A stretch of DNA of 64,000 bases. It comes from a virus. The notes beneath the pieces were generated by a model. That model saw nothing but the letters and a program-made list of their open reading frames with translations. It was not told where the DNA came from and did no database searches. The stretch lies in IMG/VR virus record IMGVR_UViG_3300017940_000554, positions 4,429 to 68,428 of that record, one strand, 5' to 3'. The position numbers were made by a program, and so were the translations under genes. Each line of letters begins with the position of its first letter. Within the stretch, counting starts at the first letter, position 1. Below, piece after piece: positions 1-64,000 of the stretch.

Positions 1-181
1 GGAATTCAATCGTAGGGCCACCCAACAAGCCAGGCGTCAGCCATCCATTTGTTTGAAGTTGAAAACTCCAAACATTTTCGTTTTGGATCGCTTGCAAGGA
101 TTCATTGAGCTTTGTTTTCACAAGGCCAAGGTTGCACCCCGGAATGCCAAGCAGCTCCTGAATCATGTTGGTGAACGCCAC
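1..181 (-). CDS. virion structural protein, possibly head-tail adaptor (5' part only, runs off window)
   Basis: GTG start with AAGGAG SD; open to window edge (MAFTNMIQELLGIPG...VWSFQ); downstream of capsid genes. Confidence 0.5.
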   Translation of the reverse strand, partial: MAFTNMIQELLGIPGCNLGLVKTKLNESLQAIQNENVWSFQLQTNGWLTPGLLGGPTIEF

Positions 182-257
182 ATTCGCTCCTTACCAAAAG
201 CGGCCCCTGCAGATTGCTCCGCAAGAGCCGCTGATGTGCCTTCGGGAGAAGACTCCG

Positions 258-599
258 TTAGAACTGTCCTACAAAAGCAGCGATCTGGAAAGTCATTGTT
301 GAAAGATTCCCACTAGCCCGAGCGCCAGTTGACGCAACGTAATAGTAGAGATTCCATGTTTGCCGCGTTCCAGATCCAGAAGGGCCAACGATTGCATACG
401 TACTGCCATCCGTCGACATCACACCACCACACAATGCATCAATGTAGTAGTTCGGCAGCGCAAGCGTTACCGAATCAGCGGCACCAGCAACATAGGCTGT
501 TGGTCCCGTGCCAATGCCTACAAACAGCCCGCGCCGTCCAACAAATTCCGGATAGAGCGGACCAGCTCCCGTGCCTTTTCCAAGTGCTGTGAGAATCAT
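258..599 (-). CDS. putative virion structural protein
   Basis: ORF in head operon, GGAGGAG SD before MILTALGKG, Gly/Thr-rich. Confidence 0.6.
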   Translation of the reverse strand: MILTALGKGTGAGPLYPEFVGRRGLFVGIGTGPTAYVAGAADSVTLALPNYYIDALCGGVMSTDGSTYAIVGPSGSGTRQTWNLYYYVASTGARASGNLSTMTFQIAAFVGQF

Positions 600-630
600 G
601 ATCACTCCTCCGCGTGTTACCGCGGTTGTC

Positions 631-1242
631 TTACTCCTGGAATGCCGGAGCCGTCAGTTGGCAAACAACCAGAGTTGCTGCTACTGGTGTTTGTACAGCC
701 ACACCAACCATTGCGGGCGTTTCAGTCTGTGCGGTGAGATCATCAAGACCCGAACTGGTGATCGTCAAAATGTCGCCAATTTGGATCGTGCCCGAATTTT
801 GCAGAGGCGTCTTCAAGAGCACAGTTGCATCGCCCAATTCCTGCACAAAACCAAAATTGCCAGGTGTCACGGTGTTCAAAAAGACAGCTTTGCGCGGTGA
901 ATTCAGAGTCAAAGCTTTGTCGTAGCTCGTCACATTGTTGATCGGGCCAGCATAGTTCGAACTCGTCAAACTCTTGAACATCGCGATTGTGCCAGTAGCC
1001 ACATTGCCAGGAGTTGCACCCGAGTCAACCTGCACAAAGCGATAGCGCCCAGAAAGCAAGGTACCGACAGACGTGTTCGAAAGCGACTTTGCTTCTTCCC
1101 CTGTCAGATCGAAATAATCACCGATGTTGAGTCCGCCAGCAGCGAACGGCAGGCCAGTACGAACATCGGTGAGCGCCGTCGGCGAAGTAAAATTCGCTGA
1201 GTTGAGCGACAACCAAGTGGGTAGAATTTGCTGAAGCGGCAT
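631..1242 (-). CDS. putative capsid decoration/cement protein
   Basis: 203 aa, directly downstream of major capsid gene, beta-rich Thr/Gly composition, AAGGAG SD. Confidence 0.55.
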   Translation of the reverse strand: MPLQQILPTWLSLNSANFTSPTALTDVRTGLPFAAGGLNIGDYFDLTGEEAKSLSNTSVGTLLSGRYRFVQVDSGATPGNVATGTIAMFKSLTSSNYAGPINNVTSYDKALTLNSPRKAVFLNTVTPGNFGFVQELGDATVLLKTPLQNSGTIQIGDILTITSSGLDDLTAQTETPAMVGVAVQTPVAATLVVCQLTAPAFQE

Positions 1243-1324
1243 CTTGCTTCTCCTTCAAGTTGTACTGGCCCTCGTCGATTTCAGGGCGAATCCCTGAAGG
1301 CAGTTTCCTGCCTCCAGGGTGGCG

Positions 1325-2557
1325 TTATGCCGAGAATCCAAATGCGTAATCGTTATGGCGCGGCTGCACGTTGTAAAGGTTGGTTCCCAACCGCATGAAC
1401 AGCGCATCGATCGATACGTTGTTCGGCATCGGCGCACGGCGCAGACCAAAGTTCCAACCCTTCTTGTTGGTCGGTCGGATCTTAAAGCTCTCCGGCTCCA
1501 GGAAGTACAGAACTTCCGATGGCTGAATCGTTGTGGTCGAAGGCAATCCAGAGCCAGTCGGCGACGTACTTACTGCCACACCGTTCTTGTAGAACTGCGG
1601 AGTTGTAAACGAGATGGTTGCCGTGCTCGAACCTACGCCGTCCGCCAAGTTCGTATTACCCGCAGCGCCGTTGGCCGGTGCCAGTTCAATGTAGTTCTGT
1701 GCCTGGGCAGAAGGCGCCAGAGGATCGGCGTAAATATCCACACCGTTAAAGTTCAGGCCATCCCATTTGATGTCATGCTTCGTGTTTGAAATATCGCGGC
1801 GCTGCGCATCCAGAGCCACCGCCACGGCCTTGAAGCCGAACACATTGGTAATGCCCAGTGTCGGATTGCCACCGGCTACTTTGCACTGCGACCAAAGCTG
1901 CATCAAAGAGGCAAAATCAATCTGGCCAGTACCGCCCGCAGGCGTGCCCAGATAAAGCGGTGTAGTATTCAGCGCCGTGCCAATGTTGCCATTGCGGGCC
2001 TGTCCACCATAGTTGGTGTAGATATTGCCGTAGACGGACGGATCAATACCGTTGTTCAGCGCCTCATCCAGGCCATTGATCGCCTTGATGCGGTTATCGG
2101 TCACCGTGCTTGACGAGGGCTGTCCATGACGGAATGAATCCATCTCCTGCATGGTGTTCATGGTCATCACCATGCATTCCATGTAGAGCTGGTACTCGTC
2201 CACAATCTTCGACGGACCGGAGTTGATCACACCACCGGTGCCGGAACCGTCATCCATCTCCCAGTCATCCAGCGGATACCAAGTGGCATACGCCTTCGGC
2301 AGGAACTTGATGCCGGTGTTAATCTGCTGACGGGTCACGGTGACAGTCTGGCCGGGATTCACCGCGGCTCCCTGCGTGCGTCCGTAAAGGATGCCTTCCA
2401 TCATGCCTGCGCCACCAAGGAATTCATCCCATACACCGGCCCTGCGGAGCTTTGCCTGGAAGGGCGTGTCAACAAAAAGATTGTTAAACACGACGTTCTT
2501 CCGGACACTTTCCAAGTTCGACGCGTCGATTTCGTTATAGAGCGGATCGGTTGGCAC
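1325..2557 (-). CDS. major capsid protein
   Basis: 410 aa, GTG start, follows portal and scaffold; size and position typical of HK97-fold capsid genes. Confidence 0.8.
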   Translation of the reverse strand: MPTDPLYNEIDASNLESVRKNVVFNNLFVDTPFQAKLRRAGVWDEFLGGAGMMEGILYGRTQGAAVNPGQTVTVTRQQINTGIKFLPKAYATWYPLDDWEMDDGSGTGGVINSGPSKIVDEYQLYMECMVMTMNTMQEMDSFRHGQPSSSTVTDNRIKAINGLDEALNNGIDPSVYGNIYTNYGGQARNGNIGTALNTTPLYLGTPAGGTGQIDFASLMQLWSQCKVAGGNPTLGITNVFGFKAVAVALDAQRRDISNTKHDIKWDGLNFNGVDIYADPLAPSAQAQNYIELAPANGAAGNTNLADGVGSSTATISFTTPQFYKNGVAVSTSPTGSGLPSTTTIQPSEVLYFLEPESFKIRPTNKKGWNFGLRRAPMPNNVSIDALFMRLGTNLYNVQPRHNDYAFGFSA

Positions 2558-2565
2558 TTGTCACC

Positions 2566-2646
2566 TTCTTGGGATTGAAATAGAAATGGCTCAAGCCATT
2601 TCTGGTCTTGAGCCATTGCTGATTCCCAAGAGGGGGGCATGCGTCT
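2566..2646 (-). promoter_or_regulatory. structured leader RNA copy 1 (5' UTR of capsid gene)
   Basis: AATGGCTCAAG/CTTGAGCCATT stem with CCA-GAAA-TGG cap; outer CTTGGGA/TCCCAAG stem abuts the SD; repeated at ~4180 and ~9500. Confidence 0.7.
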
Positions 2647-2677
2647 CGACGAAACTCGATATGGGCAATTTCGGAAG

Positions 2678-3673
2678 TTAAGCGACTGCCTGTTCCGAAA
2701 TTTCATGCTTAATCGCCACCGAAGTTGCTTGGCGGCGTTGCTGCTCGTTCAAATTCAACGGATCGGGCCGTTCATTGGCTTTTACTGCACGCGCCACATC
2801 TGCAAATCGCGATGGCTGTGCAATCCGGACATCTGGATTCGAACCAATCTTTTCAGCCCACTTCCGATCCGTTTCTTCAATAGCTTTCTGCCGCGCTGTT
2901 TCCGCTTCAGCAAGTTTCTGCTCATACGGTGCAGCGGCTTCAGCGCGAATCTTCGCGTCATGCTCTTCCTGCGTCTTGCGAACCAATTCCTGTTCGCGCG
3001 CTTGGAAGTTGAAGCGCTTCTCTGCATAAGCGGCCGGATCAAGCCGCTGAGCTTCGGCTTCTTTCACCAGCTGAGTCGGCGAAATCGGCAATGGTTCATT
3101 GAACAGTCGCTGATACTTCCACTGAATATCGGTCAGTGTGCCAAGCGTGCCGCCCAGTCCATTGCGAATATCTTCCATCGTAAAAGTAGGACTCCCTGGT
3201 GTACTGCCTGGTGCAGCCGCTACATAGCGCCCTTGCTGGTCTCTTGGCTGTACGCCACTTGCTTGAGGCTGAAATGCAGGAGCTTCAGACGGAATAAATC
3301 CAGCCGCTTTCGCACCTTCCAACTGCGTTCTGTAAAAAGCCAGTTCGGCATCCTTCTGCACTTTTTCGTTGCCCCAGTTATTCAGTGCAGGCGCAATCTC
3401 GTTTGCATAGAACTGTTCATTTGAGCGTTTTGCCAGTTCAGCAGCTTCTTTGGCCGCTGCAATCGCTTGGCGTTCCTGTTCAATTTCTCCCTGCGTCTTT
3501 TGAACAGTCTGTCGTTCTTGTTCAGCTTTTGCTACTGCTTCCTGTGCCGCTTGGCGTTCCTGTTCCGCAGTCGTCAAAACACCAGTAAACGCAGTAATCG
3601 CCTTCGCATCAAGCGTTGCAATCTGCTCATCAGTCAAACCGGATTGCTTCAAAATTTCATGAACCGTCGGCAT
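2678..3673 (-). CDS. capsid scaffolding protein
   Basis: 331 aa coiled-coil, Ala/Glu/Gln-rich, immediately upstream of capsid gene. Confidence 0.65.
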   Translation of the reverse strand: MPTVHEILKQSGLTDEQIATLDAKAITAFTGVLTTAEQERQAAQEAVAKAEQERQTVQKTQGEIEQERQAIAAAKEAAELAKRSNEQFYANEIAPALNNWGNEKVQKDAELAFYRTQLEGAKAAGFIPSEAPAFQPQASGVQPRDQQGRYVAAAPGSTPGSPTFTMEDIRNGLGGTLGTLTDIQWKYQRLFNEPLPISPTQLVKEAEAQRLDPAAYAEKRFNFQAREQELVRKTQEEHDAKIRAEAAAPYEQKLAEAETARQKAIEETDRKWAEKIGSNPDVRIAQPSRFADVARAVKANERPDPLNLNEQQRRQATSVAIKHEISEQAVA

Positions 3674-3694
3674 TTTACATGTTCTCCCGAAGCA

Positions 3695-4009
3695 TTAATA
3701 TTGCGGTTGCTGTCCCATAGGCGTCGGCTGTGCAGGTGTCACCAAAGCTGTTTGCATCTCTTGAATGCCTTGCGATACTTTTTCTGCACCTGAAGCCAAA
3801 CGCGGATCTGCGGCAGCCATCTGTTTGGCTGTCTGAAACCAACGTGCAAGCAGCATTTGCAAAGGATTGGCAGGAGCCTGCGAAGGTGCACCCTGCTGGG
3901 GTGCTGCGCCTTGATCGGGCGGCGGCGCACCCTGAGGCGGTGCTCCACCCTGTGGAGGTGCTGCACCTTGGTCTTGCTGGTCCGGCATAGGTTGTGGAGT
4001 TGTAGCCAT
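3695..4009 (-). CDS. hypothetical Pro/Gln-rich protein
   Basis: 104 aa ORF with GGGAG SD in head operon. Confidence 0.6.
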   Translation of the reverse strand: MATTPQPMPDQQDQGAAPPQGGAPPQGAPPPDQGAAPQQGAPSQAPANPLQMLLARWFQTAKQMAAADPRLASGAEKVSQGIQEMQTALVTPAQPTPMGQQPQY

Positions 4010-4066
4010 TGGGTCTCCCTAAGTTAGGTTCCCAACGGCAGCATAGCTACCGTTGGGAACAGATAG

Positions 4067-4171
4067 CTACGCCTTGATGCTGCTCTTCTTGCTGCGGGCC
4101 TTGCGATGTCCCTTGCGACCCTTCTTCAGGTGGCTGGTCTTCATTGCGCTAACACGATGACGCTTTGCCAT
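4067..4171 (-). CDS. small highly basic peptide (34 aa; not in ORF track)
   Basis: MAKRHRVSAMKTSHLKKGRKGHRKARSKKSSIKA, AAGGAG SD, preceded by structured leader copy 2. Confidence 0.65.
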   Translation of the reverse strand: MAKRHRVSAMKTSHLKKGRKGHRKARSKKSSIKA

Positions 4172-4179
4172 GACGTTTC

Positions 4180-4261
4180 TCCTTGGGATTGAAATAGAAA
4201 TGGCTCAAGAGCCATTTCTGGTCTTGAGCCATTGCTGATTCCCCAAGGAGGGGGGGCATGC
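4180..4261 (-). promoter_or_regulatory. structured leader RNA copy 2
   Basis: Near-identical to 2566-2646; upstream TTGACT-17-TATAGC promoter-like sequence (4282-4310). Confidence 0.7.
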
Positions 4262-4319
4262 CGCTCAGTGATTCTTTTAGAGCTATAGGCCGAATCTTTT
4301 TTCGAGTCAAGAGTTATTT

Positions 4320-4559
4320 TTACAAAACTTTTTCGCCGATATCAAGTGCAGGTCGAATTTCTGCCGCTTGCGCATCAGAAATCTTGGTGCGTTGCTCAAT
4401 ATTGACGCCTTGCACAGAGCCTTGGTTGTATTGAATCACCATTTTTCCTGTTGTTTTTGTCACTTTCAGAATTTCATTCAGTTGTTCCACATCCACAGGC
4501 AATTCAATGCTTGCTTCCGTCAAGTAATAGTCTTTCTGAATCTTGATCTTTGGCTCCAT
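4320..4559 (-). CDS. hypothetical protein
   Basis: 79 aa ORF with GGGAG SD directly after portal. Confidence 0.55.
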   Translation of the reverse strand: MEPKIKIQKDYYLTEASIELPVDVEQLNEILKVTKTTGKMVIQYNQGSVQGVNIEQRTKISDAQAAEIRPALDIGEKVL

Positions 4560-4575
4560 GCTCTTCTCCCTTTTT

Positions 4576-6648
4576 CTACGATTCTGTTACCACGGTCCGC
4601 GGTTCTCCACCTTGTGCGCCTTTTTGTTTAATGCGTGGCGCTTTTGCTCCTGAAGATGGCCGTCCGCCGCCACCACCTTTTCCGCCGCCTTTTCCTTTAC
4701 CACCGCCTCCACCGCCTTCGCCTCCTGGTGGTTGCAATCCCAGTTGCTGCATCAACTGTTGCGCTGCGGCTGCAGCCAGAATCTTCAATTTCTGCGTTTC
4801 CAACTCTTCGTTAAACCATTTCTCGTGTTCCGTATTTCCTGCAATTTCGCCGTAATTTGGAATATCCAGATTTTTCATTACGGTGCACCAGGAAATCGGC
4901 GCTCCCCCACGCTTCAACTGCAACATCATTAATTGACGCTGCATCTGTGTCACCTTCAGCAATGTGCTTGGCACTGAAGTAAGTCGAATTTGCTTCGCAA
5001 ACCACCGTGCACGGGTTAATTGATCATAGCGAGACGGACCCGACGGAAAATTACCACCCACCATTTCATCCGGCATATGGCTCGGCACCAAATCGTCCGG
5101 ATTGTAGTCAAAAACTTCACGCGCAATGTTATCTGGTCCTACATACTCCATGATTCGTTTCACATTGAACCATTGCAGAATCAGAAACTTCATCCGGTAT
5201 CCAACTGCCTTGTTCGCTTTTTCAATGCGGGCGGCAATTCCCTTCGCAATCGGACCAATCGATTCCAGCATCTTGTCCGCTGTATCATTGGCAATATTCA
5301 TCTTCACGTTTTGCAAATTGCCAAGGTCTGTCAGTCCAAGCTGGGCCTGTTTGGCTTCCTTCAAATACTTCAAAAACGTAAAATGCTCTGATCGAACGTT
5401 TACGCCTTCCGGCAAAAGCGATTGCAAAATGTCTTTCGGTTTTCCATCCACACCATAGCGAACATCTTGTTCAAAAATGTCAAAATGCTCAATCTTTGCG
5501 CCACCCGTAGCTGTGTGGTCATAGCCAATCGGCGGATTCAAGGTAATCGTAATTACGTCATCAATCTTGCGTTCAATCTTCCGCGTTGTAGTTTCAATCG
5601 AAGAAACATCACCTACCAAAGACCGTCCCAGCGGTTCCCAGGCCCAATCGTCTACGGTGTACTGAATCACCGGAATCTTTCCGTCCCAATCAAAGGTTGG
5701 CCCGTCATACATCGGTCGATCCAACCCTGTTGAGGTAATAATGAGCCGCAAGTTCGGATACACGCGGCAATCTTCCACAGTCGCCGGACGCATATACGGA
5801 AGTCCATTGCGCATTCCGCCAAAGATATCTTGGCCAACCGTAGGCACTTTATAAAACCAGCTTGTGTTCGGATCGCCCATCGGCAATTCGTAGCCCGTAT
5901 TATTGATGCGCAGATCGCGCACAAAGGTATAACGGATTTCCGTATAGAGATTGCCGAAGTTTCTTCCCTCTTCTCCATAGCGATAGCGCTCGGCATAATC
6001 CATACGCCGGGCTTGCACGCGTGTCTTATAACTTCGCGGCCCCACAGTCTGCAAGTGACCCTGGAAAAGCGGAAAACGCCCATGCGCTTCTGCAATCGGC
6101 ATGTAGTCGTATACAGTTACGGCATAGGCATCCTGCACATCGTTGCTTCTTGGCATCTGCACAGGAATTACATCCAAAAGTCCAAGCGCATCAAACACCA
6201 TCTTGCGTTCGCCATAGCCGTATTCATCCGCGCGCACTTTCGGCCATAAATAGCCAATGCCCATCACTGCGGCATACTGCAAAACTTTTAAAATTTGGAA
6301 CGGAAAATCAGATTCCAGATAAACGGCCTTTGATACTTTCGTCAGCATCTCCGCCATTTGTTTATAAGCCGAAATATCCGATCCAAAACCAGCAATTTCA
6401 CGCACTTCCGCCAACGTTTCGCAGAATTTTCTGATGTCGTATTTCAGCTCGTTGGTAACCAGATTCGAACGCGATTTATCCCGGAAAATCGCATCAAAAA
6501 CACGCAAATTTGTGCCTAGATTTTTGTAACAAGACTGCCCTTCAAGGAAGCCTTCTCCTTCCTCGATCTGCTCTTCAATCCAACCGATTCGTGCACTCGG
6601 CGTACTTTCAAATTTCGGTACTTGCCACGCAATAGTTTCCAGTTCCAC
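4576..6648 (-). CDS. portal protein (P22-like size)
   Basis: 690 aa between terminase and scaffold/capsid; Gln/Gly-rich C-terminal tail typical of podovirus-type portals. Confidence 0.75.
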   Translation of the reverse strand: MELETIAWQVPKFESTPSARIGWIEEQIEEGEGFLEGQSCYKNLGTNLRVFDAIFRDKSRSNLVTNELKYDIRKFCETLAEVREIAGFGSDISAYKQMAEMLTKVSKAVYLESDFPFQILKVLQYAAVMGIGYLWPKVRADEYGYGERKMVFDALGLLDVIPVQMPRSNDVQDAYAVTVYDYMPIAEAHGRFPLFQGHLQTVGPRSYKTRVQARRMDYAERYRYGEEGRNFGNLYTEIRYTFVRDLRINNTGYELPMGDPNTSWFYKVPTVGQDIFGGMRNGLPYMRPATVEDCRVYPNLRLIITSTGLDRPMYDGPTFDWDGKIPVIQYTVDDWAWEPLGRSLVGDVSSIETTTRKIERKIDDVITITLNPPIGYDHTATGGAKIEHFDIFEQDVRYGVDGKPKDILQSLLPEGVNVRSEHFTFLKYLKEAKQAQLGLTDLGNLQNVKMNIANDTADKMLESIGPIAKGIAARIEKANKAVGYRMKFLILQWFNVKRIMEYVGPDNIAREVFDYNPDDLVPSHMPDEMVGGNFPSGPSRYDQLTRARWFAKQIRLTSVPSTLLKVTQMQRQLMMLQLKRGGAPISWCTVMKNLDIPNYGEIAGNTEHEKWFNEELETQKLKILAAAAAQQLMQQLGLQPPGGEGGGGGGKGKGGGKGGGGGRPSSGAKAPRIKQKGAQGGEPRTVVTES

Positions 6649-6802
6649 GTGGTACCTATTTCTTTTTCATTGAAATCCTGAACTATGAGCGCATAGTAGG
6701 CGAAACTTGTTTTACCGTCTATGCCAATTTCTTTTCATCTCATTCCATAAATCCAATAAGTTCAGTTAGAACATAAACGTGTCCATTGAACGATTACATA
6801 CA

Positions 6803-7228
6803 TCAATGTCCATGCTCATAGCCCTCCGCATGAAGATAACTTTCGCGCTTCCATTTCCACTTAGCTTGCCGCTGATCATAAAGTTCAAGATGGCGCTGCA
6901 AAAACTCGCGATTCTTCCAGTCACGCGCTTTAGCAATCTGCGCATGGATGTGGCCACGCAAGTTGCGCACTAATTCAGCTTCGATATATTCGCGATTTTC
7001 GTCTTCCATCGCTTCGCGCTCGGCTTCCTGTTCGCGCATGCGTTGTGAAAGCCGCTCGGCATCGTGCGCGGTATTGCACACAATCTTTTCGTAGAAAGTT
7101 GGTGCCGGATATTCTTCAGGCAATCCCATCACAAGCTGACCATTCGTGGTATTCAGCCAAAAAACAATTTTGCGACTCAATTGCGCGTTCAATCGAATAC
7201 TCCTACTGAAACCATGTTGAGTGAGCAA
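6803..7228 (-). CDS. hypothetical protein
   Basis: ORF between terminase and portal. Confidence 0.55.
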   Translation of the reverse strand: MLTQHGFSRSIRLNAQLSRKIVFWLNTTNGQLVMGLPEEYPAPTFYEKIVCNTAHDAERLSQRMREQEAEREAMEDENREYIEAELVRNLRGHIHAQIAKARDWKNREFLQRHLELYDQRQAKWKWKRESYLHAEGYEHGH

Positions 7229-9336
7229 ACTGCTTTGCTCAACGGAGGCATCTTTTCTTGCGGCAATGCATAACGTTTTTGTGACCGTTCAGCAAGAATG
7301 TCAAAGTCGTGCGCGGTAAAGAAGGATTGCGCCGCCGCTCGCACGCGATCATCGTGCTGACCGCTGCGATGCGTCATCTTGCTTTTGCCAGCCGCTTCAT
7401 GTCGTTCCAAAGTTTTCAGTTCTTCAATCAGCCACTTCGATGCCGGTCGATACCAGCCGCCATTCACAGCTTCTGTAAAACGCGTCATCAAAATCGGCAC
7501 GCTCCACACATTCGAGTACCATCCCTGCTTTTTCCCGGATTCATCCTTGATCTTTTTGCTGTCGTAGCGGCGTGGAATGTGATGCCAATGAAAGCCCATC
7601 AGCTTCAGCTGGTGCTGGCATGTATCGCCAGGTCGCGTAATCTGCTCCACACAAAATTTCACGCCTCGCGCATCGTGCGCATGCTGGCCATACCACGCGG
7701 CCATGCAAGCTGCAAAGCCCACTACTTGCGCAGAGTTGATGCGGTTCGATACCAGCTCGGCCACTTGATAGTCGTATTCATCCCCAAACCGATTGCGCGT
7801 CATCGATACGCAAGTACGGTCTTCATCCTCTTTGCCCAAACCATCCGCAGTATCAATACCGCAGCTATACGTGTAACCCTGTTTTGGTTCTTCATAAACC
7901 AGCAACTTATCAAAAGTTTCAGATTCCACGTCTTCGTCTACAGGCAAAAGCGGAACCAGAATCCAGTCAAAATATTGGCCTCTATCCGATTTCCAGTTCA
8001 CGCGAATATGCGGTTTGTCATAATCGACAATCGTTTCATTGGGTTCAAAACCTTCATCGATGGAATCGCCCGTAATCGCATAAGCCTGCACCGGCTTTTT
8101 TCTTTCTTTAGAATCGCTGCGCACTTCATAAATGTGATCTTCAATCTCCTGGATCACATCAGGTTCAAACACGCTGTCATACAAGCCCGTCAAGGCTTCA
8201 AAATCATCCGCTGGCATCTGTGCCAGCCAGATTTTTTGACTATGGTTCTTGCAGGATTTGTCGTAGTTGAACTGCCAAAACCATTGCTGTTCGAGCGGCA
8301 TTCGCCAGTTGGTGCCAACTACGCGAGATAAAAACGGCGTATTGCGAACAAACAATTCTGCGCGAGCTACATGTTTCCGTGTCGCTTCAAGACGCTTTTC
8401 ATAAAAACGTTCTGGCACCGGAAATTGACTGATCCAATCCTTTTCCGGATACAGATCCGTTGCCATCGGCCAAGGAATGAACACCAGACAAAGATCATGC
8501 AACCCTTTCGGAAAGTCTTCTTTGGCCGCACGCCATGTTTCAGCCAACCATCCGGTATTGCCGCCACCCGTGCCTTCAAACACCATGAAGAGGTTTTTCG
8601 TGCTGTGCGTTGCACGCAGCAGTCCCTCTTCAATCACTTTTTTGGGCTTCGGAATGTCAGCAAGTTCCGATACATGAATGCAGGTCGGCGTCCAGCCTTG
8701 CGCGATGCCGGTTGCCTGCATACCCGATTGAATCGAAAGAACCGATCCATTATCGAAGGCACCCTTGGGCAAACGCCGTGGCACCAGCCACCAAGGGCAG
8801 CGATTGTAGGCAATATCCAGAATGCGGCCGATCAACTCAGACTTATCTGCCTGCACAGAAGCCATCACGGCCTGCGTGTGTGGAATAAACAGCATTCTGT
8901 GAAGGAATTTCAGAGCGGTTTTTGTGGTGATGCCAACCTGCCGCGCTTTCAAAATCAGCAAACGAATAGCAACTTGCCGTTCGTCAAAGTCTGCAATCAC
9001 AGAATCGAAAATCTCCTGCGATTTGCGATTTCTGAATTTGAAGATCTCACCGCCTTCATTGCACACAAATCCATAGCGGCTTTCAAAATAGTCGCTATTT
9101 AAAGCGCAAAGAGCTTGCTCATTCTCAATCCAGCGCCAGATTTCCTTTTGTCGTTTCTGAGTGATCGCACGAACAAGCGTGATATAGGAAGAGCGGGAGT
9201 TTGTTTCAATTTTTACGAGAGAGTCGATGTAATGTTTAAATTCATCAACCTGATCAAGCGTATGAGGAGTAGGCATCCACCCCTCACGCGCGGCAAATTC
9301 ATCCAAGTTACGGAGAATAATCTTTTCGGAGTACAT
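7189..9336 (-). CDS. terL: terminase large subunit
   Basis: Walker A LKARQVGITT, Walker B IHVSE, RNase H-like GIDTADG and HDDRV. Confidence 0.88.
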   Translation of the reverse strand: MYSEKIILRNLDEFAAREGWMPTPHTLDQVDEFKHYIDSLVKIETNSRSSYITLVRAITQKRQKEIWRWIENEQALCALNSDYFESRYGFVCNEGGEIFKFRNRKSQEIFDSVIADFDERQVAIRLLILKARQVGITTKTALKFLHRMLFIPHTQAVMASVQADKSELIGRILDIAYNRCPWWLVPRRLPKGAFDNGSVLSIQSGMQATGIAQGWTPTCIHVSELADIPKPKKVIEEGLLRATHSTKNLFMVFEGTGGGNTGWLAETWRAAKEDFPKGLHDLCLVFIPWPMATDLYPEKDWISQFPVPERFYEKRLEATRKHVARAELFVRNTPFLSRVVGTNWRMPLEQQWFWQFNYDKSCKNHSQKIWLAQMPADDFEALTGLYDSVFEPDVIQEIEDHIYEVRSDSKERKKPVQAYAITGDSIDEGFEPNETIVDYDKPHIRVNWKSDRGQYFDWILVPLLPVDEDVESETFDKLLVYEEPKQGYTYSCGIDTADGLGKEDEDRTCVSMTRNRFGDEYDYQVAELVSNRINSAQVVGFAACMAAWYGQHAHDARGVKFCVEQITRPGDTCQHQLKLMGFHWHHIPRRYDSKKIKDESGKKQGWYSNVWSVPILMTRFTEAVNGGWYRPASKWLIEELKTLERHEAAGKSKMTHRSGQHDDRVRAAAQSFFTAHDFDILAERSQKRYALPQEKMPPLSKAVCSLNMVSVGVFD

Positions 9337-9347
9337 CGCCCTCCGAG

Positions 9348-9461
9348 CTAGCCTTTGACAGCAGTCGTCTTGGCAGCTCTCTTACCGAGCTTGTTCACCC
9401 GCGGCGTCATCTTTTTCAGTTGCACCAGCGTGGTCTTGGTAACGCGCTTCGTTTTTGCCAT
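9348..9461 (-). CDS. small highly basic peptide (37 aa)
   Basis: MAKTKRVTKTTLVQLKKMTPRVNKLGKRAAKTTAVKG, AAGGAGG SD, follows leader copy 3. Confidence 0.6.
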   Translation of the reverse strand: MAKTKRVTKTTLVQLKKMTPRVNKLGKRAAKTTAVKG

Positions 9462-9469
9462 GACTTCCT

Positions 9470-9571
9470 CCTTGGAACGGAATCTATTGCGATGGACTGG
9501 AAACAGAAATGGCTCAGGCCATCTCTGGTCCTGAGCCATTGCTTGTTCCCGTAGAGGGGGGCATGCGTCTC
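9470..9571 (-). promoter_or_regulatory. structured leader RNA copy 3
   Basis: Compensatory stem AATGGCTCAGG/CCTGAGCCATT, GAGA tetraloop; upstream TTGACA-17-TACATG. Confidence 0.65.
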
Positions 9572-9662
9572 GGTAATTCTTTTTACATGTATTCCGAATC
9601 GAAGTACGTGTCAAGCCTAACTTATGCGGCAAAATGAACCATAAAAAATTCCTTTGATCACG

Positions 9663-10529
9663 TCATTCACAAAGTCCATATTTGCTTTCACACGCTGGGC
9701 GCGCAATTCCGTTAAAAATGTTGAACTGTCTGCCGCCACGATCTGTACGCGCCCATTCCACCACTTCATCCACATAGTTGTGGATCGTGAATTTTCCGCG
9801 TGCATCTATGCGTGGCAGGATGCCTGGAACGCAGGGAGCAAAGAACGTGAAACCTGTACGCTGTTCCCAACTTCTGATCTTGTCAATCATCTCCGGAAAT
9901 CGGTCGGCCCAAAGACGCATATCCTCCTTGCCGCTGTTAATGCAAGGGGCACATCCGACGCGACCAAAACCAAGGGAATAAAGCGGATTGATGAGTTCGC
10001 CCGCTGCAAGCACATCGTCAAAGCACTGTTGCTTCGCCATTGCCGCAATAGGATGATTCACATAGCAATCAAAGTAATCATCCCACTCGCGCAATGGCGT
10101 GTCTTTGCGTGCTTCTGATTCTTCACGTCTCAAGCCCGTGTATCGTTCATAATCATCTTGAACGTTGTCGCGCACCCAACGCCGCTGAGGAACTAACTTC
10201 AACTTTTCAGTACAGAATTGCGCTTTGCGCGATGGAGTGCGCTTCTTAATCTCAATCATGGTCGGAAAGTCGAGCGGCGCATTCCCATCGAATCCTCGAT
10301 GCTCTGCAAAGCCATCGGTCTCCCACATATCGCGCACAAGATTATCAACCGTAACCACTGGAAATACTTCACGACTATATTGCGCAATGAAAGCTGTGGT
10401 CAGCGGATGCTCATTGCCACCAGCGGGGGAGTTCAACAGGATGATATCTTCAGCAGCAAAACGCTCACGTACCCAAAGAGCTGTGCGTTGCGAATCGATT
10501 CCCCCGGAAAAGCCAACAATATGTTTCAT
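9663..10529 (-). CDS. PAPS reductase family protein
   Basis: PP-loop GFSGGIDS, QFCTEKLK, GLRREES..R, RVGCAPC. Confidence 0.85.
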   Translation of the reverse strand: MKHIVGFSGGIDSQRTALWVRERFAAEDIILLNSPAGGNEHPLTTAFIAQYSREVFPVVTVDNLVRDMWETDGFAEHRGFDGNAPLDFPTMIEIKKRTPSRKAQFCTEKLKLVPQRRWVRDNVQDDYERYTGLRREESEARKDTPLREWDDYFDCYVNHPIAAMAKQQCFDDVLAAGELINPLYSLGFGRVGCAPCINSGKEDMRLWADRFPEMIDKIRSWEQRTGFTFFAPCVPGILPRIDARGKFTIHNYVDEVVEWARTDRGGRQFNIFNGIARPACESKYGLCE

Positions 10530-11356
10530 TGTTGGTCTCCGTCTCCCAAGCGTTTCTGCCGGATTGGCACCAGCTTTTCCAGCATGGCGCTAGGCGATGG
10601 AAACAAATCGTCCAAGTCATCTTCACTGCCAAAAACTTCACTTGATTCAGATGATTCTTCTGATTTTTCTGCCGAGCTTCCAAACACCGCTTTACCGATG
10701 AAGGTTGGCCCCTTCGGAGACGGGAGCGCACCCACCATAATGTCGACTGCCGTGCGATCTTTTTCGCCGCTTGGCATTTTGGCAAATTCAATTCTCTTTT
10801 TCATCAAGCTTGGATGCGCGGTCAAAGCCAGAATTCTTGATGTATTGCCAAAAGAAAGCGTAATCGCATTCATGATTGCGCCGCACAAAGTTCGTCCATC
10901 CAGGTTGGCAGAAAGCGCAATCGCTTCCCATGGAACGCAGCGCCGATCCGTTTCCGGCATGGCATCGTACTTTTTCAAAAATGCTGCAATCACTTCGTCA
11001 TGAACACAAAAGCGCATGGCGTCGAGTACCGAGCGCAATCCACCTTCTGCATGTTTGAACATCGAACTGAGCGCCGGCACCTTCGCTAGTTGTTCAGGCT
11101 TCACTTTCAGGCGTTTCAACGCTTCCGCTGTTCTCGTCATCCTTGTTTCCAGTTTTGGCACTGGTAGATTCAAGGAATTCTCTTTCGCGCGGGCCGACGT
11201 ACTCTTTAATCGTGAGCCATTCTTCCGTGGTTTCGTCGCTTGCTCCATGCTGCTCACGGAGGATGTCTTCTTCGGTGGGGACGCGAGAGTAAACAGCTTC
11301 ACGGACTTCTTTTCGTTCGGGCCACTGCTTGGCGAATTGTTTTTCTTGTGTGTCAT
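10526..11356 (-). CDS. hypothetical protein (true start probably ~11140)
   Basis: Long ORF coupled to PAPS reductase by ATGA overlap; 5' part overlaps 11094-11426. Confidence 0.55.
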   Translation of the reverse strand: MTHKKNNSPSSGPNEKKSVKLFTLASPPKKTSSVSSMEQATKPRKNGSRLKSTSARAKENSLNLPVPKLETRMTRTAEALKRLKVKPEQLAKVPALSSMFKHAEGGLRSVLDAMRFCVHDEVIAAFLKKYDAMPETDRRCVPWEAIALSANLDGRTLCGAIMNAITLSFGNTSRILALTAHPSLMKKRIEFAKMPSGEKDRTAVDIMVGALPSPKGPTFIGKAVFGSSAEKSEESSESSEVFGSEDDLDDLFPSPSAMLEKLVPIRQKRLGDGDQQ

Positions 11357-11426
11357 GGATGCCAGTCAAAGCTCCTGCAATCTGTTCAAACGCTGTGACA
11401 AGTCGCTCTTCTTGTTCTTCAGTCAT
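11094..11426 (-). CDS. hypothetical protein
   Basis: ATGA-coupled to upstream ORF. Confidence 0.55.
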   Translation of the reverse strand: MTEEQEERLVTAFEQIAGALTGIHDTQEKQFAKQWPERKEVREAVYSRVPTEEDILREQHGASDETTEEWLTIKEYVGPREREFLESTSAKTGNKDDENSGSVETPESEA

Positions 11427-11743
11427 TGAATCTTCTCCTGAGGAACTTCGCCATAGCTCGGAAAAATATTGCCATCCACAATAGGCAAATCGATCGGATC
11501 AAGATCATCGAACGGCAATTCCGGCATCAGCCGCTGCGCCAGTTGGTAGGGCGTTTCCAAGGTTGGGTTCTTGCAGTTCTTGTGTTCTGTCTGATCCACC
11601 CACCACGGCCCTACCTTCACATGGCGATATTTGTGCGTCTTCAGAATCCGCTTGTGGCAGAGTCTGCAAGTGCGATGATGAACTTCTTCAAGGTTGAAGA
11701 GCCCGATCAATCTTTCAAACCAGGTTTGCTTTTTCTCTTTCAT
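11423..11743 (-). CDS. hypothetical protein (CxxC)
   Basis: Operon-coupled ORF. Confidence 0.5.
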   Translation of the reverse strand: MKEKKQTWFERLIGLFNLEEVHHRTCRLCHKRILKTHKYRHVKVGPWWVDQTEHKNCKNPTLETPYQLAQRLMPELPFDDLDPIDLPIVDGNIFPSYGEVPQEKIQ

Positions 11744-11752
11744 CCCACAAAC

Positions 11753-12085
11753 CTACTTTTTTTCTGATGCAGGGAGTGCTGGCTTGACAGTAGGAGTGGG
11801 CTGCTTCGGTTGATCCGCTTCCACAATAAACGTCGTTGGATTGATGTGGAAGCCGGAATGCTCTGCGGCAAATTCCGAAAGCACCGCTTGTTCCTCTTGA
11901 CTTGCATCCTGCCATTGTTTCTGCGCACTCTGTTTTGTTTGCTGACAGCTTTGCAACGCAATCCGAACAGTAGTGCTCAATTGCGGCACAGGTTTTGAAT
12001 CAGGCACTGGTGCAGGCGGCTGTTGTGCAAAAGCCGCCAGCAACATGATTCCAAGAAACACAAAAATCACAAGAATCTTTTTCAT
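11753..12085 (-). CDS. secreted/periplasmic protein
   Basis: Sec signal peptide MKKILVIFVFLGIMLLAAFA. Confidence 0.6.
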   Translation of the reverse strand: MKKILVIFVFLGIMLLAAFAQQPPAPVPDSKPVPQLSTTVRIALQSCQQTKQSAQKQWQDASQEEQAVLSEFAAEHSGFHINPTTFIVEADQPKQPTPTVKPALPASEKK

Positions 12086-12106
12086 TGCTTTTCCTGTTCA
12101 TCCTCG

Positions 12107-12529
12107 TTATTCCAAACTGTCTGCGGCATTCTTTCTTGCATAGCGCCGCTTCTTGATTACTTCATGACCACTTTCATCCTTGCTCAGCGTCGGCACTTCT
12201 TGGCCGCTGCGCTCCCGCACAAGATTCAAACGCGGCTCCAGCGCAATCACAATCTCCGCATCCACGGTCTTCTCTGTGATCTGAGCACCTGACAAGTCTT
12301 GATTGGCAGGGCGATTTACAGCAATGTCCTGCTTGATCTCAACAATGTCCACCCCGTGCAGATTCAAATGCACATGCACGTTCCCGTCGTAGCCCGCTTG
12401 GTAACTGTCCGTCTCCCGCAAATTGCAATCAGCCCGGAGCTTTGCTTCCACCTGATCCAAAATGTCGTTGATGATCTCTTCGCCCGTCAGCCCTTCCACA
12501 TATTCCGTTGTCTCCACCTTATCCTCCAC
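12107..12529 (-). CDS. hypothetical protein
   Basis: 140 aa ORF in operon. Confidence 0.55.
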   Translation of the reverse strand: MEDKVETTEYVEGLTGEEIINDILDQVEAKLRADCNLRETDSYQAGYDGNVHVHLNLHGVDIVEIKQDIAVNRPANQDLSGAQITEKTVDAEIVIALEPRLNLVRERSGQEVPTLSKDESGHEVIKKRRYARKNAADSLE

Positions 12530-12746
12530 CGTTTCTAGATTTCACTTTTTCCAGATACCAAATCTCTGTCAACCGCAGCAACCCAATAAAATGCGAATTC
12601 GCATCTATGTTCGTTTGCCAAGCCAGATCGCCACTCTTGGTTCTATACGTCACAACTACTTCCAATGGCTCATCGTTACCGAAATCTTCCAGACAGTCAA
12701 TCAGCACTTGACTCGGCGAACGCTTTGTATCACTTTGCTCGTCCAC
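12519..12746 (-). CDS. hypothetical protein
   Basis: Coupled ORF with GAGGAG SD. Confidence 0.5.
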   Translation of the reverse strand: MDEQSDTKRSPSQVLIDCLEDFGNDEPLEVVVTYRTKSGDLAWQTNIDANSHFIGLLRLTEIWYLEKVKSRNGGG

Positions 12747-13004
12747 TTACATCTCCTCGTCATGACTGTATTTTGCCTTCAACGCCAGAAACTTTCTCAG
12801 TGTGTTCTGAATCGGGGAAACCTTGCCCTTCTCAATCAGCTGTACCTCGCGCCGACTCATCCCTAAAACCTCAGCCAGTCTCACCTGCGTGAACAGATGA
12901 TCCTTGCGAAATGCCCGCCACTCCTGGCTGCGCACTTCCCGCTCTTTCAACTCCTCGTCAGTGACCGCTGGCTTTGGCATAATTCTCTCCGTCTTTGCGC
13001 ACAA
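12747..13004 (-). CDS. Cro/CI-type (XRE) HTH regulator
   Basis: FTQVRLAEVLGMSRREVQLIEKG HTH_3 signature; first gene of the leftward operon. Confidence 0.8.
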   Translation of the reverse strand: MCAKTERIMPKPAVTDEELKEREVRSQEWRAFRKDHLFTQVRLAEVLGMSRREVQLIEKGKVSPIQNTLRKFLALKAKYSHDEEM

Positions 13005-13605
13005 CTTACGCCTAACTCAATTTCCTGTCTATGCTAATTTTTCATTGCGCTACGATTGCGCTTCTCATCGATCTATAGCGAATTTAGCCAAATTATCCTC
13101 TATCCCTATAACCGCAATAATTTCGATATAAATTGCGCCTGAATTGCGCACGGCTCAACCCATTTCAAATTTTCTATGTTTTATCTTTGCGCTTAAATTG
13201 CGCTTCGACTTTTTCCCTGCTGTGGGTTTCTATGGACGAGTAAGGCGTCGACGACGACGCGCACCCCCCCTCCCCCGGACAACTCCCGGACCGCTGCGAG
13301 ACAAGCCGAGCCGCATCCCGGGCCGGACATACGTTGACCATGCATCCGGCGCCCCCCAGCGCTGCTAAATCTACAGATTTAGCTGCAGCATCCCCATTTA
13401 CAGCGTTTTTAGGGGGGACTACAGGACTTTGGACAGCTTGCCCATGCCCGACCATCACCGCGCCCAACGTGCACCATGCGCACCTGGCAACAGCCCCGCG
13501 CGCCTCACAATGCAACAATTGCGCCCGATTCCCCATTTTGATAGGTGACCGAAAAACAATCCTGATCCTTGAAGGCTTCACTTTCTGCGAATCATCCGCG
13601 CACTA

Positions 13606-13900
13606 TCACCATGGTGCAGTTACAGCCCTCTTGTTTCCGCCCGGGGGCGCATCGCACTAGACTAGCCTCACCACAGTGCAGACTGCGCAGAATATCGGGA
13701 TGGATGTGTTTCATTTTTCATCACATCGGCGGTTAGCGCAGCAGTGCGTACAACTCACCACGATGCAATATATATCGTGCACCACAGTGCAACGTGCCGT
13801 TATCCTATATACAACGGCGTCCAGTTTGATCAGATAGGGCATGCACCACAGTTACAAATTTCACACCACAGTACATTTTTTTGTTGCACTATGGTGTGAA
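13606..13900. promoter_or_regulatory. cluster of ~7 imperfect palindromic operator-like sites (CACCACAGTGCA) and rightward promoter
   Basis: Copies near 13607, 13669, 13755, 13778, 13842, 13863, 13885; TTGCAC...TAGAGT promoter-like at 13884-13913. Confidence 0.55.
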
Positions 13901-13956
13901 AGTAGGATAGAGTGATTAAGTAAGGTCATTCAAGCCTTACACACAGAGGGGGTCTA

Positions 13957-14157
13957 ATGAGTATTGAGAACGGTTTGTGTGGATACGTTGCGTTTTATCA
14001 AGGTAAGCGGATAGAAGTCTATGCGCCTTCCTTGTATGCAGCACAGAACAAGGTAGCGGAACAGTTGAAAGTCCCTGCCAAGAAACAGCATTTAATCTCT
14101 GTTACGCTTTGCGAACATGAAGACGGTTCAGAAGTCATTCACACGGCAACCTTTTAA
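13957..14157 (+). CDS. hypothetical early protein
   Basis: GAGGGGG SD; first gene of the rightward block. Confidence 0.6.
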   Translation: MSIENGLCGYVAFYQGKRIEVYAPSLYAAQNKVAEQLKVPAKKQHLISVTLCEHEDGSEVIHTATF

Positions 14158-14166
14158 CACGGGTTT

Positions 14167-14236
14167 TTCCCGTCTATCGGGTAATCGGTCCCGATACTGA
14201 ATGAGCGCGGCCAGCGGCCAAAGCGCGAAACGGGAA
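14167..14236 (+). ncRNA. type III hammerhead ribozyme (core variant CUGAAUGA)
   Basis: Stem III TTCCCGT/ACGGGAA with GTC cleavage triplet, stem I TATCGGG/CCCGATA, core CTGAATGA, stem II GCGC/GCGC, GAAA. Confidence 0.75.
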
Positions 14237-14264
14237 CATAGTTCCGAGAATCAGAGGATTCAGA

Positions 14265-15212
14265 ATGAACACTTTTGCACATAATTTTAATATCGGCGCT
14301 GCAATCAATCCCGGCGTACTTCTTCGCCAGCAAACTCCACTTACCTTGGACGCGTTGCGCCACTTTGCGCCTAGCGCTTTCGCCACAGAGGCGCATGAAT
14401 CCCGTTCTGCCCGGTATACCTATATTCCTACCTCCGAGATTATCGCCGGGCTTATGAAAGAAGGCTTTCAGCCTTTCAAGGCCACTCAAAGCCGCTGCAG
14501 GATTGCAGGCAAGGAAGATTTTACAAAGCATCTGATTCGTTTTCGTCACCCCGATTCTTTTAACGCAATTCAGCGTGTTGGCGATTCCGTTCCTGAAGTG
14601 GTTTTAGTCAATTCGCACGATGGCACAAGCGCTTACAAGCTTTCTGCCGGCTTGTTCCGGCTGGTTTGCTCAAACGGGCTTATGGTCTCTGATTCAACCG
14701 TTCAGATGCTTTCCGTACAACACAAGGGCGATATCGTGCACGATGTGATTGAGGGATCTTTCCAGATCGTTCAGCAGTCGGAAAAGTCTCTTGCGCGCGC
14801 CGATGAGTGGAATCAGCTCCAGTTAACAGCGGGCGAACAAGGCGCATTCGCCGATGCTGCCCGCCAGCTCCGTTTCGCGGATGCGGAAGGCGAAATTAAG
14901 ACGCCGATTACCGCCGAGCAACTTTTGCGCCCGCGCCGTGAAGCCGATGCAGCGGCCGCTATTGACTGGCGTCGACCCACGAACCCAAAGCCGGATCTTT
15001 GGCACACTCTGAATGTGGTGCAGGAAAATGTGATTCGCGGCGGGCTGCACGGTTTTGCTCAAGGCGTTGACGCACAGACAGGGCGCAAGACTGCCCGCCG
15101 CGTCACTACGCGCGAAGTAAAGGGCATTGATCAAGACGTAAAGCTGAATCGGGCTTTGTGGATGCTGGCGGAACGTATGGCAGAACTCAAGGGCCAGACC
15201 GTAGCGGCGTAA
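14265..15212 (+). CDS. DUF932/DUF945 family protein
   Basis: HESRSARYTYIPT, KHLIRFR, NSHDGTSAY, FRLVCSNG, LNRALW motifs. Confidence 0.85.
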   Translation: MNTFAHNFNIGAAINPGVLLRQQTPLTLDALRHFAPSAFATEAHESRSARYTYIPTSEIIAGLMKEGFQPFKATQSRCRIAGKEDFTKHLIRFRHPDSFNAIQRVGDSVPEVVLVNSHDGTSAYKLSAGLFRLVCSNGLMVSDSTVQMLSVQHKGDIVHDVIEGSFQIVQQSEKSLARADEWNQLQLTAGEQGAFADAARQLRFADAEGEIKTPITAEQLLRPRREADAAAAIDWRRPTNPKPDLWHTLNVVQENVIRGGLHGFAQGVDAQTGRKTARRVTTREVKGIDQDVKLNRALWMLAERMAELKGQTVAA

Positions 15213-15279
15213 CTTCCGCATCGGGGGCGGGCGCAATGCCCGCCCATTCCTTCAGCCACAAAACCGAAAGGATGCGCCC

Positions 15280-16071
15280 ATGTTCAGGATTGAATTTCAT
15301 CTAAGTTATCAGGACCAAGTCTGTTTTGATGTTTTCGGGCACGATACTATACGCCAGATTGAAACCTATTCCGCGCCTAAGCATACGCTTGATTACATGC
15401 GTTCAACGTTCAACCACAACGGCGACGATACAGCTTTCGAGCGCAACATTTTGAGCCGTCAAGGCGGCGCCGTAATTTGTTCTGTGCATGGTGACCGGGA
15501 CCGCTACCCTTATCGCTGGACGCCGGAAGCCTACGCACTATTCGTGGGCGAGCGCTACCGCATGCACGCCGATTACATGGTAGAGCATGCCAAGAGGGCC
15601 AAAAAATACGGGGCAGACTGGCCAGACGCGGAACCGATGCGCCCAATCCCGCGCCCCATCTACTTTGATAGGGATTTAAACCGCTATCAGCTTGAGCCGT
15701 GGTTTAACTCGGCGGTTCGCGCCAGCATGAAAAACGCGGCCATCCTCACCGAGCGTATGCGTGCCTATGATGCGATACGCGGGGCGCGTGTTGGAGATTG
15801 GATCGATACTCCCGCAGGCCAATTCAGGATTGCACACGACTGGGGGGAATCTGTTCAACCTACCATGTACACGGCAGAAGAGAATCAAGGCTTTTACCTT
15901 GGCAGTGCTATTTCCTACAGTGGCAGTCTAGGCAACTCAATCCCGCTTGCACAGCTCCAGCCCACGGAAGAAACGCGCCCGGCCCTCGTTTGGTTTTTCA
16001 GCGAAGACGAGGTGCGCGCCCATAACGGCGTGTATTTGCGGGCAGACTTCCGCGTCTTCCGGCTGGCATAA
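15280..16071 (+). CDS. protein with C-terminal DUF4121-like domain
   Basis: RVGDW...HDWG..VQ, SYSGSL, WFF...AHNGV...RVF. Confidence 0.6.
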   Translation: MFRIEFHLSYQDQVCFDVFGHDTIRQIETYSAPKHTLDYMRSTFNHNGDDTAFERNILSRQGGAVICSVHGDRDRYPYRWTPEAYALFVGERYRMHADYMVEHAKRAKKYGADWPDAEPMRPIPRPIYFDRDLNRYQLEPWFNSAVRASMKNAAILTERMRAYDAIRGARVGDWIDTPAGQFRIAHDWGESVQPTMYTAEENQGFYLGSAISYSGSLGNSIPLAQLQPTEETRPALVWFFSEDEVRAHNGVYLRADFRVFRLA

Positions 16072-16139
16072 CCCACAGCCTATTTGATAGCGTGACCAAC
16101 TTTTAACCGGCGCATGGCGCCAAGACCCGGAGCAAAAAA

Positions 16140-16376
16140 ATGTACACAACTTTCGAAGATGAACGCGCGGTATACGTCCACCCAAACGGTGAGGCGTTAG
16201 TAACGGCAACGATCAACGGAAAGCGCTCATATGTTGCCGCAACAAAAGACGGATTCCGCACCGATTACCCGATTGATTACGGTACCGGGCAAGTGGGCTG
16301 GGATAATCCGGAGTGGTTCACGGAAGGATTCAAGAGCAAGGCCCGCAAGGCCATTCTTGCCGGAAAGGGGCTTTAG
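16140..16376 (+). CDS. hypothetical protein
   Basis: GGAG SD after intergenic repeat motif. Confidence 0.55.
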   Translation: MYTTFEDERAVYVHPNGEALVTATINGKRSYVAATKDGFRTDYPIDYGTGQVGWDNPEWFTEGFKSKARKAILAGKGL

Positions 16377-16583
16377 GTGGAATACAGAATGAACGTCCAA
16401 TGCAGAGACCGTATCAGCGGGCGAACGGGCTGTTTCATCGCAGATACAAACCATGAGGCACTATCGCCTGTTTTTAACGATCTATCAGGGCTGTACCCGT
16501 GGATGCACGAAAACGGATGGAAGTCTGAAGAACGTTACGGGAACGAGTTCACACCGTGGCGAGTGGTCAGAACAAGAAACTAA
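16377..16583 (+). CDS. hypothetical protein
   Basis: Abuts the previous ORF. Confidence 0.45.
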   Translation: MEYRMNVQCRDRISGRTGCFIADTNHEALSPVFNDLSGLYPWMHENGWKSEERYGNEFTPWRVVRTRN

Positions 16584-16629
16584 CCTTGTGCCTGTCCGTG
16601 GGCATGGTACGCGGGCAGAACAGGAAAAC

Positions 16630-16815
16630 ATGCCTATATACCGTGTCAAAGTCACCTGTGAAGCGTGGGTTAGCGCTTTCGTCGAAGTCAACGCGCCAAA
16701 CGAAACGAGCGCCAACAAACTAGCACCGGCACAGGCTCAAGAAAATGCGGGCGAAATGCAATGGAGCTATGACGGATTAGTCGACGGATCTGAATTTACC
16801 GCATTGCCCGAGTAA
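16630..16815 (+). CDS. hypothetical protein
   Basis: MPIYRVKVTCEAW..., AGGA SD after a conserved hairpin. Confidence 0.45.
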   Translation: MPIYRVKVTCEAWVSAFVEVNAPNETSANKLAPAQAQENAGEMQWSYDGLVDGSEFTALPE

Positions 16816-16862
16816 GAACAGTTGCCCACCCATGGGCCGGTACGTGGGCAAAGGAAGGAAAC

Positions 16863-17099
16863 ATGCTGAACACTGAAACCAACACTCCCGCAATAGAGGC
16901 GCGCATTTTGAAAGCCGCAAACGGAAAGCTAGTCAATCCAGCCCGCCGTTACACGGAATTTCGCGCCTTCTTCGAGCATGGCCAATGGTGGATAGAACAT
17001 TTGCCGAGTGGCGCACAGTGGTCTGTCTGCGATGCGTCTGGCCCCAGCTGCCCCGATGGATTCGACTTCGAGCAAGTCACACGGGGCGATGAAGATTAG
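16863..17099 (+). CDS. hypothetical protein
   Basis: AAGGA SD after a similar hairpin. Confidence 0.55.
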   Translation: MLNTETNTPAIEARILKAANGKLVNPARRYTEFRAFFEHGQWWIEHLPSGAQWSVCDASGPSCPDGFDFEQVTRGDED

Positions 17100-17222
17100 G
17101 CGCAAAGTCTAGATTCTGGACTTTTGATAGTGTGACCAAAATTTTGAACCTGGCCGGGTACCCGGTCGGACTGAGGAGTACATTTCAACCGGCGCATAGC
17201 GCCAAGAGTGGAGCAAAAAGCA

Positions 17223-17672
17223 ATGCCCGAACAAGATGATTTTTTTGGCGAAGTAATTTCCAGCTATACGCGTGCGGAAGCAATCAAGGATGGTGTTTTG
17301 GTGGATCTTTCGGACTCGTCTTGTAATTTCCGCCCTGGACTGAACATCCTGCAAGAAGCAGGAATCAAATTTCCCGTTGCCATGACGCGCGCTGCTTTTG
17401 ATCGTACCGTACAAAAGCTGGGCGAGCCCTTGCCGCCTGCCCAAGACGTAAGCGGGCGGCTGTGGGACGTGCTGACTATGCTTAAATACGCCATCCGCAC
17501 CAGCGCGGGCGGTGACCTGCTTTTCTTTACCGTGCGCGTCTGGAATTGGGTTTATATCAAAGGTGACCGCACGAATCGCTTTAAACATGAAGACGTTCGT
17601 CTGAAGGCTGTTTGCGGCCCCGGCGACAACGCAGAGCCCGTGATTACGATCATGCTCCCGGATGAGGATTAG
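17223..17672 (+). CDS. DUF6573-like protein
   Basis: VISSYTRAEAIKDGVLVD ... GRLWDVL ... GPGDNAEPVITIMLPDED. Confidence 0.7.
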   Translation: MPEQDDFFGEVISSYTRAEAIKDGVLVDLSDSSCNFRPGLNILQEAGIKFPVAMTRAAFDRTVQKLGEPLPPAQDVSGRLWDVLTMLKYAIRTSAGGDLLFFTVRVWNWVYIKGDRTNRFKHEDVRLKAVCGPGDNAEPVITIMLPDED

Positions 17673-17898
17673 GCCATGGGAGGCAATCGCAAATACGGCT
17701 TCAGGCGTGGTGCTCACCACGTAAAAAACTGGTGGGAGGTTCCATTTTTCTGTGACGGTTGCCAGAAAACGCACGGGCCGAAAGTCGAGCGCAACAAACT
17801 GTTAGACGGTCGCGTTCTTTGCAATCGTCAGTATTACAAGGAACTAGACAAGCAACAGGCTAATGCGCAGAAACGCGCCGTACAGGAAAGGTGATTCT

Positions 17899-18342
17899 AT
17901 GTCTTGCTTTGTCGTTTCGGACGCACACATTCACGCGCTCATTGCAACGGCTATTCATGGCCCAAAGGACGCACAGGAACACGTCCGCCGTGGTTTGTGG
18001 CATGTATGGTTCAGACCTGAACGGAAACATGCGGCTTTGGAATGCGCCGATAAAATCGGCCAGATGCTTTTAGGCGAGAATCTGAAAAGTTACGGCGTCC
18101 ACTATCCGAGCGAAGCAGATCCCGAAGGCGATGCAGCGCGCGCGGCCGCCTATCGCTTTCCTGTATCCGTGGAACCGCTCATGCGCGTGCAGACGTTGAA
18201 GGCTATTTTCTGCCTGGAGTATCAGTCAGATGCCTGTGAGAACTGGAAGGCATCGGACGCAGCACATTTCCTGCAACAGTTGCGTCTGCAAACCATTCAA
18301 TCTTTGCCCGGCTATGAAGAAGCAGTTTACGAAATAAACTAA
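17899..18342 (+). CDS. hypothetical protein
   Basis: MSCFVVSDAHIHAL...CLEYQS pattern seen in mobile-element proteins; AAGGTG SD. Confidence 0.6.
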   Translation: MSCFVVSDAHIHALIATAIHGPKDAQEHVRRGLWHVWFRPERKHAALECADKIGQMLLGENLKSYGVHYPSEADPEGDAARAAAYRFPVSVEPLMRVQTLKAIFCLEYQSDACENWKASDAAHFLQQLRLQTIQSLPGYEEAVYEIN

Positions 18343-18409
18343 CTTCTCTTTTGATAGCGTGACCAACATTTCAACCCACACCCGGCTCAGCCGGAGAACT
18401 GAGGACGTA

Positions 18410-18847
18410 ATGAGATTCAGGCTCGAAATTGAACTTGACAACGACGCCATGCAAACCGGAACCGATGTAATCAAGGCTCTGCGGGAAAGCCTCAAGGATG
18501 AAGAAAAGTTGAAATTGGATGATGGAACGGCGGGCAGTCTTTGGGACCGAAATGGAAACACCGTTGGTAAATGGGAAGTCAACGAAAGACGGAGTCTTTC
18601 CGAGATCTTTGCCGCAATCCCCGTTACCACCAGCAACCCCGCTTTGCAGGGCTATTGCATCAGCGAGAACGAACAAGCACCGCTGAGCCCGAAGGACCGC
18701 ACCACGCTTGCCGCAATCCCCGCCGCTATGCCTGTCGGCATTCTTAGCCCCGAAGCACCGCACCCGTTCAACGATAAGGATATCGTGGGTTTCTGCTCCG
18801 TTTGTGGCATGAGAAAGCATCATCCCGATGCGAATTATATCGAGTAA
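18410..18847 (+). CDS. hypothetical protein
   Basis: MRFRLEIELDNDAM...DRNGNTVG; GAGG SD. Confidence 0.55.
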   Translation: MRFRLEIELDNDAMQTGTDVIKALRESLKDEEKLKLDDGTAGSLWDRNGNTVGKWEVNERRSLSEIFAAIPVTTSNPALQGYCISENEQAPLSPKDRTTLAAIPAAMPVGILSPEAPHPFNDKDIVGFCSVCGMRKHHPDANYIE

Positions 18848-18925
18848 CCGGCAACTGGTAAGCATTCCTTACCAGTTCAACTACAACCTTTAACCGCCGC
18901 ACAGCGGCAGAATTGAGCGTACATC

Positions 18926-19243
18926 ATGGCACAGGAACCAGAACAGACAATTTCCCTTCCGGCACTCAACAACGAACAAGGCGCGGCACAGCTTCAACTC
19001 ACCACAAACAAGTACAGCAATGGTCAGATGGTTTCATCTGCGCACATTTATTTTGTCAGGGATGGACTCATTACATTTGAAGTTTTTGGCGACTTCCGCA
19101 AAGTCCTGTTACGCACCACAGCCCGCGCCACACAAAAAGCGCTCGACCTTCAGCACTCCAGCGTTTTTACTCCCGATGCTATCGAAGCCCTCAAGTCAGA
19201 AGCCATCGTCTTCTATGCTGCCAAGAAAAAATCGGCGGCTTAG
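18926..19243 (+). CDS. hypothetical protein
   Basis: 105 aa ORF after intergenic hairpin. Confidence 0.55.
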   Translation: MAQEPEQTISLPALNNEQGAAQLQLTTNKYSNGQMVSSAHIYFVRDGLITFEVFGDFRKVLLRTTARATQKALDLQHSSVFTPDAIEALKSEAIVFYAAKKKSAA

Positions 19244-19333
19244 TTCAAAATCAGGAGTCTAGTCGCCTATTTGATAGGTGACCAAAAAACAATTCCTAAC
19301 CGGCGCACAGCGCCAAGAAAGCAGAGTCTCACC

Positions 19334-20320
19334 ATGGCAACCATGACTATGACCGCCGCAATGCCCGACGCCTCCAAGCTCATCAACCGTTTCCGCACAT
19401 GGGCCGATGCCCTGCAAAACCAGATTGATCACTTGGGCCGTCCCATGACAGAGAACCCGACGCCAAAGAGAAACAAACAGTATCAGATGCGTATGCACGA
19501 TTGCCGCAACCTGGAGCGCACACAAAAGGCATTGCGCGCCCTGGCCGATGCCCACGAACGCGGAACCGTTCCCACCGAGTTGGCCGAACTCAAAAAGAAA
19601 GACGAAATACGCCTGCTGGTGCGCAAGTCTATTTCTGGTGAGGGTGGTTATTACTCCTGCATTGAGTCAAAAGACTACGCCGAGACCTCGCCCGTTGCCC
19701 GCTTGCTGCAATCCATGATTGAGGGCAATTCCGCCGAGCGCACCGAGCGGGAGCGCTTGCGCAAAATCGGCGAGCTAGAGGCCGAAATCAAACTCTCCAG
19801 TATTCCCGGATACTTCCCCACACAAGCCCCTGTGATTGAAATCATGCTGCGCCGTGCGCGCATTGAGCCCGGCATGAAGGTACTAGAGCCTGAAGCCGGA
19901 AGCGGGCACATTGCCGACGACGTGCGTGCGGCGGTTCCTGGCGTCATCCTGGAAGTGATTGAGCCGGTGTACAAGCTGCGCGAACTCCTGCGCCTGAAGG
20001 GGTACAAGCTGGTGGGCGATGACTTCCTGCAGTTATCGTGCGCCGATCTGGGCCAGTATGACCGCATTGTGATGAATCCGCCTTTTGAACGGCAGCAGGA
20101 TCTTGAACACATCCGCCATGCCTACAAGTTTCTTGCCCCGCGCGGCGTGCTGGTCTCTGTTCTCAGTCCCAGTTTTGAATTCCGCAGTGACCGCAAGAGC
20201 ACCGAGTTTCGCGCTTGGCTCGACGAGGTAAACGCCACGTGGGAAAACCTGCCCGATGGTGCTTTCAAGGCTAGCGGTACCGGCGTCAGCACGCGGCTGC
20301 TGCTGATTGAGCGCAGCTAG
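19334..20320 (+). CDS. SAM-dependent (likely N6-adenine DNA) methyltransferase
   Basis: YFPT, VLEPEAGSG motif I, MNPPF motif IV. Confidence 0.8.
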   Translation: MATMTMTAAMPDASKLINRFRTWADALQNQIDHLGRPMTENPTPKRNKQYQMRMHDCRNLERTQKALRALADAHERGTVPTELAELKKKDEIRLLVRKSISGEGGYYSCIESKDYAETSPVARLLQSMIEGNSAERTERERLRKIGELEAEIKLSSIPGYFPTQAPVIEIMLRRARIEPGMKVLEPEAGSGHIADDVRAAVPGVILEVIEPVYKLRELLRLKGYKLVGDDFLQLSCADLGQYDRIVMNPPFERQQDLEHIRHAYKFLAPRGVLVSVLSPSFEFRSDRKSTEFRAWLDEVNATWENLPDGAFKASGTGVSTRLLLIERS

Positions 20321-20398
20321 ACAAGCACTCCCACGCCCACGGTCCCCTTTTGATAGGGGACCAAAATTTCAAACGAGAAAACTTTGAGGGATAGACCC

Positions 20399-20647
20399 AT
20401 GAGCTACACACAGGCCATGAAGTGGCAACGCACCCACCGCAAGGGAACCCGGCAGCCGGTGATCATGTCGACCGGCTCCGGATTCTGGCCTGCGTATGGC
20501 TGGCTGAAAAACGATTTTTGGCCTTATCTTGAACGGTGCAAGGCGGCTGGTATCGAACCGATGGAATGCCAAGCCTATTACAACGCAGGTTTGAGAGGTG
20601 GTGCGGGTGACCCGCGCTTGACCGACGCAGAACAGACAGAGGAGTAA
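20399..20647 (+). CDS. hypothetical protein
   Basis: ORF after intergenic motif. Confidence 0.45.
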   Translation: MSYTQAMKWQRTHRKGTRQPVIMSTGSGFWPAYGWLKNDFWPYLERCKAAGIEPMECQAYYNAGLRGGAGDPRLTDAEQTEE

Positions 20648-20652
20648 CCACA

Positions 20653-20874
20653 ATGCCACGCAAACACAATGCCGAACCGGGCGCGCTCATGCACGCATCC
20701 ACTGAAGAAGTTCTCTGGATCTACAGCATGGGGAAGCGCTTTCAGGTTCGCGCCATCACCACCAGCGATGAACAGTCGAACGCTTTCATGAACTCGCATA
20801 GGGATACGGCCCTTATCGCCTGTTATGGACCGTTTCAGATCATCGCCAACGTGTACCAAGGTGTCCGGGAATAA
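20653..20874 (+). CDS. hypothetical protein
   Basis: GAGGAG SD. Confidence 0.5.
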   Translation: MPRKHNAEPGALMHASTEEVLWIYSMGKRFQVRAITTSDEQSNAFMNSHRDTALIACYGPFQIIANVYQGVRE

Positions 20875-20941
20875 GCCCGAACACCTTAGAAAACGGACTG
20901 CAACTCCCAGCCGGTGCCCAGCACCAGAAAGGTTTTTCTCC

Positions 20942-21550
20942 ATGGCTCTTCTGGCCACACTTCCCGCCCCATTCAGTGAACTGGAGCCGTCCCGCCATCC
21001 TGGACGCCCGCCGCTCAGCCCGGAAGAACGCGAAGCACGCCGGCAAGCGCGCAATCAAGCTCGCCGTGACCAGCGCCGCGCCGTCCGCGAAGCCAAAACC
21101 CCACCAGTGCCCGTGGAACCCGCGCCCCTTCCTCTACCAGCTCCACCGCCCCCGCCTACGCCTGCCAGCGTTGCGCCTACGCCCCGCGTCTATTTCTCCC
21201 TCGGCCAGCGCGCCCGCGCCCTGCTCGGCTTTGGTGTAGGCGCATTCGTTCCCTTGGCAAGCTATACCGTCGTGCACGTGGAAGTCGATCAACGGCCTGG
21301 CATGTGGTTTCTGGTGGCCGGTGGTCTTGTTTATTCGTCCATCAGCGTCTATATGTGGGCCGTCAAAATGTTTCATTGGAAGCTGCGCGCCCTCGGCTTT
21401 GTCGCACTGCTGGAATGCACGCTCACATTTTGTGAAATTCGCTGGCTCAGTCTTGCCGGACTCGTCATTTTGATGCTGTTGAATGCTCTCAATGCGGCCG
21501 TTGCCCTGCAACAGTCTGAACCACCGACGATTCCCAAAAGCGCCGACTAG
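20942..21550 (+). CDS. membrane protein with basic/Pro-rich N-terminus
   Basis: About 4 hydrophobic segments in the C-terminal half; AAAGG SD. Confidence 0.55.
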   Translation: MALLATLPAPFSELEPSRHPGRPPLSPEEREARRQARNQARRDQRRAVREAKTPPVPVEPAPLPLPAPPPPPTPASVAPTPRVYFSLGQRARALLGFGVGAFVPLASYTVVHVEVDQRPGMWFLVAGGLVYSSISVYMWAVKMFHWKLRALGFVALLECTLTFCEIRWLSLAGLVILMLLNALNAAVALQQSEPPTIPKSAD

Positions 21551-21733
21551 CAGGCGCATAGTCCAGATTCTGGACAGGCATCTCTGAATTTAATGCACCA
21601 CAGTGCGGCTATGACTTGACACTGCGGTAAAGAAAGAAGAAAGTTCTAAAAGGGTCTATTTGATAGAGGACCAAAATTCTAACCGGCAGAACACGCCATA
21701 GCCGGAGCACAGCTCCAAGAATCGGAGAATGTT

Positions 21734-22438
21734 TTGGAAAACCATCGCAATTACCGACAGCAAGTGTTCGCCAGCATTCCGCCGTTTCTGGCAATCGTTG
21801 CTTTGGTGTATGTGGGAAACATTCTTTATTGGTCTTACCGTCAACGTCGAAAATTAGAACGGGAAAAAGCGGAATTGTTGCGGACTTCGATCAAGCTGCG
21901 CAAGCAAGCTGAATGCGATCATCTAACCGACCTGTGGAATCGCCGCATCATTGTTGAGCGTCTACAGCAAGAGGTAGAACGGTCTTACCGTGACAATACG
22001 CCGCTCAGTGTAATTATGGTGGATCTCGATCACTTCAAGCGGGTCAACGATACCTTTGGCCATCCCGCTGGTGATCAGGTACTGCGGCAGGTAGGCGCAA
22101 TCTTTAAAAATTCTCTGCGCTCCTACGATGGCGCAGGCAGGTATGGCGGAGAAGAATTTCTTTTGATTCTTCCTGGCGTCAATCTGCTGAATGCGGTTGC
22201 GCGTGCGGAACAGTTGCGTCAATCGATCGAGTCGGCCCGCTTTCGATATAACGGCACTTCCATTGCCATGACCGCCAGTTTTGGCGTCGTTTCTGATTTT
22301 CCTACTGATCCAGCAGAATTGATCCACGCTGTGGATGCCGCGCTTTATCAAGCCAAAAACAGCGGACGCAACTGCATCATGACGATCAAGCAGAAATCAT
22401 CTTCTTTTGATCTTCCGCAGGATTCTATCTCTCTTTGA
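21734..22438 (+). CDS. membrane-anchored diguanylate cyclase (GGDEF)
   Basis: DHLTDLWNRR, DLDHFKRVNDTFGHPAGD, RYGGEEF, RSYD I-site, ALYQAKNSGRN; one N-terminal TM. Confidence 0.9.
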   Translation: MENHRNYRQQVFASIPPFLAIVALVYVGNILYWSYRQRRKLEREKAELLRTSIKLRKQAECDHLTDLWNRRIIVERLQQEVERSYRDNTPLSVIMVDLDHFKRVNDTFGHPAGDQVLRQVGAIFKNSLRSYDGAGRYGGEEFLLILPGVNLLNAVARAEQLRQSIESARFRYNGTSIAMTASFGVVSDFPTDPAELIHAVDAALYQAKNSGRNCIMTIKQKSSSFDLPQDSISL

Positions 22439-22487
22439 TAGAGGACCAAAAATTTAAACCCATTTTCCATTGAAAAGGAAGAACGCT

Positions 22488-22919
22488 ATGAGCGTCGAAA
22501 AAATTACCAAAGTTGTTAACCGTTGCGTCTGTGAATTGCCCGACTGTATTGGAAAAGGCCGACCGTGGGACTCCAAGGATGAGAAAATTCCCAAGCGTTG
22601 CTCTTGGTGCAAGCGCACCGGCTGGAATGGTCAAGACCGCCGCCGCAAAGATGGACAATACGAATGGGTGCGCGTGCGGCAGTGCTCCACCTGCGGCGGT
22701 ACCCAATGGATTCAGAACGCCGAGGGCATTGAAGTCTGTGCGCATTGCTCCGCTGCTGCCCTCCAGCCTTCGCCCGCCGCCGCACCGGCAAAGAAGACCG
22801 CAGCTGCTCACACTCCTGGCTGTAAATGCACGCTCTGTCAAATCAAGCGCGCCAAAAAGTCCAAACCCGCAGTCGTCAAGCTGCCCAAACCACGCAAGGT
22901 CAAGAGGATTGAAGAATGA
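22488..22919 (+). CDS. Cys-rich Zn-finger protein
   Basis: Multiple CxxC pairs. Confidence 0.55.
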   Translation: MSVEKITKVVNRCVCELPDCIGKGRPWDSKDEKIPKRCSWCKRTGWNGQDRRRKDGQYEWVRVRQCSTCGGTQWIQNAEGIEVCAHCSAAALQPSPAAAPAKKTAAAHTPGCKCTLCQIKRAKKSKPAVVKLPKPRKVKRIEE

Positions 22920-23194
22920 ACATGAAACCGATTCTTCGCATGCTTTCGACCGAGGATTTTCTAAAGATGCTCACCGCCTGCCAGAACGCACGGGAGCGCT
23001 TCTACCTGCAGCTCGGCCGCAATGACCCGGATTTTGAGTACCACATCGATCTGCCGACAGAAGATGGAAAAGGATTGATCGAACCACTCGTCGATATGCC
23101 TGCATGGCTCGACGATGAAACGAGGTTTCCCAATGGCCGAAAATCCGCAAGGCGTTCGTATTTCGGTATCAAAGTACAAGAATCTTGCCGGTGA
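22916..23194 (+). CDS. hypothetical protein
   Basis: ATGA-coupled. Confidence 0.5.
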   Translation: MNMKPILRMLSTEDFLKMLTACQNARERFYLQLGRNDPDFEYHIDLPTEDGKGLIEPLVDMPAWLDDETRFPNGRKSARRSYFGIKVQESCR

Positions 23195-23422
23195 CCTCGC
23201 CGAGAATCTTTCCGGCCAGAACCCGGTTTTCTACGGACTTTATCGCAATGGGGAAGGCTGCTGCCTGGAAGAAGAAAAACTTTATGCCTACGAGCCTCAG
23301 CATGATTATCGCTCCGGCGCAATTGTGATGAGGGATGGAACACGCATGGCCATCTCTCAGGCCAAGGCACGTCAAGCTGGATGGAATGACCTGGCCGAAA
23401 AAATGGCGTTGAAAGGGATTCA

Positions 23423-24085
23423 ATGATCAAGGCTTTTGTCTATCTCCGCGTCAGCGGCAAAGGGCAGATTGAAGGCGACGGCTTCGACCGTCAACTGCTC
23501 GCCTGCGAACAATACGCAGCCAGCAATGAAATTGAAATTGTTGAAGTCTTTCGGGAAGAAGGCATCTCCGGCACCAAAGAACTCGATGACCGGCCGGCGC
23601 TTTCCGAGCTTTTTGCCGCACTGGAAGAGAACGGCATCAAAACCGTGATTGTCGAAAAGTTGGATCGTGTGGCCCGCGATCTGATGGTGCAAGAAACCAT
23701 CCTTGCCGACATGCAAAAACACGGCTACACCCTTCTATCCACAGCCGAGCCGGATCTATGCTCACAAGACCCCAGCCGTGTTTTAATGCGGCAAATCTTT
23801 GGTGCCCTGGCTCAATGGGAACGGGCCATGATCGTGATGAAGCTGCGTGGCGCGCGCCAGCGTAAAAAGGCGAGGGGTGAGCGCGGAGATGGGCGCCATG
23901 CCTTCGGCGAAAAGCCCGGCGAAGAGCAGATCCTCACCAGGATTCATGCCCTCGGCCTTCAAGGAGAAAGCACGCAATCCATCGCACAGATACTGAACAA
24001 AGAAGGCATTCCTACCAGGATGGGAAGGGCTTGGAACCGCGGAACGATCGCCAAGATCCTGGCACGGAAACAAAAGTCCACATAA
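23423..24085 (+). CDS. serine recombinase (resolvase family)
   Basis: YLRVS catalytic Ser, EGISGT, DRPAL, KLDRVARD; C-terminal HTH. Confidence 0.9.
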   Translation: MIKAFVYLRVSGKGQIEGDGFDRQLLACEQYAASNEIEIVEVFREEGISGTKELDDRPALSELFAALEENGIKTVIVEKLDRVARDLMVQETILADMQKHGYTLLSTAEPDLCSQDPSRVLMRQIFGALAQWERAMIVMKLRGARQRKKARGERGDGRHAFGEKPGEEQILTRIHALGLQGESTQSIAQILNKEGIPTRMGRAWNRGTIAKILARKQKST

Positions 24086-24113
24086 CTTGCGCCTTGTTTT
24101 CCCATCCCTTGCG

Positions 24114-24198
24114 CCACCTGCGGTGGGGCCAACTGCTTCGCTTGACTGAGCAAAGCGTTGTGGCAGGATGAACTGACAGTGGCTGCATGCAATGCCTC
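24114..24198 (+). repeat. ~81-nt structured repeat unit fused to first CRISPR repeat
   Basis: CCACCTGCGGTGGGGCCAA...CTTCG..TTGACTG...GCTGCATGCAATGC; homologous to 31841-32042 and 63460-63624. Confidence 0.75.
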
Positions 24199-25839
24199 AA
24201 ACTGTGTTGCTACGCTCGATTGCCGGTCGAGCGCACAGAATCGTGAAGTTGCATCTGTTCGATGCACTCAAACTGCGTTGCTACTTGCCGAAACCCTGCG
24301 GTCCACAGTCACGATGTTGTTGCATCTGTTCGATGCACTCAAACTGCGTTGCTACGACGAACATCGTTCACCAAGGGGTACCGTTTTCTGTTGCATCTGT
24401 TCGATGCACTCAAACTGCGTTGCTACCGGCGCTCGCACGGCCCTTCGCACTGACAACAAAGGTTGCATCTGTCCGATGCACTCTAACTGCGTTACTACCA
24501 ATGCTATGACAGGGAAGCGAACCCTATTTGTTTGACAGTTGCATCTGTTCGATGCACTCAAACTGCATTACTACACTACCTACCGATGCGTTTCCAGTAC
24601 CTTATCCAGTGTTGCATCTGTTCGATGCACTTAAACTGCGTTGCTACGACGTAATGACCCATGCTGGTGCGGGTCAGGCAAGTTGCATCTGTCCGACGCA
24701 CTTAAACTATGTTGCTACAAGATCATCCCAATCCTCTATGCTGGCACGACATTGTTGCATCTGTCCGATGCACTCAAACCACGTTGCTATCTATCTACAA
24801 ACCGATATGCCATATTCCGATGAGTTGCATCTGGCCGATGCACTCAAACTGCGTTACTATGTATCACCCACGCGCACCTGAGCTATGCGCCGCAGTTGCA
24901 TCTGTTCGATGCACTCAAACTGCATTGCTACTTGGTTCTTGGCAACAAGAAAATCTACACCAATCTGTTGCATCTACCAGATGCACTCAAACTGCATTGC
25001 TACAAAACCTATGGCCGTTTGTGTCGGCTTGTTACAGTTGCATCTGCTCGATGCACTTCGACTACATTGCTACCTATCTTAGAGATCAATATAACAAGTA
25101 CGACAATGTTGCATCTGGCCGATGCACTCAAACTGCGTTACTACGTATGACTGATTGACTGTCTGACCTGTGCTCCACTGTTGCATCTGTCCGATGCACT
25201 CAAACTCTATTGCTACATGAGCGGCCTCTTTATTCGTCTGATGGACAATGTTGCATCTACCCGATGCACTTAAACCGCGTTACTGCATCATTATCTTTTC
25301 CTCCATAAATGGCCACATGTTGTTGCATCTGCCCGATGCACTCTGCTTGCTTTGAGACGTATGTAGACAGCGTTATTAACAAGGACATTGGTTCGTTGCG
25401 TTTATTCGATGCACTTTACCTGCGTTGAAACCAAGAATGAGTCGACGTGAGACAGCCATGTGAGCGGTTGCATTTTCCCGATGCACTTTAACCACATTGC
25501 TACGCTATCACGTCCGTCTCTTAGGTCTCAGCATTGAGGTTGCATCTGCCCGATGCACTCATACCGCATTGCTACCCTTCTAACGCGGTGAATGCGACAA
25601 ACCATGTGAGGTTGCATCTGCTCGATGCACTCAAAGTGCGTTGCTACACCATTTGGTCGGCCATAAGGCCGGTCGTCCGAGCTTGCATCTGCCCGATGCA
25701 CTTAAATTCCATTGCGATCTGCGTCCGGTACCATGATTCCCAATGCCAGCGTGTTGCATCACTGCGATGCACTCTGCGTCCAATGTGTGCAACATGTCAT
25801 AAGTTGCATCTCTACGATGCACTGACATTTCGATGGAAT
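24179..25839 (+). CRISPR. CRISPR array 1a (~24 repeats)
   Basis: 37-bp repeat GTTGCATCTGTTCGATGCACTCAAACTGCGTTGCTAC and variants, mostly 33-39 bp unique spacers, degenerating toward 3' end. Confidence 0.95.
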
Positions 25840-25852
25840 CTCTGCCCAGGTT

Positions 25853-26131
25853 TTACCGTGCAGAAGAAGTCAGCCAGGAGCGCAACACCTCATTGGTACG
25901 TCTCTGCCATCCTTCCCCTGTAGCGCGCAGGCCCTCGATGACATCGGGAGACAAGCGAATCGAAATAGGCACTTTGCGAGGAGCTTTCTGCTTGCCACGC
26001 TGACGAAGAACACGGAGCGTCTTCTGTTCAGCTTTTGGCAGCGCAGAAAAAGGTACGAGAAAAGCAAAATCTTCTTCCGTTAATTCGCGCACTTCGCCAT
26101 CGTCGTCAATCAATTTTTTGGTGATCGCCAT
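25853..26131 (-). CDS. BrnA-family antitoxin (orphan)
   Basis: RG.QKAPRKVPISIRLSPDVIEGLRATGEGWQRRTNEVLR C-terminal RHH signature. Confidence 0.8.
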   Translation of the reverse strand: MAITKKLIDDDGEVRELTEEDFAFLVPFSALPKAEQKTLRVLRQRGKQKAPRKVPISIRLSPDVIEGLRATGEGWQRRTNEVLRSWLTSSAR

Positions 26132-26200
26132 GCGCTTATTGTATATGCAGTTTGCCAAGATCAAAACATTATTTTTGATGGAGAGCATTACGGCCCCGGT

Positions 26201-26810
26201 GTTGCATCTCCGCAAGGCACCGCAATTCCATTGCTACAAAAGAAATCACGTTCATCAATCCGAGGCTCTTCGGTTGCATCTGTTCAATGCACTTAAACTA
26301 CGTTGCTACCCATCGAGGATAAGGCGGCCGGAAATTAAGACCAGCCGTTGCATCTGTTCGATGCACTTAAACTACGTTGCTACCCGTTGTTGTGTGGCTT
26401 AACTTCACCACTCCCTAAGTTGCATCTGTCCGATGCACTCAAAATGCGTTGCCACTCTGACAACTGAGTAAAGATGCTGAAATACCTCATGTTGCATCTG
26501 TCCGATGCACTCAAAATGCGTTGCCACGAACGTAGTTTTCCCAACACCGCCTTTGTGATTAGTTGCATCTGCCCGATGCACTTCAACCGCATTGCTACAG
26601 GGCGCAATGGTCACGGCCTCTCTGACCTCGCAGTTGCATCTGCCCGATACACTCAAACTGCATTGCTGCGCGAGTCTGAAGAGGAATGTACTTCAGGTCG
26701 ACGTTGCATCTGTCCGATGCACTCAAACTGCATTGCTACGTGGAAGGAAAGCGCAGATGTTCGAGTTCATCAAGTTGCATCTGCACGATGCACTGTTATG
26801 GCGCTTTTAT
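26201..26810 (+). CRISPR. CRISPR array 1b (9 repeats, 8 spacers)
   Basis: Same repeat family; first and last repeats degenerate. Confidence 0.93.
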
Positions 26811-27355
26811 AGTACCTGCCGGGCGGTATGTGCTGCCAAGCTTTTTTTTAAATAATCCTCATACTTCCGCAGCACGATCCCCCGTGCAATCGGCTGGCAA
26901 CGGTCGACAAAAAAGATGCCTTGCAGGTGGTCAATCGCGTGTTGCACCGTGCGGGCCGTCTGCCCCCTGTAGACAGCGATGTGAGCCGCTTCAGGGTTAT
27001 CTATCGTTCCGCTGCGCACGTGCGCTATCTCGCTCCGCCAGACGCGCGCCGTGGCCTGTTCGGCAGGCGGCAGGCTCACGCATCCTTCCGCCTCCAGCAG
27101 ATCTTTCCCACCCAAATTCACAATCTCCGGATTCACCAGAATCTCGATCTTTTCGCTGGGCAGCGTCACCAGCGCCAGCTGCAAATATGCGCCCACCTGC
27201 GGTGCAGCCAGTCCTTTCCTTCCTCGCTCTTTCATCCGCTGGGTCATTTCTTCTATCAAATCTTCAATCTTGTCTGACCAACTCACCCGCCGACACAGCT
27301 TGCCCACCAGTTCCTGGCGATAAAGATGAATCGATGCTTCTTTTTGCTCCAGCAT
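26807..27355 (-). CDS. def: peptide deformylase-like protein (catalytic Glu replaced)
   Basis: GLAAPQVG, LVNPEI, EGCVSLP, QHAIDHLQG instead of HExDH. Confidence 0.8.
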   Translation of the reverse strand: MLEQKEASIHLYRQELVGKLCRRVSWSDKIEDLIEEMTQRMKERGRKGLAAPQVGAYLQLALVTLPSEKIEILVNPEIVNLGGKDLLEAEGCVSLPPAEQATARVWRSEIAHVRSGTIDNPEAAHIAVYRGQTARTVQHAIDHLQGIFFVDRCQPIARGIVLRKYEDYLKKSLAAHTARQVL

Positions 27356-27505
27356 TCGCTCATTCCTCCATCAAGGAGTCATTGCCATCAACGCAATGTG
27401 AGCGCAATTGTAAAAGAGGATTTCTGGAGCGTCGTCCAACGTCGCAAAAAAGAGAGAATTGTCCCTTATGAACAGGCATAGCGCTTCTAAAAGTGCTTCC
27501 TACGT

Positions 27506-28219
27506 TCAGTTCAGTTTCGAAAGATCGGATTTCTCCTGCGAAAAGAGGGCATCCACACTCTGCATCAGGGAAGTCATGTCAACCACCCCGTTTTTTACCT
27601 CGATGTTCTTCTTTAGCACCAGAGCGGAGTAAATCACATCCTGATGCTTGATTACTTCTACTTCCAGTTGATGGATCGTTTCTTTTTGCTTTTCGACAAC
27701 TTCTTTCTGCATCAAAAAGAGATTTTGCAAGTTATAATTCCGCCACGCACGTACCACGCACAATACCAGCATACAAACCCCTAATCCAGCAGCGTGCCAA
27801 AACCACCGAAAAAAACACTCTGCCGCAATCACCGCTCCTCCCGTAAGCAAGAGCAGACACGAAGCAAATTCATTCGCAAAAAAAAGGTGCGGATGGTTCC
27901 GAATCCAAGAAACGATCAATAGCTTTGCGGCTGTGCGTGGCTTCTCCGCAGGAACTTCGCTCATCGTTGATTCCTCTTTCTGTTGCTGCAACCACACACG
28001 CACGGCAGCATCGGCGGCTTCGCGGCGCGTCATGCCTGGCGGATCGCCTTCCATCGCTCCTGGAATAAAACAAGAACACCGACGCTCCAAGTGCGCTACT
28101 GAACCAATCACACCCCGCAATCCACAGTTCTTATGCATTGCGTCCTTGCCATTGTTTGTAGAGATGATCTGATCACCAATTGCGATCTCTTCGCCACAAT
28201 GAAGGCATTTCATCCGCAA
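27506..28219 (-). CDS. hypothetical membrane protein
   Basis: N-terminal Cys/His motif, 2 TM segments, coiled coil. Confidence 0.5.
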   Translation of the reverse strand: MRMKCLHCGEEIAIGDQIISTNNGKDAMHKNCGLRGVIGSVAHLERRCSCFIPGAMEGDPPGMTRREAADAAVRVWLQQQKEESTMSEVPAEKPRTAAKLLIVSWIRNHPHLFFANEFASCLLLLTGGAVIAAECFFRWFWHAAGLGVCMLVLCVVRAWRNYNLQNLFLMQKEVVEKQKETIHQLEVEVIKHQDVIYSALVLKKNIEVKNGVVDMTSLMQSVDALFSQEKSDLSKLN

Positions 28220-28554
28220 CTCTCCGCTTTAGCCAAAGTCTTCACTGGAATTTCTTTAGGCCATGCAGGCGCCAAAGGATGATCCCCGCAAACCGCTGTC
28301 AATGGCGCATGTTTTTTCTCTGGTTTCAGCATCACTGGCCCTGGCGCATTGAAGTCATACGCATAGAATTCACACAGCATGGTCCACATCACTTTAAGCC
28401 GTTTACCACACTCCGCACATCGCACTCTTCGGTTAAAACGTAAAAAACGAACAGTTGCACGCTGTTCTTCGGTAAACATCGAATTGGGTTTTGCCTCTAG
28501 AATCTCGACAGCAAGTATGCCAACACGCTTATCGTCTTCTTTCTTCACAGCCAA
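28210..28554 (-). CDS. hypothetical protein (CxxC)
   Basis: Operon-coupled ORF. Confidence 0.5.
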   Translation of the reverse strand: MAVKKEDDKRVGILAVEILEAKPNSMFTEEQRATVRFLRFNRRVRCAECGKRLKVMWTMLCEFYAYDFNAPGPVMLKPEKKHAPLTAVCGDHPLAPAWPKEIPVKTLAKAESCG

Positions 28555-28793
28555 ACCTCGACAATACAGGGGTCGTCGTTTTCAAAGCGTTCCAACCGGA
28601 AAAGCCCTTGCGGCACACATTCGCGGATCTCCGCAAGCGTATCGGCAAAGGCTGTTTCATCGGTTGCTATCATTACGCTTCCTGAGATATCCCAACGGCG
28701 CATCACATACTTGTCCGGATAATCCCGTGGATGTGCGTAGATCACCCATTGCGACAGTTCCATTCGTGGACGGTTCGGAGAATCGTTTTCCAT
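28545..28793 (-). CDS. hypothetical protein
   Basis: WVIYAHPRDYPDKYV...DDPCIVEVWL. Confidence 0.55.
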   Translation of the reverse strand: MENDSPNRPRMELSQWVIYAHPRDYPDKYVMRRWDISGSVMIATDETAFADTLAEIRECVPQGLFRLERFENDDPCIVEVWL

Positions 28794-28882
28794 CGTTTCA
28801 ATCCACGCACCGCTCGCAGTGCGACGGCTTTCCGCTGTTCGCTTCTGGCAAAAGGCGACGAACGAACAGCGGAAAACTGTTT

Positions 28883-29407
28883 TTATCGTTTTGCCAGATC
28901 GGCCAAGTTGGAAGAAACAACCCGGACAAACTCTTTTTCCGGCAATCCGTTTTCGCGGGCAATCTGTTCAGCCAGGCTTTCCAGCCGTCCCATTGCATAG
29001 CCCATCAAAGCCGCTGAAATCGGAGACTGATCCACACGCTTCTGCACCACCAGCGCCTTCGCAGTCGGTGCCGTCACTTCCGGTTTGGCTTTCACAGGAT
29101 GATGTGACTTTTTCGCAGGAATTGGTTTTTCCACCTTCTTGTTTTCCACCTTCTTGTTTTCCACCTTCTTGTTGTGCTTCTGGTGATAAGCCAAGGTAGA
29201 AGGAGCAACCCCGGCAACGCCGTGTTTTGCGTGGCGATGTGCTCCCAAACCACGCTTGTCCCCAAAAGCCACTTTCTTCCCCGCCTTCTGGCATTCAGGA
29301 CAAACGAAACTTTCCGGTTTTGATTCCATCGTGTCTTCCTCGCCTCTTAAAGTCTCCAAACTGGTCGAACTGGACTCGTCGGGAGCTGCATTTTCATTAG
29401 GAATCAT
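28883..29407 (-). CDS. C2H2 Zn-finger-like basic protein with KKVEN repeats
   Basis: CPEC...GLGAHRHAKH; tandem 15-nt repeats at 29129-29172. Confidence 0.5.
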   Translation of the reverse strand: MIPNENAAPDESSSTSLETLRGEEDTMESKPESFVCPECQKAGKKVAFGDKRGLGAHRHAKHGVAGVAPSTLAYHQKHNKKVENKKVENKKVEKPIPAKKSHHPVKAKPEVTAPTAKALVVQKRVDQSPISAALMGYAMGRLESLAEQIARENGLPEKEFVRVVSSNLADLAKR

Positions 29408-29473
29408 CTTAACGCCTCCACAAATCTTATGGATACTAAACACATGGAAAAAATTCAAAAGGTACTATTTGAA

Positions 29474-29860
29474 TCATTCCACCGCGCTCCACGGTTTCAG
29501 TCCGTACTTCTCCCACCGTGGGTCAAACCAACAGTTTTTTGGCGCACCAGCAAAGAACGGAGCAATCTGTTCGTCGATGAATCCTGCTAAACCGCAGCCC
29601 ACACGCACAACTTTAAAATCCAACTCCGAATGAGCCCGCGCGTATTCCAGAAACAGATCCACGCTGACATGAATATCCATCAGATGCCTTACTTTATACG
29701 GCGTTTCCTTGGTCGGAATGGCGTAAGCATCGCCTGTTCGGCCTTCACCCACGCCCCATTGCGCACCGTAACTTTCTACTGCGATCCGCGCCGTACCCGC
29801 ACCGTGAATGCCTTTGCAATTCGAGCCAAAAACGAAAATCCATTTACGAACTATACTCAT
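29474..29860 (-). CDS. macrodomain-like phage protein (A1S_2505-like)
   Basis: IFVFGSN..G.HGAGTA, YAIPTK, VGCGLAG. Confidence 0.7.
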   Translation of the reverse strand: MSIVRKWIFVFGSNCKGIHGAGTARIAVESYGAQWGVGEGRTGDAYAIPTKETPYKVRHLMDIHVSVDLFLEYARAHSELDFKVVRVGCGLAGFIDEQIAPFFAGAPKNCWFDPRWEKYGLKPWSAVE

Positions 29861-30485
29861 CCTGGTTGCCGTCTTTCTGCGCTTCGATCTTCTTGAACGA
29901 AACCGACCACGCCCAAGCGTTCTCCTCCCAATCGGTCTGCTTCAAACCATCGGCAAGAACATCTTCCAAACGAATCGCCTGCAAACGTAGAATCTTGATC
30001 TTGGTGACTTTCAACCATAAGCGCGCTGCCCACCGCGGCATCGTGGTCGGCGTGCGCCACAAATTATCCGAAGCTCCCCGCCCACACTCTTCCGGTTCTT
30101 TGCCTGGAAAATCCGAATAGAAGATGATTCGTTCGCGCCAATAGGGTTGTAAATCTGGCGTCTTTTCCACGCGCCAGTCTAGTGGCATCCGGTAGTCTTC
30201 AAGCTCCATCGGATAGGGCTCTACCCGTGCCCACATCTGCCGTACCCACAACTGGTCTCCCGGAAGCCCATAAGGACAACGCCAGTTCTGGTTTTTATCT
30301 TTGGCATCGTACCAATTAAGACGCGCCATGGTGTCTTGTATCAAGGATTTCGTGTTTTCCGGTTGCGGATAAAGCAACCGATGGGTGTGCGTGATCGTTC
30401 CATTTTCAATGCCTTCAATGCTGCTGGAGGAAAAGCTGATCGGCCGACGGCTCGAAGGCTGGGCGATAGAAACAAGGTTCTTCAT
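29844..30485 (-). CDS. ASCH/PUA-like phage protein
   Basis: CPYG.PGD.LWVR, MPRWAARL.L.VT. Confidence 0.6.
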   Translation of the reverse strand: MKNLVSIAQPSSRRPISFSSSSIEGIENGTITHTHRLLYPQPENTKSLIQDTMARLNWYDAKDKNQNWRCPYGLPGDQLWVRQMWARVEPYPMELEDYRMPLDWRVEKTPDLQPYWRERIIFYSDFPGKEPEECGRGASDNLWRTPTTMPRWAARLWLKVTKIKILRLQAIRLEDVLADGLKQTDWEENAWAWSVSFKKIEAQKDGNQDEYSS

Positions 30486-30838
30486 ACATTCGTCTTTCCC
30501 ACTGTGTGGACGTACACTTTCAGTTCTTTTTCCTGGGCAATCTTAATCATGTGTCGGGTTCCTGGGCTTTTCCCATTCCACAACGCAATCAAAGCGTCGG
30601 CGTAGTCCGCCATGCGCACATTCCGCTGATAGCCTGCGCTATGCCCGTCCTCTTGCCAGCGGGCGGGAAAGCTGACCACCGGAATCGAATGCTGCTCGGC
30701 CCACCAGCGCCCCATCTTGTCTACGCCTCGTGCTTCGCCACAAACGACTTCCGTGATTTCAAAACCGCACGCCCGAATCGCAGCATGAAGCTGTTGCATA
30801 TCGGTAATGGATCGACTGCCGGCGATGATCGTTTTCAC
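30482..30838 (-). CDS. SLOG-family (DUF2493/YspA-like) protein
   Basis: IIAGSR, G.ARGVD, AG..RN..M, WNGKS.GT..MI. Confidence 0.75.
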   Translation of the reverse strand: MKTIIAGSRSITDMQQLHAAIRACGFEITEVVCGEARGVDKMGRWWAEQHSIPVVSFPARWQEDGHSAGYQRNVRMADYADALIALWNGKSPGTRHMIKIAQEKELKVYVHTVGKTNV

Positions 30839-31416
30839 TCTTCGGCTCCCGCACTCAATCCGTCAGACGGTTTGGTCCAGTCTTCCGGCAATCGCATTTT
30901 GGCATACCATCGAAAACCCGAACGCATCCATCCTTCATAACTCACCTGATACCGGTAATGCTTGTTCGATACACACCACTCACCATACGGAGGGTTCATA
31001 TCCTGCAACAACAAGTCATCAAAACCGGGAAGATTTTCCCGAGTAATCAATCTCCAGTCATAGTCTTTTGCAAACTCTGTCACCACCGCATTTTCGTTAT
31101 GGAGTACAGCCTTGCAATGATCCGCAACTTCTGCCGCACGGCCTGCTGATCTTTTTCCGTTTTGATAATTTCCAAGAACTTCTACGGCACTTTTTAACAG
31201 CGTGCGCAACTTTTCCGCTTGTTGTGCAAGCCCCAGCCAAGACCACGAATCATTGCTCAATGGCCCACTTTGTAAAGCATCGGTCATCTCACTTAAAATC
31301 GTCTCTAAGTGCGTGCGCAGGGCATCTTTCTCGCTCACCTCTTGCTCTAGCTCTGCGATATACGCTTCAAGGAATGCCAGCCTTTGGCTACCACAACTAT
31401 TTTCGGCTTCCTGCAT
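30835..31416 (-). CDS. hypothetical protein
   Basis: Coiled-coil ORF in operon. Confidence 0.45.
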   Translation of the reverse strand: MQEAENSCGSQRLAFLEAYIAELEQEVSEKDALRTHLETILSEMTDALQSGPLSNDSWSWLGLAQQAEKLRTLLKSAVEVLGNYQNGKRSAGRAAEVADHCKAVLHNENAVVTEFAKDYDWRLITRENLPGFDDLLLQDMNPPYGEWCVSNKHYRYQVSYEGWMRSGFRWYAKMRLPEDWTKPSDGLSAGAEE

Positions 31417-31654
31417 TTTTCTTCTCTTTCTCCAGTTCCTCGGAGTCCTCCACCAGCCCCCAGATCTCGTCCACATGGATCTGCAAATAGCGAGCCAGCT
31501 TCAGCGCCGTATCCAAACTCGGCCTGCGACCATTTTCTATCTCCAGATAGCTCGACCGCGCAATGCCCGATTTCGCGCTGACTTGGGAAGCCTGAACTCC
31601 AGCCTCATGCCGCAATTCGCGCAAATCCATCAGGAGTTTCACATCCTCTTTCAT
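31397..31654 (-). CDS. XRE-family HTH regulator
   Basis: LRELR...IARSSYLEIENGRRPSLDTALKLA. Confidence 0.8.
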   Translation of the reverse strand: MKEDVKLLMDLRELRHEAGVQASQVSAKSGIARSSYLEIENGRRPSLDTALKLARYLQIHVDEIWGLVEDSEELEKEKKNAGSRK

Positions 31655-31840
31655 CGTCGTTCCTCTCGCCTCATCGGCTTTTCTTCCAGCCAAACCGACC
31701 GTACAGCCTGCTGGTTTGGAAACCGTTTTTCATGCCCCCAATTTTTATTCCAATAACAGTATCCATTTTGAACCAGAAAAACCACATAAAAAGTCATTGT
31801 ATCCAGCTTTTTGTCCAATGCACGCAATTTTTTTACCCCC

Positions 31841-32042
31841 CCACCTGCGGTGGGGCCAATGGGCTTCGCCTTGACTGGGCTATTGGTAGTGGCAATCGCT
31901 CGGAAAGTCCGCTGCATGCAATGCCCTGCGGTGGGGCCAAAGGGCTTCGCCTTGACTGGGCTATTGATCGTGGCAATGGCTGGGGAAGTTTGCTGCATGC
32001 AATGCCCTGCGGTGGGGCCAAAAGGCTTCGCCTTGACTGGGC
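31841..32042 (+). repeat. tandem ~81-nt structured repeats (about 2.5 units) upstream of CRISPR array 2
   Basis: CCTGCGGTGGGGCCAANGGGCTTCGCCTTGACTGGGC-variable hairpin-GCTGCATGCAATGC with 81-nt period. Confidence 0.85.
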
Positions 32043-32080
32043 GAACGGGGGAAGATTTGTAAGACGTGGAAGAGTAGCAA

Positions 32081-32615
32081 GTTGCATCTGTCCGATGCAC
32101 TCTACTTGCATCGCCACCGCTTCAGGATAAGAACGACACTGAGACGCTGCTGTTGCATCTCCCCGATGCACTTTACTTGCGTTGAAATGGCTAGATCGGT
32201 TGATTTACCAACATACAAGGGTTGCATCTACTCGATGCACTCTACTTCGTGACTACTGACGGACACCCTGTTTTGCGTGTGTGGTGCAAGGTTGCATCTG
32301 CACGATGCACTTTAAACCCGTTGCGATCCCAATAAAGGAATGGTTGAACTCCCCAATCCCAGTTGCATCTCCCCGATGCACTTTACCTGTGCTGAAACGG
32401 CTAGGCTAGCCGATTTACCAACACATACAAGGGTTGCATCTACGCGATGCACTTTACCTGCGTTGAGACCGTATAGACCTGCAAGCTTCTGTTGGAGCCT
32501 TGTTGCGTTGCATCTGCCCGATGCACTTCAACTCCATGAAGACACACCTACGGCCTGCCAACGCTAGCCACCAACTGCGTTGCATCTCTCCGATGCACTT
32601 TAATTACGTGAGGTT
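32081..32615 (+). CRISPR. CRISPR array 2 (8 divergent repeats, 7 spacers)
   Basis: GTTGCATCT-N3-CGATGCACT hairpin conserved, 3' half variable. Confidence 0.88.
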
Positions 32616-32846
32616 GGCTTTACTCTTGGCCAAGTGCGTCGGTCTTCACCTTCAGTGTTCCATCGCCAACTCCGGCACTTTCGATTCCAACACCGCGGAG
32701 GCAAAGCTTTGCTTTCGTCGTAGACCTTCTTGGCCTTACAAACATCGCACACCAGGATTTTGCCTTCGATGATCACTCAACCAATGTAACTGATCAGCCT
32801 TTATCTGCCAAATATATAGGTACAGACGCCCTATTTATAGGGTACA

Positions 32847-33548
32847 ATGTGCCTATTACGGCCGTTGCAAATCTCTCTGCTTGGTGCAACGTTTTGGGAA
32901 AAGGAAATGTTGATGGAAAACGCTTCAGTCTATTTTCGCAAATCCCCTAGTCTCAACCCAAAGAAGGCAGAAGAACACCTTCAACAGATGAACGCTCTAA
33001 TCACTCAAAATGGCTGGCATGCGTTTCGTGTTTATTGTGATACTGAACAGCTCAGTAAACCGCATCTTCCTGCCTACGAACAGATGCTCTCCGATGCCGC
33101 CAAGCATCGTTTTGATATTCTCGTTTTTTGGTCGTTGTCGGGATTATCCCAGCAAAACACGGCAAAAACCGTGTTATTGCTGCATCGGCTCTCTTCTTGG
33201 GGGGTTCGTTTTTGTTCCTATACTGAGCCGCACCTGAATACCTGCAACAATCTCAAAGACACTGTTACTTCTCTTCTTGCCACATTGGCTCAACAAAACA
33301 GTTTCTATATCAGCCACCGGACGCGTGCTGGCCTTGAAGATCAGCGTCAAACCAACAAACCTGGTTCCAAAGGCTATTTCGGCCCTGGACGCCCTGCGGT
33401 GGTCTTCGATGAAAAACTCGCGCTTTCTCTTCGCAGCCAGAAAAAAAAGATGTCGTATCAATCTATCGCTGAGAAATGCGGCGTTTCCAAAGCAACCATC
33501 TTTCGTTTTTTCAAATCTCTTGATGCAGAAGACCCAAAGAAAAAATAA
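32847..33548 (+). CDS. degenerate resolvase-like serine recombinase with HTH
   Basis: VYFRKS, RFDILVFWSL, ISHRTRAGL, GRP and HTH; DRLxR replaced by SGLSQ. Confidence 0.7.
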   Translation: MCLLRPLQISLLGATFWEKEMLMENASVYFRKSPSLNPKKAEEHLQQMNALITQNGWHAFRVYCDTEQLSKPHLPAYEQMLSDAAKHRFDILVFWSLSGLSQQNTAKTVLLLHRLSSWGVRFCSYTEPHLNTCNNLKDTVTSLLATLAQQNSFYISHRTRAGLEDQRQTNKPGSKGYFGPGRPAVVFDEKLALSLRSQKKKMSYQSIAEKCGVSKATIFRFFKSLDAEDPKKK

Positions 33549-33589
33549 GTGTCCATTCCCCGCGAAGGCGCTCATCGCGCCTTCGCTTT

Positions 33590-34021
33590 TTATGCCGACG
33601 TAATAGGGATGCGATCCACGGCATGATCCACTGCCGCAAGGCATTCTTCCACCATTTGACGATGGCCTTCTAACGCGTCCTTCCGTGATCGGTAACGCTG
33701 TTGCTTGAATTTCTCAGCTTGAAGACGAGGATTGCGAGCTTTTAAATCTGCTGGAGCTTCCTCCTCGCAGCAAAGAAAAACCATCGTCTCCCACAAAATC
33801 GGTCGATAAGTTGAACTGTGGGCTACCGGCAAGTTGCTCATGTCAATTCCAAGAAAGATCGTCGACACCCGTCCCCAAGCAAACTCCGACAAAGCCACTT
33901 GTGTGTCTGCGGTGGAGTACCATTGCGCCCACGTCAAAATGTCTTGTTCCATTTGCGGATCGCCCTGTTCATCCAAGACATAAGTCCCAACCCACATTTC
34001 GGGATCAATTTCTTCATCCAT
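33590..34021 (-). CDS. hypothetical phage protein
   Basis: VSTIFLGID...PILWETMVF...RY...ALEGH. Confidence 0.6.
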   Translation of the reverse strand: MDEEIDPEMWVGTYVLDEQGDPQMEQDILTWAQWYSTADTQVALSEFAWGRVSTIFLGIDMSNLPVAHSSTYRPILWETMVFLCCEEEAPADLKARNPRLQAEKFKQQRYRSRKDALEGHRQMVEECLAAVDHAVDRIPITSA

Positions 34022-34061
34022 TTGCCGTTCCTTTTTTTAAACTTGTGGAGTAAGGCGCCGT

Positions 34062-35384
34062 TTAACTTTCAAGCGCTCGATACACTCCGGAGCCTATTCG
34101 TTGCAGGGTTCCTTTCTGCACCATATAAGACAAATGCGCATAGAGGTTTTGTTTGGCGCTATCCCGTTTCATCGCCGGCAATTCACAAATGATCTCTTGC
34201 ACGCTCCAGTTGCGGCCAGGATGAGTCTTGAAAAATTCAACGACATCAACGCTGTGGCATACTGTTTTGTCGTCGGCTGACATTTTGTAGGATCGCCGCG
34301 ATCCTCTCTTTTCTTTTTCTGGATGCTTTTTGTGCACAGCATTTGTCATCTGCTGCAAAATAGATTCAATCGGTGCACTCTGTTCCGCCACCAGCGCGCA
34401 GGCGGCAATCACTTCGTCCAACTGTTTCAAGCTATCTTTCTGTTGTTCCCCAAAATACTCTTCTTTATCCAGCCGTTCTTGTAAACCTGCAAGCTGTCCT
34501 CTCAGATCCTTTTGGCGTCTAATCGACTGCTCCAGCATAAAACCAACGTTGGTCTTTGCGGATCGCAATTTATCCACCATCTGAGTCAGTTCCCCGCCAA
34601 ACGGCGTGCTTTGGTCGAGCCAAGTAAGATTCGGAGGCAGTGAAATCGTCGGCGGAGCATCCTCGTAGATGATTCCCTTTTTCTCTTCGGAGATGCTTTC
34701 AAGCGCAGGCATTTCCAAAAGAGTCGCAACAGGCTCTTCCACAACAAGCTCTTCTTCTGCAAGTTCCTCAACTACAGCTTCCTCAACCGCAGTTTCCTCT
34801 ACCGCAGTTTCCTCAACGACAGCTTCCGCAACTATAGCTTCCGCAACTATAGCTTCCGCAATGGCAATTTCTTCTTGGCGAACAACTTTTTCGGGTGCTT
34901 GGTTAATCACTTTCGGTGCAGCTGGTTTGTGAGAAGTATGGTCGGGCACCACAAAGACTTTCGGTGCAGGAGTCGGCACAGGTTCCGGAACAGAAATCGG
35001 TTCTAAAACAACTGCACTTTCAGACTCAAGAAGAACGGTTTTTATCTCTTCTGGCTGTGTTTCAAGGTTTGGTTCTTCAGAAGTAACAACCGGATAAACA
35101 TGAACTGCAAATGGATTTTTTCTTTTCGGCGGTACTATATAACGCGGTCCAACCAGTGCCACATCTTTAAAAGGGTTTTGAGAAACGGAAGGAGCAATGA
35201 AGGCTGGGGCTGATTTCTTTTTCACTTCTTTCGCGGCTTTTTGTCGAGCCACTTTCCCTCCCCAAACCACATGATTGTCGGATTCAACTTTGATCTCTGT
35301 GCTTACGCCAGAACTCAAAATCGTTTCCAATTTGTCTCTCATGGTCGTATTTCGCATATTGATCTCCTGTTGGTTCATCCCCAA
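34062..35384 (-). CDS. hypothetical protein, acidic repeats and C-terminal winged-HTH-like region
   Basis: AIVAE/TAVEE repeats, coiled coil, GTLQRIGSGVY wing. Confidence 0.55.
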   Translation of the reverse strand: MGMNQQEINMRNTTMRDKLETILSSGVSTEIKVESDNHVVWGGKVARQKAAKEVKKKSAPAFIAPSVSQNPFKDVALVGPRYIVPPKRKNPFAVHVYPVVTSEEPNLETQPEEIKTVLLESESAVVLEPISVPEPVPTPAPKVFVVPDHTSHKPAAPKVINQAPEKVVRQEEIAIAEAIVAEAIVAEAVVEETAVEETAVEEAVVEELAEEELVVEEPVATLLEMPALESISEEKKGIIYEDAPPTISLPPNLTWLDQSTPFGGELTQMVDKLRSAKTNVGFMLEQSIRRQKDLRGQLAGLQERLDKEEYFGEQQKDSLKQLDEVIAACALVAEQSAPIESILQQMTNAVHKKHPEKEKRGSRRSYKMSADDKTVCHSVDVVEFFKTHPGRNWSVQEIICELPAMKRDSAKQNLYAHLSYMVQKGTLQRIGSGVYRALES

Positions 35385-35565
35385 AAAGGTTCAAAAAGGG
35401 TGAACGCCCATACTTTAAGAACAAAGCCGCCATTTGTCCACAAAAATTTTACGCGCATCTCTTTAGTCAACAACCCTAAAGCAGAAGAGGAGAACCAAAG
35501 ACGAAGGAATCAACCGGACAAAATCCTGTCCCTTCCCCCGTCTTTGGCCCTTACTTCTTTGGTTC

Positions 35566-36504
35566 TTACATCATAGCTTCAAACTTCGGTTCTGACCAGA
35601 CTTCAACATAGGCCGCCGTTTCCGGGTCCAATTCACGCTCCAAGGTGCGCTCATGCGACACAAAATCCGTCAAAGGCTCCAGCGTCACAATCAAAAACGG
35701 ATCTTGCGCCAATTGTTCCACGTAGAACATCGCTTCGGGCAGTTCGCGCTTGATTTCTACCGCCTTTTGCAACACAAATTCCGGCACCTGCTCTGTGTAT
35801 TCCTTTAAAGATGTAACCCGCCAGGTCGGGTCCACCAATTTGTCTGTTGTCCGGTAATGCTCCGCCATCTGCTTCTTATAAGCAAACACGCTCTTTTCTT
35901 CAAGAATGGTAATCTCCAGTTTCGCCAGCGCACACTTCAGCATTCCTGGTGTGTGCAGCTCTTTCGCCAGCGGCATATAGCCAAGCAGCATTTCGGCCTC
36001 GGTCGCTAGCTTCTTGCGCGGATCATTCAAGTCGATCGCTTCCACTTCCACCGGCACCCGCTTGAGCATCGTCCGTTCCGGTGCCTCCACGGGCGTAGGC
36101 GGCTCCTCTGCAGGTAACCCGGTCGTCTCGGGCCAATCCATCACAGTGCTGTGCGCTGGCTGCACCATAGATGAACGCTGAATGCCTCCGTAACTCGGAG
36201 AATTGGGTAGGTAGTACCAGTAAGAATAATCAGACACAGCATGAGGATCTACCGCAGTGGCAGAAATGCTGTAAAACGGATTTGACTGCGCCTGCTCCTG
36301 CGTCCGATACATCTGCTCCAGCAGGCTCAGGTGGGCGGTCTCCATCGCGTCCTCGGTCCGCACTGTTGCCTGCGGCAGCAGCCGTTGAATCTCTTGCGTA
36401 GAAGGCGCTGTGATCAATCCGTTTCCGCCAGGGGTTGAAGGATTGGACGGATTCATAGTGCGATCCCGCACCGCCGATAATACATTGGCAAAATTAGGCA
36501 TCAT
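35566..36504 (-). CDS. hypothetical protein
   Basis: 312 aa ORF with GGGAG SD. Confidence 0.55.
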   Translation of the reverse strand: MMPNFANVLSAVRDRTMNPSNPSTPGGNGLITAPSTQEIQRLLPQATVRTEDAMETAHLSLLEQMYRTQEQAQSNPFYSISATAVDPHAVSDYSYWYYLPNSPSYGGIQRSSMVQPAHSTVMDWPETTGLPAEEPPTPVEAPERTMLKRVPVEVEAIDLNDPRKKLATEAEMLLGYMPLAKELHTPGMLKCALAKLEITILEEKSVFAYKKQMAEHYRTTDKLVDPTWRVTSLKEYTEQVPEFVLQKAVEIKRELPEAMFYVEQLAQDPFLIVTLEPLTDFVSHERTLERELDPETAAYVEVWSEPKFEAMM

Positions 36505-37019
36505 CTTCTCCCTTCCTTTGAGGAACTTATTTAACTCCCCGTCGACGAATTCGCCTTATCCGGGGGAACACCTTTTGGTTGAGGTTTTCTTACTACACGG
36601 ATCGCGATCAGAGTGTCCGTCCATAACAACAGGAGCAGCCCTCCCAACCCCGTAAAGAAGCTGACGGTACTGCGATAGTTCATTGCCTCAAAAATCGCAT
36701 CCACACAGAAGTAGTTGAAGGCTAGCAACGTCCCACATGCAACAATCAGCAGATATAGCTTCATCCTCTCTGTCACCCTTCGTCCCTTTCTCCTGTCGCA
36801 GCTCCGCTCATGAACCGGTCCAGGAGTTTGTGTGCGCATACTTGCCCGCAAAGATGTTCGGTGCCTTCCTCGTCCAACATCTCTTCCCGCACTGCCCATT
36901 CCCAACTCTGCAAATGGAATCCGGCCTTGGTCTCCGTCAGCACAAACCAATGATTCGCATCTTTGCGTTCCGCTCCACACACGCTGCATACATACATCTT
37001 TTTGAGCGTCATCGTAACC

Positions 37020-37388
37020 TCAAGGCACTTCGTTGTAATCCATCCGCACACTGCCTTTTTTTGAGTTGCACCAGGCGTGTGCGGCGCCGTTATAGGGCTT
37101 CATTTTTCCGGTCAATGGATTAAGCTTTTCAATCCGGTCATCGCGGTGCCCGGCATCCATGCCTCGCCCATCCTGATGCTCAAAGGTGGCATCCGCCAGC
37201 TTCAACGCACCCGGACAATCTTCGATCTTTCCTTCCAGGCAACACCGCTTTTTTTGCCGCAACCACATCATGCGCAATCGGCGTGCGTATTCATCCCGGC
37301 CCGCCTTGGTCAATAGGTTGCAAACCTCGCGGCCATCGTCATACCGGATTCCCCACGGCAGTTTTTCTTTCATGGTTCCTTCTTGCAT
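37020..37388 (-). CDS. HNH-like protein
   Basis: ATFEH ... AAHAWCNSKKG. Confidence 0.55.
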   Translation of the reverse strand: MQEGTMKEKLPWGIRYDDGREVCNLLTKAGRDEYARRLRMMWLRQKKRCCLEGKIEDCPGALKLADATFEHQDGRGMDAGHRDDRIEKLNPLTGKMKPYNGAAHAWCNSKKGSVRMDYNEVP

Positions 37389-37582
37389 CTAGCCATCAAA
37401 AAAGCAGGGGACTGAGGTTTCTTATTCAGTCCCCTCTTTCAAAAAACACAGTTTTTAGCAAACGCTAAAAACTGCTTGAATCGTCCCTGCGGAAGAACTT
37501 CGCAATCCTTACCAATCGCTTATCCTTCCGTTCCTACGGCAGCAGGAGATGCAGGACAATAAAGGTTCTCCAGAGCCTTGTT

Positions 37583-38356
37583 CTAATCAATTGCTTTCAA
37601 ATCCGCCGCCAGCTGCGCCGCATCAAAACCGGAAGGTGCCATTCCGTTGGCCAGCCAATCCGGACTGAACAGCGCATAGGCTTCATCGCAATATGCATTC
37701 CAAAAAGCCGTTGTCATCGGTAGCAGCTCACCCCAGCTAACGCAGGTAAAGCTGGAGGCATCGTACTTCGGCACAAACACGCAGTGGCCACCCCAGCTCC
37801 CCGCCGCAGTATCGCCGCTGCCATCGTCCGGCACCACATCCCATACGGTCTGCTGCTGTGCGCTCAGCGGTAAACTCACTCCGATGTACACACCGCCAAA
37901 CAATGCAATCGCCTGCCGGATCTCCGTCAGGTTCGTCACATTGGCGGCGGCAAATCCCGTCAGTTCGTGACCATCCAGCGCAGCGCCTTTCTGTTTCCAG
38001 TCCGTCAACACATCCAGCTCCACGCCGCCGTTGTCCGTCGAAGCATCGCCGTCCACGTAACCGCACCATTGTTCGTAAGCGGTCAAAGCGTCCGCATCCG
38101 GCAGCGTCACTTCATTTCCCAAGTTTGCCGACCATACTTGAATGGCATGCTGTCGCCCGGCAATCGTGCAATCGCCTAGCTGGTCGTTCAGCATCATCCC
38201 CCAAGCCGTGATGCCCTTGGTCCAGTCCTGCGCCGTTGGAGGCGCGGGCAACGTTGGCGTCAAATAGCGCGCCAGCCGTAGCGTGCGCGTATCGGTTTTA
38301 ATCGCCTTCCGGCCTAGCCGTCGTCCCGGAAACACAATGCGCTCTCTCATCCTCAT
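37583..38356 (-). CDS. papain-like cysteine peptidase
   Basis: NDQLGDCTIA, WGGHCV, VSWG. Confidence 0.6.
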   Translation of the reverse strand: MRMRERIVFPGRRLGRKAIKTDTRTLRLARYLTPTLPAPPTAQDWTKGITAWGMMLNDQLGDCTIAGRQHAIQVWSANLGNEVTLPDADALTAYEQWCGYVDGDASTDNGGVELDVLTDWKQKGAALDGHELTGFAAANVTNLTEIRQAIALFGGVYIGVSLPLSAQQQTVWDVVPDDGSGDTAAGSWGGHCVFVPKYDASSFTCVSWGELLPMTTAFWNAYCDEAYALFSPDWLANGMAPSGFDAAQLAADLKAID

Positions 38357-38374
38357 ATCCTCCAGCAGCTGCTT

Positions 38375-39202
38375 TTACGCTGCTTCCTCATCGCTTCCCG
38401 CCTCTCCGCAGCACAACCGCAAAATCTCGCCCATCTCGTGAATGTGTGCTGCCATCAATCGGCGCAATTCTTCCAGCTCTTCCACCGAGTGCGCTGCCAC
38501 CACGGCCTGCGTTAAACGAGGAATCGACTCTGCAATAAAGCCCACCAGCGTAACCCGCTCACGATATTCGGCAATCATCAGCTCCAGCGCATATCCCGGA
38601 TCGTCGATGCCGTGTTCGTGCTGCCAGTCTTCCAATCCGCGTTCAATCACCTCGCGCTGCGCCTGTTTAATGCGCCATTTGATCGTGACGTATACTTCGC
38701 TGGGAGGCTTGTTCTCGTTCAACGCCGCCCGGCGCACCAGTTCGCTTTCAAAATCCCGTACCGTCATCTCCGCCGCGGCATCAATCAATTCCGGATCACG
38801 CCGCACGCTCTGCGGTGCCTCCGCCAGTTGCTCGGCATTTTCAATCGTCATCGAGAGAAATTGCTCCCGACTCAGTTCTGAAAACCGCTCTGCCAAACCC
38901 ACCATCTTGTACCACGTAGAACGCGCAATGCCGTTTGCTACACGGGTCGCGCGATAATGTTTTTCATCGGCATACCCCAGCCGTTGCCACCCGTTGTGGC
39001 GTTTGATGAACGCGCCTTCCCACCCAATCAGCATCGACCGCTTCGTCAATCCCACCCATGCGTCCACCAGGGTTCGATCACTTTCTCGTAGTTGTTGGTC
39101 CAAGCTCATTTCACTTGGAGTTTCAAACTCTCCCTCTAGCACATTTCCCATCATCACCACCAGATTTTGTTCGCTTCTTTCCACCATTCCGGTTTCCATC
39201 AT
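38375..39202 (-). CDS. hypothetical protein
   Basis: 275 aa ORF with GGAGG SD. Confidence 0.55.
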   Translation of the reverse strand: MMETGMVERSEQNLVVMMGNVLEGEFETPSEMSLDQQLRESDRTLVDAWVGLTKRSMLIGWEGAFIKRHNGWQRLGYADEKHYRATRVANGIARSTWYKMVGLAERFSELSREQFLSMTIENAEQLAEAPQSVRRDPELIDAAAEMTVRDFESELVRRAALNENKPPSEVYVTIKWRIKQAQREVIERGLEDWQHEHGIDDPGYALELMIAEYRERVTLVGFIAESIPRLTQAVVAAHSVEELEELRRLMAAHIHEMGEILRLCCGEAGSDEEAA

Positions 39203-39436
39203 GCCCCTCCCTGTTTCGGTTGCCTGCCTATTCCTTTTCCTCTTCCCGTCCCATGCATTTGTCTACCCAGGAGTGGAAGTGAATCGCCATAGTCTTGGCC
39301 TCGTCCACCGTCAATCCGTTGTCCAAAGAAAAGCTCGACCCGTCTTTGCGCACCGCCAGCACCAGCAGCTTGGCAATGTGCGGACCTTCTTCCACAATCC
39401 GGAAGGCGATTGTCTCCGGTGTTTCTGGTTCTGCTG

Positions 39437-40768
39437 TCATCCCGCCTCCTCCGCCCATCCTTCTTCGCTTGTCGGTTTGTTGAACAGCGGCGCGTCAGCC
39501 TCAATCCGTCGCCGTGCCATTGCCGCATAATCTGAATTCAACTCGATGCCAATGAAATTTCTGCCATAGCGGAGCGCCACTACGCCCGTAGTTCCCGAAC
39601 CGACAAATGGGTCCAGCACTGTATCGCCTTCTCTGCTACCAGCCAGAATGCAAGGTTCCACCAGCTTTTCTGGATAAGTAGCAAAATGTGCTTCAGGAAA
39701 GGGCTGTGTTGCAATTGTCCATACGCTGCGCTTGTTCCGCATTTCTACAAGATCCTTCACTGCCGCACTGAAGCTTTCGTTTTGCTTGATGTGGCCAGCC
39801 TTGCGCCAACCAGCGCCGCGACCAAACGCTACACCACGCGCACTGCGAACCTCTTCAGGGTTTGCTTGTGATCCTTTTTCGCCCAATGACCGCAATTTAG
39901 GCTTGTATCCAATAACCCCATCTTCACGACCTTCTTTGTGAAATGATCCGTGGCTACCGTTTCCTGTACTGGTATCCCATCCATCCGGCGTCTTCCACTG
40001 GCTGGCTTTCGGGTTCACGCCATTGCCGCGCACATGTGCATTCCCGGTCACCGGTTCGCTGATTGCTACTTGGTCGTAGAAATACCGCTGCGACTTGGTT
40101 AACAGAAATAGATATTCATGGCTTTTCGTGCAGCGATCCCGCACGCTTTCTGGCATCGGGTTGGGCTTTTCCCAGATAATGTCTTGGCGCAGATACCAAC
40201 CATCGGTGCGTAAAGCGAATGCCAGCATCCACGGCATACCTACCAGATTTTTTGCAGGAATTCCATAATTGGGTTGACCGACTTCTTGTCTGCCCGGATA
40301 TTCTCCGTGCTGCCATTTCGCCTGATCACCTGCATAGGTTGTATGCCCCCCAGAATAGCAATCGCCCATATTCATCCAGCAGGTTCCATCCCCGCGCAAC
40401 ACGCGCCGCACTTCGCAAAACACCGCAACCATCTTGGCAACATATTCTTCAGGCGTTTTTTCGAGTCCAATCTGTTGATCTACACGCACCGCACCGCAAT
40501 GTGCGCATACGTCGCTAAATTGAAGTTCGGTCACATCGCCCTGCTTGTGGCCACCGCCCCGGAATCGTTCCCCAAGCGCCGCCAGCCCCAATCCGGTTCG
40601 AATCGTAGAAGCCACATGCTTGCATTCTGCATCGCCACCCTTCCACGTTCCTGTGCCGTAGTCACGCAAACCCCAATAGGGTGGCGAGGTCACCACGCAC
40701 TGAACGCTTTCCGCCGTCATAGTGCGCAGTTGCTCCATCACATCGCCTTCTAAAATTCGATAGCCCAT
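39437..40768 (-). CDS. DNA methyltransferase (N4-C/N6-A, beta class)
   Basis: VTSPPYW, IIWEKPNPMPES, HFATYP, VLDPFVGSGTT, GIELN. Confidence 0.9.
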   Translation of the reverse strand: MGYRILEGDVMEQLRTMTAESVQCVVTSPPYWGLRDYGTGTWKGGDAECKHVASTIRTGLGLAALGERFRGGGHKQGDVTELQFSDVCAHCGAVRVDQQIGLEKTPEEYVAKMVAVFCEVRRVLRGDGTCWMNMGDCYSGGHTTYAGDQAKWQHGEYPGRQEVGQPNYGIPAKNLVGMPWMLAFALRTDGWYLRQDIIWEKPNPMPESVRDRCTKSHEYLFLLTKSQRYFYDQVAISEPVTGNAHVRGNGVNPKASQWKTPDGWDTSTGNGSHGSFHKEGREDGVIGYKPKLRSLGEKGSQANPEEVRSARGVAFGRGAGWRKAGHIKQNESFSAAVKDLVEMRNKRSVWTIATQPFPEAHFATYPEKLVEPCILAGSREGDTVLDPFVGSGTTGVVALRYGRNFIGIELNSDYAAMARRRIEADAPLFNKPTSEEGWAEEAG

Positions 40769-40784
40769 CTCTGCTCTCTGCTCT

Positions 40785-42473
40785 CTAGTTATCTCCCGCA
40801 GCGCGGCTTCGTCCGTCGTATGCGCCCACAATCGCCTGCACCTTGGCCTTGCGCGGTTTTCTCGCGGATTCCTGTCTCTCCGTCAGCTCGATCCGCAGCG
40901 CCTCTTCATCGCCCACAATCATGAAGTACACTTCGTCGGCCGGACAGGCGTATTTCAGTTCAAAGTCCACCTTGCGCACCCACTCTCTGCGCGGCAACGT
41001 TTCATCCACCACCGTCAAGCCCACACCCCACTCCGTCCAGCCATGAATCGCGCCTGCCCCCCGCGCATCGCGGAAGACGTTGCCCGATTGCGCCTTCGAA
41101 AGATGGTGCAGCAGCAACACGCCGCAACGCGCTTCCACCTGAATGCGGGTCAACGCCGCCAGCACGCCCGCCATCACCGTGTTGTCGTTCTCGTCCCCCG
41201 AGTGCAGCTCGCTGAACACATCAAAAATGGCCAGATCGAATTGCTCCATCTTCAGCTCTTTGATCAGCGCATCCACCTGCTCCAGGTTGTCCACATGCAG
41301 CATCGGTGAGTGCGCCATCGTGTTCACCCAAATCTGTCCCCAGTTGTAGGCTCTTCGTGCTTCGGTCCCTTCGGAGAAGAGTCTCAACCGGCGCCCGGTT
41401 TCCTGCGGAGAATCTTCGCGGCTGATCAATGCCACCCGCCGCCGTTGCGGCACCACATGACCAAGCCAGCTGGAGCCCGATGCCAGCGCCAATGCCAGGT
41501 CCAATGCCAGCGGACTTTTTCCCACCTTCGGATCAGCCACCATCAGTCCGCGCGTTCTCACCGGAATCAGATCTTCTACCAGCCAGTCAATCTCCGCAGG
41601 TGCGCGATCTAAAAAGTCGCGCATCTCTTCAAGCAGCACATGCTCCGTCTTCTCCGGCTCCCACAACGGCGTGGCCTTCACCAGTGCCAGCAGATCTTTG
41701 ACACTGTGTCCCGATGCCAGCCACCAGCTGATGTCTTCCTTCGCTGGCACATCCGGCAGCTCCACCGCTTTTACCTTTGCGGCATACGGTTTTACGCTGG
41801 CACAAACCGTTTGCTGATGCGCCTTGCCCTTGGCATCGTTGTCGCGCAACACCACCACCATGCGGCCAGTAAAGTACGGCGCATATTCCGGCTTCCAGTG
41901 CCCGGCGCCATCAAAGGTGGTCGTCACAGCTACGTCCTTCACGTCCGCCACTGTCAGAGCCAATCTAAGGTTGTCCGCATCCTTCTCGCCTTCCACCACG
42001 AACACCACTTTGGCCGTCACCACATCGGGTAATTTGTAGAGCACCTTCTTTACGCCGTGCAGGTTGTACCACCAGCCGCCATTGCCATCCGGTTGCCGCT
42101 GGCTGAATTCTTTCGGCTCGTAGCGCAGCTTCTGGTAAAGCACTTTCCCAGTCACATCGGTGTAGTCGTACACCTTCACCAGCGTGCGGCTTGTCTTCGG
42201 CCGTTCCATGCCCATGATGCGGTAGATCTCGCTCCACGCCGTCTCGGAATCGGTGGCCATCATCATGCGTTCAAAATCCAGCACGCCGCCTGCCTTCCCG
42301 CAGGAATGGCAGTTCCAAATCCCCTTGGCCAGGTTCAAACTCATCGACGGATTCTTGTCTTCATGGAAGGGGCAATGCACGCTCAGCGCATCGCGCTTCG
42401 TCAGCCGCTCCATCGGCAAACGATAGCTGAAGTAGGCATACACCTGATCGAACGTCGGTTTGAATTCAAACAT
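40785..42473 (-). CDS. primase-helicase (CHC2 Zn finger + TOPRIM + RepA/AAA_25)
   Basis: CPFHEDKNPS, CHSC, VVEGEKDAD, DND..G, ADPKVGKS Walker A, LLHH. Confidence 0.85.
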   Translation of the reverse strand: MFEFKPTFDQVYAYFSYRLPMERLTKRDALSVHCPFHEDKNPSMSLNLAKGIWNCHSCGKAGGVLDFERMMMATDSETAWSEIYRIMGMERPKTSRTLVKVYDYTDVTGKVLYQKLRYEPKEFSQRQPDGNGGWWYNLHGVKKVLYKLPDVVTAKVVFVVEGEKDADNLRLALTVADVKDVAVTTTFDGAGHWKPEYAPYFTGRMVVVLRDNDAKGKAHQQTVCASVKPYAAKVKAVELPDVPAKEDISWWLASGHSVKDLLALVKATPLWEPEKTEHVLLEEMRDFLDRAPAEIDWLVEDLIPVRTRGLMVADPKVGKSPLALDLALALASGSSWLGHVVPQRRRVALISREDSPQETGRRLRLFSEGTEARRAYNWGQIWVNTMAHSPMLHVDNLEQVDALIKELKMEQFDLAIFDVFSELHSGDENDNTVMAGVLAALTRIQVEARCGVLLLHHLSKAQSGNVFRDARGAGAIHGWTEWGVGLTVVDETLPRREWVRKVDFELKYACPADEVYFMIVGDEEALRIELTERQESARKPRKAKVQAIVGAYDGRSRAAGDN

Positions 42474-43234
42474 GCTGCACTTCTTTCATTTCGATATACC
42501 CAGAATCAGCCGCCGCGCCGCATCGTCCCTGCATCGATCCAATTGGTCTACTTGAATAGCCGTTCGCAGTAAGTTGTGCTGTTGTAATTCACTCAAACCA
42601 AACCGTCGCGCATAGTAGGCACAGCGGGAATTTTTATGCTTTTTACGAAGAGCTTTCTCCCTTTCCCGCTCCATAAACATCGGGTCAAATGCCGTCATCT
42701 TCTTGCCGCTTCCTTTCTGCGCCCCGACTCCTCAAGCCGCATGTGCAGATACGCATGTTGCTCCGCCCAATGAACCACCTCTTCCGGAACCCCAGCCGAT
42801 ACATTCACGTCGTTCCATTCCCACTCCGGGCTCCGGCACTGATCGAGCGGAAGATTCATCTCCAAACACGCTTCGCACACATAACTCACCACCATCCGCC
42901 GCTGCAGTTGAAATTCCATGGCAGGCGGCAACTCTAGCGGCTCATCCAACCGATGCTGCATCGGTTGAAAAACCGCCACCGGAACCCGCAAATGCCACGG
43001 CAAACTCATGCTGCCCTCGGTACCCGGCGCACTGGCCGGTTGGCTTTTTCAATCTGCTTCGCCGCTTCCTCTGCACGGTCTTCCGCATCCCAGCGCAGCA
43101 GGTCCAGTTCGCAGATTCTGCGCAAAGCCAGTGTCCGATCCAAAATATCCTGGTCAGCGGCTTTAGCCAGCGCACGCCGGAAAAGCTTCAATTCCAGCGG
43201 CGTCATCGTCACCGTCACAAAAACTTGTTTCACT

Positions 43235-43612
43235 TCACTCATCGCCGTTCTCCCGCTGATACAAGATGCGATCGATTTCCGCAGCAATCAGTGCTCCCGC
43301 CTTGGTCAGATTGCGCACCGGGTCTGCGGAAGGTTTCCACCACACACGATCCCAAGGCCACTCTTCCAAAATGCCTTCCATGGCCTCTTTCCCGCCGTCC
43401 TCGTCCAACACTTGGCTTCCGGCAACGCCTGCATAGCAAATCGCCGCATCAAGCAGCTGGCAGCATCCATGCTCGGTGTCATGCTCCGCCGTCCAGCCCT
43501 TTACTTCAATCTGCCGCCGACGTTCAGCGGCAATCCGTTGCACTCCCGTCTCTTCAACCACGTGCCACCCCTTTCCCGCTTGGTTCCTGTGCGCGTTGTA
43601 ACCAGTGTTCAA
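43235..43612 (-). CDS. conserved phage hypothetical protein
   Basis: AERRRQI..GWT.EHD, WPW..WWKP, KAGALIAAEIDR. Confidence 0.65.
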   Translation of the reverse strand: MNTGYNAHRNQAGKGWHVVEETGVQRIAAERRRQIEVKGWTAEHDTEHGCCQLLDAAICYAGVAGSQVLDEDGGKEAMEGILEEWPWDRVWWKPSADPVRNLTKAGALIAAEIDRILYQRENGDE

Positions 43613-44483
43613 ATTGCTCGGTGGAGCGGAAGATGTGATCTTCCCACTCGCAATACGCCTTGCCTTCGGTCTTCGGATTGCGGCCCATGTGCCAGTCCGA
43701 AAGAGCCACTTCGTCGATTACCGCCTTCATCAACTCCACAGCGTTGGCCAAGTTGCCCCCTGCAATCCGCAAAGCTTCCTCTAGCCGCATCAGCCCTTTT
43801 CGCCTGCGCAAGGCGGTAAAGCTGTACGTCTTCGGGTTGCGTTTCATCACAGCCAGGTAATAGGCAAACACTTCCTTGAGCGCTTTCAGCCACAGCGGAT
43901 TTTCACTGGTGGTTACTGCAATCTCGTCGTCGAGTGCAGGCGTTTCGAGGCTTTCCGCTGCTGGTTGAACAAGCTCAGGAAAAAGATCATTGGACGAGGA
44001 AGGAGCGTTTTTTGCTCCTTCCGGCGCATTGGTTTTTGCAGTTGAAACTGAAGTTGAAGATGAAACTGAAGGGGTTGGATTTTGCTTGGGAGCAGGCTTA
44101 ACCTCAGTGGTTGTTTTTTGGTTAAGCAAAACGGGATTTCCGCCCTTTTTCCCTGCTTCGGTGCGGATTTCGCGCAATTTTTCGTCGCGCACCATACGCC
44201 GGCACATGATCGCACCAGTCTCCGCTTCACGGCTTGCAACTCCCGAGGTTAGCAGTGCGGTTAAGATGGTGGTTAGCTTTTGCTTATCCAAACCGAGTAG
44301 CCGGGCCAAAGCATCTTCGCTCATCGCTTGGCCATTTAGCACCAGCACGCCGCGCCGTTCGGATTCATGCATCAGGCAAAGCATTTCCCACCACACTCCC
44401 CGATCAAAGTAATCAAGCGACTGCACCCCGACATCTTTGCGCCAGTCTCCCGGATAGAATTGAAACGCAGGCAACTTTGTCAT
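43554..44483 (-). CDS. replication initiator-like protein (YdaU/DUF1376-like N-terminus)
   Basis: PAFQFYPGDW..D, RRMVRD...AGKKGGNP; upstream of primase-helicase. Confidence 0.7.
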   Translation of the reverse strand: MTKLPAFQFYPGDWRKDVGVQSLDYFDRGVWWEMLCLMHESERRGVLVLNGQAMSEDALARLLGLDKQKLTTILTALLTSGVASREAETGAIMCRRMVRDEKLREIRTEAGKKGGNPVLLNQKTTTEVKPAPKQNPTPSVSSSTSVSTAKTNAPEGAKNAPSSSNDLFPELVQPAAESLETPALDDEIAVTTSENPLWLKALKEVFAYYLAVMKRNPKTYSFTALRRRKGLMRLEEALRIAGGNLANAVELMKAVIDEVALSDWHMGRNPKTEGKAYCEWEDHIFRSTEQFEHWLQRAQEPSGKGVARG

Positions 44484-46141
44484 TTCGTGTGCCCTTCATC
44501 GCTCATGCGCTCCGTTTCAAGGTAGCTTTCGATAAACGCTTGCGCCGCTGGAACACAGATCGCATCGCCGTAGAGGCGAAGTCGTCCCACGCGGGCGGCA
44601 CACCCATGAGCCAGCGGCTGTGTGCCGGATTCAACTGGCCGGAACTTTCCATCGCGGCATCCGATCCAGTCAGCACCTCTCCAGAAGCCGTTAAGCGGAC
44701 CGGGCCGCTCAATTGCGCTACGTTCTCTAGCGCCGCCTGTGCTTTCGTTCCATCCGGCTTGCGCTGGCTCATCGTCACTGCATCCGATTGCACCCTGCCA
44801 CCATTCGGGCAATTCGGCGTCGGCCACGCCGCCAGTTGCGTAAACTTTGTCAGGTCGCTTCCTGTGCAGTTCTCCGTTTGGATATTCCCGCATTTCGGGT
44901 CCGTCTGCCTTGGCGTCGGCCAACTCGCTAATTCCACCGTCTTGCGGCTGCTGTCGTTGTTCCCCGCTTCGTTGTTCCCGTTCTGTGCAGGGGTTCCCGC
45001 CATCGGCGTCGGCCAGCCCGCCAGATGTTTCGCTTGATTGGCTAACTGATCCATGTGCATTCGCCCCGTACCCGTCTCCGTTACATGAAGATGGCTGTTC
45101 GCGCCCTTCCAATCCCGTTCCGCTGGTGTCGCCCACGCCGCCAAGGACGCCTGAATCGCCAGATCCTGACCATAGCCCTCGCGCAGTCGCGCCTTCCCCG
45201 CTGTCTGGTCTGTGTCGTGCGGTGCCGGTCCTGTCGGTGTCGCCCACGCCGCCAAATTCGCTTGACTGTGCAGCGTGTCCGCTTGCCCCCGATGTGCTCC
45301 CGCACATTCCGAGTCCTCGCTGCGTGGCGTGCTCCAGCTCGCCAGCATCGCGTAGTCGTTCAGGTTCGAGGATTGTGCGATCCCACTTGGTCTCTTCGAA
45401 ACGAGCGCACGTTTCGCTTGTCCGCCGCCGGTCATATCGCTCACTTGCGGACTCGGCCAGCCGGTCAGTGTCGCCGCATTGCTCAGGTCGTGCGGAAAGG
45501 AATGGTTGTCTGCTTCTGTATTGCCCCGCAGCTTGTCGTCGTGTGTCTGCGGCGTCGGCCACGCACTCAGCGGCGAAGCCGCCATTAGCCCCACCGCAGG
45601 TGGCGCAGGTGGCGGTGAAGTAGAGGCGTTGACGGATGTGCGGAGCGCCGACGCTGCACGCTCCAAGTACCGCCTTCCCAACGGCGTACTCTTGTGCTTC
45701 CAGGTCAGTTTGAACAAGGTCGAGCCAGCCATGTCCAATCGCGGCACTAACCTGCTCTCCAAAGATTGTTGTAGGGTGACACTGGCGGATGAGTCGTGCC
45801 CAAGCAGGCCAGAGGTGACGAGGGTCTGCAAACCCTTCGCCTTTGCCCGCTGCGCTGAAGCTCGGGCAGGGGCAACTTCCGGTCCACACTGCCCGGTTGT
45901 CGTGCCATCCGGCTTGGCGCAGGGCGAGGCTCCAGAATCCGCCTCCGGCAAAGAAGTGGCATTGGGTATATCCCACAAGGTCATTTGGCTCGACATCGAC
46001 AATGCTCCGTTCATCCACATCTCCCGGTGCAATTGCATTGGCCCGAATTGCTTCTCGCAGAATCTCTGCTTTCAGCGTGTCGATCTCGTTGTAATAAGCA
46101 GCCACCCGCATAGCCTCAGCCTCAGTGTTGCATTTGTTCAA
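44480..46141 (-). CDS. C5-cytosine DNA methyltransferase, alpha-type frame
   Basis: Permuted start YYNEID, HFFAGGG, GSCPCPSFS, FGEQV, APHIRQRLYF, motif X LRLYGDAI. Confidence 0.85.
   Translation of the reverse strand: MNKCNTEAEAMRVAAYYNEIDTLKAEILREAIRANAIAPGDVDERSIVDVEPNDLVGYTQCHFFAGGGFWSLALRQAGWHDNRAVWTGSCPCPSFSAAGKGEGFADPRHLWPAWARLIRQCHPTTIFGEQVSAAIGHGWLDLVQTDLEAQEYAVGKAVLGACSVGAPHIRQRLYFTATCATCGGANGGFAAECVADAADTRRQAAGQYRSRQPFLSARPEQCGDTDRLAESASERYDRRRTSETCARFEETKWDRTILEPERLRDAGELEHATQRGLGMCGSTSGASGHAAQSSEFGGVGDTDRTGTARHRPDSGEGATARGLWSGSGDSGVLGGVGDTSGTGLEGREQPSSCNGDGYGANAHGSVSQSSETSGGLADADGGNPCTEREQRSGEQRQQPQDGGISELADAKADGPEMREYPNGELHRKRPDKVYATGGVADAELPEWWQGAIGCSDDEPAQAGWNESTGGARERSAIERPGPLNGFWRGADWIGCRDGKFRPVESGTQPLAHGCAARVGRLRLYGDAICVPAAQAFIESYLETERMSDEGHTK
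44503..45996 (-). CDS. overlapping alternative-frame subunit with ~8 W(P/S/A)TP repeats and motif IX
   Basis: Open frame nested in the MTase gene; ends in LNPAHSRWLMGVP. Confidence 0.65.
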   Translation of the reverse strand: MSSQMTLWDIPNATSLPEADSGASPCAKPDGTTTGQCGPEVAPARASAQRAKAKGLQTLVTSGLLGHDSSASVTLQQSLESRLVPRLDMAGSTLFKLTWKHKSTPLGRRYLERAASALRTSVNASTSPPPAPPAVGLMAASPLSAWPTPQTHDDKLRGNTEADNHSFPHDLSNAATLTGWPSPQVSDMTGGGQAKRALVSKRPSGIAQSSNLNDYAMLASWSTPRSEDSECAGAHRGQADTLHSQANLAAWATPTGPAPHDTDQTAGKARLREGYGQDLAIQASLAAWATPAERDWKGANSHLHVTETGTGRMHMDQLANQAKHLAGWPTPMAGTPAQNGNNEAGNNDSSRKTVELASWPTPRQTDPKCGNIQTENCTGSDLTKFTQLAAWPTPNCPNGGRVQSDAVTMSQRKPDGTKAQAALENVAQLSGPVRLTASGEVLTGSDAAMESSGQLNPAHSRWLMGVPPAWDDFASTAMRSVFQRRKRLSKATLKRSA

Positions 46142-46228
46142 TGCACTGCAACTCCGTCGCGAAAAGAGCGTAACGGGTCATCAGCCACAATAAAAATCTG
46201 TAGCTCAAGGCACGCTGCTAGAAGTGAG

Positions 46229-46441
46229 TTATGCCGCTCTTTCGGCCACCTTGGTCGCCAACCAGTTTTCAATATCGCTGGTCAGCCACCCGGTGGCGCG
46301 CTGGCTCAATTTGACGGGCAGGGGAAAGGAGCCTGCTTTTTGGAGGGTGTAGATGGTGCTGGCACTCAGGCCCACCATGGCCAGAACCTGTTTTTTGCGC
46401 AGAATCATGGGCCGCTCGTGTAACTCAATTTTTTTCTTCAT
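46229..46441 (-). CDS. alpA: AlpA-family excisionase/regulator
   Basis: LRKKQVLAMVGLSASTIY...GSFP.PVKL..R.TGW. Confidence 0.85.
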   Translation of the reverse strand: MKKKIELHERPMILRKKQVLAMVGLSASTIYTLQKAGSFPLPVKLSQRATGWLTSDIENWLATKVAERAA

Positions 46442-46561
46442 TGGGATAACCCCAGAAAGAATCTAGGTCGATTATTCACGCTTTTTAAGGGTTTGCAATT
46501 GCGATTTAAGAAACAAGAACTATTGGTAGAGCTACGGTTTAAATGAACAAAAACGGCGAAT

Positions 46562-46612
46562 AAAAAACAGCCGGTCAAGAGATTTTCTTCTCACGGACCG
46601 GCTGTTTTTTTG
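46562..46612. terminator. bidirectional rho-independent terminator
   Basis: AAAAAACAGCCGGTC...GACCGGCTGTTTTTT. Confidence 0.6.
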
Positions 46613-46634
46613 AACGATGCAAGAAAAAATGCCT

Positions 46635-47891
46635 TCACGCAACGAGGCGTATCCTGGACGAAATGCTGTTACGCATTTCGTCCAGGGCATCCGCCCACGC
46701 TTGCATCATTTCTGCCCGTTGATCCAGATACTGGGCGTAGTTATAAGCGCGTTCCGTGGCATTTCCGTTCAAGTGGGCTAGTTGTGTTTCCACGTATTCC
46801 CGAAGGTATCCATGTTCGCGCAACCAGGTTGAAGCGATTCCTCTCCATCCATGGCCCGTCATCCGTTTTCTGTATCCAAGCCGTTCCAGCATTTTCAAAA
46901 GCGTATTCAGCGACATGGTTTCATAACGAAGGGTCCGGATCTTCGGAAACAAGTAGGGAGTATTCCCTGTCATTCTGTAGAGCTGTTCCAGCAGCTGGAT
47001 GGATTGTTTGGCCAGGGGAACGATATGAACGGTTTTCATCTTCATGCGTTCTCCTGGGATGCGCCATTGTTTTTTCTCAAAGTCGATCTCCTCCCAACGG
47101 CCTCCGATCAGTTCTCCAGTGCGCACGAATGTCAGGCTGAGCAGTTCCATTGCCATCCGGACTAGCACATTGCCGCCGTAGTCTCTGATCTTGCCAAGCA
47201 ATTCCGGCACATCTTTTATCTCCAAACGGGCAAAATTCTGGGCAGTCTTTCTGCTCAGGATGTGTTTCGGCCGGATTCCAGAAGCCGGATTCACATCGAC
47301 AAGACAGCAATCGATGCCGTGTTCATAAACTTGGCTGATGTGCTGCAGTTCGCGCAGAGCAACATTGTGGACTCCTCGCCCGTCCACTCCTTGGATCAAT
47401 CGGACAATATCGGCGCGGGTAATTTTCTTGGGATGCCATTTCCCGATGACTGGAAAGATGTCGGTTTCGAACCGGCGTTCAGAAGCGAGGGCATAGCGCG
47501 CATTTTTATCTTCTCGCCACCACGCCAGCCATTGGCGGGCGAGTGCTTCAAAGGTGAATCCGTTGTCTTTTTCTGCTTGGGATTGCAGTTCCTGTTTGGC
47601 CTTGACTTCTTTTTTGGCTTCTTTCCGAAGGGCCATTGGGTCGACGCCAGTTGCCAGGAGAGCCCGAGCCTGGGAGTGGAGAACCCGAGCGTTTGCCAGT
47701 GATATATCTGGGTACTTCCCGAGCGCCATTTCCTTTTGCTTACCTTCAAACATGTATTTCCAGCGCCACAATTTGCCTCCCTGGGGGGTGATCAGGAGGT
47801 GCAATCCGTGCTGGTCGGTAAGGCGATACGGCTTGAGATTCGGCTTGGCTTTCTCGCATTTCAGGTTGTTCAATTCGCTCAAAGTGCCCAT
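46635..47891 (-). CDS. int: P4-type tyrosine integrase
   Basis: Arm-binding N-terminus (GLHLLITPQGGKLWRWKY, LGKYPDISL), VRTGE, RMK, HGWR, LAH, AYNYAQY. Confidence 0.92.
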   Translation of the reverse strand: MGTLSELNNLKCEKAKPNLKPYRLTDQHGLHLLITPQGGKLWRWKYMFEGKQKEMALGKYPDISLANARVLHSQARALLATGVDPMALRKEAKKEVKAKQELQSQAEKDNGFTFEALARQWLAWWREDKNARYALASERRFETDIFPVIGKWHPKKITRADIVRLIQGVDGRGVHNVALRELQHISQVYEHGIDCCLVDVNPASGIRPKHILSRKTAQNFARLEIKDVPELLGKIRDYGGNVLVRMAMELLSLTFVRTGELIGGRWEEIDFEKKQWRIPGERMKMKTVHIVPLAKQSIQLLEQLYRMTGNTPYLFPKIRTLRYETMSLNTLLKMLERLGYRKRMTGHGWRGIASTWLREHGYLREYVETQLAHLNGNATERAYNYAQYLDQRAEMMQAWADALDEMRNSISSRIRLVA

Positions 47892-47926
47892 GTTTACTGC
47901 CTTTCCTCGACTTTTTGTGTTTTTTA

Positions 47927-48245
47927 GAAATACCATGTTTTCAAAACATGGTATTTCTTGCGATCAGCCCTAAAAATACCATAAAAAAATCGCTGTTTCG
48001 CAAAGAATCTCTTCACGCTTCGCTGTGCTTATTGAACAGGAGGCGAGCCAGAAGATTTCTGTAAGCGTTAGATTTTATGGGAGATATATTCGGAAGAAGC
48101 GTCGAGGAACGTCGAGAATGAACGAGAATGTAGTGATTGAAAAGCTGCCCAAATTTTTTGAAAGTGCATCCGATTTATCTTTATTATCAACTATTTACAG
48201 TTTAAATAACGAAAATACCATGAAAAATACCAGGGAGCCTAAAAA
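47927..48245. other. attP-like region with arm-type repeats
   Basis: AAATACCA(T) repeats at ~47928 (with inverted partner), 47973, 48213 and 48224 flanking non-coding DNA upstream of int. Confidence 0.5.
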
Positions 48246-48246
48246 C

Positions 48247-48287
48247 TAAACACGTAGGGGCCGCAATCAGCGGCCCCTACGTGTTTA
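48247..48287. terminator. long perfect hairpin (terminator-like)
   Basis: TAAACACGTAGGGGCCGC/GCGGCCCCTACGTGTTTA. Confidence 0.6.
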
Positions 48288-48293
48288 TTCCCT

Positions 48294-48542
48294 CTAGGTG
48301 GGGTCTTGGCGTTCAGCCAAAACAGCATGTCGTTCAAGCGTGCTTAGAAATGTCTGCAGTTCGGAGACACGAAAACGATGAGTGAATTTACCTGTTCTTC
48401 CCATAGGGAAAGCAATGGAAGGCAGGCGTCCTTCATGCGCCATCCGACGCACAGTCAACGACGAAAAGCCAAGATACTCAGCCGCTTCGTTGGCATTGAT
48501 AAGAGGCTCAAGTGGCTGGTTCGTTCTAAATTCCATACACAA
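48294..48542 (-). CDS. excisionase-like HTH_17 protein
   Basis: LINANEAAEYLGFSSLTVRRMAHEGRLP...RFRVSEL. Confidence 0.75.
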   Translation of the reverse strand: MCMEFRTNQPLEPLINANEAAEYLGFSSLTVRRMAHEGRLPSIAFPMGRTGKFTHRFRVSELQTFLSTLERHAVLAERQDPT

Positions 48543-48773
48543 TCTCCTCCCCTGTTTGGATCAAAACATCGAGATCTTTCTAAATTCCACAACTTAACCC
48601 TTTTTGAACCGAAATGCAACACTTCTTGACTGAGAATCACAATTTATTTCAAAAATCGTAGGAAAAAAGACAAAAACGATAAAAATATATCGAATCGATT
48701 ACCGAGGAAATGGCCAATTGCACAGAAGGAAAGGCAGTCCAGAATCTGGACTGCCAGAATGAAGTTCGTTTTT

Positions 48774-49127
48774 TCAGGCAACTTCTTCCGGGGAAGCAGG
48801 TACCGGAGCAGGTGCCTCCTCGTTTGCAGGAACGCTTGGCTTCTTGGTCCGTTCCCGTTTTTTCATTGGTGTTGCTGCCTTATAAACATAGATGGTTTTC
48901 TTGCCTTCCGGGCACGATACTCGCAGCGTGAGCTGGTTATCCTGGCTGTATTTTCGAATCGCATTGGCAGCCCGAACGGCCAACTTGTAGGAATCGAAAT
49001 CCTCCACAACAACGCGCGGCAAGTGATCTGGGCCAAGGGCTGCATTCACAGCCGCATCGATCAAAGTTTTGTATTGATCAATCAGCACCTTGCGCGGGAA
49101 AGCCGCAGTTTGATCCATCATTCGCAT
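48774..49127 (-). CDS. hypothetical protein
   Basis: AGGAG SD before MRMMDQ. Confidence 0.45.
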   Translation of the reverse strand: MRMMDQTAAFPRKVLIDQYKTLIDAAVNAALGPDHLPRVVVEDFDSYKLAVRAANAIRKYSQDNQLTLRVSCPEGKKTIYVYKAATPMKKRERTKKPSVPANEEAPAPVPASPEEVA

Positions 49128-49271
49128 TGACTTATCTCCTCCAGACCGTTTTTGATACGGAAAAATCATATCGCACTTACCACAGCGATTGGCCTTATTT
49201 CATGGAAGGCCGCAATTTTCCTGTAAAGCAGGCGAAAAAACCGTTTTCTACATTTCAAAAGCCCATTGCCG

Positions 49272-50360
49272 CTATTCCGTAAACATTTCGTCTGGTGGTT
49301 CCTGGTTGGTTTTTTGCGGCTTTTCTCCAAATTCTTTTCCGATAGTTTCAAGAACAAGTTGGAACTGGTCCTGCCGAATCAGGTAACGGTGCTGAATCTC
49401 AAATTCCCGATCAAGCAGCCCCTTGATCTGGTCTTCCGACAGATTCAGTTTGCGCTGTACATCAAACAGCATGACTGCATCGTCAAAAGAGATGTGAATC
49501 TTCGGATCGTGGCCTGGCTGTGTCTCCCATGATTCCCGCTTGCTTTTTTTGCCGCTTTTTTTCCGCAAACTGCAATCAGCCGCATGGCCATTCAAAACGC
49601 GGCATTCCGCACAAAGATTGTCCTGTTCTGGAGGCCGCTGTGTGCCTTCATGGCCGTGTCCACGATTGGGCTCGGTTGATACATGGAGCGTGCCCAGATC
49701 CCGCTTTGTTTTCTCCTGAGCGTGGTCTACAGTCTTTTCTGGAGGCAAGAAGGCAGGTTCCTGTGTCGGCATTTCTTCGTCCACGTAGACGCCGCCCAGC
49801 TCTTCTGGCCAGCCCCGACGCAATGCCAGAGCTTCGGCACATTTTGTCAGCTGATTGACCGGCATTTTGCCCCACATCGCATTCGGTTCGAATTTGCCGC
49901 TTTGCTTATCCTTGCGTGTCTGCACAAATTCGCGATAGCAGGCAGTTGCGCCAAATTCGTGCCACGCGCTGTCATTCTGCGAGAATTTTTTCACCCACAT
50001 AGTGACGCGCAGATCCACCTTGCCACTGTCTTCTACCAGGGGAAGTTTTTCCGAAGGCATATAGACGCCCGTGCGGTTGGCAATCGAGCGATAGCCGTCG
50101 ATACCCGTCTGGATGGTCATCTTCTCGACGTAGGCGTTTTTTTCTAGGTCCCAAGCTGAACGCTTCACGGCGTGAATCTGCCGCTGCAGTGGATCAAGAT
50201 GGCGCACCCGCGCCACATGACAAAAGAGCGCAAATTCTTCGTCCGAGAGGCCCGTGGCCACGGTGCGTTTAATCAGTTCAAGATTCTCCGGGCGCTCCCA
50301 ATCCTGATTGAGGGTAATCGCGCCTTGAGGTTTCGCAATTGTCATTGCCGTTTCAACCAT
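49272..50360 (-). CDS. bet: Bet/Redbeta-family ssDNA annealing protein
   Basis: LDPLQRQIHAVKR, IQTGIDGYRSIANRTG, W.KMP.NQL.KCAEALALRRGWP. Confidence 0.88.
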   Translation of the reverse strand: MVETAMTIAKPQGAITLNQDWERPENLELIKRTVATGLSDEEFALFCHVARVRHLDPLQRQIHAVKRSAWDLEKNAYVEKMTIQTGIDGYRSIANRTGVYMPSEKLPLVEDSGKVDLRVTMWVKKFSQNDSAWHEFGATACYREFVQTRKDKQSGKFEPNAMWGKMPVNQLTKCAEALALRRGWPEELGGVYVDEEMPTQEPAFLPPEKTVDHAQEKTKRDLGTLHVSTEPNRGHGHEGTQRPPEQDNLCAECRVLNGHAADCSLRKKSGKKSKRESWETQPGHDPKIHISFDDAVMLFDVQRKLNLSEDQIKGLLDREFEIQHRYLIRQDQFQLVLETIGKEFGEKPQKTNQEPPDEMFTE

Positions 50361-51405
50361 TCGACACCTCTTTTGTAATCTGTACCAACTTCGGTTTTTT
50401 GCTGTATGGGCACAGATCGAAATATCCGCACCAACGACTTGCGCATCCCCACCAGTTTTGGTTTGCTGGCATAAAAACACCCGTTCTCATGGCATGGATC
50501 AAATTTGTGAACCGGTTCAAAAAAACCTGCACGTCATTCATATCCCGTGTCGTCCCCGTGGGCACGTATTTCACCATGGGTTTGGCCGCGTTTGACCGGA
50601 CCAGATAATCCAGCACCATTTTGTCGGGCAATTTCCTGTCCACCACATAGGAAGCCATCGCATAGGCGGTCAATTGTTCGGAATCGTCTGCGGTTCCCGC
50701 TTTATCGTTCCCATCCATGAACGACGGAACAGGCGATTTTGCCGATGTTTTCGTATCGCGAATCACCAGCAATTCCTTTTCCCCATCGTGCTGGATTTCC
50801 TGAACATCCTGTTCGCCCACAAAATCAATTCCCGTGCGCGCAGCAGCATTGAGGGACCGTGCCTGGGCATGCAGCAATTTCGCGGCGGATGGATCGGGCA
50901 TATTCTCGGCCGCCAGATGGAATTCTTTTGCCCGCGTGCGCAAAAAAGAATCCATGTCCACGGAAAATCTACGCCGTGTACGCACCGCCTGAATTTTCGG
51001 TGCCGCCTCGTCATGGTGCAATCCGGACAAACAAACCGCCTTGTCTTTAGCCTCGCCCAATACTTGGTCAAGGCTTTTGCCCTCTTTTTTTTCTTCCTGG
51101 TCCAGTTCAATAGGTTCGTTTTTTTGTTCCTCATCGAATTTTGCTGCGGAAATTCCCAGCACATCTTCGCGCCGCAGCAATTCGCCCGTCTCGATTTTGT
51201 GATCAAGATCCTGGGTCACCGACTCATCCGTGGATTTGCCCACCAGCAAAAAGGCATTCGGTGGGGATTTAATGCCCAGAATGTAGCGGAACAGAAAACG
51301 CTGACCGCAATCTGCCGCCATATTCAGCGCAGAAACGTGAATCTGCTGCCGCTGCTTGGCCTTGGGCGTAATTGTTTCGATGGGGGGAACAATGGAATCT
51401 CTCAT
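50353..51405 (-). CDS. PD-(D/E)XK exonuclease (Cas4/RecB-like)
   Basis: N-terminal Cys, IRDTKTS, QLTAY, C-terminal CASRWCGYFDLC; coupled to bet. Confidence 0.8.
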   Translation of the reverse strand: MRDSIVPPIETITPKAKQRQQIHVSALNMAADCGQRFLFRYILGIKSPPNAFLLVGKSTDESVTQDLDHKIETGELLRREDVLGISAAKFDEEQKNEPIELDQEEKKEGKSLDQVLGEAKDKAVCLSGLHHDEAAPKIQAVRTRRRFSVDMDSFLRTRAKEFHLAAENMPDPSAAKLLHAQARSLNAAARTGIDFVGEQDVQEIQHDGEKELLVIRDTKTSAKSPVPSFMDGNDKAGTADDSEQLTAYAMASYVVDRKLPDKMVLDYLVRSNAAKPMVKYVPTGTTRDMNDVQVFLNRFTNLIHAMRTGVFMPANQNWWGCASRWCGYFDLCPYSKKPKLVQITKEVSNG

Positions 51406-51517
51406 AAGAATCGCCTTCGCCGTTCTTGGGTAATCTGAGAGATAGTCCGAACTGATTTTTTTGTCTACGGTAAAAAATGGTGTAGACGCAAAGCTGTGTT
51501 TGTCCTATGCTGCGCGC

Positions 51518-51715
51518 ATGGAAAAGAGACCAAAGCTGGCCAAAGAGGGAAAGCTCAGCAAGGATGATCCGGAGTTTTATTCAAAGATTGCGGCGATTGC
51601 GGGGAAAAAACTGGTGCGCAAGCATGGCACAGAATATTTTTCTAAATTAGCGGCCAAGAGCCATCCTCGGGATCACTATAACGGTGGTCGTCCGCCCAAA
51701 AAAAAGGTGGCATAA
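51518..51715 (+). CDS. small basic KGG-repeat-like protein, probably leaderless
   Basis: EFYSKIAAIAG/EYFSKLAAK repeats; TAGACG-17-TATGCT promoter 7 nt upstream of ATG; runs into array 3. Confidence 0.6.
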   Translation: MEKRPKLAKEGKLSKDDPEFYSKIAAIAGKKLVRKHGTEYFSKLAAKSHPRDHYNGGRPPKKKVA

Positions 51716-52461
51716 AGATCTGTTTAATGCACTCAAACTGCATTGCTACATTCCATCACCCAAGCAAGTTTGAGAGATTTCAGGTTGCATCTGTTCGATG
51801 TACTTAAACTGCGTTGCTACGCGGTACTCTTGACAGAGTGGGGATTTTATGATGTTGCATCTGTTCGATGCACTTAAACTACGTTGCTACCATGAAAAAC
51901 GCAAATAGGGCTTGACAGATTTTCAGTTGCATCTGTTCGATGCACTCATACCGCATTGCTACGGCCGATGAACTGCCCGGTCTGGTGGTGGACAAGTGTT
52001 GCATCTGCCCGATGCACTCAAACTGCATTGCTACAGTGGTCGAAGGAGATTGAAAAGCATGCGTTTTAGTTGCATCTGCCCGATGCACTCATACCGCATT
52101 GCTACCATGGCGGGGAAGCTGCGCGCTGGATCGAGCAACAGTTGCATCTGCCCGATGCACTCATACCGCATTGCTACGAGCAATGTGCAGGGATAGGATC
52201 GCCATCTTCAAGTTGCATCTGCCCGATGCACTCAAACTGCATTGCTACGAGAGCGACTCGACAGAATGCCGGCTCACGTAAGTTGCATCTGCCCGATGCA
52301 CTCAAACTGCATTGCTACTTCTCTTGCGCCATGCAACGTCAACAACAATAAAGTTGCATCTGCCCGATGCACTCAAACTGCATTGCTACGATTCACGGTT
52401 GATAGCCGTGAAGGGGACTCTGTTGTTGCATCTGCCCGATGCACTCAAACTGCGTTGAGAC
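51713..52461 (+). CRISPR. CRISPR array 3 (11 repeats, 10 spacers), convergent with cas12
   Basis: GTTGCATCTGCCCGATGCACTCAAACTGCATTGCTAC; most homogeneous array. Confidence 0.95.
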
Positions 52462-52518
52462 TGGCTTCTCCGCGAACCTCTCGCATTTTGTCGGTTGCTC
52501 CTGGTTCGCGGAAAGAGT

Positions 52519-54756
52519 CTACTCTTTGCTTCCACCGTGCAACGCTTTTTCCGCCAACGCGGGATCGCCGTCAAAGCGCACCAGATTGATGGCCGTATTG
52601 TGATCCTGCTTGATCTCCCGTCCACATCCTTCGCAGTTGAACTTCTCCTTTTCGTTCGACGGATTCAGATGGTCGCAGAAATGGCAAATACGCGTGAGGT
52701 TGATATTCTCGTGAGCCTCCACCGCATATCCATACTTCACCGCCGTGTTTTTCAATATACCGATGAATTTTGCGGGCGCTACAAACTGCCGATATTTCTG
52801 TGACCGCTTCAAACTCTCTGGATCTTCATTATCGTGCCGTTGTGCTACCTTGGATAGAAAACTGTCCTCCACAATCAGCCGTTCGATTCCCTTCTCTTTC
52901 AGATACCGGCAAATGTCGTGCGCCACCTGCGCATGACCGTATTCCACCCGCTTGGTCGTTTGATCAAAATAAGCCGAAGTCAATTTCCGAACTTCCTTAT
53001 TCTTTTTCTCCCAATCGTTCACAATCTCCAGCACGGTTGGGTCATCCATGAATTCCAGCGCCACTTTGTGCAAGCCATTACTCCCAGCCTTTTCCAGCCA
53101 CGCCGGAGTGCGTTCGCCCAAATGTTTGCGCAGCAGGATTTTAGCTGTGTCTTTCAAATAATCGCAGCGTGCCGCTAACGCCATGCGCGTCTCAATAATG
53201 CCCGGAATCGCCTCTCCTGGCTTCCACTTGGGATGGAGTGCGGTAATATGGTGCTTCTCCCAGCGGGTAGGGCCAAGATCAATGCGGAAGGCTGTGCGAT
53301 CCTTGTGATCCTTCGGAGAACGCTGGAAGTCGATCATGGCTTCCCGAATCGTCTTGGTTGCCGGTTCGTAGAGCGTAGCAAAGCGGATGCCTTCCTCGGT
53401 GCGCCGCCAGCCAATTTCCAAGCCGGCCGAAAGCACGGCAGCAGGTTTGGGCACCGGTCGTTGCAGCTCCACCACCAGGCACAGCCAAAGCTTGCCATCC
53501 TGATAGATCAACTTCCATTCCTTCAAATGAGAGTTGGGCGGCAACGCCCGATGTTGCAGCACCGCAAAGCGGAAATCATGCCGGGTTTTCTCCGGTTCGT
53601 CCCCAGGGATAGAAATCGTAGCTTCCCGCATCCTCCGGTACTCGACTCTCTTCCCTGTCATCTCTTTGTGGCCTGTTTCGGAAGGAGGCAACGGTAATCC
53701 AAAACTGAGTGCCGGTACGCCACTTCCGGACTCAAGCAATGTTGAGTCCACTCCGGCTTTGTTAAAGTAGTAATGCACGCCCCAATTGGCCGCTTTGGGG
53801 CTGTCTGGATACTTGAGCAATGGCCAGCCTTCCGACCAGGGCGCTTTGGTGGTTTTACGCCGGTCCAGCACAGCTTTAAAAGCGCCTACGGTTGGCCGGA
53901 TTTCAAAACGCCGCAGCCCTAGCGCCACCGCTTCTCGCTCAGCAATCGCCGCAAAGTCGTTCATAAACTCATTCAGCGGCGTGTACTCCGCTTTGAACTG
54001 CTCGGCAAAACCAACCACTTTTTCCAGCAATCCATCGGGTACAGCACGTTTCTTTTCAATCCGTCCGCGCAGCTCCCCAACAAAACTCCACAAACCGTCA
54101 ATGCCCGGCATCTCGATCTTCAGTTTAGCCGGATGCCGCATCTTTTCCTTGGTTCTGGCTCTTCCCAGCATCAGGTTGAAGGCATCAATTTCGGGCAAAA
54201 TCGTGTTGTTCACAAATTCGATAATCTCTGCCGTCGGTGCTGGAGAACACTTGCGCCGGGCATCGCGGCAGAGCCATGCCAACCGGTTCCACAATGCCTT
54301 TTGCCGCCCAATACAATCCTTGAGCCACTGCGGCAATCCGGTGCCCTGCTCCGATTCATCGTCAATGCTGGTATTGATGCCTGGATGCGTAAAATAGGCT
54401 CGATACTTGTAGATTTCGTTCGTCCACCCATCCTCGGCTGGAAACAGGCGCGGAGTCTTCGCCATACCACCCATATGCAAAATTCCGGGTTGCTTTTCAT
54501 TGGCGGATAAAACCCCTTCGCGTCTCTGTTTCCGCTGCAGTCCTCCAATCGTCATCAAACGCAACTGCAAATTCAAACCCTTTTCCAAAAGAAGACCCTC
54601 GGGCAGAGCCACGGGCGGAAGCTTCGCAAAAACCGCCGTCCGCGCCACACTGTCAAAAACAATACTGCCATGGGTAAAAGCCTTCGTCGTCTTCAGCGAA
54701 GAATCCTGCGGATACACGTAAAGTGTTTTGTCCTGGTAGGTCAAATGATCTATCAT
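52519..54756 (-). CDS. cas12m: type V CRISPR effector, Cas12m (V-M/V-U1)-like
   Basis: 745 aa; QKALWNRL, QHRALP, RuvC-I GLEIGWRR..GIRFATLY, RuvC-II LIVED, CHFC/CEGC Zn ribbon, RuvC-III QDHNTAINL; adjacent array. Confidence 0.8.
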   Translation of the reverse strand: MIDHLTYQDKTLYVYPQDSSLKTTKAFTHGSIVFDSVARTAVFAKLPPVALPEGLLLEKGLNLQLRLMTIGGLQRKQRREGVLSANEKQPGILHMGGMAKTPRLFPAEDGWTNEIYKYRAYFTHPGINTSIDDESEQGTGLPQWLKDCIGRQKALWNRLAWLCRDARRKCSPAPTAEIIEFVNNTILPEIDAFNLMLGRARTKEKMRHPAKLKIEMPGIDGLWSFVGELRGRIEKKRAVPDGLLEKVVGFAEQFKAEYTPLNEFMNDFAAIAEREAVALGLRRFEIRPTVGAFKAVLDRRKTTKAPWSEGWPLLKYPDSPKAANWGVHYYFNKAGVDSTLLESGSGVPALSFGLPLPPSETGHKEMTGKRVEYRRMREATISIPGDEPEKTRHDFRFAVLQHRALPPNSHLKEWKLIYQDGKLWLCLVVELQRPVPKPAAVLSAGLEIGWRRTEEGIRFATLYEPATKTIREAMIDFQRSPKDHKDRTAFRIDLGPTRWEKHHITALHPKWKPGEAIPGIIETRMALAARCDYLKDTAKILLRKHLGERTPAWLEKAGSNGLHKVALEFMDDPTVLEIVNDWEKKNKEVRKLTSAYFDQTTKRVEYGHAQVAHDICRYLKEKGIERLIVEDSFLSKVAQRHDNEDPESLKRSQKYRQFVAPAKFIGILKNTAVKYGYAVEAHENINLTRICHFCDHLNPSNEKEKFNCEGCGREIKQDHNTAINLVRFDGDPALAEKALHGGSKE

Positions 54757-54986
54757 TCCGAATCTCTCCTCGTTTCCTCATCCTTGCAAACCACATACTG
54801 TTTTCTCGTATTGTCGTACATCATTGCTTTGGGGTGCAGCCTCCGGAAATTGCGCAGATCAATCGATGCCTGCGCAATCGACAAATCAAACTTGCGCATC
54901 AGATGGCACCGGTTGATGAACCCGAAAATGCGCAGGGTTTCTTCAATCCATTCCATCCGGTAATTTTCAAACCAACGCTCTTTCAT
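54753..54986 (-). CDS. stand-alone CapW/WYL-regulator-type winged HTH
   Basis: RMEWIE..L...GFINR.HL..KFDLS..QASIDL..F....P..M.YD...K.Y; ATGA-coupled to cas12. Confidence 0.7.
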   Translation of the reverse strand: MKERWFENYRMEWIEETLRIFGFINRCHLMRKFDLSIAQASIDLRNFRRLHPKAMMYDNTRKQYVVCKDEETRRDSE

Positions 54987-55171
54987 GCGGTCTCCGCATC
55001 ATTCGATTGGCTCTTCAGCTCTTTCACGTAACGCAAAAACGCCGCCAGAACCGCAGGCTCCAGATAGACCTGGTTTGTCTTGCGGATTCCGTTGGAGGCA
55101 TACAGCTCAATCTGCCAGCCATCAAAGGCGGCATAGAGCCCATCGCCCAAGTAGGTGTCTTCTTCCATCAC
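54983..55171 (-). CDS. hypothetical protein
   Basis: YLGDGLYA.FDG small phage protein, coupled. Confidence 0.6.
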   Translation of the reverse strand: MMEEDTYLGDGLYAAFDGWQIELYASNGIRKTNQVYLEPAVLAAFLRYVKELKSQSNDAETA

Positions 55172-55485
55172 GCGTCCGATTCGTTCTCGCTTCGTTCGGC
55201 AACTTCTCGGTCCAAATCCGCACGAAAATCCCGAAACTCCTGCATCAGTGCTGCCGCAGCGCCGTCAGGAAACTCCGATTTTTTAAAGAATTTCAGGATC
55301 ATGGCATCGGCTTCGGTGCGCGCCGCCATCTGCAGAATGTCCATCGCCACCTGCCGCGCATCACTCATCGAAAATTGAGCGATCATGCCTTTTTCGTTCG
55401 AAAGCTGCACGTAGGGTTTATGGTCGCGTACAGCCACAACTCCATTCACCCAAAATTGACTGGTTTTTTCTGGATCGTGTGCCAT
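55168..55485 (-). CDS. hypothetical protein
   Basis: First gene of the coupled operon ending in cas12. Confidence 0.6.
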   Translation of the reverse strand: MAHDPEKTSQFWVNGVVAVRDHKPYVQLSNEKGMIAQFSMSDARQVAMDILQMAARTEADAMILKFFKKSEFPDGAAAALMQEFRDFRADLDREVAERSENESDA

Positions 55486-55573
55486 GCGCGCAATTATAGC
55501 GCTTGCCGCGCAGGCAATAGCGGCTTCGCCGCAAAATTAAATGGGCCGCCCGCTACCGCGCGGACGGCCCGTA

Positions 55574-55646
55574 TCATCGACGCCGGAGTCGAACCGGCGA
55601 CATTCTGATTAGAAGTCAGACGCTCTCCCAACTGAGCTAGTCGATT
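55574..55646 (-). tRNA. tRNA-Arg(TCT)
   Basis: Cloverleaf; anticodon arm TCTGA-CTTCTAA-TCAGA; GGTTCGACTCC; no encoded CCA. Confidence 0.8.
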
Positions 55647-55654
55647 GGGTTGTG

Positions 55655-55800
55655 CAGCACGCCTTGCTCACCAGCCCGGAACTTTTATTCTGATGCAGAC
55701 GCTCTACCTCTGAGCTAAGGGCGCATATTTTTTTGGGGCGCCCTGCGGGATTCGAACCCGTGCCTTCTGTTCATATGGTTCCGCCCAGTTCGCTATCGTT
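55655..55800 (-). ncRNA. permuted tRNA-like (YrlA/Y RNA-like) ncRNA
   Basis: T arm (CGGGTTCGAATCCCG) precedes a closed acceptor stem AGGGCGC/GCGCCCT, then D arm (AGCTCAGAGGTAGAGC); closed by CGGAAC/GTTCCG. Confidence 0.65.
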
Positions 55801-55915
55801 AGCCACGATAAACCTTTGGGTAAAAATCTGATCCGGTTTTCAGCTACCGGGTTTAAGTCTGAATCACAAGTCTGAGTCTGAGCCTGGATCGAGCCTTTCA
55901 GCCCTACCCAAATTC

Positions 55916-56674
55916 TTAGGCGAGCGGCTTGAAAACAAATTCCAGCAGCTCCGTGCCAATCTTTTTGTCGTGAGTATCCACCGCGTGGTCATTGGCCTTG
56001 GAACGAGCCTTGGCCACTGCGCGCAGCAACGTTTCTACGCGATCCAGCAACTCCGCCTTTGTAGCCGGCGTGATCAGCGAACTCCACTCTTGCTCCAAGA
56101 TCGTGCCAATCGGCTTGTCCCCTTGGATCAGTTGCGTTTGCGCTGGATGCTCCTTGGTGGCCGCAGCCAAAGTAATCACTTCCGGCACCTTCTTCGTGCG
56201 TTGCTTCGTCACATCGCGTGCTCTGTAATATCCCTTCCCACGCGCCGCGTCCAGCTGGAAACCTTTTGCCGGGTCCAGTGTGGGAATGGACTGAATCAAT
56301 TCTTTCCATTCAGCCACGCGCTTTTCCAGCTGCAGCAAAGTAGTCGCGGGCACATCCTTCAACAGGATCTCGTCCTCTTCCGTTACCACGTCGGCCTTGG
56401 CCTGCGTATTCGCAACGTCCACTTGGTAAGCCACATCGAGTGCCTTTGCCAAAGATGGTTTGATCCAATCGATTTCACTGATCACCGTCGATTGAATATC
56501 CTTCTGCTCTTCGATCTGCGGTTTCTCCAGTTCGTCATTGGACGTGAAGGTCTTGCGCGTTTCCTCAAAGAGATGACGCTTCTTTTCAAAAGTCGTCTTC
56601 AAATCTGCGCGCTTTTTCGTGGCCTGGCCGCTCAGGTTACTCTGCACAGCCAGCAATTCGTGCAGCTTCGTCAT
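55916..56674 (-). CDS. coiled-coil phage protein upstream of the tRNA-like RNA
   Basis: MTKLHELLAV...VPATTLLQLEK...IPTLDP...HPAQTQ; GGGAG SD. Confidence 0.7.
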   Translation of the reverse strand: MTKLHELLAVQSNLSGQATKKRADLKTTFEKKRHLFEETRKTFTSNDELEKPQIEEQKDIQSTVISEIDWIKPSLAKALDVAYQVDVANTQAKADVVTEEDEILLKDVPATTLLQLEKRVAEWKELIQSIPTLDPAKGFQLDAARGKGYYRARDVTKQRTKKVPEVITLAAATKEHPAQTQLIQGDKPIGTILEQEWSSLITPATKAELLDRVETLLRAVAKARSKANDHAVDTHDKKIGTELLEFVFKPLA

Positions 56675-56724
56675 AGGTCTTCTCCCACGCGACGGAATAT
56701 ACTCCGCCTGGTTCAAAAACGCAA

Positions 56725-57408
56725 TCATTGAATTGTGGTATTCCACCAGTCCGGCAAAAAATAGTTTGCTAACTCTGTCATTCCCACCGTATCCACCGCT
56801 TTGATCTGGCCCGTTGCGTCCTTTGTATAAAAAGTTGAGTAATTAATCGGCAAAATTTGAGGCCCTTTGAGCGTGGTAAAAAGCATGTCATTCCACACTT
56901 CCTGCGGAAGGTTTGCAGCCGTTCCATCAAACCTTTCCGTCAAAATACGACCATAGATTTTTTGAAATTCTTCATGAGGCATGACCGCAGGAAGTCCAAA
57001 GTATTTGCGGAACTTGACTCCATTCACGGCGCGCGTATCCGACTGCACTAACGCTGCCGGTAAATGAATCTTGGGAAACATCTCCAAGACATATACCAAT
57101 AAGCGCTTTCGGGTAATATCGTCGAGTCCATCTTGAAGAATCAGATCCTCGCCCAGCGCCCTTCCATTGTCGTCGTACAACCGCAAAAGGAAAGGAAGAC
57201 ACCCATCTCTGTTGAGTTTTAAAAGCCCCTCGTCGTGAATCCTGCGACACTCTGCTTGCCAATCCATGCCCGCAATATACACTTCCTCTTCGCCAAAAGT
57301 CCAGATTCTGGACTTTTTGTTTTTACAATAAGCCTCATAACTAATCAGGCAGCTCTTCATCGGCTTGCCAGGGTTGCCGATACAGTGCATACCGATTCTG
57401 TAAACCAT
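56725..57408 (-). CDS. hypothetical protein
   Basis: Long ORF, start uncertain. Confidence 0.45.
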   Translation of the reverse strand: MVYRIGMHCIGNPGKPMKSCLISYEAYCKNKKSRIWTFGEEEVYIAGMDWQAECRRIHDEGLLKLNRDGCLPFLLRLYDDNGRALGEDLILQDGLDDITRKRLLVYVLEMFPKIHLPAALVQSDTRAVNGVKFRKYFGLPAVMPHEEFQKIYGRILTERFDGTAANLPQEVWNDMLFTTLKGPQILPINYSTFYTKDATGQIKAVDTVGMTELANYFLPDWWNTTIQ

Positions 57409-57844
57409 CTAAAACAGTATCGCCATCAAGCAGGGCTTGACGGGCCATCCTGCTAGGGAAACGAACCCCTAAATAAGCGATTCCCTCGTTGCGCCATACA
57501 CCATCAATCAGATTGCCCGCTGCATCGGTATTCCAGGCATGATCAACGGCAAGTGGAAGCTCCGCAAAGATTGCTGAACCTTCCACATAGTGCAATCCCC
57601 GCTTTTTTCGGCAGAGTGCAACTGCATGGCGATAACAGTCTTTGGGCATTCCTTCCCAACCTTTATGTATCCAAGGCTGCACCGGAAACCAAACGCCATG
57701 CCGCAACAAAAAATCTTCGCGCCCGCAATAGTAAAAATCGTGTTTACCCATGGAACGCCGTATCGAACGTACAATTGCCAAATGCCTCACCAGCATAATT
57801 TGCGGTTCATCAAGATCCGCTATTCTGTCTTCCCAGTCCATCAA
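57341..57844 (-). CDS. hypothetical protein (transglutaminase-like C...HAW...D)
   Basis: KDCYRHA, YVEG, HAWN, LID. Confidence 0.5.
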   Translation of the reverse strand: MMDWEDRIADLDEPQIMLVRHLAIVRSIRRSMGKHDFYYCGREDFLLRHGVWFPVQPWIHKGWEGMPKDCYRHAVALCRKKRGLHYVEGSAIFAELPLAVDHAWNTDAAGNLIDGVWRNEGIAYLGVRFPSRMARQALLDGDTVLDGLQNRYALYRQPWQADEELPD

Positions 57845-57901
57845 TTTTCCTTTTTGGGTACTCCTGATTCGATCAGCTCTAGCAACTCCATTCCAGACTT
57901 T

Positions 57902-58390
57902 TTACTGCAGTCGATTGGAAGGCACAATCCGGATGTTTTTCGGAACCAGCGTCCGCAGCCGTTCCAGGTTCTTTTCATATTTTTCCAGTTCGGCTTGATG
58001 ATAGGCAACCTGACGCTCCGCCCATCGCACCTGCTCAGCAATCTGTTCTGCCGTTGGGCAGTTCATTCGTTCAATCCGTTCCCATTCCTGCTTGGCCTGC
58101 TCTTCTTTCCATAGCAGCCGCTGTCGTGTGCGCTTCTGTCGCCGTGTCTCGTAGAACTCCGGATCGCACAGCAGCTCCGCCGCCTGCTCAATGCCTCGCG
58201 ATGCCGCAACGGCAAAATGGCTGGCCACCCTGCGGATCACCCTCTCCGTGTAGTCTGTCAGCCACTTCCGGAACGCCGGCTGCTTGTACTGCTCCGGCAG
58301 ATACGGCAATACCTCTTCCACCAGCTCATCGGCCGGTTGAAACTCATTCCGTTTCGACACAACAGCCGGAATCGTGCCTGGCAGATTCAT
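57902..58390 (-). CDS. hypothetical protein
   Basis: AGGAG SD before MNLPG; coiled coil. Confidence 0.5.
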   Translation of the reverse strand: MNLPGTIPAVVSKRNEFQPADELVEEVLPYLPEQYKQPAFRKWLTDYTERVIRRVASHFAVAASRGIEQAAELLCDPEFYETRRQKRTRQRLLWKEEQAKQEWERIERMNCPTAEQIAEQVRWAERQVAYHQAELEKYEKNLERLRTLVPKNIRIVPSNRLQ

Positions 58391-59323
58391 CGCGTCTCCT
58401 TTATTGGTAGAGTCCCAGCTCGGCAAACTCGCGCTCCGCAAATTCTCTGGCTTGAGGACTGAGCTTGGCCAGCAACTTGCGCCGATTTTCCGCCTGTGCT
58501 TCCTTCTCTTGGCGTGCTTCTTCCGCCCAGCACGTTTCCTGATCACCTGGAGAGGTTTTCTTTTTTCGTGGCATTGCGGTTTCCTCGACGCGTATTCTAG
58601 CAGCAGGAGAACGGCTTTGAGAGACAAATTGAACGCATTTTTTGCTTCTCCCCTACGAACTACTTGGCTCCATTCGGCACCAATCTCCGTGTATGTGCGT
58701 AAAGGATTTCACATTGGTTCTGACGGCAAGTTCCGTCATTATCTCGATATTGCCAATATTGAAGTGGAAGCTTCCTGCCGCAGGCAAGGCCACTTCAAAA
58801 GATTTCTCGCGCTCTGCCAGCAGATCCAACCCTACAACGGCATCAAGGTTGAAAACGTTTTGGCGGATTCCCTCTACCATTATCTCCACCACCTCACCGG
58901 GGAAGATTCCCACTGGACAGAACGTGGTATGGATTTTCTTTGGGAAAAGTGACCCTAAAAATCGTGGAGGATAAATTTGACAAGGACTTGGTGGCTGTTT
59001 AGCTTTAATGCGTTTTACGTTTCAACCGATGCAGCAATTCTGCCACCTTCCAGGTAAGTGAGTCCGTTGCTTTCCAGAAATTTTCTTCCTTCCAGCTGGC
59101 ATAATCACCGTCGCCGTTGCCTGCTTCAGCTATGCACAACATAGAGAGAATAAGTTCCAATTCTTTTTTTGTAAACTGAATGCGATTCATAAAAACCTCC
59201 TACTTGTATATGTACAAGTAAGAGAACATTCTGAGCGCCGAACGACGAGATTTTCAAAAATCTCGTTCAGTAAACTTCGTCTATAAGTGATCTATATTCC
59301 ATGGCCGCAATTCGATAAAGGCT

Positions 59324-59400
59324 TGGTGACCCCGGCTGGGATCGAACCAGCGACTAACGGTTTAGGAAACCGCTACTCTATCCAACTGAGTTACGGGGTC
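59324..59400 (-). tRNA. tRNA-Arg(CCT)
   Basis: Full cloverleaf with encoded CCA; loop TTCCTAA. Confidence 0.9.
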
Positions 59401-59444
59401 ACGTTCATTCCCGTTCTTTTTAGGATAACAAGATCTTGAAGATT

Positions 59445-59666
59445 TTAAGCACTCCGCTGGCGGTCTTTCAGATTGATAATATCAGCGTCGTGCCGGCCCA
59501 AGTCGCGATAGAATTGCGACAAATCGGCCTGCATTCGATCAAGACGAGCATCTACAGCAGTGAAGCGATTGTCCATCGCACTAAACCGCGCATTGTTCAG
59601 GAAGATCCCCACCAGAACCAACAACGAGGGGATACCGATGCTCAAGGCTAATTGCAGGTTCGTCAT
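59445..59666 (-). CDS. small membrane-anchored coiled-coil protein
   Basis: MTNLQLALSIGIPSLLVLVGIFLNNARF... Confidence 0.55.
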   Translation of the reverse strand: MTNLQLALSIGIPSLLVLVGIFLNNARFSAMDNRFTAVDARLDRMQADLSQFYRDLGRHDADIINLKDRQRSA

Positions 59667-59925
59667 GCGCGTAATTATACCATATTCCACCAAAAAACCC
59701 CGGCCTGAGCCGAGGTCTGAATCTTAAAATGCATCTTGCAGCCCAAACCCTGAAATACGCTTCCCCTCATTACCCGCTTTTTGGCGAACAACGATCACGT
59801 ATTTCAAAAGTCTGGGCTGCAAGAGCACACCGAATGGAGATGAGATTACCGTACTCTGCCCGTTTTCCACTGTCAAGATTTCCCTACAAAATTTAACAAA
59901 CGGTGCAAAGTAGACGCACATCGTG

Positions 59926-60300
59926 TCATTCCAACTTCAACCAATCAAAAAAATTGGAAACACAGGCAATTTCGGTTTGGTACTCCGCAACGAGCCGATT
60001 CTCCTCCAAAAAGGATGGAATGATCTGAACCAGTTCTGAAACCTTCGGGCATTGCATCCCCGGTACGCGGCCAAAGGCTCCACAAATCCAGGGACGCACG
60101 GCATAAATCGCGCAGCGATGGCTAGACATATCAAGGAAGCGACAGTCCCCAATATCCCGTTCTTGCGCCGCCAGGCGCTTCCGTGCGGCTTTTGGCATCG
60201 TCTGGACGTATGCCTTGATCTTTTCTAGCCGATCACGGCTAAGCGCCACCGGGCCGCAGCAAAGAGCCGTGCAGGAAGAACATGGAAGCGTTTGAAGCAA
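59926..60300 (-). CDS. YkgJ-family CxxCxxCC protein
   Basis: CSSCTALCC, CRFLD, CAIYAVRPWIC. Confidence 0.75.
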   Translation of the reverse strand: MLQTLPCSSCTALCCGPVALSRDRLEKIKAYVQTMPKAARKRLAAQERDIGDCRFLDMSSHRCAIYAVRPWICGAFGRVPGMQCPKVSELVQIIPSFLEENRLVAEYQTEIACVSNFFDWLKLE

Positions 60301-62047
60301 GCCAGGCTCCTACTCTTCTTCTTCATAGCAAATGCAATCCTCCACACCGCAAACGGTGCTTCCCCGTCTATCAATGTCCCTTGTTCAGCACTTCCGGTGG
60401 AATCTCGCACAGCATTTCTTTTCTCCAGACTTCGGTACGCAGCATCAACAGTGTCTTTTCTGAAAAACTTCGCGCCACATCGCAGGTAAGCAGCATGAGC
60501 ACTTCCGTGTTTCCACAACAAGCTTCCAACAGAATCCGGTCCGCCATCGCTACTGCTTTGCGAACCACTTCATCGCGTACTTGATCAAATGCTTCCATCT
60601 CTTCCGTCTTCATTGCATCCTCTTTGGTGGTGCTGCATACTCTTCGCCAAGGATGTCCGGGCCTTCCATCTTCACATCGATCTTTCTGAACGCACGCGTG
60701 ATCGTTTCTGCCATCGCCCGCGCAAACACTGCCTCATCCATCACCGTCGGTGCCGTGATGTAAAAAAGATAGCCGGCAGGATTTTCTCTGCGCACAATCT
60801 CCACCGTCACCATCTGTGTGCCTTTTTCCGTTTCCAGCTTATCAATGATCCTGCGCAAACGGCGGATCTCATCTTCGGCCGTATCTTCAAACAACTGCAT
60901 CGGTCACCTCTGGAAAACCACGCTCCCGTATTTGTTCTGGATCAATGCCGTGCAACGCAATGTAATGGCGCGGCACCAGCCAGCTTCGAGCCCCATACGT
61001 AACCGTGACGTTCTCTCCCAGCTCGTCTACCAGCTTCTGTACCATTTTCTCGATGATTTTGCTTTGATAGTGCAATGGCTTGCCACACGCACACATCGGA
61101 ACCACATCTGTCTCGGAATTCATGGGCGTAATTTTACCTCAAATTCCCTTTGTGCGCTCTTTGATCCGTGCCAATTCAAATTTTACAAAGAGCTTATCTC
61201 CCAAGTCCTTGCGAAGCATCGAACCCTGATGTATAAATCCGGCAAAAGTGATTTCGTCCAGCTGTGCATAGCAGTCAAGACAAACGCACGGAATCTTACG
61301 CTCGCGCGCGTAAATCAAGCTGCCACGCGTGGGCCAGACCATAGCGCCACACTGCGAACAAACGTCCTTATCAGCATTCAACATAGGAACAGAACCGCAA
61401 ACAAGAAACATCGGTTGATCTTCTTTTTTTTTCGCAGTCTTCATCTTGCTCCTATCGTGGCATAGGCACGAATTTGGGTATCCACTCTGTGCCACACATC
61501 TTTTTCAATTCCGCCAGTACCAACTTCCGCCTTCGCCCCCGCTCGCCGTCCGACGTCATGTCGGTGGCATAATAAAAAACCAGGTAAACAATCTGTGAGA
61601 AAGACAATAGGAGATCGGTCCATCGATGCGGAGTTGCCAAAAGCTCAAATCCGGCAATACAAACAAAAATGACCTGCAGCACAATCCGGACTCCCGGATA
61701 GAATCGGGATCTCTGCCATAATTTCCTCACAGCGGCTGGACGTCGATGAAGGCCCCACATCAAGCCTCCCATAGAAAATGAACAAGCAATCTTGACAAGC
61801 AGTATGTCTAACTTCCAATCCGAAGGTATTAAATACAAAAATATGTACAACGCAATCATGCCCTGTTCCGCACGCTCCTGACTGATCGATAACCACTCTT
61901 CCAGCCAAAGCATCAGCGCTTCCACTCTGTGGAAACACCACTGGTCGTAATGGGAGATCCAATACATGGGCGCAATTATAGCGTGGAAAACGGCCAAGAG
62001 GACGGGAACTTGAAGCTTTTCCAACTTGGCCATTTTCCAGCAAATCT

Positions 62048-62386
62048 CTATTTTCTTTTCAGCTGCTGGAACCACCTCGGTGGCCACGTCGCATATCCTC
62101 TGGTCCAGCGGCTTTCCTTCCAGAGTCCTTGAAGAACCTCCTGGTGCGTCTGCCAATCAGAATGGCTCGGCAGCATCAGGAATTGTGCTCCATCCCGGCC
62201 CCAATCGTATGTATCGTTCCACGAGCATTCATATTTGTGCGGCACCAGCGCGCTGTCGTAGTCCGTCAGCGTCTTCAGCCATTGGTTCTGTTTTCGCCGC
62301 ACATTACGGCGTGCGGTCGTTTTATCCAGGTTTGCGCTATCGCCTCCAGCAATAGCGGAGTACGGACGCCGTCTCGATCTGCTCAT
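62048..62386 (-). CDS. hypothetical basic protein
   Basis: MSRSRRRPY...DWGRDG. Confidence 0.5.
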   Translation of the reverse strand: MSRSRRRPYSAIAGGDSANLDKTTARRNVRRKQNQWLKTLTDYDSALVPHKYECSWNDTYDWGRDGAQFLMLPSHSDWQTHQEVLQGLWKESRWTRGYATWPPRWFQQLKRK

Positions 62387-62673
62387 GCTTCGGTGATCCT
62401 TTGGTCACTTACGTCATGGCAAACCTCCTTTCAAAAACTACTTTCCATTATCGATTTTTCGTCATTTTATTGAGTTGATCCGACGTAGGATCAAATCTCC
62501 AGTGCTTTTTGACAATAGGATTCGCAATACTGGCTTCCTGTTGCCGATCAGGATATTTGCCGCTTCGCATTAAAGTGGTCATTTCAACCGCTTCAACTTG
62601 GTTTTCCCCAAATTCCCCAATTGCTTCTTCTCTTGTCATCCACACAAGTTGCATTGTGCATCCTTTCAACTTT

Positions 62674-62750
62674 TGGTGGAGCCCGCGGGTCTCGAACCCG
62701 CCACCTCCTGGGTGCAGGCCAGGTGCTCTCCCAACATGAGCTAGAGCCCC
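62674..62750 (-). tRNA. tRNA-Ala(TGC)
   Basis: G3:U70 pair, encoded CCA; unusual C33. Confidence 0.85.
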
Positions 62751-63000
62751 ACTTCTGTTACATCTTCCAGATGATCCCATTCTTTTTGCGTCAACGGGTA
62801 TTTGTCCAAGTAAAGCGAAACTGTACAGCAAACCCCGCCGCTATGATTGCCGCAGTGGCCCTCCGGATCATCAACTGCACAGAGATCATATCCAAACTCC
62901 TCATCGTCCAGGTGGCAGGATTCACAGCATGCGGGAATCTCTTCGGCAGGGCGCAGTTGACGGATTTTCCAGCAGCTCACATACATACTCTTACCGATCC

Positions 63001-63075
63001 TGGGGTGCAGGGCGGGATTCGAACCCGCGTAAACCAGTGCCACAGACTGGCGCCTGACCACTCGGCCACCCGCAC
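63001..63075 (-). tRNA. tRNA-His(GTG)
   Basis: Cloverleaf, loop CTGTGGC, C73 discriminator, CCA. Confidence 0.85.
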
Positions 63076-63243
63076 TCATCCAAACCTTTTTTTGTGTGCT
63101 TCTTGGATCGCCCAACCGGGCCATGGTCTCGTATCCTCTGCGTAGATCCACCGCACCCACAGCATCTGGATGTACTGTTTGCTGCGCAGAAATTTTTGAG
63201 TTTGTTTCACATGTCCCCCGTGGCTCCGCATCAAGAATCAATA

Positions 63244-63269
63244 AAAAATCCCCTGGCCTGGGCCAGGGG
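63244..63269 (-). terminator. rho-independent terminator
   Basis: CCCCTGGCC-CA-GGCCAGGGG followed by ATTTTTT. Confidence 0.55.
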
Positions 63270-63459
63270 TGCGAGAGTAGCAGCTATTTGGCCAATTACG
63301 CGAAGACACCCCACGCAAAAGAGGTCTGTGCAGTTTGCGCGGTCAATGCCACATTTTTGGCCCGGGTCGTTATGGCAGCAGAATAGCCTTTTCATAAAGG
63401 GGAGTCAACCCAATTTTTTCAATTCCAGATTTTTTTGATCGCGCTTCTGTTCCTCAAAA

Positions 63460-63624
63460 GCATTGCATGCAGCCACTGCCAGCGCATCCTGTCACAACGC
63501 TCTGCTCAGTCAAGGCGAAGCCGCTTAGCCCCACCGCAGGGCATTGCATGCAGCAGACTTTCCCAGCGGTTGCCACAACCAATCGCCCAGTCAAGGCGAA
63601 GCCCCTTAGCCCCACCGCAGGTGG
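63460..63624 (-). repeat. two tandem ~81-nt structured repeat units without adjacent CRISPR array
   Basis: Reverse complement of the units at 31841 and 24114. Confidence 0.85.
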
Positions 63625-63956
63625 TCGAGCGGCAGCGAGACTTCATCGACGGAGCTACTCTTTCTCGCCTACATACTGCCTGACCAAGGCTTTTCTGACC
63701 GGTACTGCGCGGCCCCCGCAAGAGCCGAGCCTAGTTGTAAGATGTTTCCCAGTCGCCCCTTGGTGGACTCCAAGCCGCTCGAACTCGATAGAAGGTTGTC
63801 GGTCTTTCCCGACTGCCATCGGCCCAACTGTTCCACCGGCATTCCTGAACTGGTCGTGTGCGCACTTCTTCAGATTGCACTTGAAACCAGCAGTTCCCGA
63901 ATTGTTCGGTCAGCCGTTCAGGGATGCGCCGCCGCAACCCATCAATCCCAATTCAT

Positions 63957-64000
63957 TGGACGCGGAGGCAGGATTTGAACCTGCGATCTCTAGATTATGA
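63957..64000 (-). tRNA. tRNA with CAT anticodon (Met/Ile2), partial at window edge
   Basis: TCATAA loop, GGTTCAAATCC T arm, CCA. Confidence 0.75.

Follow-up and report, generated by a model that had tools for sequence, protein, structure and literature searches.

The closest described relatives of the locus analysed here are the type V-M systems (Cas12m, e.g., MmCas12m2 and GoCas12m), for which published accounts describe DNA binding without cleavage, even by proteins with a D-E-D triad, together with T/C-rich PAMs (PMC11013384, PMC10442227) and with clade triads HEK/HQK, HDD, DED/NED and DND (PMC10442227). Our locus resembles these systems in having a single RuvC/TNB effector (crRNA-only by prediction) that is nearest to Cas12m in sequence and fold, a non-canonical RuvC triad where theirs are variable, a T-rich 5′ flank, and carriage on a mobile element with no adaptation module within the 68,428-b record. 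It differs in effector size (745 aa, compared to about 580–615 aa), in sharing only 13–15% identity with Cas12m in fold alignments and sequence similarity only over the C-terminal RuvC/TNB part, in an E-E-D triad absent from the clades listed in that account, and in residing on temperate Acidobacteriaceae phages that can carry as many as five arrays in one genome.

Two other systems invite comparison. Some CRISPR loci of huge phages carry chromosome-targeting spacers and some of their effectors lack catalytic residues, and altered host regulation was proposed for such spacers (Al-Shayeb et al., 2020, PMC7162821). Our phage arrays likewise include some spacers matching host genes, but they lie on a ~70-kb-class temperate provirus, they match orthologues at 33/35 or less rather than exact targets, and the inferred PAM is missing from the host sites that are firmly mapped. 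Plasmid type IV-A systems offer a parallel in function, i.e., silencing by binding from a mobile element, mainly against rival elements, with spacers acquired in trans and occasional chromosomal targets tolerated (PMC11656645 cites a self-targeting spacer that occurs naturally in Pseudomonas oleovorans), but these are multi-subunit class 1 systems with a DinG helicase, plasmid-borne and built from unrelated proteins.

The window, i.e., the whole 64,000-nt stretch of DNA analysed, belongs to an IMG/VR record classed as “provirus” (CheckV completeness 51%) and annotated with integrase, head, portal and terminase genes. The tyrosine integrase (Table 1) indicates a temperate life style, and the virus is a temperate one of peat-soil Acidobacteriaceae (Terracidiphilus-like); all seven genome loci with genes for effector relatives fall in Acidobacteriaceae/Terracidiphilus MAGs. 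Cas1 and Cas2 profiles found no match in the record, where control profiles were positive, an absence limited to this record because it is rated 51% complete.

Table 1. Features discussed in the text, numbered from the first nucleotide of the window.
Feature	Position	Strand	Description
Array A1	24177-25839	-	24 repeats (terminal ones degenerate), 22 spacers and a 13-nt remnant
Spacer A1_3	24356-24389	-	31/34 to a 270-aa gene in one family genome
Spacer A1_7	24648-24681	-	SEC-C zinc motif RNDPCWCGSG; secA-like 3′ end
Array A2	26201-26810	-	9 repeats, 8 spacers
Spacer A2_5	26528-26561	-	ParA-type deviant Walker A, NHKGGVGKTTF
Array A3	32081-32615	-	8 divergent repeats, 7 spacers
Spacer A3_7	32544-32578	-	Fragment of an rmlB/rfbB (dTDP-glucose 4,6-dehydratase) gene
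Lone CRISPR repeat copy	46127..46163	-	Overlaps the 5′ end of a C5-methylase ORF
Tyrosine integrase	46635..47936	-	Annotated gene
Array A4	51713-52461	-	11 repeats (last degenerate), 10 spacers
Spacer A4_4	51963-51997	-	Piece of a host-genus gene for an rlmI-type rRNA methyltransferase (PUA_3 + Methyltrans_SAM)
Effector	52519..54756	-	745-aa Cas12m-like type V effector (RuvC and TNB zinc ribbon), from Pfam, PDB and Foldseek matches

The effector matches the Pfam family Cas12f1-like_TNB (E 7.7e-7), and Cas12m provided the top two of five matches in a PDB sequence search (E 2e-5), with similarity confined to C-terminal residues ~571–729. The top four Foldseek matches of its AF2 model (pLDDT 84) were likewise Cas12m (E 1.8e-19 to 3e-16, TM 0.53–0.59 on the target), with Cas12f and TnpB ranking after Cas12m in these sequence and fold matches. 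Its RuvC I, II and III motifs align with the Cas12m chains, and give a triad E447-E630-D718 in which the first acidic residue has changed from D to E, a change seen at RuvC-I in the effector's subclade, while a distant clade carries H plus Q; C694, C708 and C711 are invariant among 32 relatives. As in type V-M, the C-terminal RuvC-like domain is interrupted by a TNB zinc ribbon and Cas12m is the nearest of the characterised Cas12 proteins, but the whole-length similarity and compact size (~600 aa) of that type are not found. By analogy with Cas12m, the effector is probably a non-cutting DNA binder.

The window holds four genuine CRISPR arrays, all in the same orientation, with a 37-nt repeat and 33–39-nt spacers, for a total of 47 real spacers and one 13-nt remnant. 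Across the 40 distinct repeats of the window, the hairpin half is at least 95% conserved and the loop and 5′ half are variable; on the strand of the effector gene, the conserved 6-bp hairpin lies 2 nt ahead of the spacer, and no anti-repeat was found on the opposite strand at up to 12/37 mismatches. Array A4 begins 57 nt downstream of the effector stop codon on the same strand, and this effector-then-array order also occurs in most related loci, four close ones differing. Each spacer occurs only once in the 68-kb record, and A3 contains a near-duplicate repeat–spacer unit (32152–32220 and 32362–32432).

An earlier note on this DNA had read conserved motifs of cellular proteins in eight spacers and proposed that the phage may silence host genes through its guides. 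All eight quoted peptides are present at their coordinates and strands when translated (the last V of ASGTMIPNASV depends on one base of the following repeat), and DNA matches to annotated or Pfam-scanned genes bear out three of the four stronger family labels. The A4_4 peptide ADELPGLVVDK had been assigned to an RlmI-type methyltransferase, an assignment borne out by matches along the spacer in 15 of 101 genomes of the host genus and in 47 of 280 genomes of a larger set, the best (33/35) being found in four genomes. The matched orthologues carry Pfam PUA_3 and Methyltrans_SAM domains (on L013 and L014), sit on contigs of 0.4–5 Mb, and have the peptide FSEADELPGLVVDKYG at the site; differences from the 17 orthologues checked are almost all synonymous, and identity is higher in genus than in family genomes. 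The A4_4 crRNA is predicted to be antisense to the rlmI-type mRNA. The same spacer was found in the phage array in 4/4 peat runs, three of which may come from the source campaign; the runs listed as containing the locus include no RNA run.

For A3_7, the peptide had been mistaken for a GT4 glycosyltransferase: it belongs to the HTYGLPxLTTNCSNNY segment of dTDP-glucose 4,6-dehydratase, and the DNA matches (7/101 genus genomes at 83–86%, host identity 30/35) fall in rmlB/rfbB genes with the Pfam domains GDP_Man_Dehyd and Epimerase, so that the GT4 identity was rejected. At least two spacers, A4_4 and A3_7, are thus pieces of chromosomal genes that are conserved in the host genus, and in all two or three of the 47 guides seem to be copied from ordinary host genes.

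The SEC-C and ParA labels were correct at the level of motifs. A1_7 matches secA-like genes at 28/34: in two of the three family-genome matches fetched, it covers the last codons of ~1030-aa proteins that end in ...GRNDPCPCGSGKK(F/Y)KKCHG; it encodes CWC where secA has CPC (a P-to-W change). A2_5 shares 88–93% identity with plasmid genes annotated “ParA family protein” in unrelated bacteria and shows no conserved-gene signal in the search of genus genomes. A 24/25 match of A2_5 in L010 was rejected as a ParA target since the gene is of the Mrp/NUBPL P-loop type, and the match thus reflects the motif only. The gene matched by A1_3 belongs to no known family, but its C-terminal domain matches phrog_16834 and an integrase gene lies 2 kb away.

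A search for the effector's branch gave 104 protein clusters, and 51 metagenome loci were fetched. Arrays of related phages also hold spacers to genes for a GT4 glycosyltransferase, for a ferredoxin of the NuoE type and for a ParB-type protein; a further target, a DUF2158 gene, shares its contig with an IS91 transposase, an AEP primase and a relaxase-like gene. Of the 149 spacers tested from this phage and its relatives, five match multiple genomes among the 101 of the genus, two of them (rmlB and GT4) concerning surface-sugar synthesis. Host-derived spacers recur in independent relatives, an observation that runs counter to the reading we favour below.

At E ≤ 0.01, multi-genome matches in the 101 genus genomes came from A4_4 and A3_7 only (2/47), with none from arrays A1 and A2, and 42 of the 47 spacers had no match at all. 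Mean spacer G+C (0.498, n = 47; 0.502 in relatives, n = 211) is close to that of the phage (0.515, z = -1.3) and far from that of 244 kb of host loci (0.589, z = -7.0). No exact protospacer, whether viral, plasmid or chromosomal, was found (best host match 33/35); scans of the viral collection gave no spacer match, and the phage and plasmid collections gave motif-level matches only. The large genome searches scored 2–6 candidates per genome, so that weaker host matches will have been missed. The mapped targets that are not housekeeping genes look mobile (the DUF2158 contig, the phrog-related gene beside an integrase, and the ParA- and ParB-type genes), and since 42/47 spacers are unmatched, the suggested mobile-element origin draws on composition and a few imperfect matches. 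The proposal of host-gene silencing finds support in that a provirus encodes a Cas12m-type effector and at least two host-gene spacers, with the like in its relatives, but not in making host genes the main target.

A flanking motif emerged from the mapped sites: 5′-TTY (crRNA sense) occurs at 5/9 mapped spacers (A1_3, with TTC; A1_7; L080-GT4; L072; L057), compared to about 3% expected by chance per site, these nine spacers being mapped to homologous, non-identical sites and some of the effectors being only about 51–64% identical. On the opposite flank, TTY was found throughout in one of eight spacers (A1_3; A1_7 is excluded from this set), and for rmlB in only 2/5 orthologues. This consensus does not extend to the two firmest host genes: the A4_4 sites are flanked by CGT, CAT or TGT, TTY being excluded there because it would require an in-frame stop codon, and the A3_7 sites by GGA or AGA. 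The A1_7 site has TTC in 2/2 genomes, with 15/15 (L113) and 14/15 (L114) flank-proximal bases matching, and ATTC flanks the GT4 site in the three genomes fetched of four matched. Two host-derived sites (GT4 and secA-like) hence carry TTC, as expected of functional host guides and counter to our favoured reading.

Most guides look aimed at rival mobile elements, and deliberate host-gene silencing is a minority reading. On balance we lean towards a reading in which the arrays serve the Cas12m-like effector, with guides used mainly when mobile elements compete with one another and with tolerance of a few that come from the host. Like the effector gene, the crRNAs would be read from the minus strand; in each, a 5′ handle derived from the repeat would close with the conserved 6-bp hairpin, and the spacer would come next. 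To judge from Cas12m, the effector would most likely bind DNA beside 5′-TTY and block transcription or replication without cutting. Most guides would derive from other mobile elements of the same hosts (rival phages, plasmids and islands) and act on these, and a small minority (two to three of 47 here; about 3% across relatives) would come from conserved chromosomal genes. Such host-derived spacers could persist because a binder is not lethal, and the rlmI and rmlB guides, whose host sites lack TTY, are probably inert by-catch rather than parts of a host-repression programme.

More doubtful is the idea that some guides are retained to silence host envelope-polysaccharide or secretion genes in the lysogen, a programmable lysogenic conversion or host takeover for which rmlB and the secA-like SEC-C gene here, and the GT4 glycosyltransferase in a relative, would be the candidates. 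It gains from the independent occurrence of host-gene spacers in relatives, the surface-sugar theme, the TTC-flanked GT4 and secA-like sites, the binder class of the effector, the recurrence of the rlmI spacer across peat runs and the precedent in huge phages (PMC7162821), but it must contend with the missing TTY at the rlmI and rmlB sites, with host identities of 33/35 (rlmI), 30/35 (rmlB) and 28/34 (secA-like, with the P-to-W change) at best, with the harm that secA silencing would do to the lysogen, and with a spacer composition implying few host-derived guides. In a broader form, which we regard as unlikely, this widespread phage family would employ its large Cas12m-like DNA binder and multi-array guide libraries as a programmable regulator, in which PAM-flanked guides lower the expression of host envelope and secretion genes (GT4, possibly rmlB, and the SecA-type SEC-C gene) besides the exclusion of rivals; if true, this would amount to RNA-guided lysogenic conversion altering the cell surface and blocking superinfection.

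If some guides do silence host genes, common soil phages would reprogram their hosts by RNA-guided repression. To our knowledge, such reprogramming has been proposed for huge phages, with no demonstration so far, and the small effector described here makes the idea testable. Even read conservatively, the locus defines a large uncharacterised branch beside Cas12m, which is set apart by its unusual RuvC site (E-E-D or H-Q-D) and by phages that can hold as many as five arrays. It also offers naturally occurring data on the tolerance of binding-only CRISPR systems for spacers that derive from self.

It seems quite improbable that the “cellular” spacers are aimed at mobile-element copies (rfbB on plasmids or chromids, partition or SEC-C domain genes carried by phages) instead of the chromosome. 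The rmlB spacer does fit an rfbB annotated on a plasmid of Azospirillum (32/36) no less well than the best genus chromosome (31/36), the ParA spacer lacks a conserved-gene signal in the genus, and the SEC-C spacer departs from secA at CWC; however, the almost exclusively synonymous differences of the rlmI spacer from chromosomal orthologues and its rise in identity from family to genus point to the chromosome, and no mobile copies of these genes were found in the phage, plasmid and viral collections.

That the motifs are chance resemblances from six-frame reading of 48 short spacers is hardly credible and was rejected for the rlmI, rmlB, ParA and SEC-C spacers, whose matches run the full length of the spacer, return to one gene from genome to genome and preserve the frame. 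It stands for the four weak motifs only (carboxypeptidase-regulatory, TIR-like, DinB and HEPN-like), drawn from 288 six-frame peptides, which found no DNA-level support in 401 family and 101 genus genomes (2–3 best candidates per genome). A further spacer, A4_6, illustrates such chance matching: its ~11 family-genome matches were discarded as they scatter over three unrelated genes (an FkbM methyltransferase, a phosphoesterase-family protein and UbiD), which indicates that GC-rich spacers gather chance matches.

The four CRISPR arrays of the window (A1–A4; A4_4 denotes the fourth spacer of A4) share a 37-nt repeat in a single orientation throughout, and yielded 47 spacers of 32–39 nt together with one 13-nt remnant. 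The eight peptides that an earlier note had read from these spacers were all recovered by translation, with the same coordinates and strands. Its assignment of A4_4 (51963-51997, ADELPGLVVDK) to an RlmI-type rRNA methyltransferase motif was borne out, since PUA_3 and Methyltrans_SAM domains are found in the gene matched, which sits on contigs as large as 5 Mb, and the differences between the spacer and 17 orthologues are almost all synonymous (host peptide FSEADELPGLVVDKYG). Matches to A4_4 occurred in ~10 of 401 family genomes and 15 of 101 genus genomes, or, counted on the spacer itself, in 47 of 280 genus genomes, the best (33/35) being found in four genomes, and by this sequence comparison a bacterium of the host genus supplied the spacer, from its rlmI-type gene. 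Spacer A3_7 (32544-32578) matched 7 of the 101 genus genomes at 83–86%, and had been labelled a GT4 glycosyltransferase motif, which is incorrect: the genes matched have GDP_Man_Dehyd and Epimerase domains and the motif HTYGLPxLTTNCSNNY, and the spacer also matches annotated plasmid rfbB genes (best 32/36, Azospirillum), so that A3_7 corresponds to rmlB/rfbB.

Coordinates of arrays and repeats in the window and of reversed arrays in related loci
Feature	Sequence	Coordinates	Strand or orientation	Remark
Array A1	window	24177-25839	(-)	
Array A2	window	26201-26810	(-)	
Array A3	window	32081-32615	(-)	
Array A4	window	51713-52461	(-)	
Solitary repeat	window	46127-46163	(-)	overlaps 5' end of C5 cytosine methylase ORF (44480-46141, minus strand)
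Reversed array	L042	12305-12555	reverse	
Reversed array	L043	8487-8737	reverse	
Reversed array	L044	2223-2473	reverse	
Reversed array	L082	3150-3329	reverse	

Three further spacers found matches. A1_7 (SEC-C motif) gave three weak matches in family genomes, two of which coincide with the final codons of proteins of ~1030 aa that end in GRNDPCPCGSGKK(F/Y)KKCHG (identity 28/34, the spacer encoding W where the proteins have P), a C-terminus by which these proteins would be SecA-like. A2_5 (ParA Walker A) is 88–93% identical to ParA genes on plasmids of unrelated bacteria and had no match in the host genus at E <= 0.01, which suggests an accessory gene as its source rather than a conserved chromosomal soj. 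A1_3 matches at 31/34 a 270-aa gene outside any Pfam family, located 2 kb from an integrase gene; the C-terminal domain of the 270-aa product matches phrog_16834 and is found elsewhere joined to different N-termini. For A4_6, ~11 family-genome matches (one in the genome record G252) lay in unrelated genes and were dismissed as chance. The remaining 42 of 47 spacers had no match in any collection searched: the arrays gave no spacer match among GenBank phages, nothing beyond motif-level matches to ParA, rfbB and an ABC ATPase among plasmids, and, where A1 and A2 were compared with the related provirus G504, repeat-driven matches only. Scans of viral collections returned 0 matches both for back-translated peptide patterns of A1_3 and the ParA spacer and for exact 26-mers of A4_10, A1_22 and A3_1, and a regular expression for the proposed “carboxypeptidase-regulatory” motif occurred 0 times in 354 kb of host loci, an uninformative sample.

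Related loci from genomes, viral records and metagenome contigs (51 from the last) together provided 385 spacers, 211 of them unique. Multi-array layouts are common among these relatives, as in L073 (110-19796), where five arrays with 67 repeats occupy 22 kb around the effector gene; L079, L072 and G504 are further multi-array relatives, with repeat clusters at four separate places in G504. When the 48 window spacers (remnant included) and the 211 related spacers were compared with the 68-kb record and ~0.9 Mb of loci, among them the cas12 loci, no self-target was detected, nor any cross-target or any spacer shared between the window and its relatives. Five related arrays (102 spacers) were then tested on the same 101 genus genomes as the window arrays, and three of these spacers matched in several genomes: one a GT4 glycosyltransferase gene (in 4 genomes), one the gene of a ParB-domain protein (in 3) and one that of a NuoE-type [2Fe-2S] ferredoxin (in 4). 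Two others matched strongly in one genome each, the first in a DUF2158 gene whose contig also bears an IS91 transposase, an AEP primase and a relaxase-like gene, the second in a 315-aa ORF that belongs to no known family.

Overall, 5 of 149 spacers (~3%, the window's two included) derive from genus-conserved genes. No conserved-gene signal was found in the 101 genus genomes for A1 (22 spacers) or A2 (8 spacers), in searches that scored only 3–6 candidates per genome. Mean G+C was 0.498 for window spacers and 0.502 for related spacers (n = 211), vs. 0.515 for the phage and 0.589 for 244 kb of host loci, a gene-rich sample whose G+C may be biased slightly upward; spacer G+C was thus close to that of phage-like 34-mers (z = −1.3) and far from host 34-mers (z = −7.0). 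The missing A1/A2 signal and the phage-like spacer G+C argue that host origin is not the rule.

The predicted effector (52519-54756, minus strand, 745 aa) has a Cas12f1-like TNB domain as its sole Pfam domain, and its best PDB sequence matches are Cas12m chains (E 2e-5, C-terminal part only). With 32 relatives as input, AlphaFold2 gave a model (pLDDT 84) whose top four Foldseek matches are Cas12m (E 1.8e-19 to 3e-16, TM 0.53–0.59 on target), followed by Cas12f and TnpB. The protein differs from Cas12m in the strict sense in size and in whole-length similarity, and most of the 104 clusters recovered in a search for its relatives measure 725–780 aa. Across the 32 aligned relatives the RuvC-I acidic position holds D in 18, E in 10 (the window effector, residue 447, LEIGW, among them) and H in 4, while the RuvC-III D is invariant; the H-bearing proteins are the four most distant, and in the same four RuvC-II reads Q. 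Variation at the RuvC-I residue was noted both at window residue 447 and in relatives P0096–P0103. Cas12m clades are distinguished by their triads (HEK/HQK, HDD, DED/NED and DND; PMC10442227), and the H and Q of the four distant relatives recall the H-Q-K clade. As Cas12m, D-E-D proteins included, is described in PMC11013384 as binding without cutting beside T- and C-rich PAMs, it is a fair inference by analogy that this effector would be a silencer, i.e., a binder and not a cutter. We found no description of this effector family in Acidobacteria phages in the literature searched.

A4 starts 57 nt past the effector stop codon on the same strand, and most related loci having an array show this effector-then-array layout, also on one strand. 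Four close relatives (L042–L044 and L082, with effectors 74–86% identical, the closest from metagenomes) have a short degenerate array in reverse orientation, with repeats devoid of hairpin complementarity. On the effector strand, the window repeat has at its 3' end a 6-bp hairpin, separated from the spacer by 2 nt; conservation across the 40 distinct window repeats is >=95% in the hairpin half (partly built in, as repeats were found by searching with it), 50–72% in the loop and 53–90% in the 5' half. No inverted repeat copy, a possible mark of a tracrRNA, was detected at up to 12 mismatches. Taken together, the strand of A4, the hairpin and the lack of an inverted copy suggest that crRNAs would be read from the minus strand.

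We next considered the three bases 5' of the mapped site, in crRNA sense, for nine spacers. TTY was found at five of them, vs. ~3% expected per site: TTC at A1_3 and in the secA-like genes matched by A1_7 (2/2), ATTC at the GT4 site of an L080 spacer (3/3), and TTT at the L072 and L057 sites. The rlmI (A4_4; CGT, CAT or TGT), rmlB (A3_7; GGA or AGA), nuoE (CGG) and ParB (TGT, TCG or TCT) sites lack TTY. On the opposite side, for eight spacers (A1_7 not among them), TTY occurred throughout only at A1_3, and in 2/5 orthologues at rmlB. The five TTY flanks out of nine favour a T-rich motif on the 5' side as well as the crRNA strand chosen; the motif is tentative, because the sites are homologous rather than identical and relatives supplied four of the nine spacers. 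At the rlmI site TTY would require an in-frame stop codon, which rules such a flank out for the true source of A4_4.

The simplest account would be a phage-borne, binding-type CRISPR used in conflicts between elements. Such a system would acquire its spacers in trans, as neither Cas1 nor Cas2 is encoded in the 68,428-base record (51% complete), would take most of them from mobile DNA and would deploy them against competing elements; occasional chromosomal spacers would be kept because binding is not lethal, and A4_4 (rlmI) and A3_7 (rmlB) may be kept also because the host site has no flank motif. Inter-element conflict is a use described for V-M and IV-A systems (PMC11656645). The earlier note had advanced a stronger idea, that guides silence host genes, and they may: host-derived spacers recur across independent phages, two of them concern surface-sugar synthesis, and TTC adjoins two host-gene sites (GT4, from L080, and secA-like, from A1_7 of the window). 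That spacers carried by phages may change how host genes are regulated has already been published as an idea for huge phages (PMC7162821).

The window covers 64,000 of the 68,428 bases of an IMG/VR record classed as provirus (CheckV completeness 51%), and encodes a major head protein, portal, large terminase, tyrosine integrase, RecT, PD-(D/E)XK nuclease, primase-helicase, DNA methylases, peptide deformylase, BrnA antitoxin and resolvase. The BrnA-type antitoxin gene sits between A1 and A2 (25853-26215), and the peptide deformylase gene directly after A2 (26807-27355). For a 24-kb stretch of the phage, no near relative was found among GenBank phages. The MAGs that contain the seven genome loci with effector relatives are all titled Terracidiphilus sp., Acidobacteriaceae or Acidobacteria. 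The effector-A4 region was recovered at 94–98% of sampled words in 20 peat or wetland metagenome runs (19 coded studies, dated 2017–2025), five of which may be the source of the record, and the array contig with the rlmI spacer A4_4 was present in 4/4 peat runs examined; no RNA run carrying the locus was listed among sequencing runs.

Near A4, three terminator-like sites were counted on the minus strand vs. 1.6 expected, a weak signal, and a promoter scan returned no promoter-like site. A REP-like palindromic element (core CCACCTGCGGTGGGGCCAA) lies at the left end of A1 (24112-24195); A3 has it on the left as well, there in three tandem copies of 81 nt (31844-32086). The core occurs at >20 places in G001 and several in G002, two genomes with effector relatives, and the palindrome could be a host-type repetitive element serving as a terminator after arrays. 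A cr-like regulatory RNA could arise from the solitary repeat, which is ~470 nt away from the integrase gene. The repeats are heterogeneous to an unusual degree, with 40 distinct versions among 49 (24248-26810 and 32081-32615), and their 5' half falls into two sub-types, …GTAGCAAC… and …GTCTCAAC/GTTTCAAC…, mixed within arrays, a mixture that may reflect recombination among the arrays of different phages. Finally, A3 contains two near-duplicate repeat-spacer units, 32152-32220 and 32362-32432 (84% over 62 nt), a resemblance that suggests an old duplication followed by drift, A3 evolving by mutation and not by acquisition.

Follow-up and report, generated by a model that had tools for sequence, protein, structure and literature searches.

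Among the single effectors that phages encode, CasPhi (Cas12j) and CasLambda (Cas12l) stem from huge phages, and among crRNA-like regulators CreR and long-tracrRNA (tracr-L) are autoregulators of cas genes. The subtype closest to the system described here is V-M, whose effector is Cas12m. In the available text of PMC11656645, V-M is enriched on plasmids and present in some prophages, viral single repeats known so far imitate host CRISPR repeats and inhibit host Cas proteins, and CRISPR systems are rare in phages below 200 kb. Cas12m proteins with D-E-D, H-D-D and N-D-D sites all bound and none cut (PMC11013384, available text). In Cas12m2, according to the available text of PMC10442227, the RuvC site holds the non-target strand via one Mg2+, and the crRNA scaffold has a G:A pair, a 6-bp helix at positions -8 to -3 and a C(-1) that is read by His269/Arg270; that text leaves open DNA hydrolysis by Cas12m clades with a D-E-D site.

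A temperate phage encodes a large type V effector

The window analyzed here, a stretch of 64,000 nucleotides, belongs to a 68,428-bp IMG/VR record with a CheckV completeness of 51%. The record contains terminase, portal, capsid, integrase, primase-helicase and RecT genes and is classed as a provirus in IMG/VR, which bears out the phage origin and temperate lifestyle proposed in an earlier, sequence-only reading of this DNA. The carrier is a temperate phage of peat-soil Acidobacteria.

The effector gene lies on the minus strand (52519..54756) and encodes a Cas12m-like type V protein of 745 aa, as established from its ORF, motifs, and profile and fold comparison. Its frame is unbroken, and it falls within the size range of its family (~650-850 aa). 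RuvC-I reads SAGLEIGWRRTEEGIRFATL, with the glutamate that the sequence-only reading had pointed out, and LQHRALPP lies upstream. The GWR and HRxLP motifs claimed for it are real Cas12m motifs, since a profile of 20 Cas12m-type proteins (profile A3) carries them too (GIDxGWR...LRVA, LHRPLP). The RuvC residues are E447 (RuvC-I), E630 (RuvC-II) and D718 (RuvC-III), His402-Arg403 is part of the conserved HRxLP motif, and a CxxC...CxxC zinc ribbon occupies residues 691-711. Homology to full-length Cas12m spans residues ~110-740, and residues ~1-105 form an extra N-terminal domain. When this domain was folded alone (pLDDT 79.6), its best VIA Z was 4.2 and Foldseek returned no match at E<=0.001.

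The effector is a distinct, larger relative of Cas12m

Sequence profile, fold and crRNA handle all identify Cas12m as the nearest known family. In hhalign, the profile of the effector's family (profile A1) aligned with Cas12m profile A3 at a probability of 100% (E 6e-52, 530 columns, 18% identity) and spanned positions 8-578 of its 603; profile A3 itself matched all solved Cas12m proteins (MmCas12m2, PDB 8hhl/8hio; GoCas12m, 8pm4; Cas12m, 23vw; UnCas12m4a, 23vu) over their full length, with E from 8e-168 to 1e-82. The effector model gave a VIA Z of 18.7 against GoCas12m (rmsd 7.7, 512 aligned) and 18.5 against Cas12m2, in alignments that begin near model residue 105, compared with a best Z of 16.1 for Cas12f, 13.2-13.6 for TnpB, 12.7 for CasPhi and 12.4 for CasLambda. 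By profile alignment and VIA Z, the homology runs across WED, REC, RuvC and TNB, as in V-M effectors. Shared features include HRxLP in WED, D/E-x-GWR...G-x-R-x-A at RuvC-I, QDxNAAxNL at RuvC-III and the CxxC zinc ribbon.

The sequence-only label "Cas12m-like" holds as to the nearest family, but the effector departs from a typical Cas12m. At 745 aa it exceeds the compact V-M size of ~600 aa (solved Cas12m chains have ~577-614 aa), and it has an insert at ~residues 466-520 and the conserved N-terminal domain of ~105 aa, which has no clear solved counterpart. The top PADLOC model was Cas12u1, at 90.9 bits and over residues 394-727 only, whereas three Cas12m-type representatives scored 226, 295 and 313 bits across the whole profile; the effector lacks the full-length match to the V-U1/Cas12m profile that a member would give. 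We conclude that it belongs to a distinct, larger branch that is sister to Cas12m, and at 18% identity Cas12m function may not transfer to it. We found no description of this branch in literature on Cas12m, phage type V systems and Acidobacteria prophage CRISPR; for PMC11013384 (134 Cas12m variants) and PMC10691335 this applies to the available text, and their supplementary tables may list members.

CasPhi and CasLambda resemble this system in being phage-encoded single effectors of ~700-800 aa with arrays, usually without adaptation genes, and with a handle formed by the 3' hairpin of the repeat. Their folds are more distant, however, ranking below Cas12m, Cas12f and TnpB, and neither the effector (phmmer) nor its family profile gave a sequence match to them. 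In contrast to their huge phages, the present temperate phage record has 68 kb (51% complete), and a 99%-complete relative has 133 kb.

Glutamate at RuvC-I recurs in the family

Of 48 aligned family members, 14 have glutamate at the RuvC-I position. In a quick IQ-TREE tree of 60 rows (L007 was left out of the tree and the RuvC table) it was found in 16 rows, requiring at least five switches. Aspartate or glutamate was kept in 54 of the 60 rows, the two are swapped between sister sequences (P0023/P0030, P0034/L002), and residues other than these two are largely confined to two divergent clades. The related phage L001, which bears cas4-cas1-cas2, likewise has the glutamate. The glutamate is a conservative D/E polymorphism. 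Because glutamate keeps the carboxylate and recurs in the family and in L001, it is no marker of a dead nuclease, and the altered RuvC-I of the sequence-only reading does not count as evidence of inactivation.

Four arrays share a conserved crRNA handle

A scan with the conserved 21-nt half of the 37-nt repeat detected 51 array repeats, 47 spacers and one lone copy. The arrays all lie on the minus strand: A1 (24248..25839) has 23 repeats and 22 spacers, one of them 13 nt long; A2 (26201..26810) has 9 and 8; A3 (32081..32615) has 8 and 7; and A4 (51713..52461), which begins 57 nt past the cas12 stop, has 11 and 10. Four dispersed arrays of one repeat family had been noted in the sequence-only reading and are confirmed here, with the guide library corrected from about 48 spacers to 47. 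Repeat copies at <=3 mismatches numbered 20 against 0.00 expected (100 shuffles), and the 45 copies at <=10 mismatches were all on one strand. Apart from the 13-nt spacer, all spacers (46/47) measure 32-39 nt, and the loci have the regular direct repeats and the unique, evenly sized spacers of true CRISPR arrays. The 51 repeats comprise 42 distinct sequences. Those of A4 closest to cas12 are mutually identical, and the last one (51713-51749) has lost its hairpin; in A3 the 5' halves are strongly diverged, and spacers 32399-32432 and 32189-32220 form a diverged duplicate pair. We found no sequence common to the leaders of the four arrays and no Rfam CRISPR-DR match at gathering score, and a consensus promoter scan gave 2 hits against 3.1 expected.

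The 3' 21 nt of the repeat form a hairpin handle that is 98% identical to the consensus outside its loop, compared with 77% for the 5' half and 79% for the loop. All six stem pairs are intact in 46 of the 51 array repeats (299/306 paired cells). In 25 hand-chosen repeats from the window and nine relatives, all 150 of 150 cells were paired, four of the six pairs had changed on both sides, and none of 500 shuffles reached the covariation score. Six G-U cells are compatible with the minus strand alone. The arrays are read from that strand, like cas12. Positions G18, A36 and C37 are invariant. As in the Cas12m2 scaffold, a 6-bp helix is closed by G:A, the handle ends in C(-1) and the effector has a conserved His-Arg; the loop is 5 nt here and 8 nt in Cas12m. 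A weak test for a tracrRNA, which V-M systems lack, found no reverse-complement repeat copy in the window at <=10 mismatches over 37 nt. Nearly all units retain the handle while adjacent bases drift, which points to selection on each crRNA; drift in the rest of the repeat is expected without acquisition.

Adaptation genes occur in related phages

No Pfam match to Cas1, Cas2 or Cas4 was found in the whole 68,428-bp record, which extends the absence of cas1/cas2 reported for the window, although at 51% completeness these genes may lie elsewhere in the phage. The record shares with V-M its carriage on a mobile element and its plan of effector and arrays without cas1, cas2 or cas4, as described in the available text of PMC10691335; that text describes V-M arrays as short, whereas 47 spacers in four arrays are present here. 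The wider branch departs from the V-M plan, since two of five related phage records carry type I-C-like cas4-cas1-cas2. In both, L001 and L004, the layout is cas12-cas4-cas1-cas2-array. L001 is the closest fetched relative having these genes (effector 68% identical), and its Cas1 reached 472.9 bits (cut-off 385) with the Cas1c model of type I-C. The cas1-adjacent array of L004 has near-identical repeats. Several arrays per phage were found in four of the five related records by a handle-core scan, which does not cover the diverged repeat of the fifth, G005.

In 20 peat or wetland runs from 19 studies, >=95% of the words sampled from the cas12-A4 stretch (51600-55600) were present; seven of these runs are possibly the record's own source, and no RNA run is among those listed. 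Contig pieces of the A1-A3 stretch (24000-33000) in four runs dating from 2017-2025 differ by 0-1 letters among the pieces listed. Array variants carrying different spacers share metagenomes with the phage's arrays, so the guides may be subject to some turnover.

A lone repeat precedes a methyltransferase gene

The lone repeat (46127..46163, minus strand) shows a compensated change in its stem (GCATT/AATGC) and ends 15 nt ahead of the in-frame ATG (46111) of a C5 DNA methyltransferase gene, a position from which a would-be guide spans that gene's ribosome-binding site and start codon. In two relatives, G003 and L006, a lone repeat stands ahead of cas12, in G003 24 nt before the start codon. 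Like viral single repeat units (Racr) and the regulators CreR and tracr-L, these are isolated repeat hairpins outside arrays; unlike them, they lie on the sense strand within 5' untranslated regions, and they copy the phage's own repeat.

Spacers show imperfect matches to bacterial genes

The first spacer of A3 (32544-32578) resembles rmlB of the bacterial host type, matching 10 fetched loci at 30-32 of 35 nt, with at least 3 mismatches to every one. Spacer 24356-24389 matched a gene at 31 of 34 nt; neither this gene nor the one beside it matched a Pfam or PADLOC family. None of the collections searched yielded an exact protospacer, the best matches having 3 mismatches, and no PAM could be derived, with ..TTGGA and ..AGTTC as conflicting best 5' flanks. 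Searches with the arrays in a sample of 301 Acidobacteriaceae genomes found matches at E<=0.01 in 8, 9 and 34 of them; only 2 candidates were scored per genome, so misses are likely. Weak matches to bacterial genes exist for a few other spacers. We discounted several Acidobacteriaceae matches that fall on repeats or conserved motifs, among them that of a spacer to the Walker-A motif of an Mrp-like ATPase (24 of 25 nt) and two weak matches of spacer 52106-52140, one in unpublished genome G257. The arrays of two adaptation-proficient relatives gave weak partial matches in 4/301 and 0/301 of the same genomes, the unpublished G278 turning up here; no conclusion depends on G257 or G278.

Window spacers gave only chance matches of 12-17 nt to the phage itself and the fetched loci, and 138 spacers from six related phage records showed no cross-targeting among those six genomes. 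There was no match of A1 and A2 in 50,697 phage records, of three 24-nt spacer seeds in IMG/VR (0 each), or of the rmlB-like protospacer in two scans of metagenome contigs. Databases are sparse for peat Acidobacteria and their mobile elements, which limits target searches.

Proposed function and alternatives

We propose, with a probability of about 60%, that cas12 and the arrays make up a working type V CRISPR-Cas system, adaptation-less and carried by a temperate Acidobacteria phage, in which the large Cas12m-sister effector most likely silences rather than cuts. All four arrays would be transcribed from the minus strand, A4 probably together with cas12. The effector would recognise the 3' 21 nt of the repeat by its 6-bp hairpin, G-A closing pair and C(-1) terminus, with His402-Arg403 reading C(-1), and would trim the pre-crRNA upstream of the handle to yield guides of ~33-35 nt. 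Guided complexes would bind PAM-flanked double-stranded DNA and, by analogy with the Cas12m proteins tested so far, most likely block transcription or replication instead of cutting. The guide set would be inherited and not renewed by the phage, the cas4-cas1-cas2 genes that separate cas12 from the array in sister phages being absent from this lineage. At least one chromosomal gene of host type (rmlB) would be among the targets, along with other elements. The "programmable repressor" of the sequence-only reading is plausible, on the one ground of homology to Cas12m.

The E-E-D triad is chemically complete and, given D/E in 54 of 60 rows, fits an active nuclease equally well: E447, E630 and D718 would bind two metals, and the same system would cut competing elements or the chromosome of the host, for instance in lytic growth. 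We regard this as possible, though on the unlikely side. The D/E swaps between sisters, with other residues rare outside two divergent clades, suggest selection for a metal ligand, but the Mg2+-mediated binding of the non-target strand by Cas12m2 would select carboxylates too (PMC10442227, available text); and while the same text leaves hydrolysis by D-E-D clades open, four D-E-D orthologues were assayed and none cut (PMC11013384, available text). The full adaptation module kept in relatives is usual for cutting systems, whereas an rmlB-like spacer in a provirus would risk self-killing given an active nuclease and an exact match, though no exact match is known. It is very unlikely that the arrays are decaying relics of the loss of cas4-cas1-cas2, with guides that match nothing and a system that is vanishing or merely regulates phage genes by repeat hairpins. 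The variety of repeats, their 77% 5' halves, the lone repeats ahead of phage genes, the lack of an exact target in every collection searched and the mismatches at each fetched rmlB locus are consistent with decay; against this, the handle pairs are complete in 46/51 repeats while flanking bases drift, the intact 745-aa effector has every family-invariant residue, identical sequence is abundant in peat metagenomes from 2017-2025, and the thin target databases bear on the missing matches. Identifying the gene as transposon-type TnpB (OMEGA nuclease), with repeats unrelated to it, is hardly tenable. Pfam finds the TNB zinc-ribbon domain alone and the best NCBIfam names are TnpB families, but with scores far below cut-off (NF040570, 25.9 bits against 100; NF038280, 20 against 350; NF038281, 15.7 against 425), so that the grouping with TnpB once named as refuting does not occur. 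Moreover, the effector aligns across the whole Cas12m length, an array begins 57 nt past it on the same strand, relatives carry cas4-cas1-cas2, and it is the only TNB-domain gene in the whole record.

A bolder form of the silencing reading, which we consider doubtful, is that the prophage uses a non-cutting Cas12m-like protein with ~47 guides as a hard-wired gene regulator. Some guides would silence host chromosomal genes (e.g. rmlB, affecting surface polysaccharide and hence phage adsorption), and the lone 5'-UTR repeat hairpins, at the methyltransferase gene and at cas12 in relatives, would wire phage genes to the system via mRNA or DNA binding.

If the proposed silencing system is real, it adds to Cas12m a phage-borne sister branch of the size of a named family, with an extra domain, and its adaptation-proficient and adaptation-less forms would provide a natural series on the gain or loss of acquisition and nuclease activity in V-M. 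Against the rarity of CRISPR systems in phages below 200 kb, this temperate group bears several arrays each. Silencing of host genes by the guides would amount to natural phage CRISPRi serving lysogenic conversion, and the lone repeats would connect genes of the phage to a Cas protein in a new way. The short, well-defined handle of 21 nt makes for easy testing of the system.

Genes adjoining cas12

Three small overlapping ORFs (105, 62 and 77 aa) lie directly upstream of cas12 on the minus strand (54753..55485). Each overlaps the next gene by 4 nt, so they probably form one operon with cas12; none has a Pfam family. Among five related phage records, two have a homologue of the 105-aa ORF upstream of cas12, and two have one of the 62-aa ORF beside or near cas12. 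A terminator-like hairpin (55543..55570, minus strand; 11 bp, 10 of them G-C) follows a tRNA-Arg gene and probably bounds the transcription unit of cas12 on its upstream side. On the plus strand, convergent with A4, lies an 84-aa ORF (51461..51715), a neighbour of the system, which adjoins the cas-adjacent array in four of the five related records and lies ~1.8 kb beyond the array in G005.

The effector belongs to a larger sister branch of Cas12m

The effector gene cas12 (52519-54756, minus strand) encodes a 745-aa protein whose only Pfam match is the Cas12f1-like TNB zinc ribbon (E 8e-7), and no other TNB-domain gene is present in the whole record. Against solved structures, the single sequence gave no matches beyond Cas12m (best E 1.8e-5) and a TnpB-like viral protein, and these covered just the C-terminal part. 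Clustered at 90% identity, its family numbers 103 groups drawn from metagenomes and from MAGs of Terracidiphilus/Acidobacteriaceae, and a profile of 48 members reached solved Cas12m at E 2e-21. The best PADLOC model for the effector was Cas12u1, i.e. V-U1, the earlier name of V-M, at 90.9 bits, confined to residues 394-727; on this model, which they covered in full, three Cas12m-type representatives scored 226-313 bits. A Cas12m-type profile of 20 representatives (560-622 aa), drawn from a profile search, gave full-length matches to solved Cas12m (E 8e-168 to 1e-82). Aligned to it with hhalign, the family profile returned a probability of 100% and E 6e-52 over 530 columns at 18% identity, with query residues about 110-739 corresponding to positions 8-578 of 603.

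The AlphaFold model of the effector (pLDDT 84.4) had Cas12m2 as its best Foldseek match (E 7e-19). By VIA, GoCas12m aligned with Z 18.7 (rmsd 7.7, 512 aligned) and Cas12m2 with Z 18.5 (6.3, 461); the other families gave at best 16.1 (Cas12f), 13.2-13.6 (TnpB), 12.7 (CasPhi) and 12.4 (CasLambda). All structural alignments start near residue 105; before that point lies a conserved alpha/beta domain of ~105 residues (pLDDT 79.6 when folded alone), for which no clear solved counterpart was found, the best having Z 4.2 and no Foldseek match falling at E<=0.001.

The motifs by which the sequence-only reading had recognized a Cas12m-like protein are indeed common to the effector and the Cas12m-type profile (LHRPLP and GIDxGWR...LRVA). 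Grouping with transposon TnpB, which that reading had named as evidence against itself, was not found, and this identity was rejected, as the NCBIfam TnpB models reach 25.9 where the cut-off is 100. Taking together the profiles, the fold, the motifs, the handle and the TnpB scores, we place the effector in a separate sister branch of Cas12m, made up of larger proteins, and count it neither among ordinary Cas12m proteins nor among transposon TnpBs. Likeness to Cas12m thus holds in homology, fold, motifs and handle design, but assignment to ordinary Cas12m does not. No description of this branch was found in the main-text literature searched on Cas12m, viral type V systems and Acidobacteria prophage CRISPR.

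Four arrays share a conserved crRNA handle

The 37-nt repeat occurs in 20 copies at up to three mismatches (0.00 expected from 100 shuffles) and in 45 copies, on one strand only, at up to ten; degenerate copies were added by searching with the conserved half of the repeat. The four dispersed arrays of one repeat family that had been proposed were borne out by the resulting counts of 51 array repeats and 47 spacers, with one lone copy, outside any array, at 46127-46163. All four lie on the minus strand, namely A1 (24248-25839, 23 repeats), A2 (26201-26810, 9 repeats), A3 (32081-32615, 8 repeats) and A4 (51713-52461, 11 repeats). Spacers measure 32-39 nt, with a sole exception of 13 nt. The related viral records G001, G002, G003 and G004 likewise carry several distinct arrays each. 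A4 starts 57 nt past the cas12 stop codon; in the intervening stretch (52462-52518, minus strand) we read by eye a 9-bp inverted repeat (CCGCGAACC...GGTTCGCGG) without a U-tract. Two A3 spacers (32399-32432 and 32189-32220) are diverged copies of each other, which points to a duplication inside A3 or to separate captures of two variant targets.

On the minus strand, the 3' end of the repeat reads AGTGCATCG-NNN-AGATGCAAC and forms the hairpin of the 21-nt handle, with a stem of 6 bp and a loop of 5 nt. Although 42 distinct sequences occur among the 51 repeats, variation is uneven: identity to the consensus is 77% in the 5' 16 nt and 79% in the loop, against 98% in the remainder of the 3' 21 nt. 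All six handle pairs are kept in 46 of the 51 repeats (299/306 cells paired), the imperfect ones including the last repeats of A4 and A2. In an alignment of 25 repeats hand-chosen from the window and nine related loci, 150/150 cells are paired and four of the six pairs have changed on both sides (e.g. GCATC/GATGC, GCACT/AGTGC, GCACC/GGTGC). The covariation score was reached by 0/500 shuffles, and slid controls dropped to 20-51% paired.

Six G-U cells in the handle stem become C-A mismatches if read on the opposite strand, the A4 repeats nearest cas12 are mutually identical and the far repeat is degenerate, and in cas1-bearing relatives the array comes after cas2 on the gene's strand. In the Cas12m2 report (PMC10442227), the scaffold pairs -22..-17 with -8..-3, is closed by G(-23):A(-2), and has its terminal C(-1) read by His269/Arg270. 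The handle described here follows this design, its stem pairing -19..-14 with -8..-3; the flanking G and A and the final C are invariant (25/25 aligned repeats), and His402-Arg403 of the effector lie within the conserved motif. Collectively, these features argue that the arrays are minus-strand units, on the same strand as cas12.

The RuvC site and the probable mode of action

The sequence-only reading had also pointed to an altered RuvC-I, and Glu does replace Asp at this position. In the 48-sequence alignment, the RuvC-I column holds D in 30, E in 14, H in 2, R in 1 and A in 1, RuvC-II Glu is kept in 45/48 and RuvC-III Asp in 43/48. A quick tree of 60 rows places the window's effector within a clade of 11 rows that all have Glu (support 100); Glu occurs in 16 rows overall, at least five switches are needed, and D and E alternate between sisters, e.g. 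P0023/P0030 and P0034/L002. Locus L001, in the same four-row subclade as our effector, has Glu together with a complete cas4-cas1-cas2. Because of this switching and of the Glu in L001, the residue is a tolerated alternative carboxylate and not a mark of inactivation, so that the alteration is real but carries no sign of a dead site. The carboxylate is truly lost in two divergent clades, one with RuvC-I His (L012, L013, P0102) and one with H, R or A, a missing RuvC-III segment and 656-694 aa (P0096-P0098). Such loss resembles the progressive inactivation reported for V-M.

By analogy, we consider that the effector is probably part of a working, binding-type system (probability about 0.6). Cas12m orthologues with a D-E-D site bound DNA without cutting (PMC11013384), and the Cas12m2 RuvC site holds the non-target strand via one Mg2+ (PMC10442227). 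An active nuclease, in which the same system would cut, is a possible but distinctly less likely reading: carboxylates occupy all three RuvC positions of the effector, and the non-cutting orthologues carry a D-E-D site as well. That the CRISPR system is a relic seems improbable, with drift in the outer part of its repeats on one side and the preserved handle pairing on the other.

Among known systems, the binding-type system favored here is most like V-M in its working: it too combines one effector with a handle that is short and self-contained and with arrays lacking further cas genes, and it too resides on a mobile element; on this comparison its role is likely binding-based interference. 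It is unlike V-M in its larger effector with an extra domain and low identity to Cas12m, in its number of arrays and spacers, in having sister phages with optional I-C-type adaptation genes, and in its carrier, a temperate phage of unexceptional size. Compact type V systems that phages carry without adaptation genes are already known (PMC12607003, PMC11656645).

Adaptation genes and array turnover

The absence of cas1 and cas2 noted earlier for the window extends to the 68,428-bp record (51% complete), in which no Cas1, Cas2 or Cas4 match was found. In two of five related viral records (G001, G004) the order is cas12-cas4-cas1-cas2-array, with products of 211 aa (cas4), 343-346 aa (cas1) and 96 aa (cas2); with the type I-C Cas1c model (cut-off 385), the Cas1 of L001 reaches 472.9 bits. 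The cas12-to-array slot that holds these genes in G001 and G004 is only 57 nt in the window. G005 (132,674 bp, rated 99% complete) has no cas1, and among five MAGs checked a weak Cas1 match was seen in one, on a separate contig. Repeats in the L004 array adjoining cas1 are near-identical, whereas those of the window have drifted outside the handle, as absent ongoing acquisition predicts.

The A1-A3 region was reproduced in contigs of four metagenome runs (2017, 2018, 2020, 2025), the pieces listed differing from it by at most one letter. Lower-depth joints at 24000-33000 (runs X4, X8, X12, X15) carry other inserts of 29-39 nt between the same repeats, and X12, probably also X4, has an extra A3 unit after the repeat at 32507-32543, in one run at full depth. 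Array variants therefore co-occur, through relatives or through turnover via recombination or acquisition in trans.

Spacer matches and lone repeats

No match to the spacers was found in the phage itself, in five related phage genomes, in a phage database (arrays A1 and A2) or, for three spacer seeds, in IMG/VR. In 301 sampled Acidobacteriaceae genomes, the first A3 spacer (32544-32578) was matched in 25, at 83-92% identity. Ten fetched loci showed 3-5 mismatches of 35, and in nine of them the spacer is antisense to the longest spanning ORF, a dTDP-glucose 4,6-dehydratase gene, rmlB (TIGR01181, 509.8 bits, cut-off 365.1). Spacer 24356-24389 was matched at 31/34 nt within a 270-aa gene of unknown kind and spacer 51963-51997 at 28/35 nt in an RlmI-like rRNA methyltransferase gene; spacer 26528-26561 matched a Walker-A motif only. 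Two metagenome scans returned no exact rmlB-like protospacer. On these inexact matches, some guides come from bacterial chromosome-type genes; no exact current target and no PAM were found.

The lone repeat at 46127-46163 (minus strand) differs from the GAAC-loop array variant at two positions, which compensate each other in the stem. The copy stops 15 nt short of the in-frame ATG of a C5 methyltransferase gene, and a guide taken from it would cover both GAGG and that start codon. A degenerate lone copy lies 67 nt before the homologous gene in G003; none was seen there in G001 or G004, so that the feature is present in two of four genomes. Lone repeats also precede the cas12 start codon, by 24 nt in G003 and by about 16 nt in L006. 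The G003 copies lie in L030 (about 10277) and L031 (about 566), that of L006 at about 9965. The stem variant GCATT/AATGC is common to the window's lone copy and the G003 cas12 copy. This placement in the 5' untranslated regions of the methyltransferase and cas12 genes points to phage messages or genes as possible further targets of the effector.

Phage context

The window covers bases 4429-68428 of a single 68,428-bp record classed as a provirus by IMG/VR, the completeness figure being that of CheckV. It encodes a major head protein (1325-2557), portal (4576-6648), large terminase (7189-9336) and tyrosine integrase (46635-47936), as well as a primase-helicase, two DNA methyltransferases, RecT and a PD-(D/E)XK nuclease; this gene set, the integrase included, supports the temperate phage assumed at the outset. 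Around cas12, synteny with the cas1-bearing relatives holds on both sides, with DUF7873 upstream and, downstream, a recombinase (ERF in L001, RecT in the window) with a conserved 84-aa convergent ORF.

Between A2 and A1 lies a 92-aa BrnA-antitoxin-family gene (25853-26131, minus strand; Pfam E 1e-17) with no BrnT partner seen; three Acidobacteriaceae genomes have similar DNA, 64-73% identical across 84-249 nt. Directly upstream of A2 is a peptide deformylase gene (26807-27355, minus strand; Pfam E 5e-27), a host-like auxiliary gene carried by the phage. The four tRNA genes of the window, all on the minus strand, are ordinary: Arg-tct (55574-55646), just upstream of the terminator-like hairpin preceding the cas12 operon, Arg-cct (59324-59400), Ala-tgc (62674-62750) and His-gtg (63001-63075). 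The A1-A3 segment is flanked by two serine recombinase (resolvase/invertase) genes (23423-24085 and 32847-33548, both plus strand) and by copies of an 81-nt repeat at about 24114-24195 and 31844-32042. Metagenome contigs contain joints between these copies that go back about 7.8-7.9 kb, with a short side of only 40 letters, and which may reflect assembly ambiguity or rearrangement.
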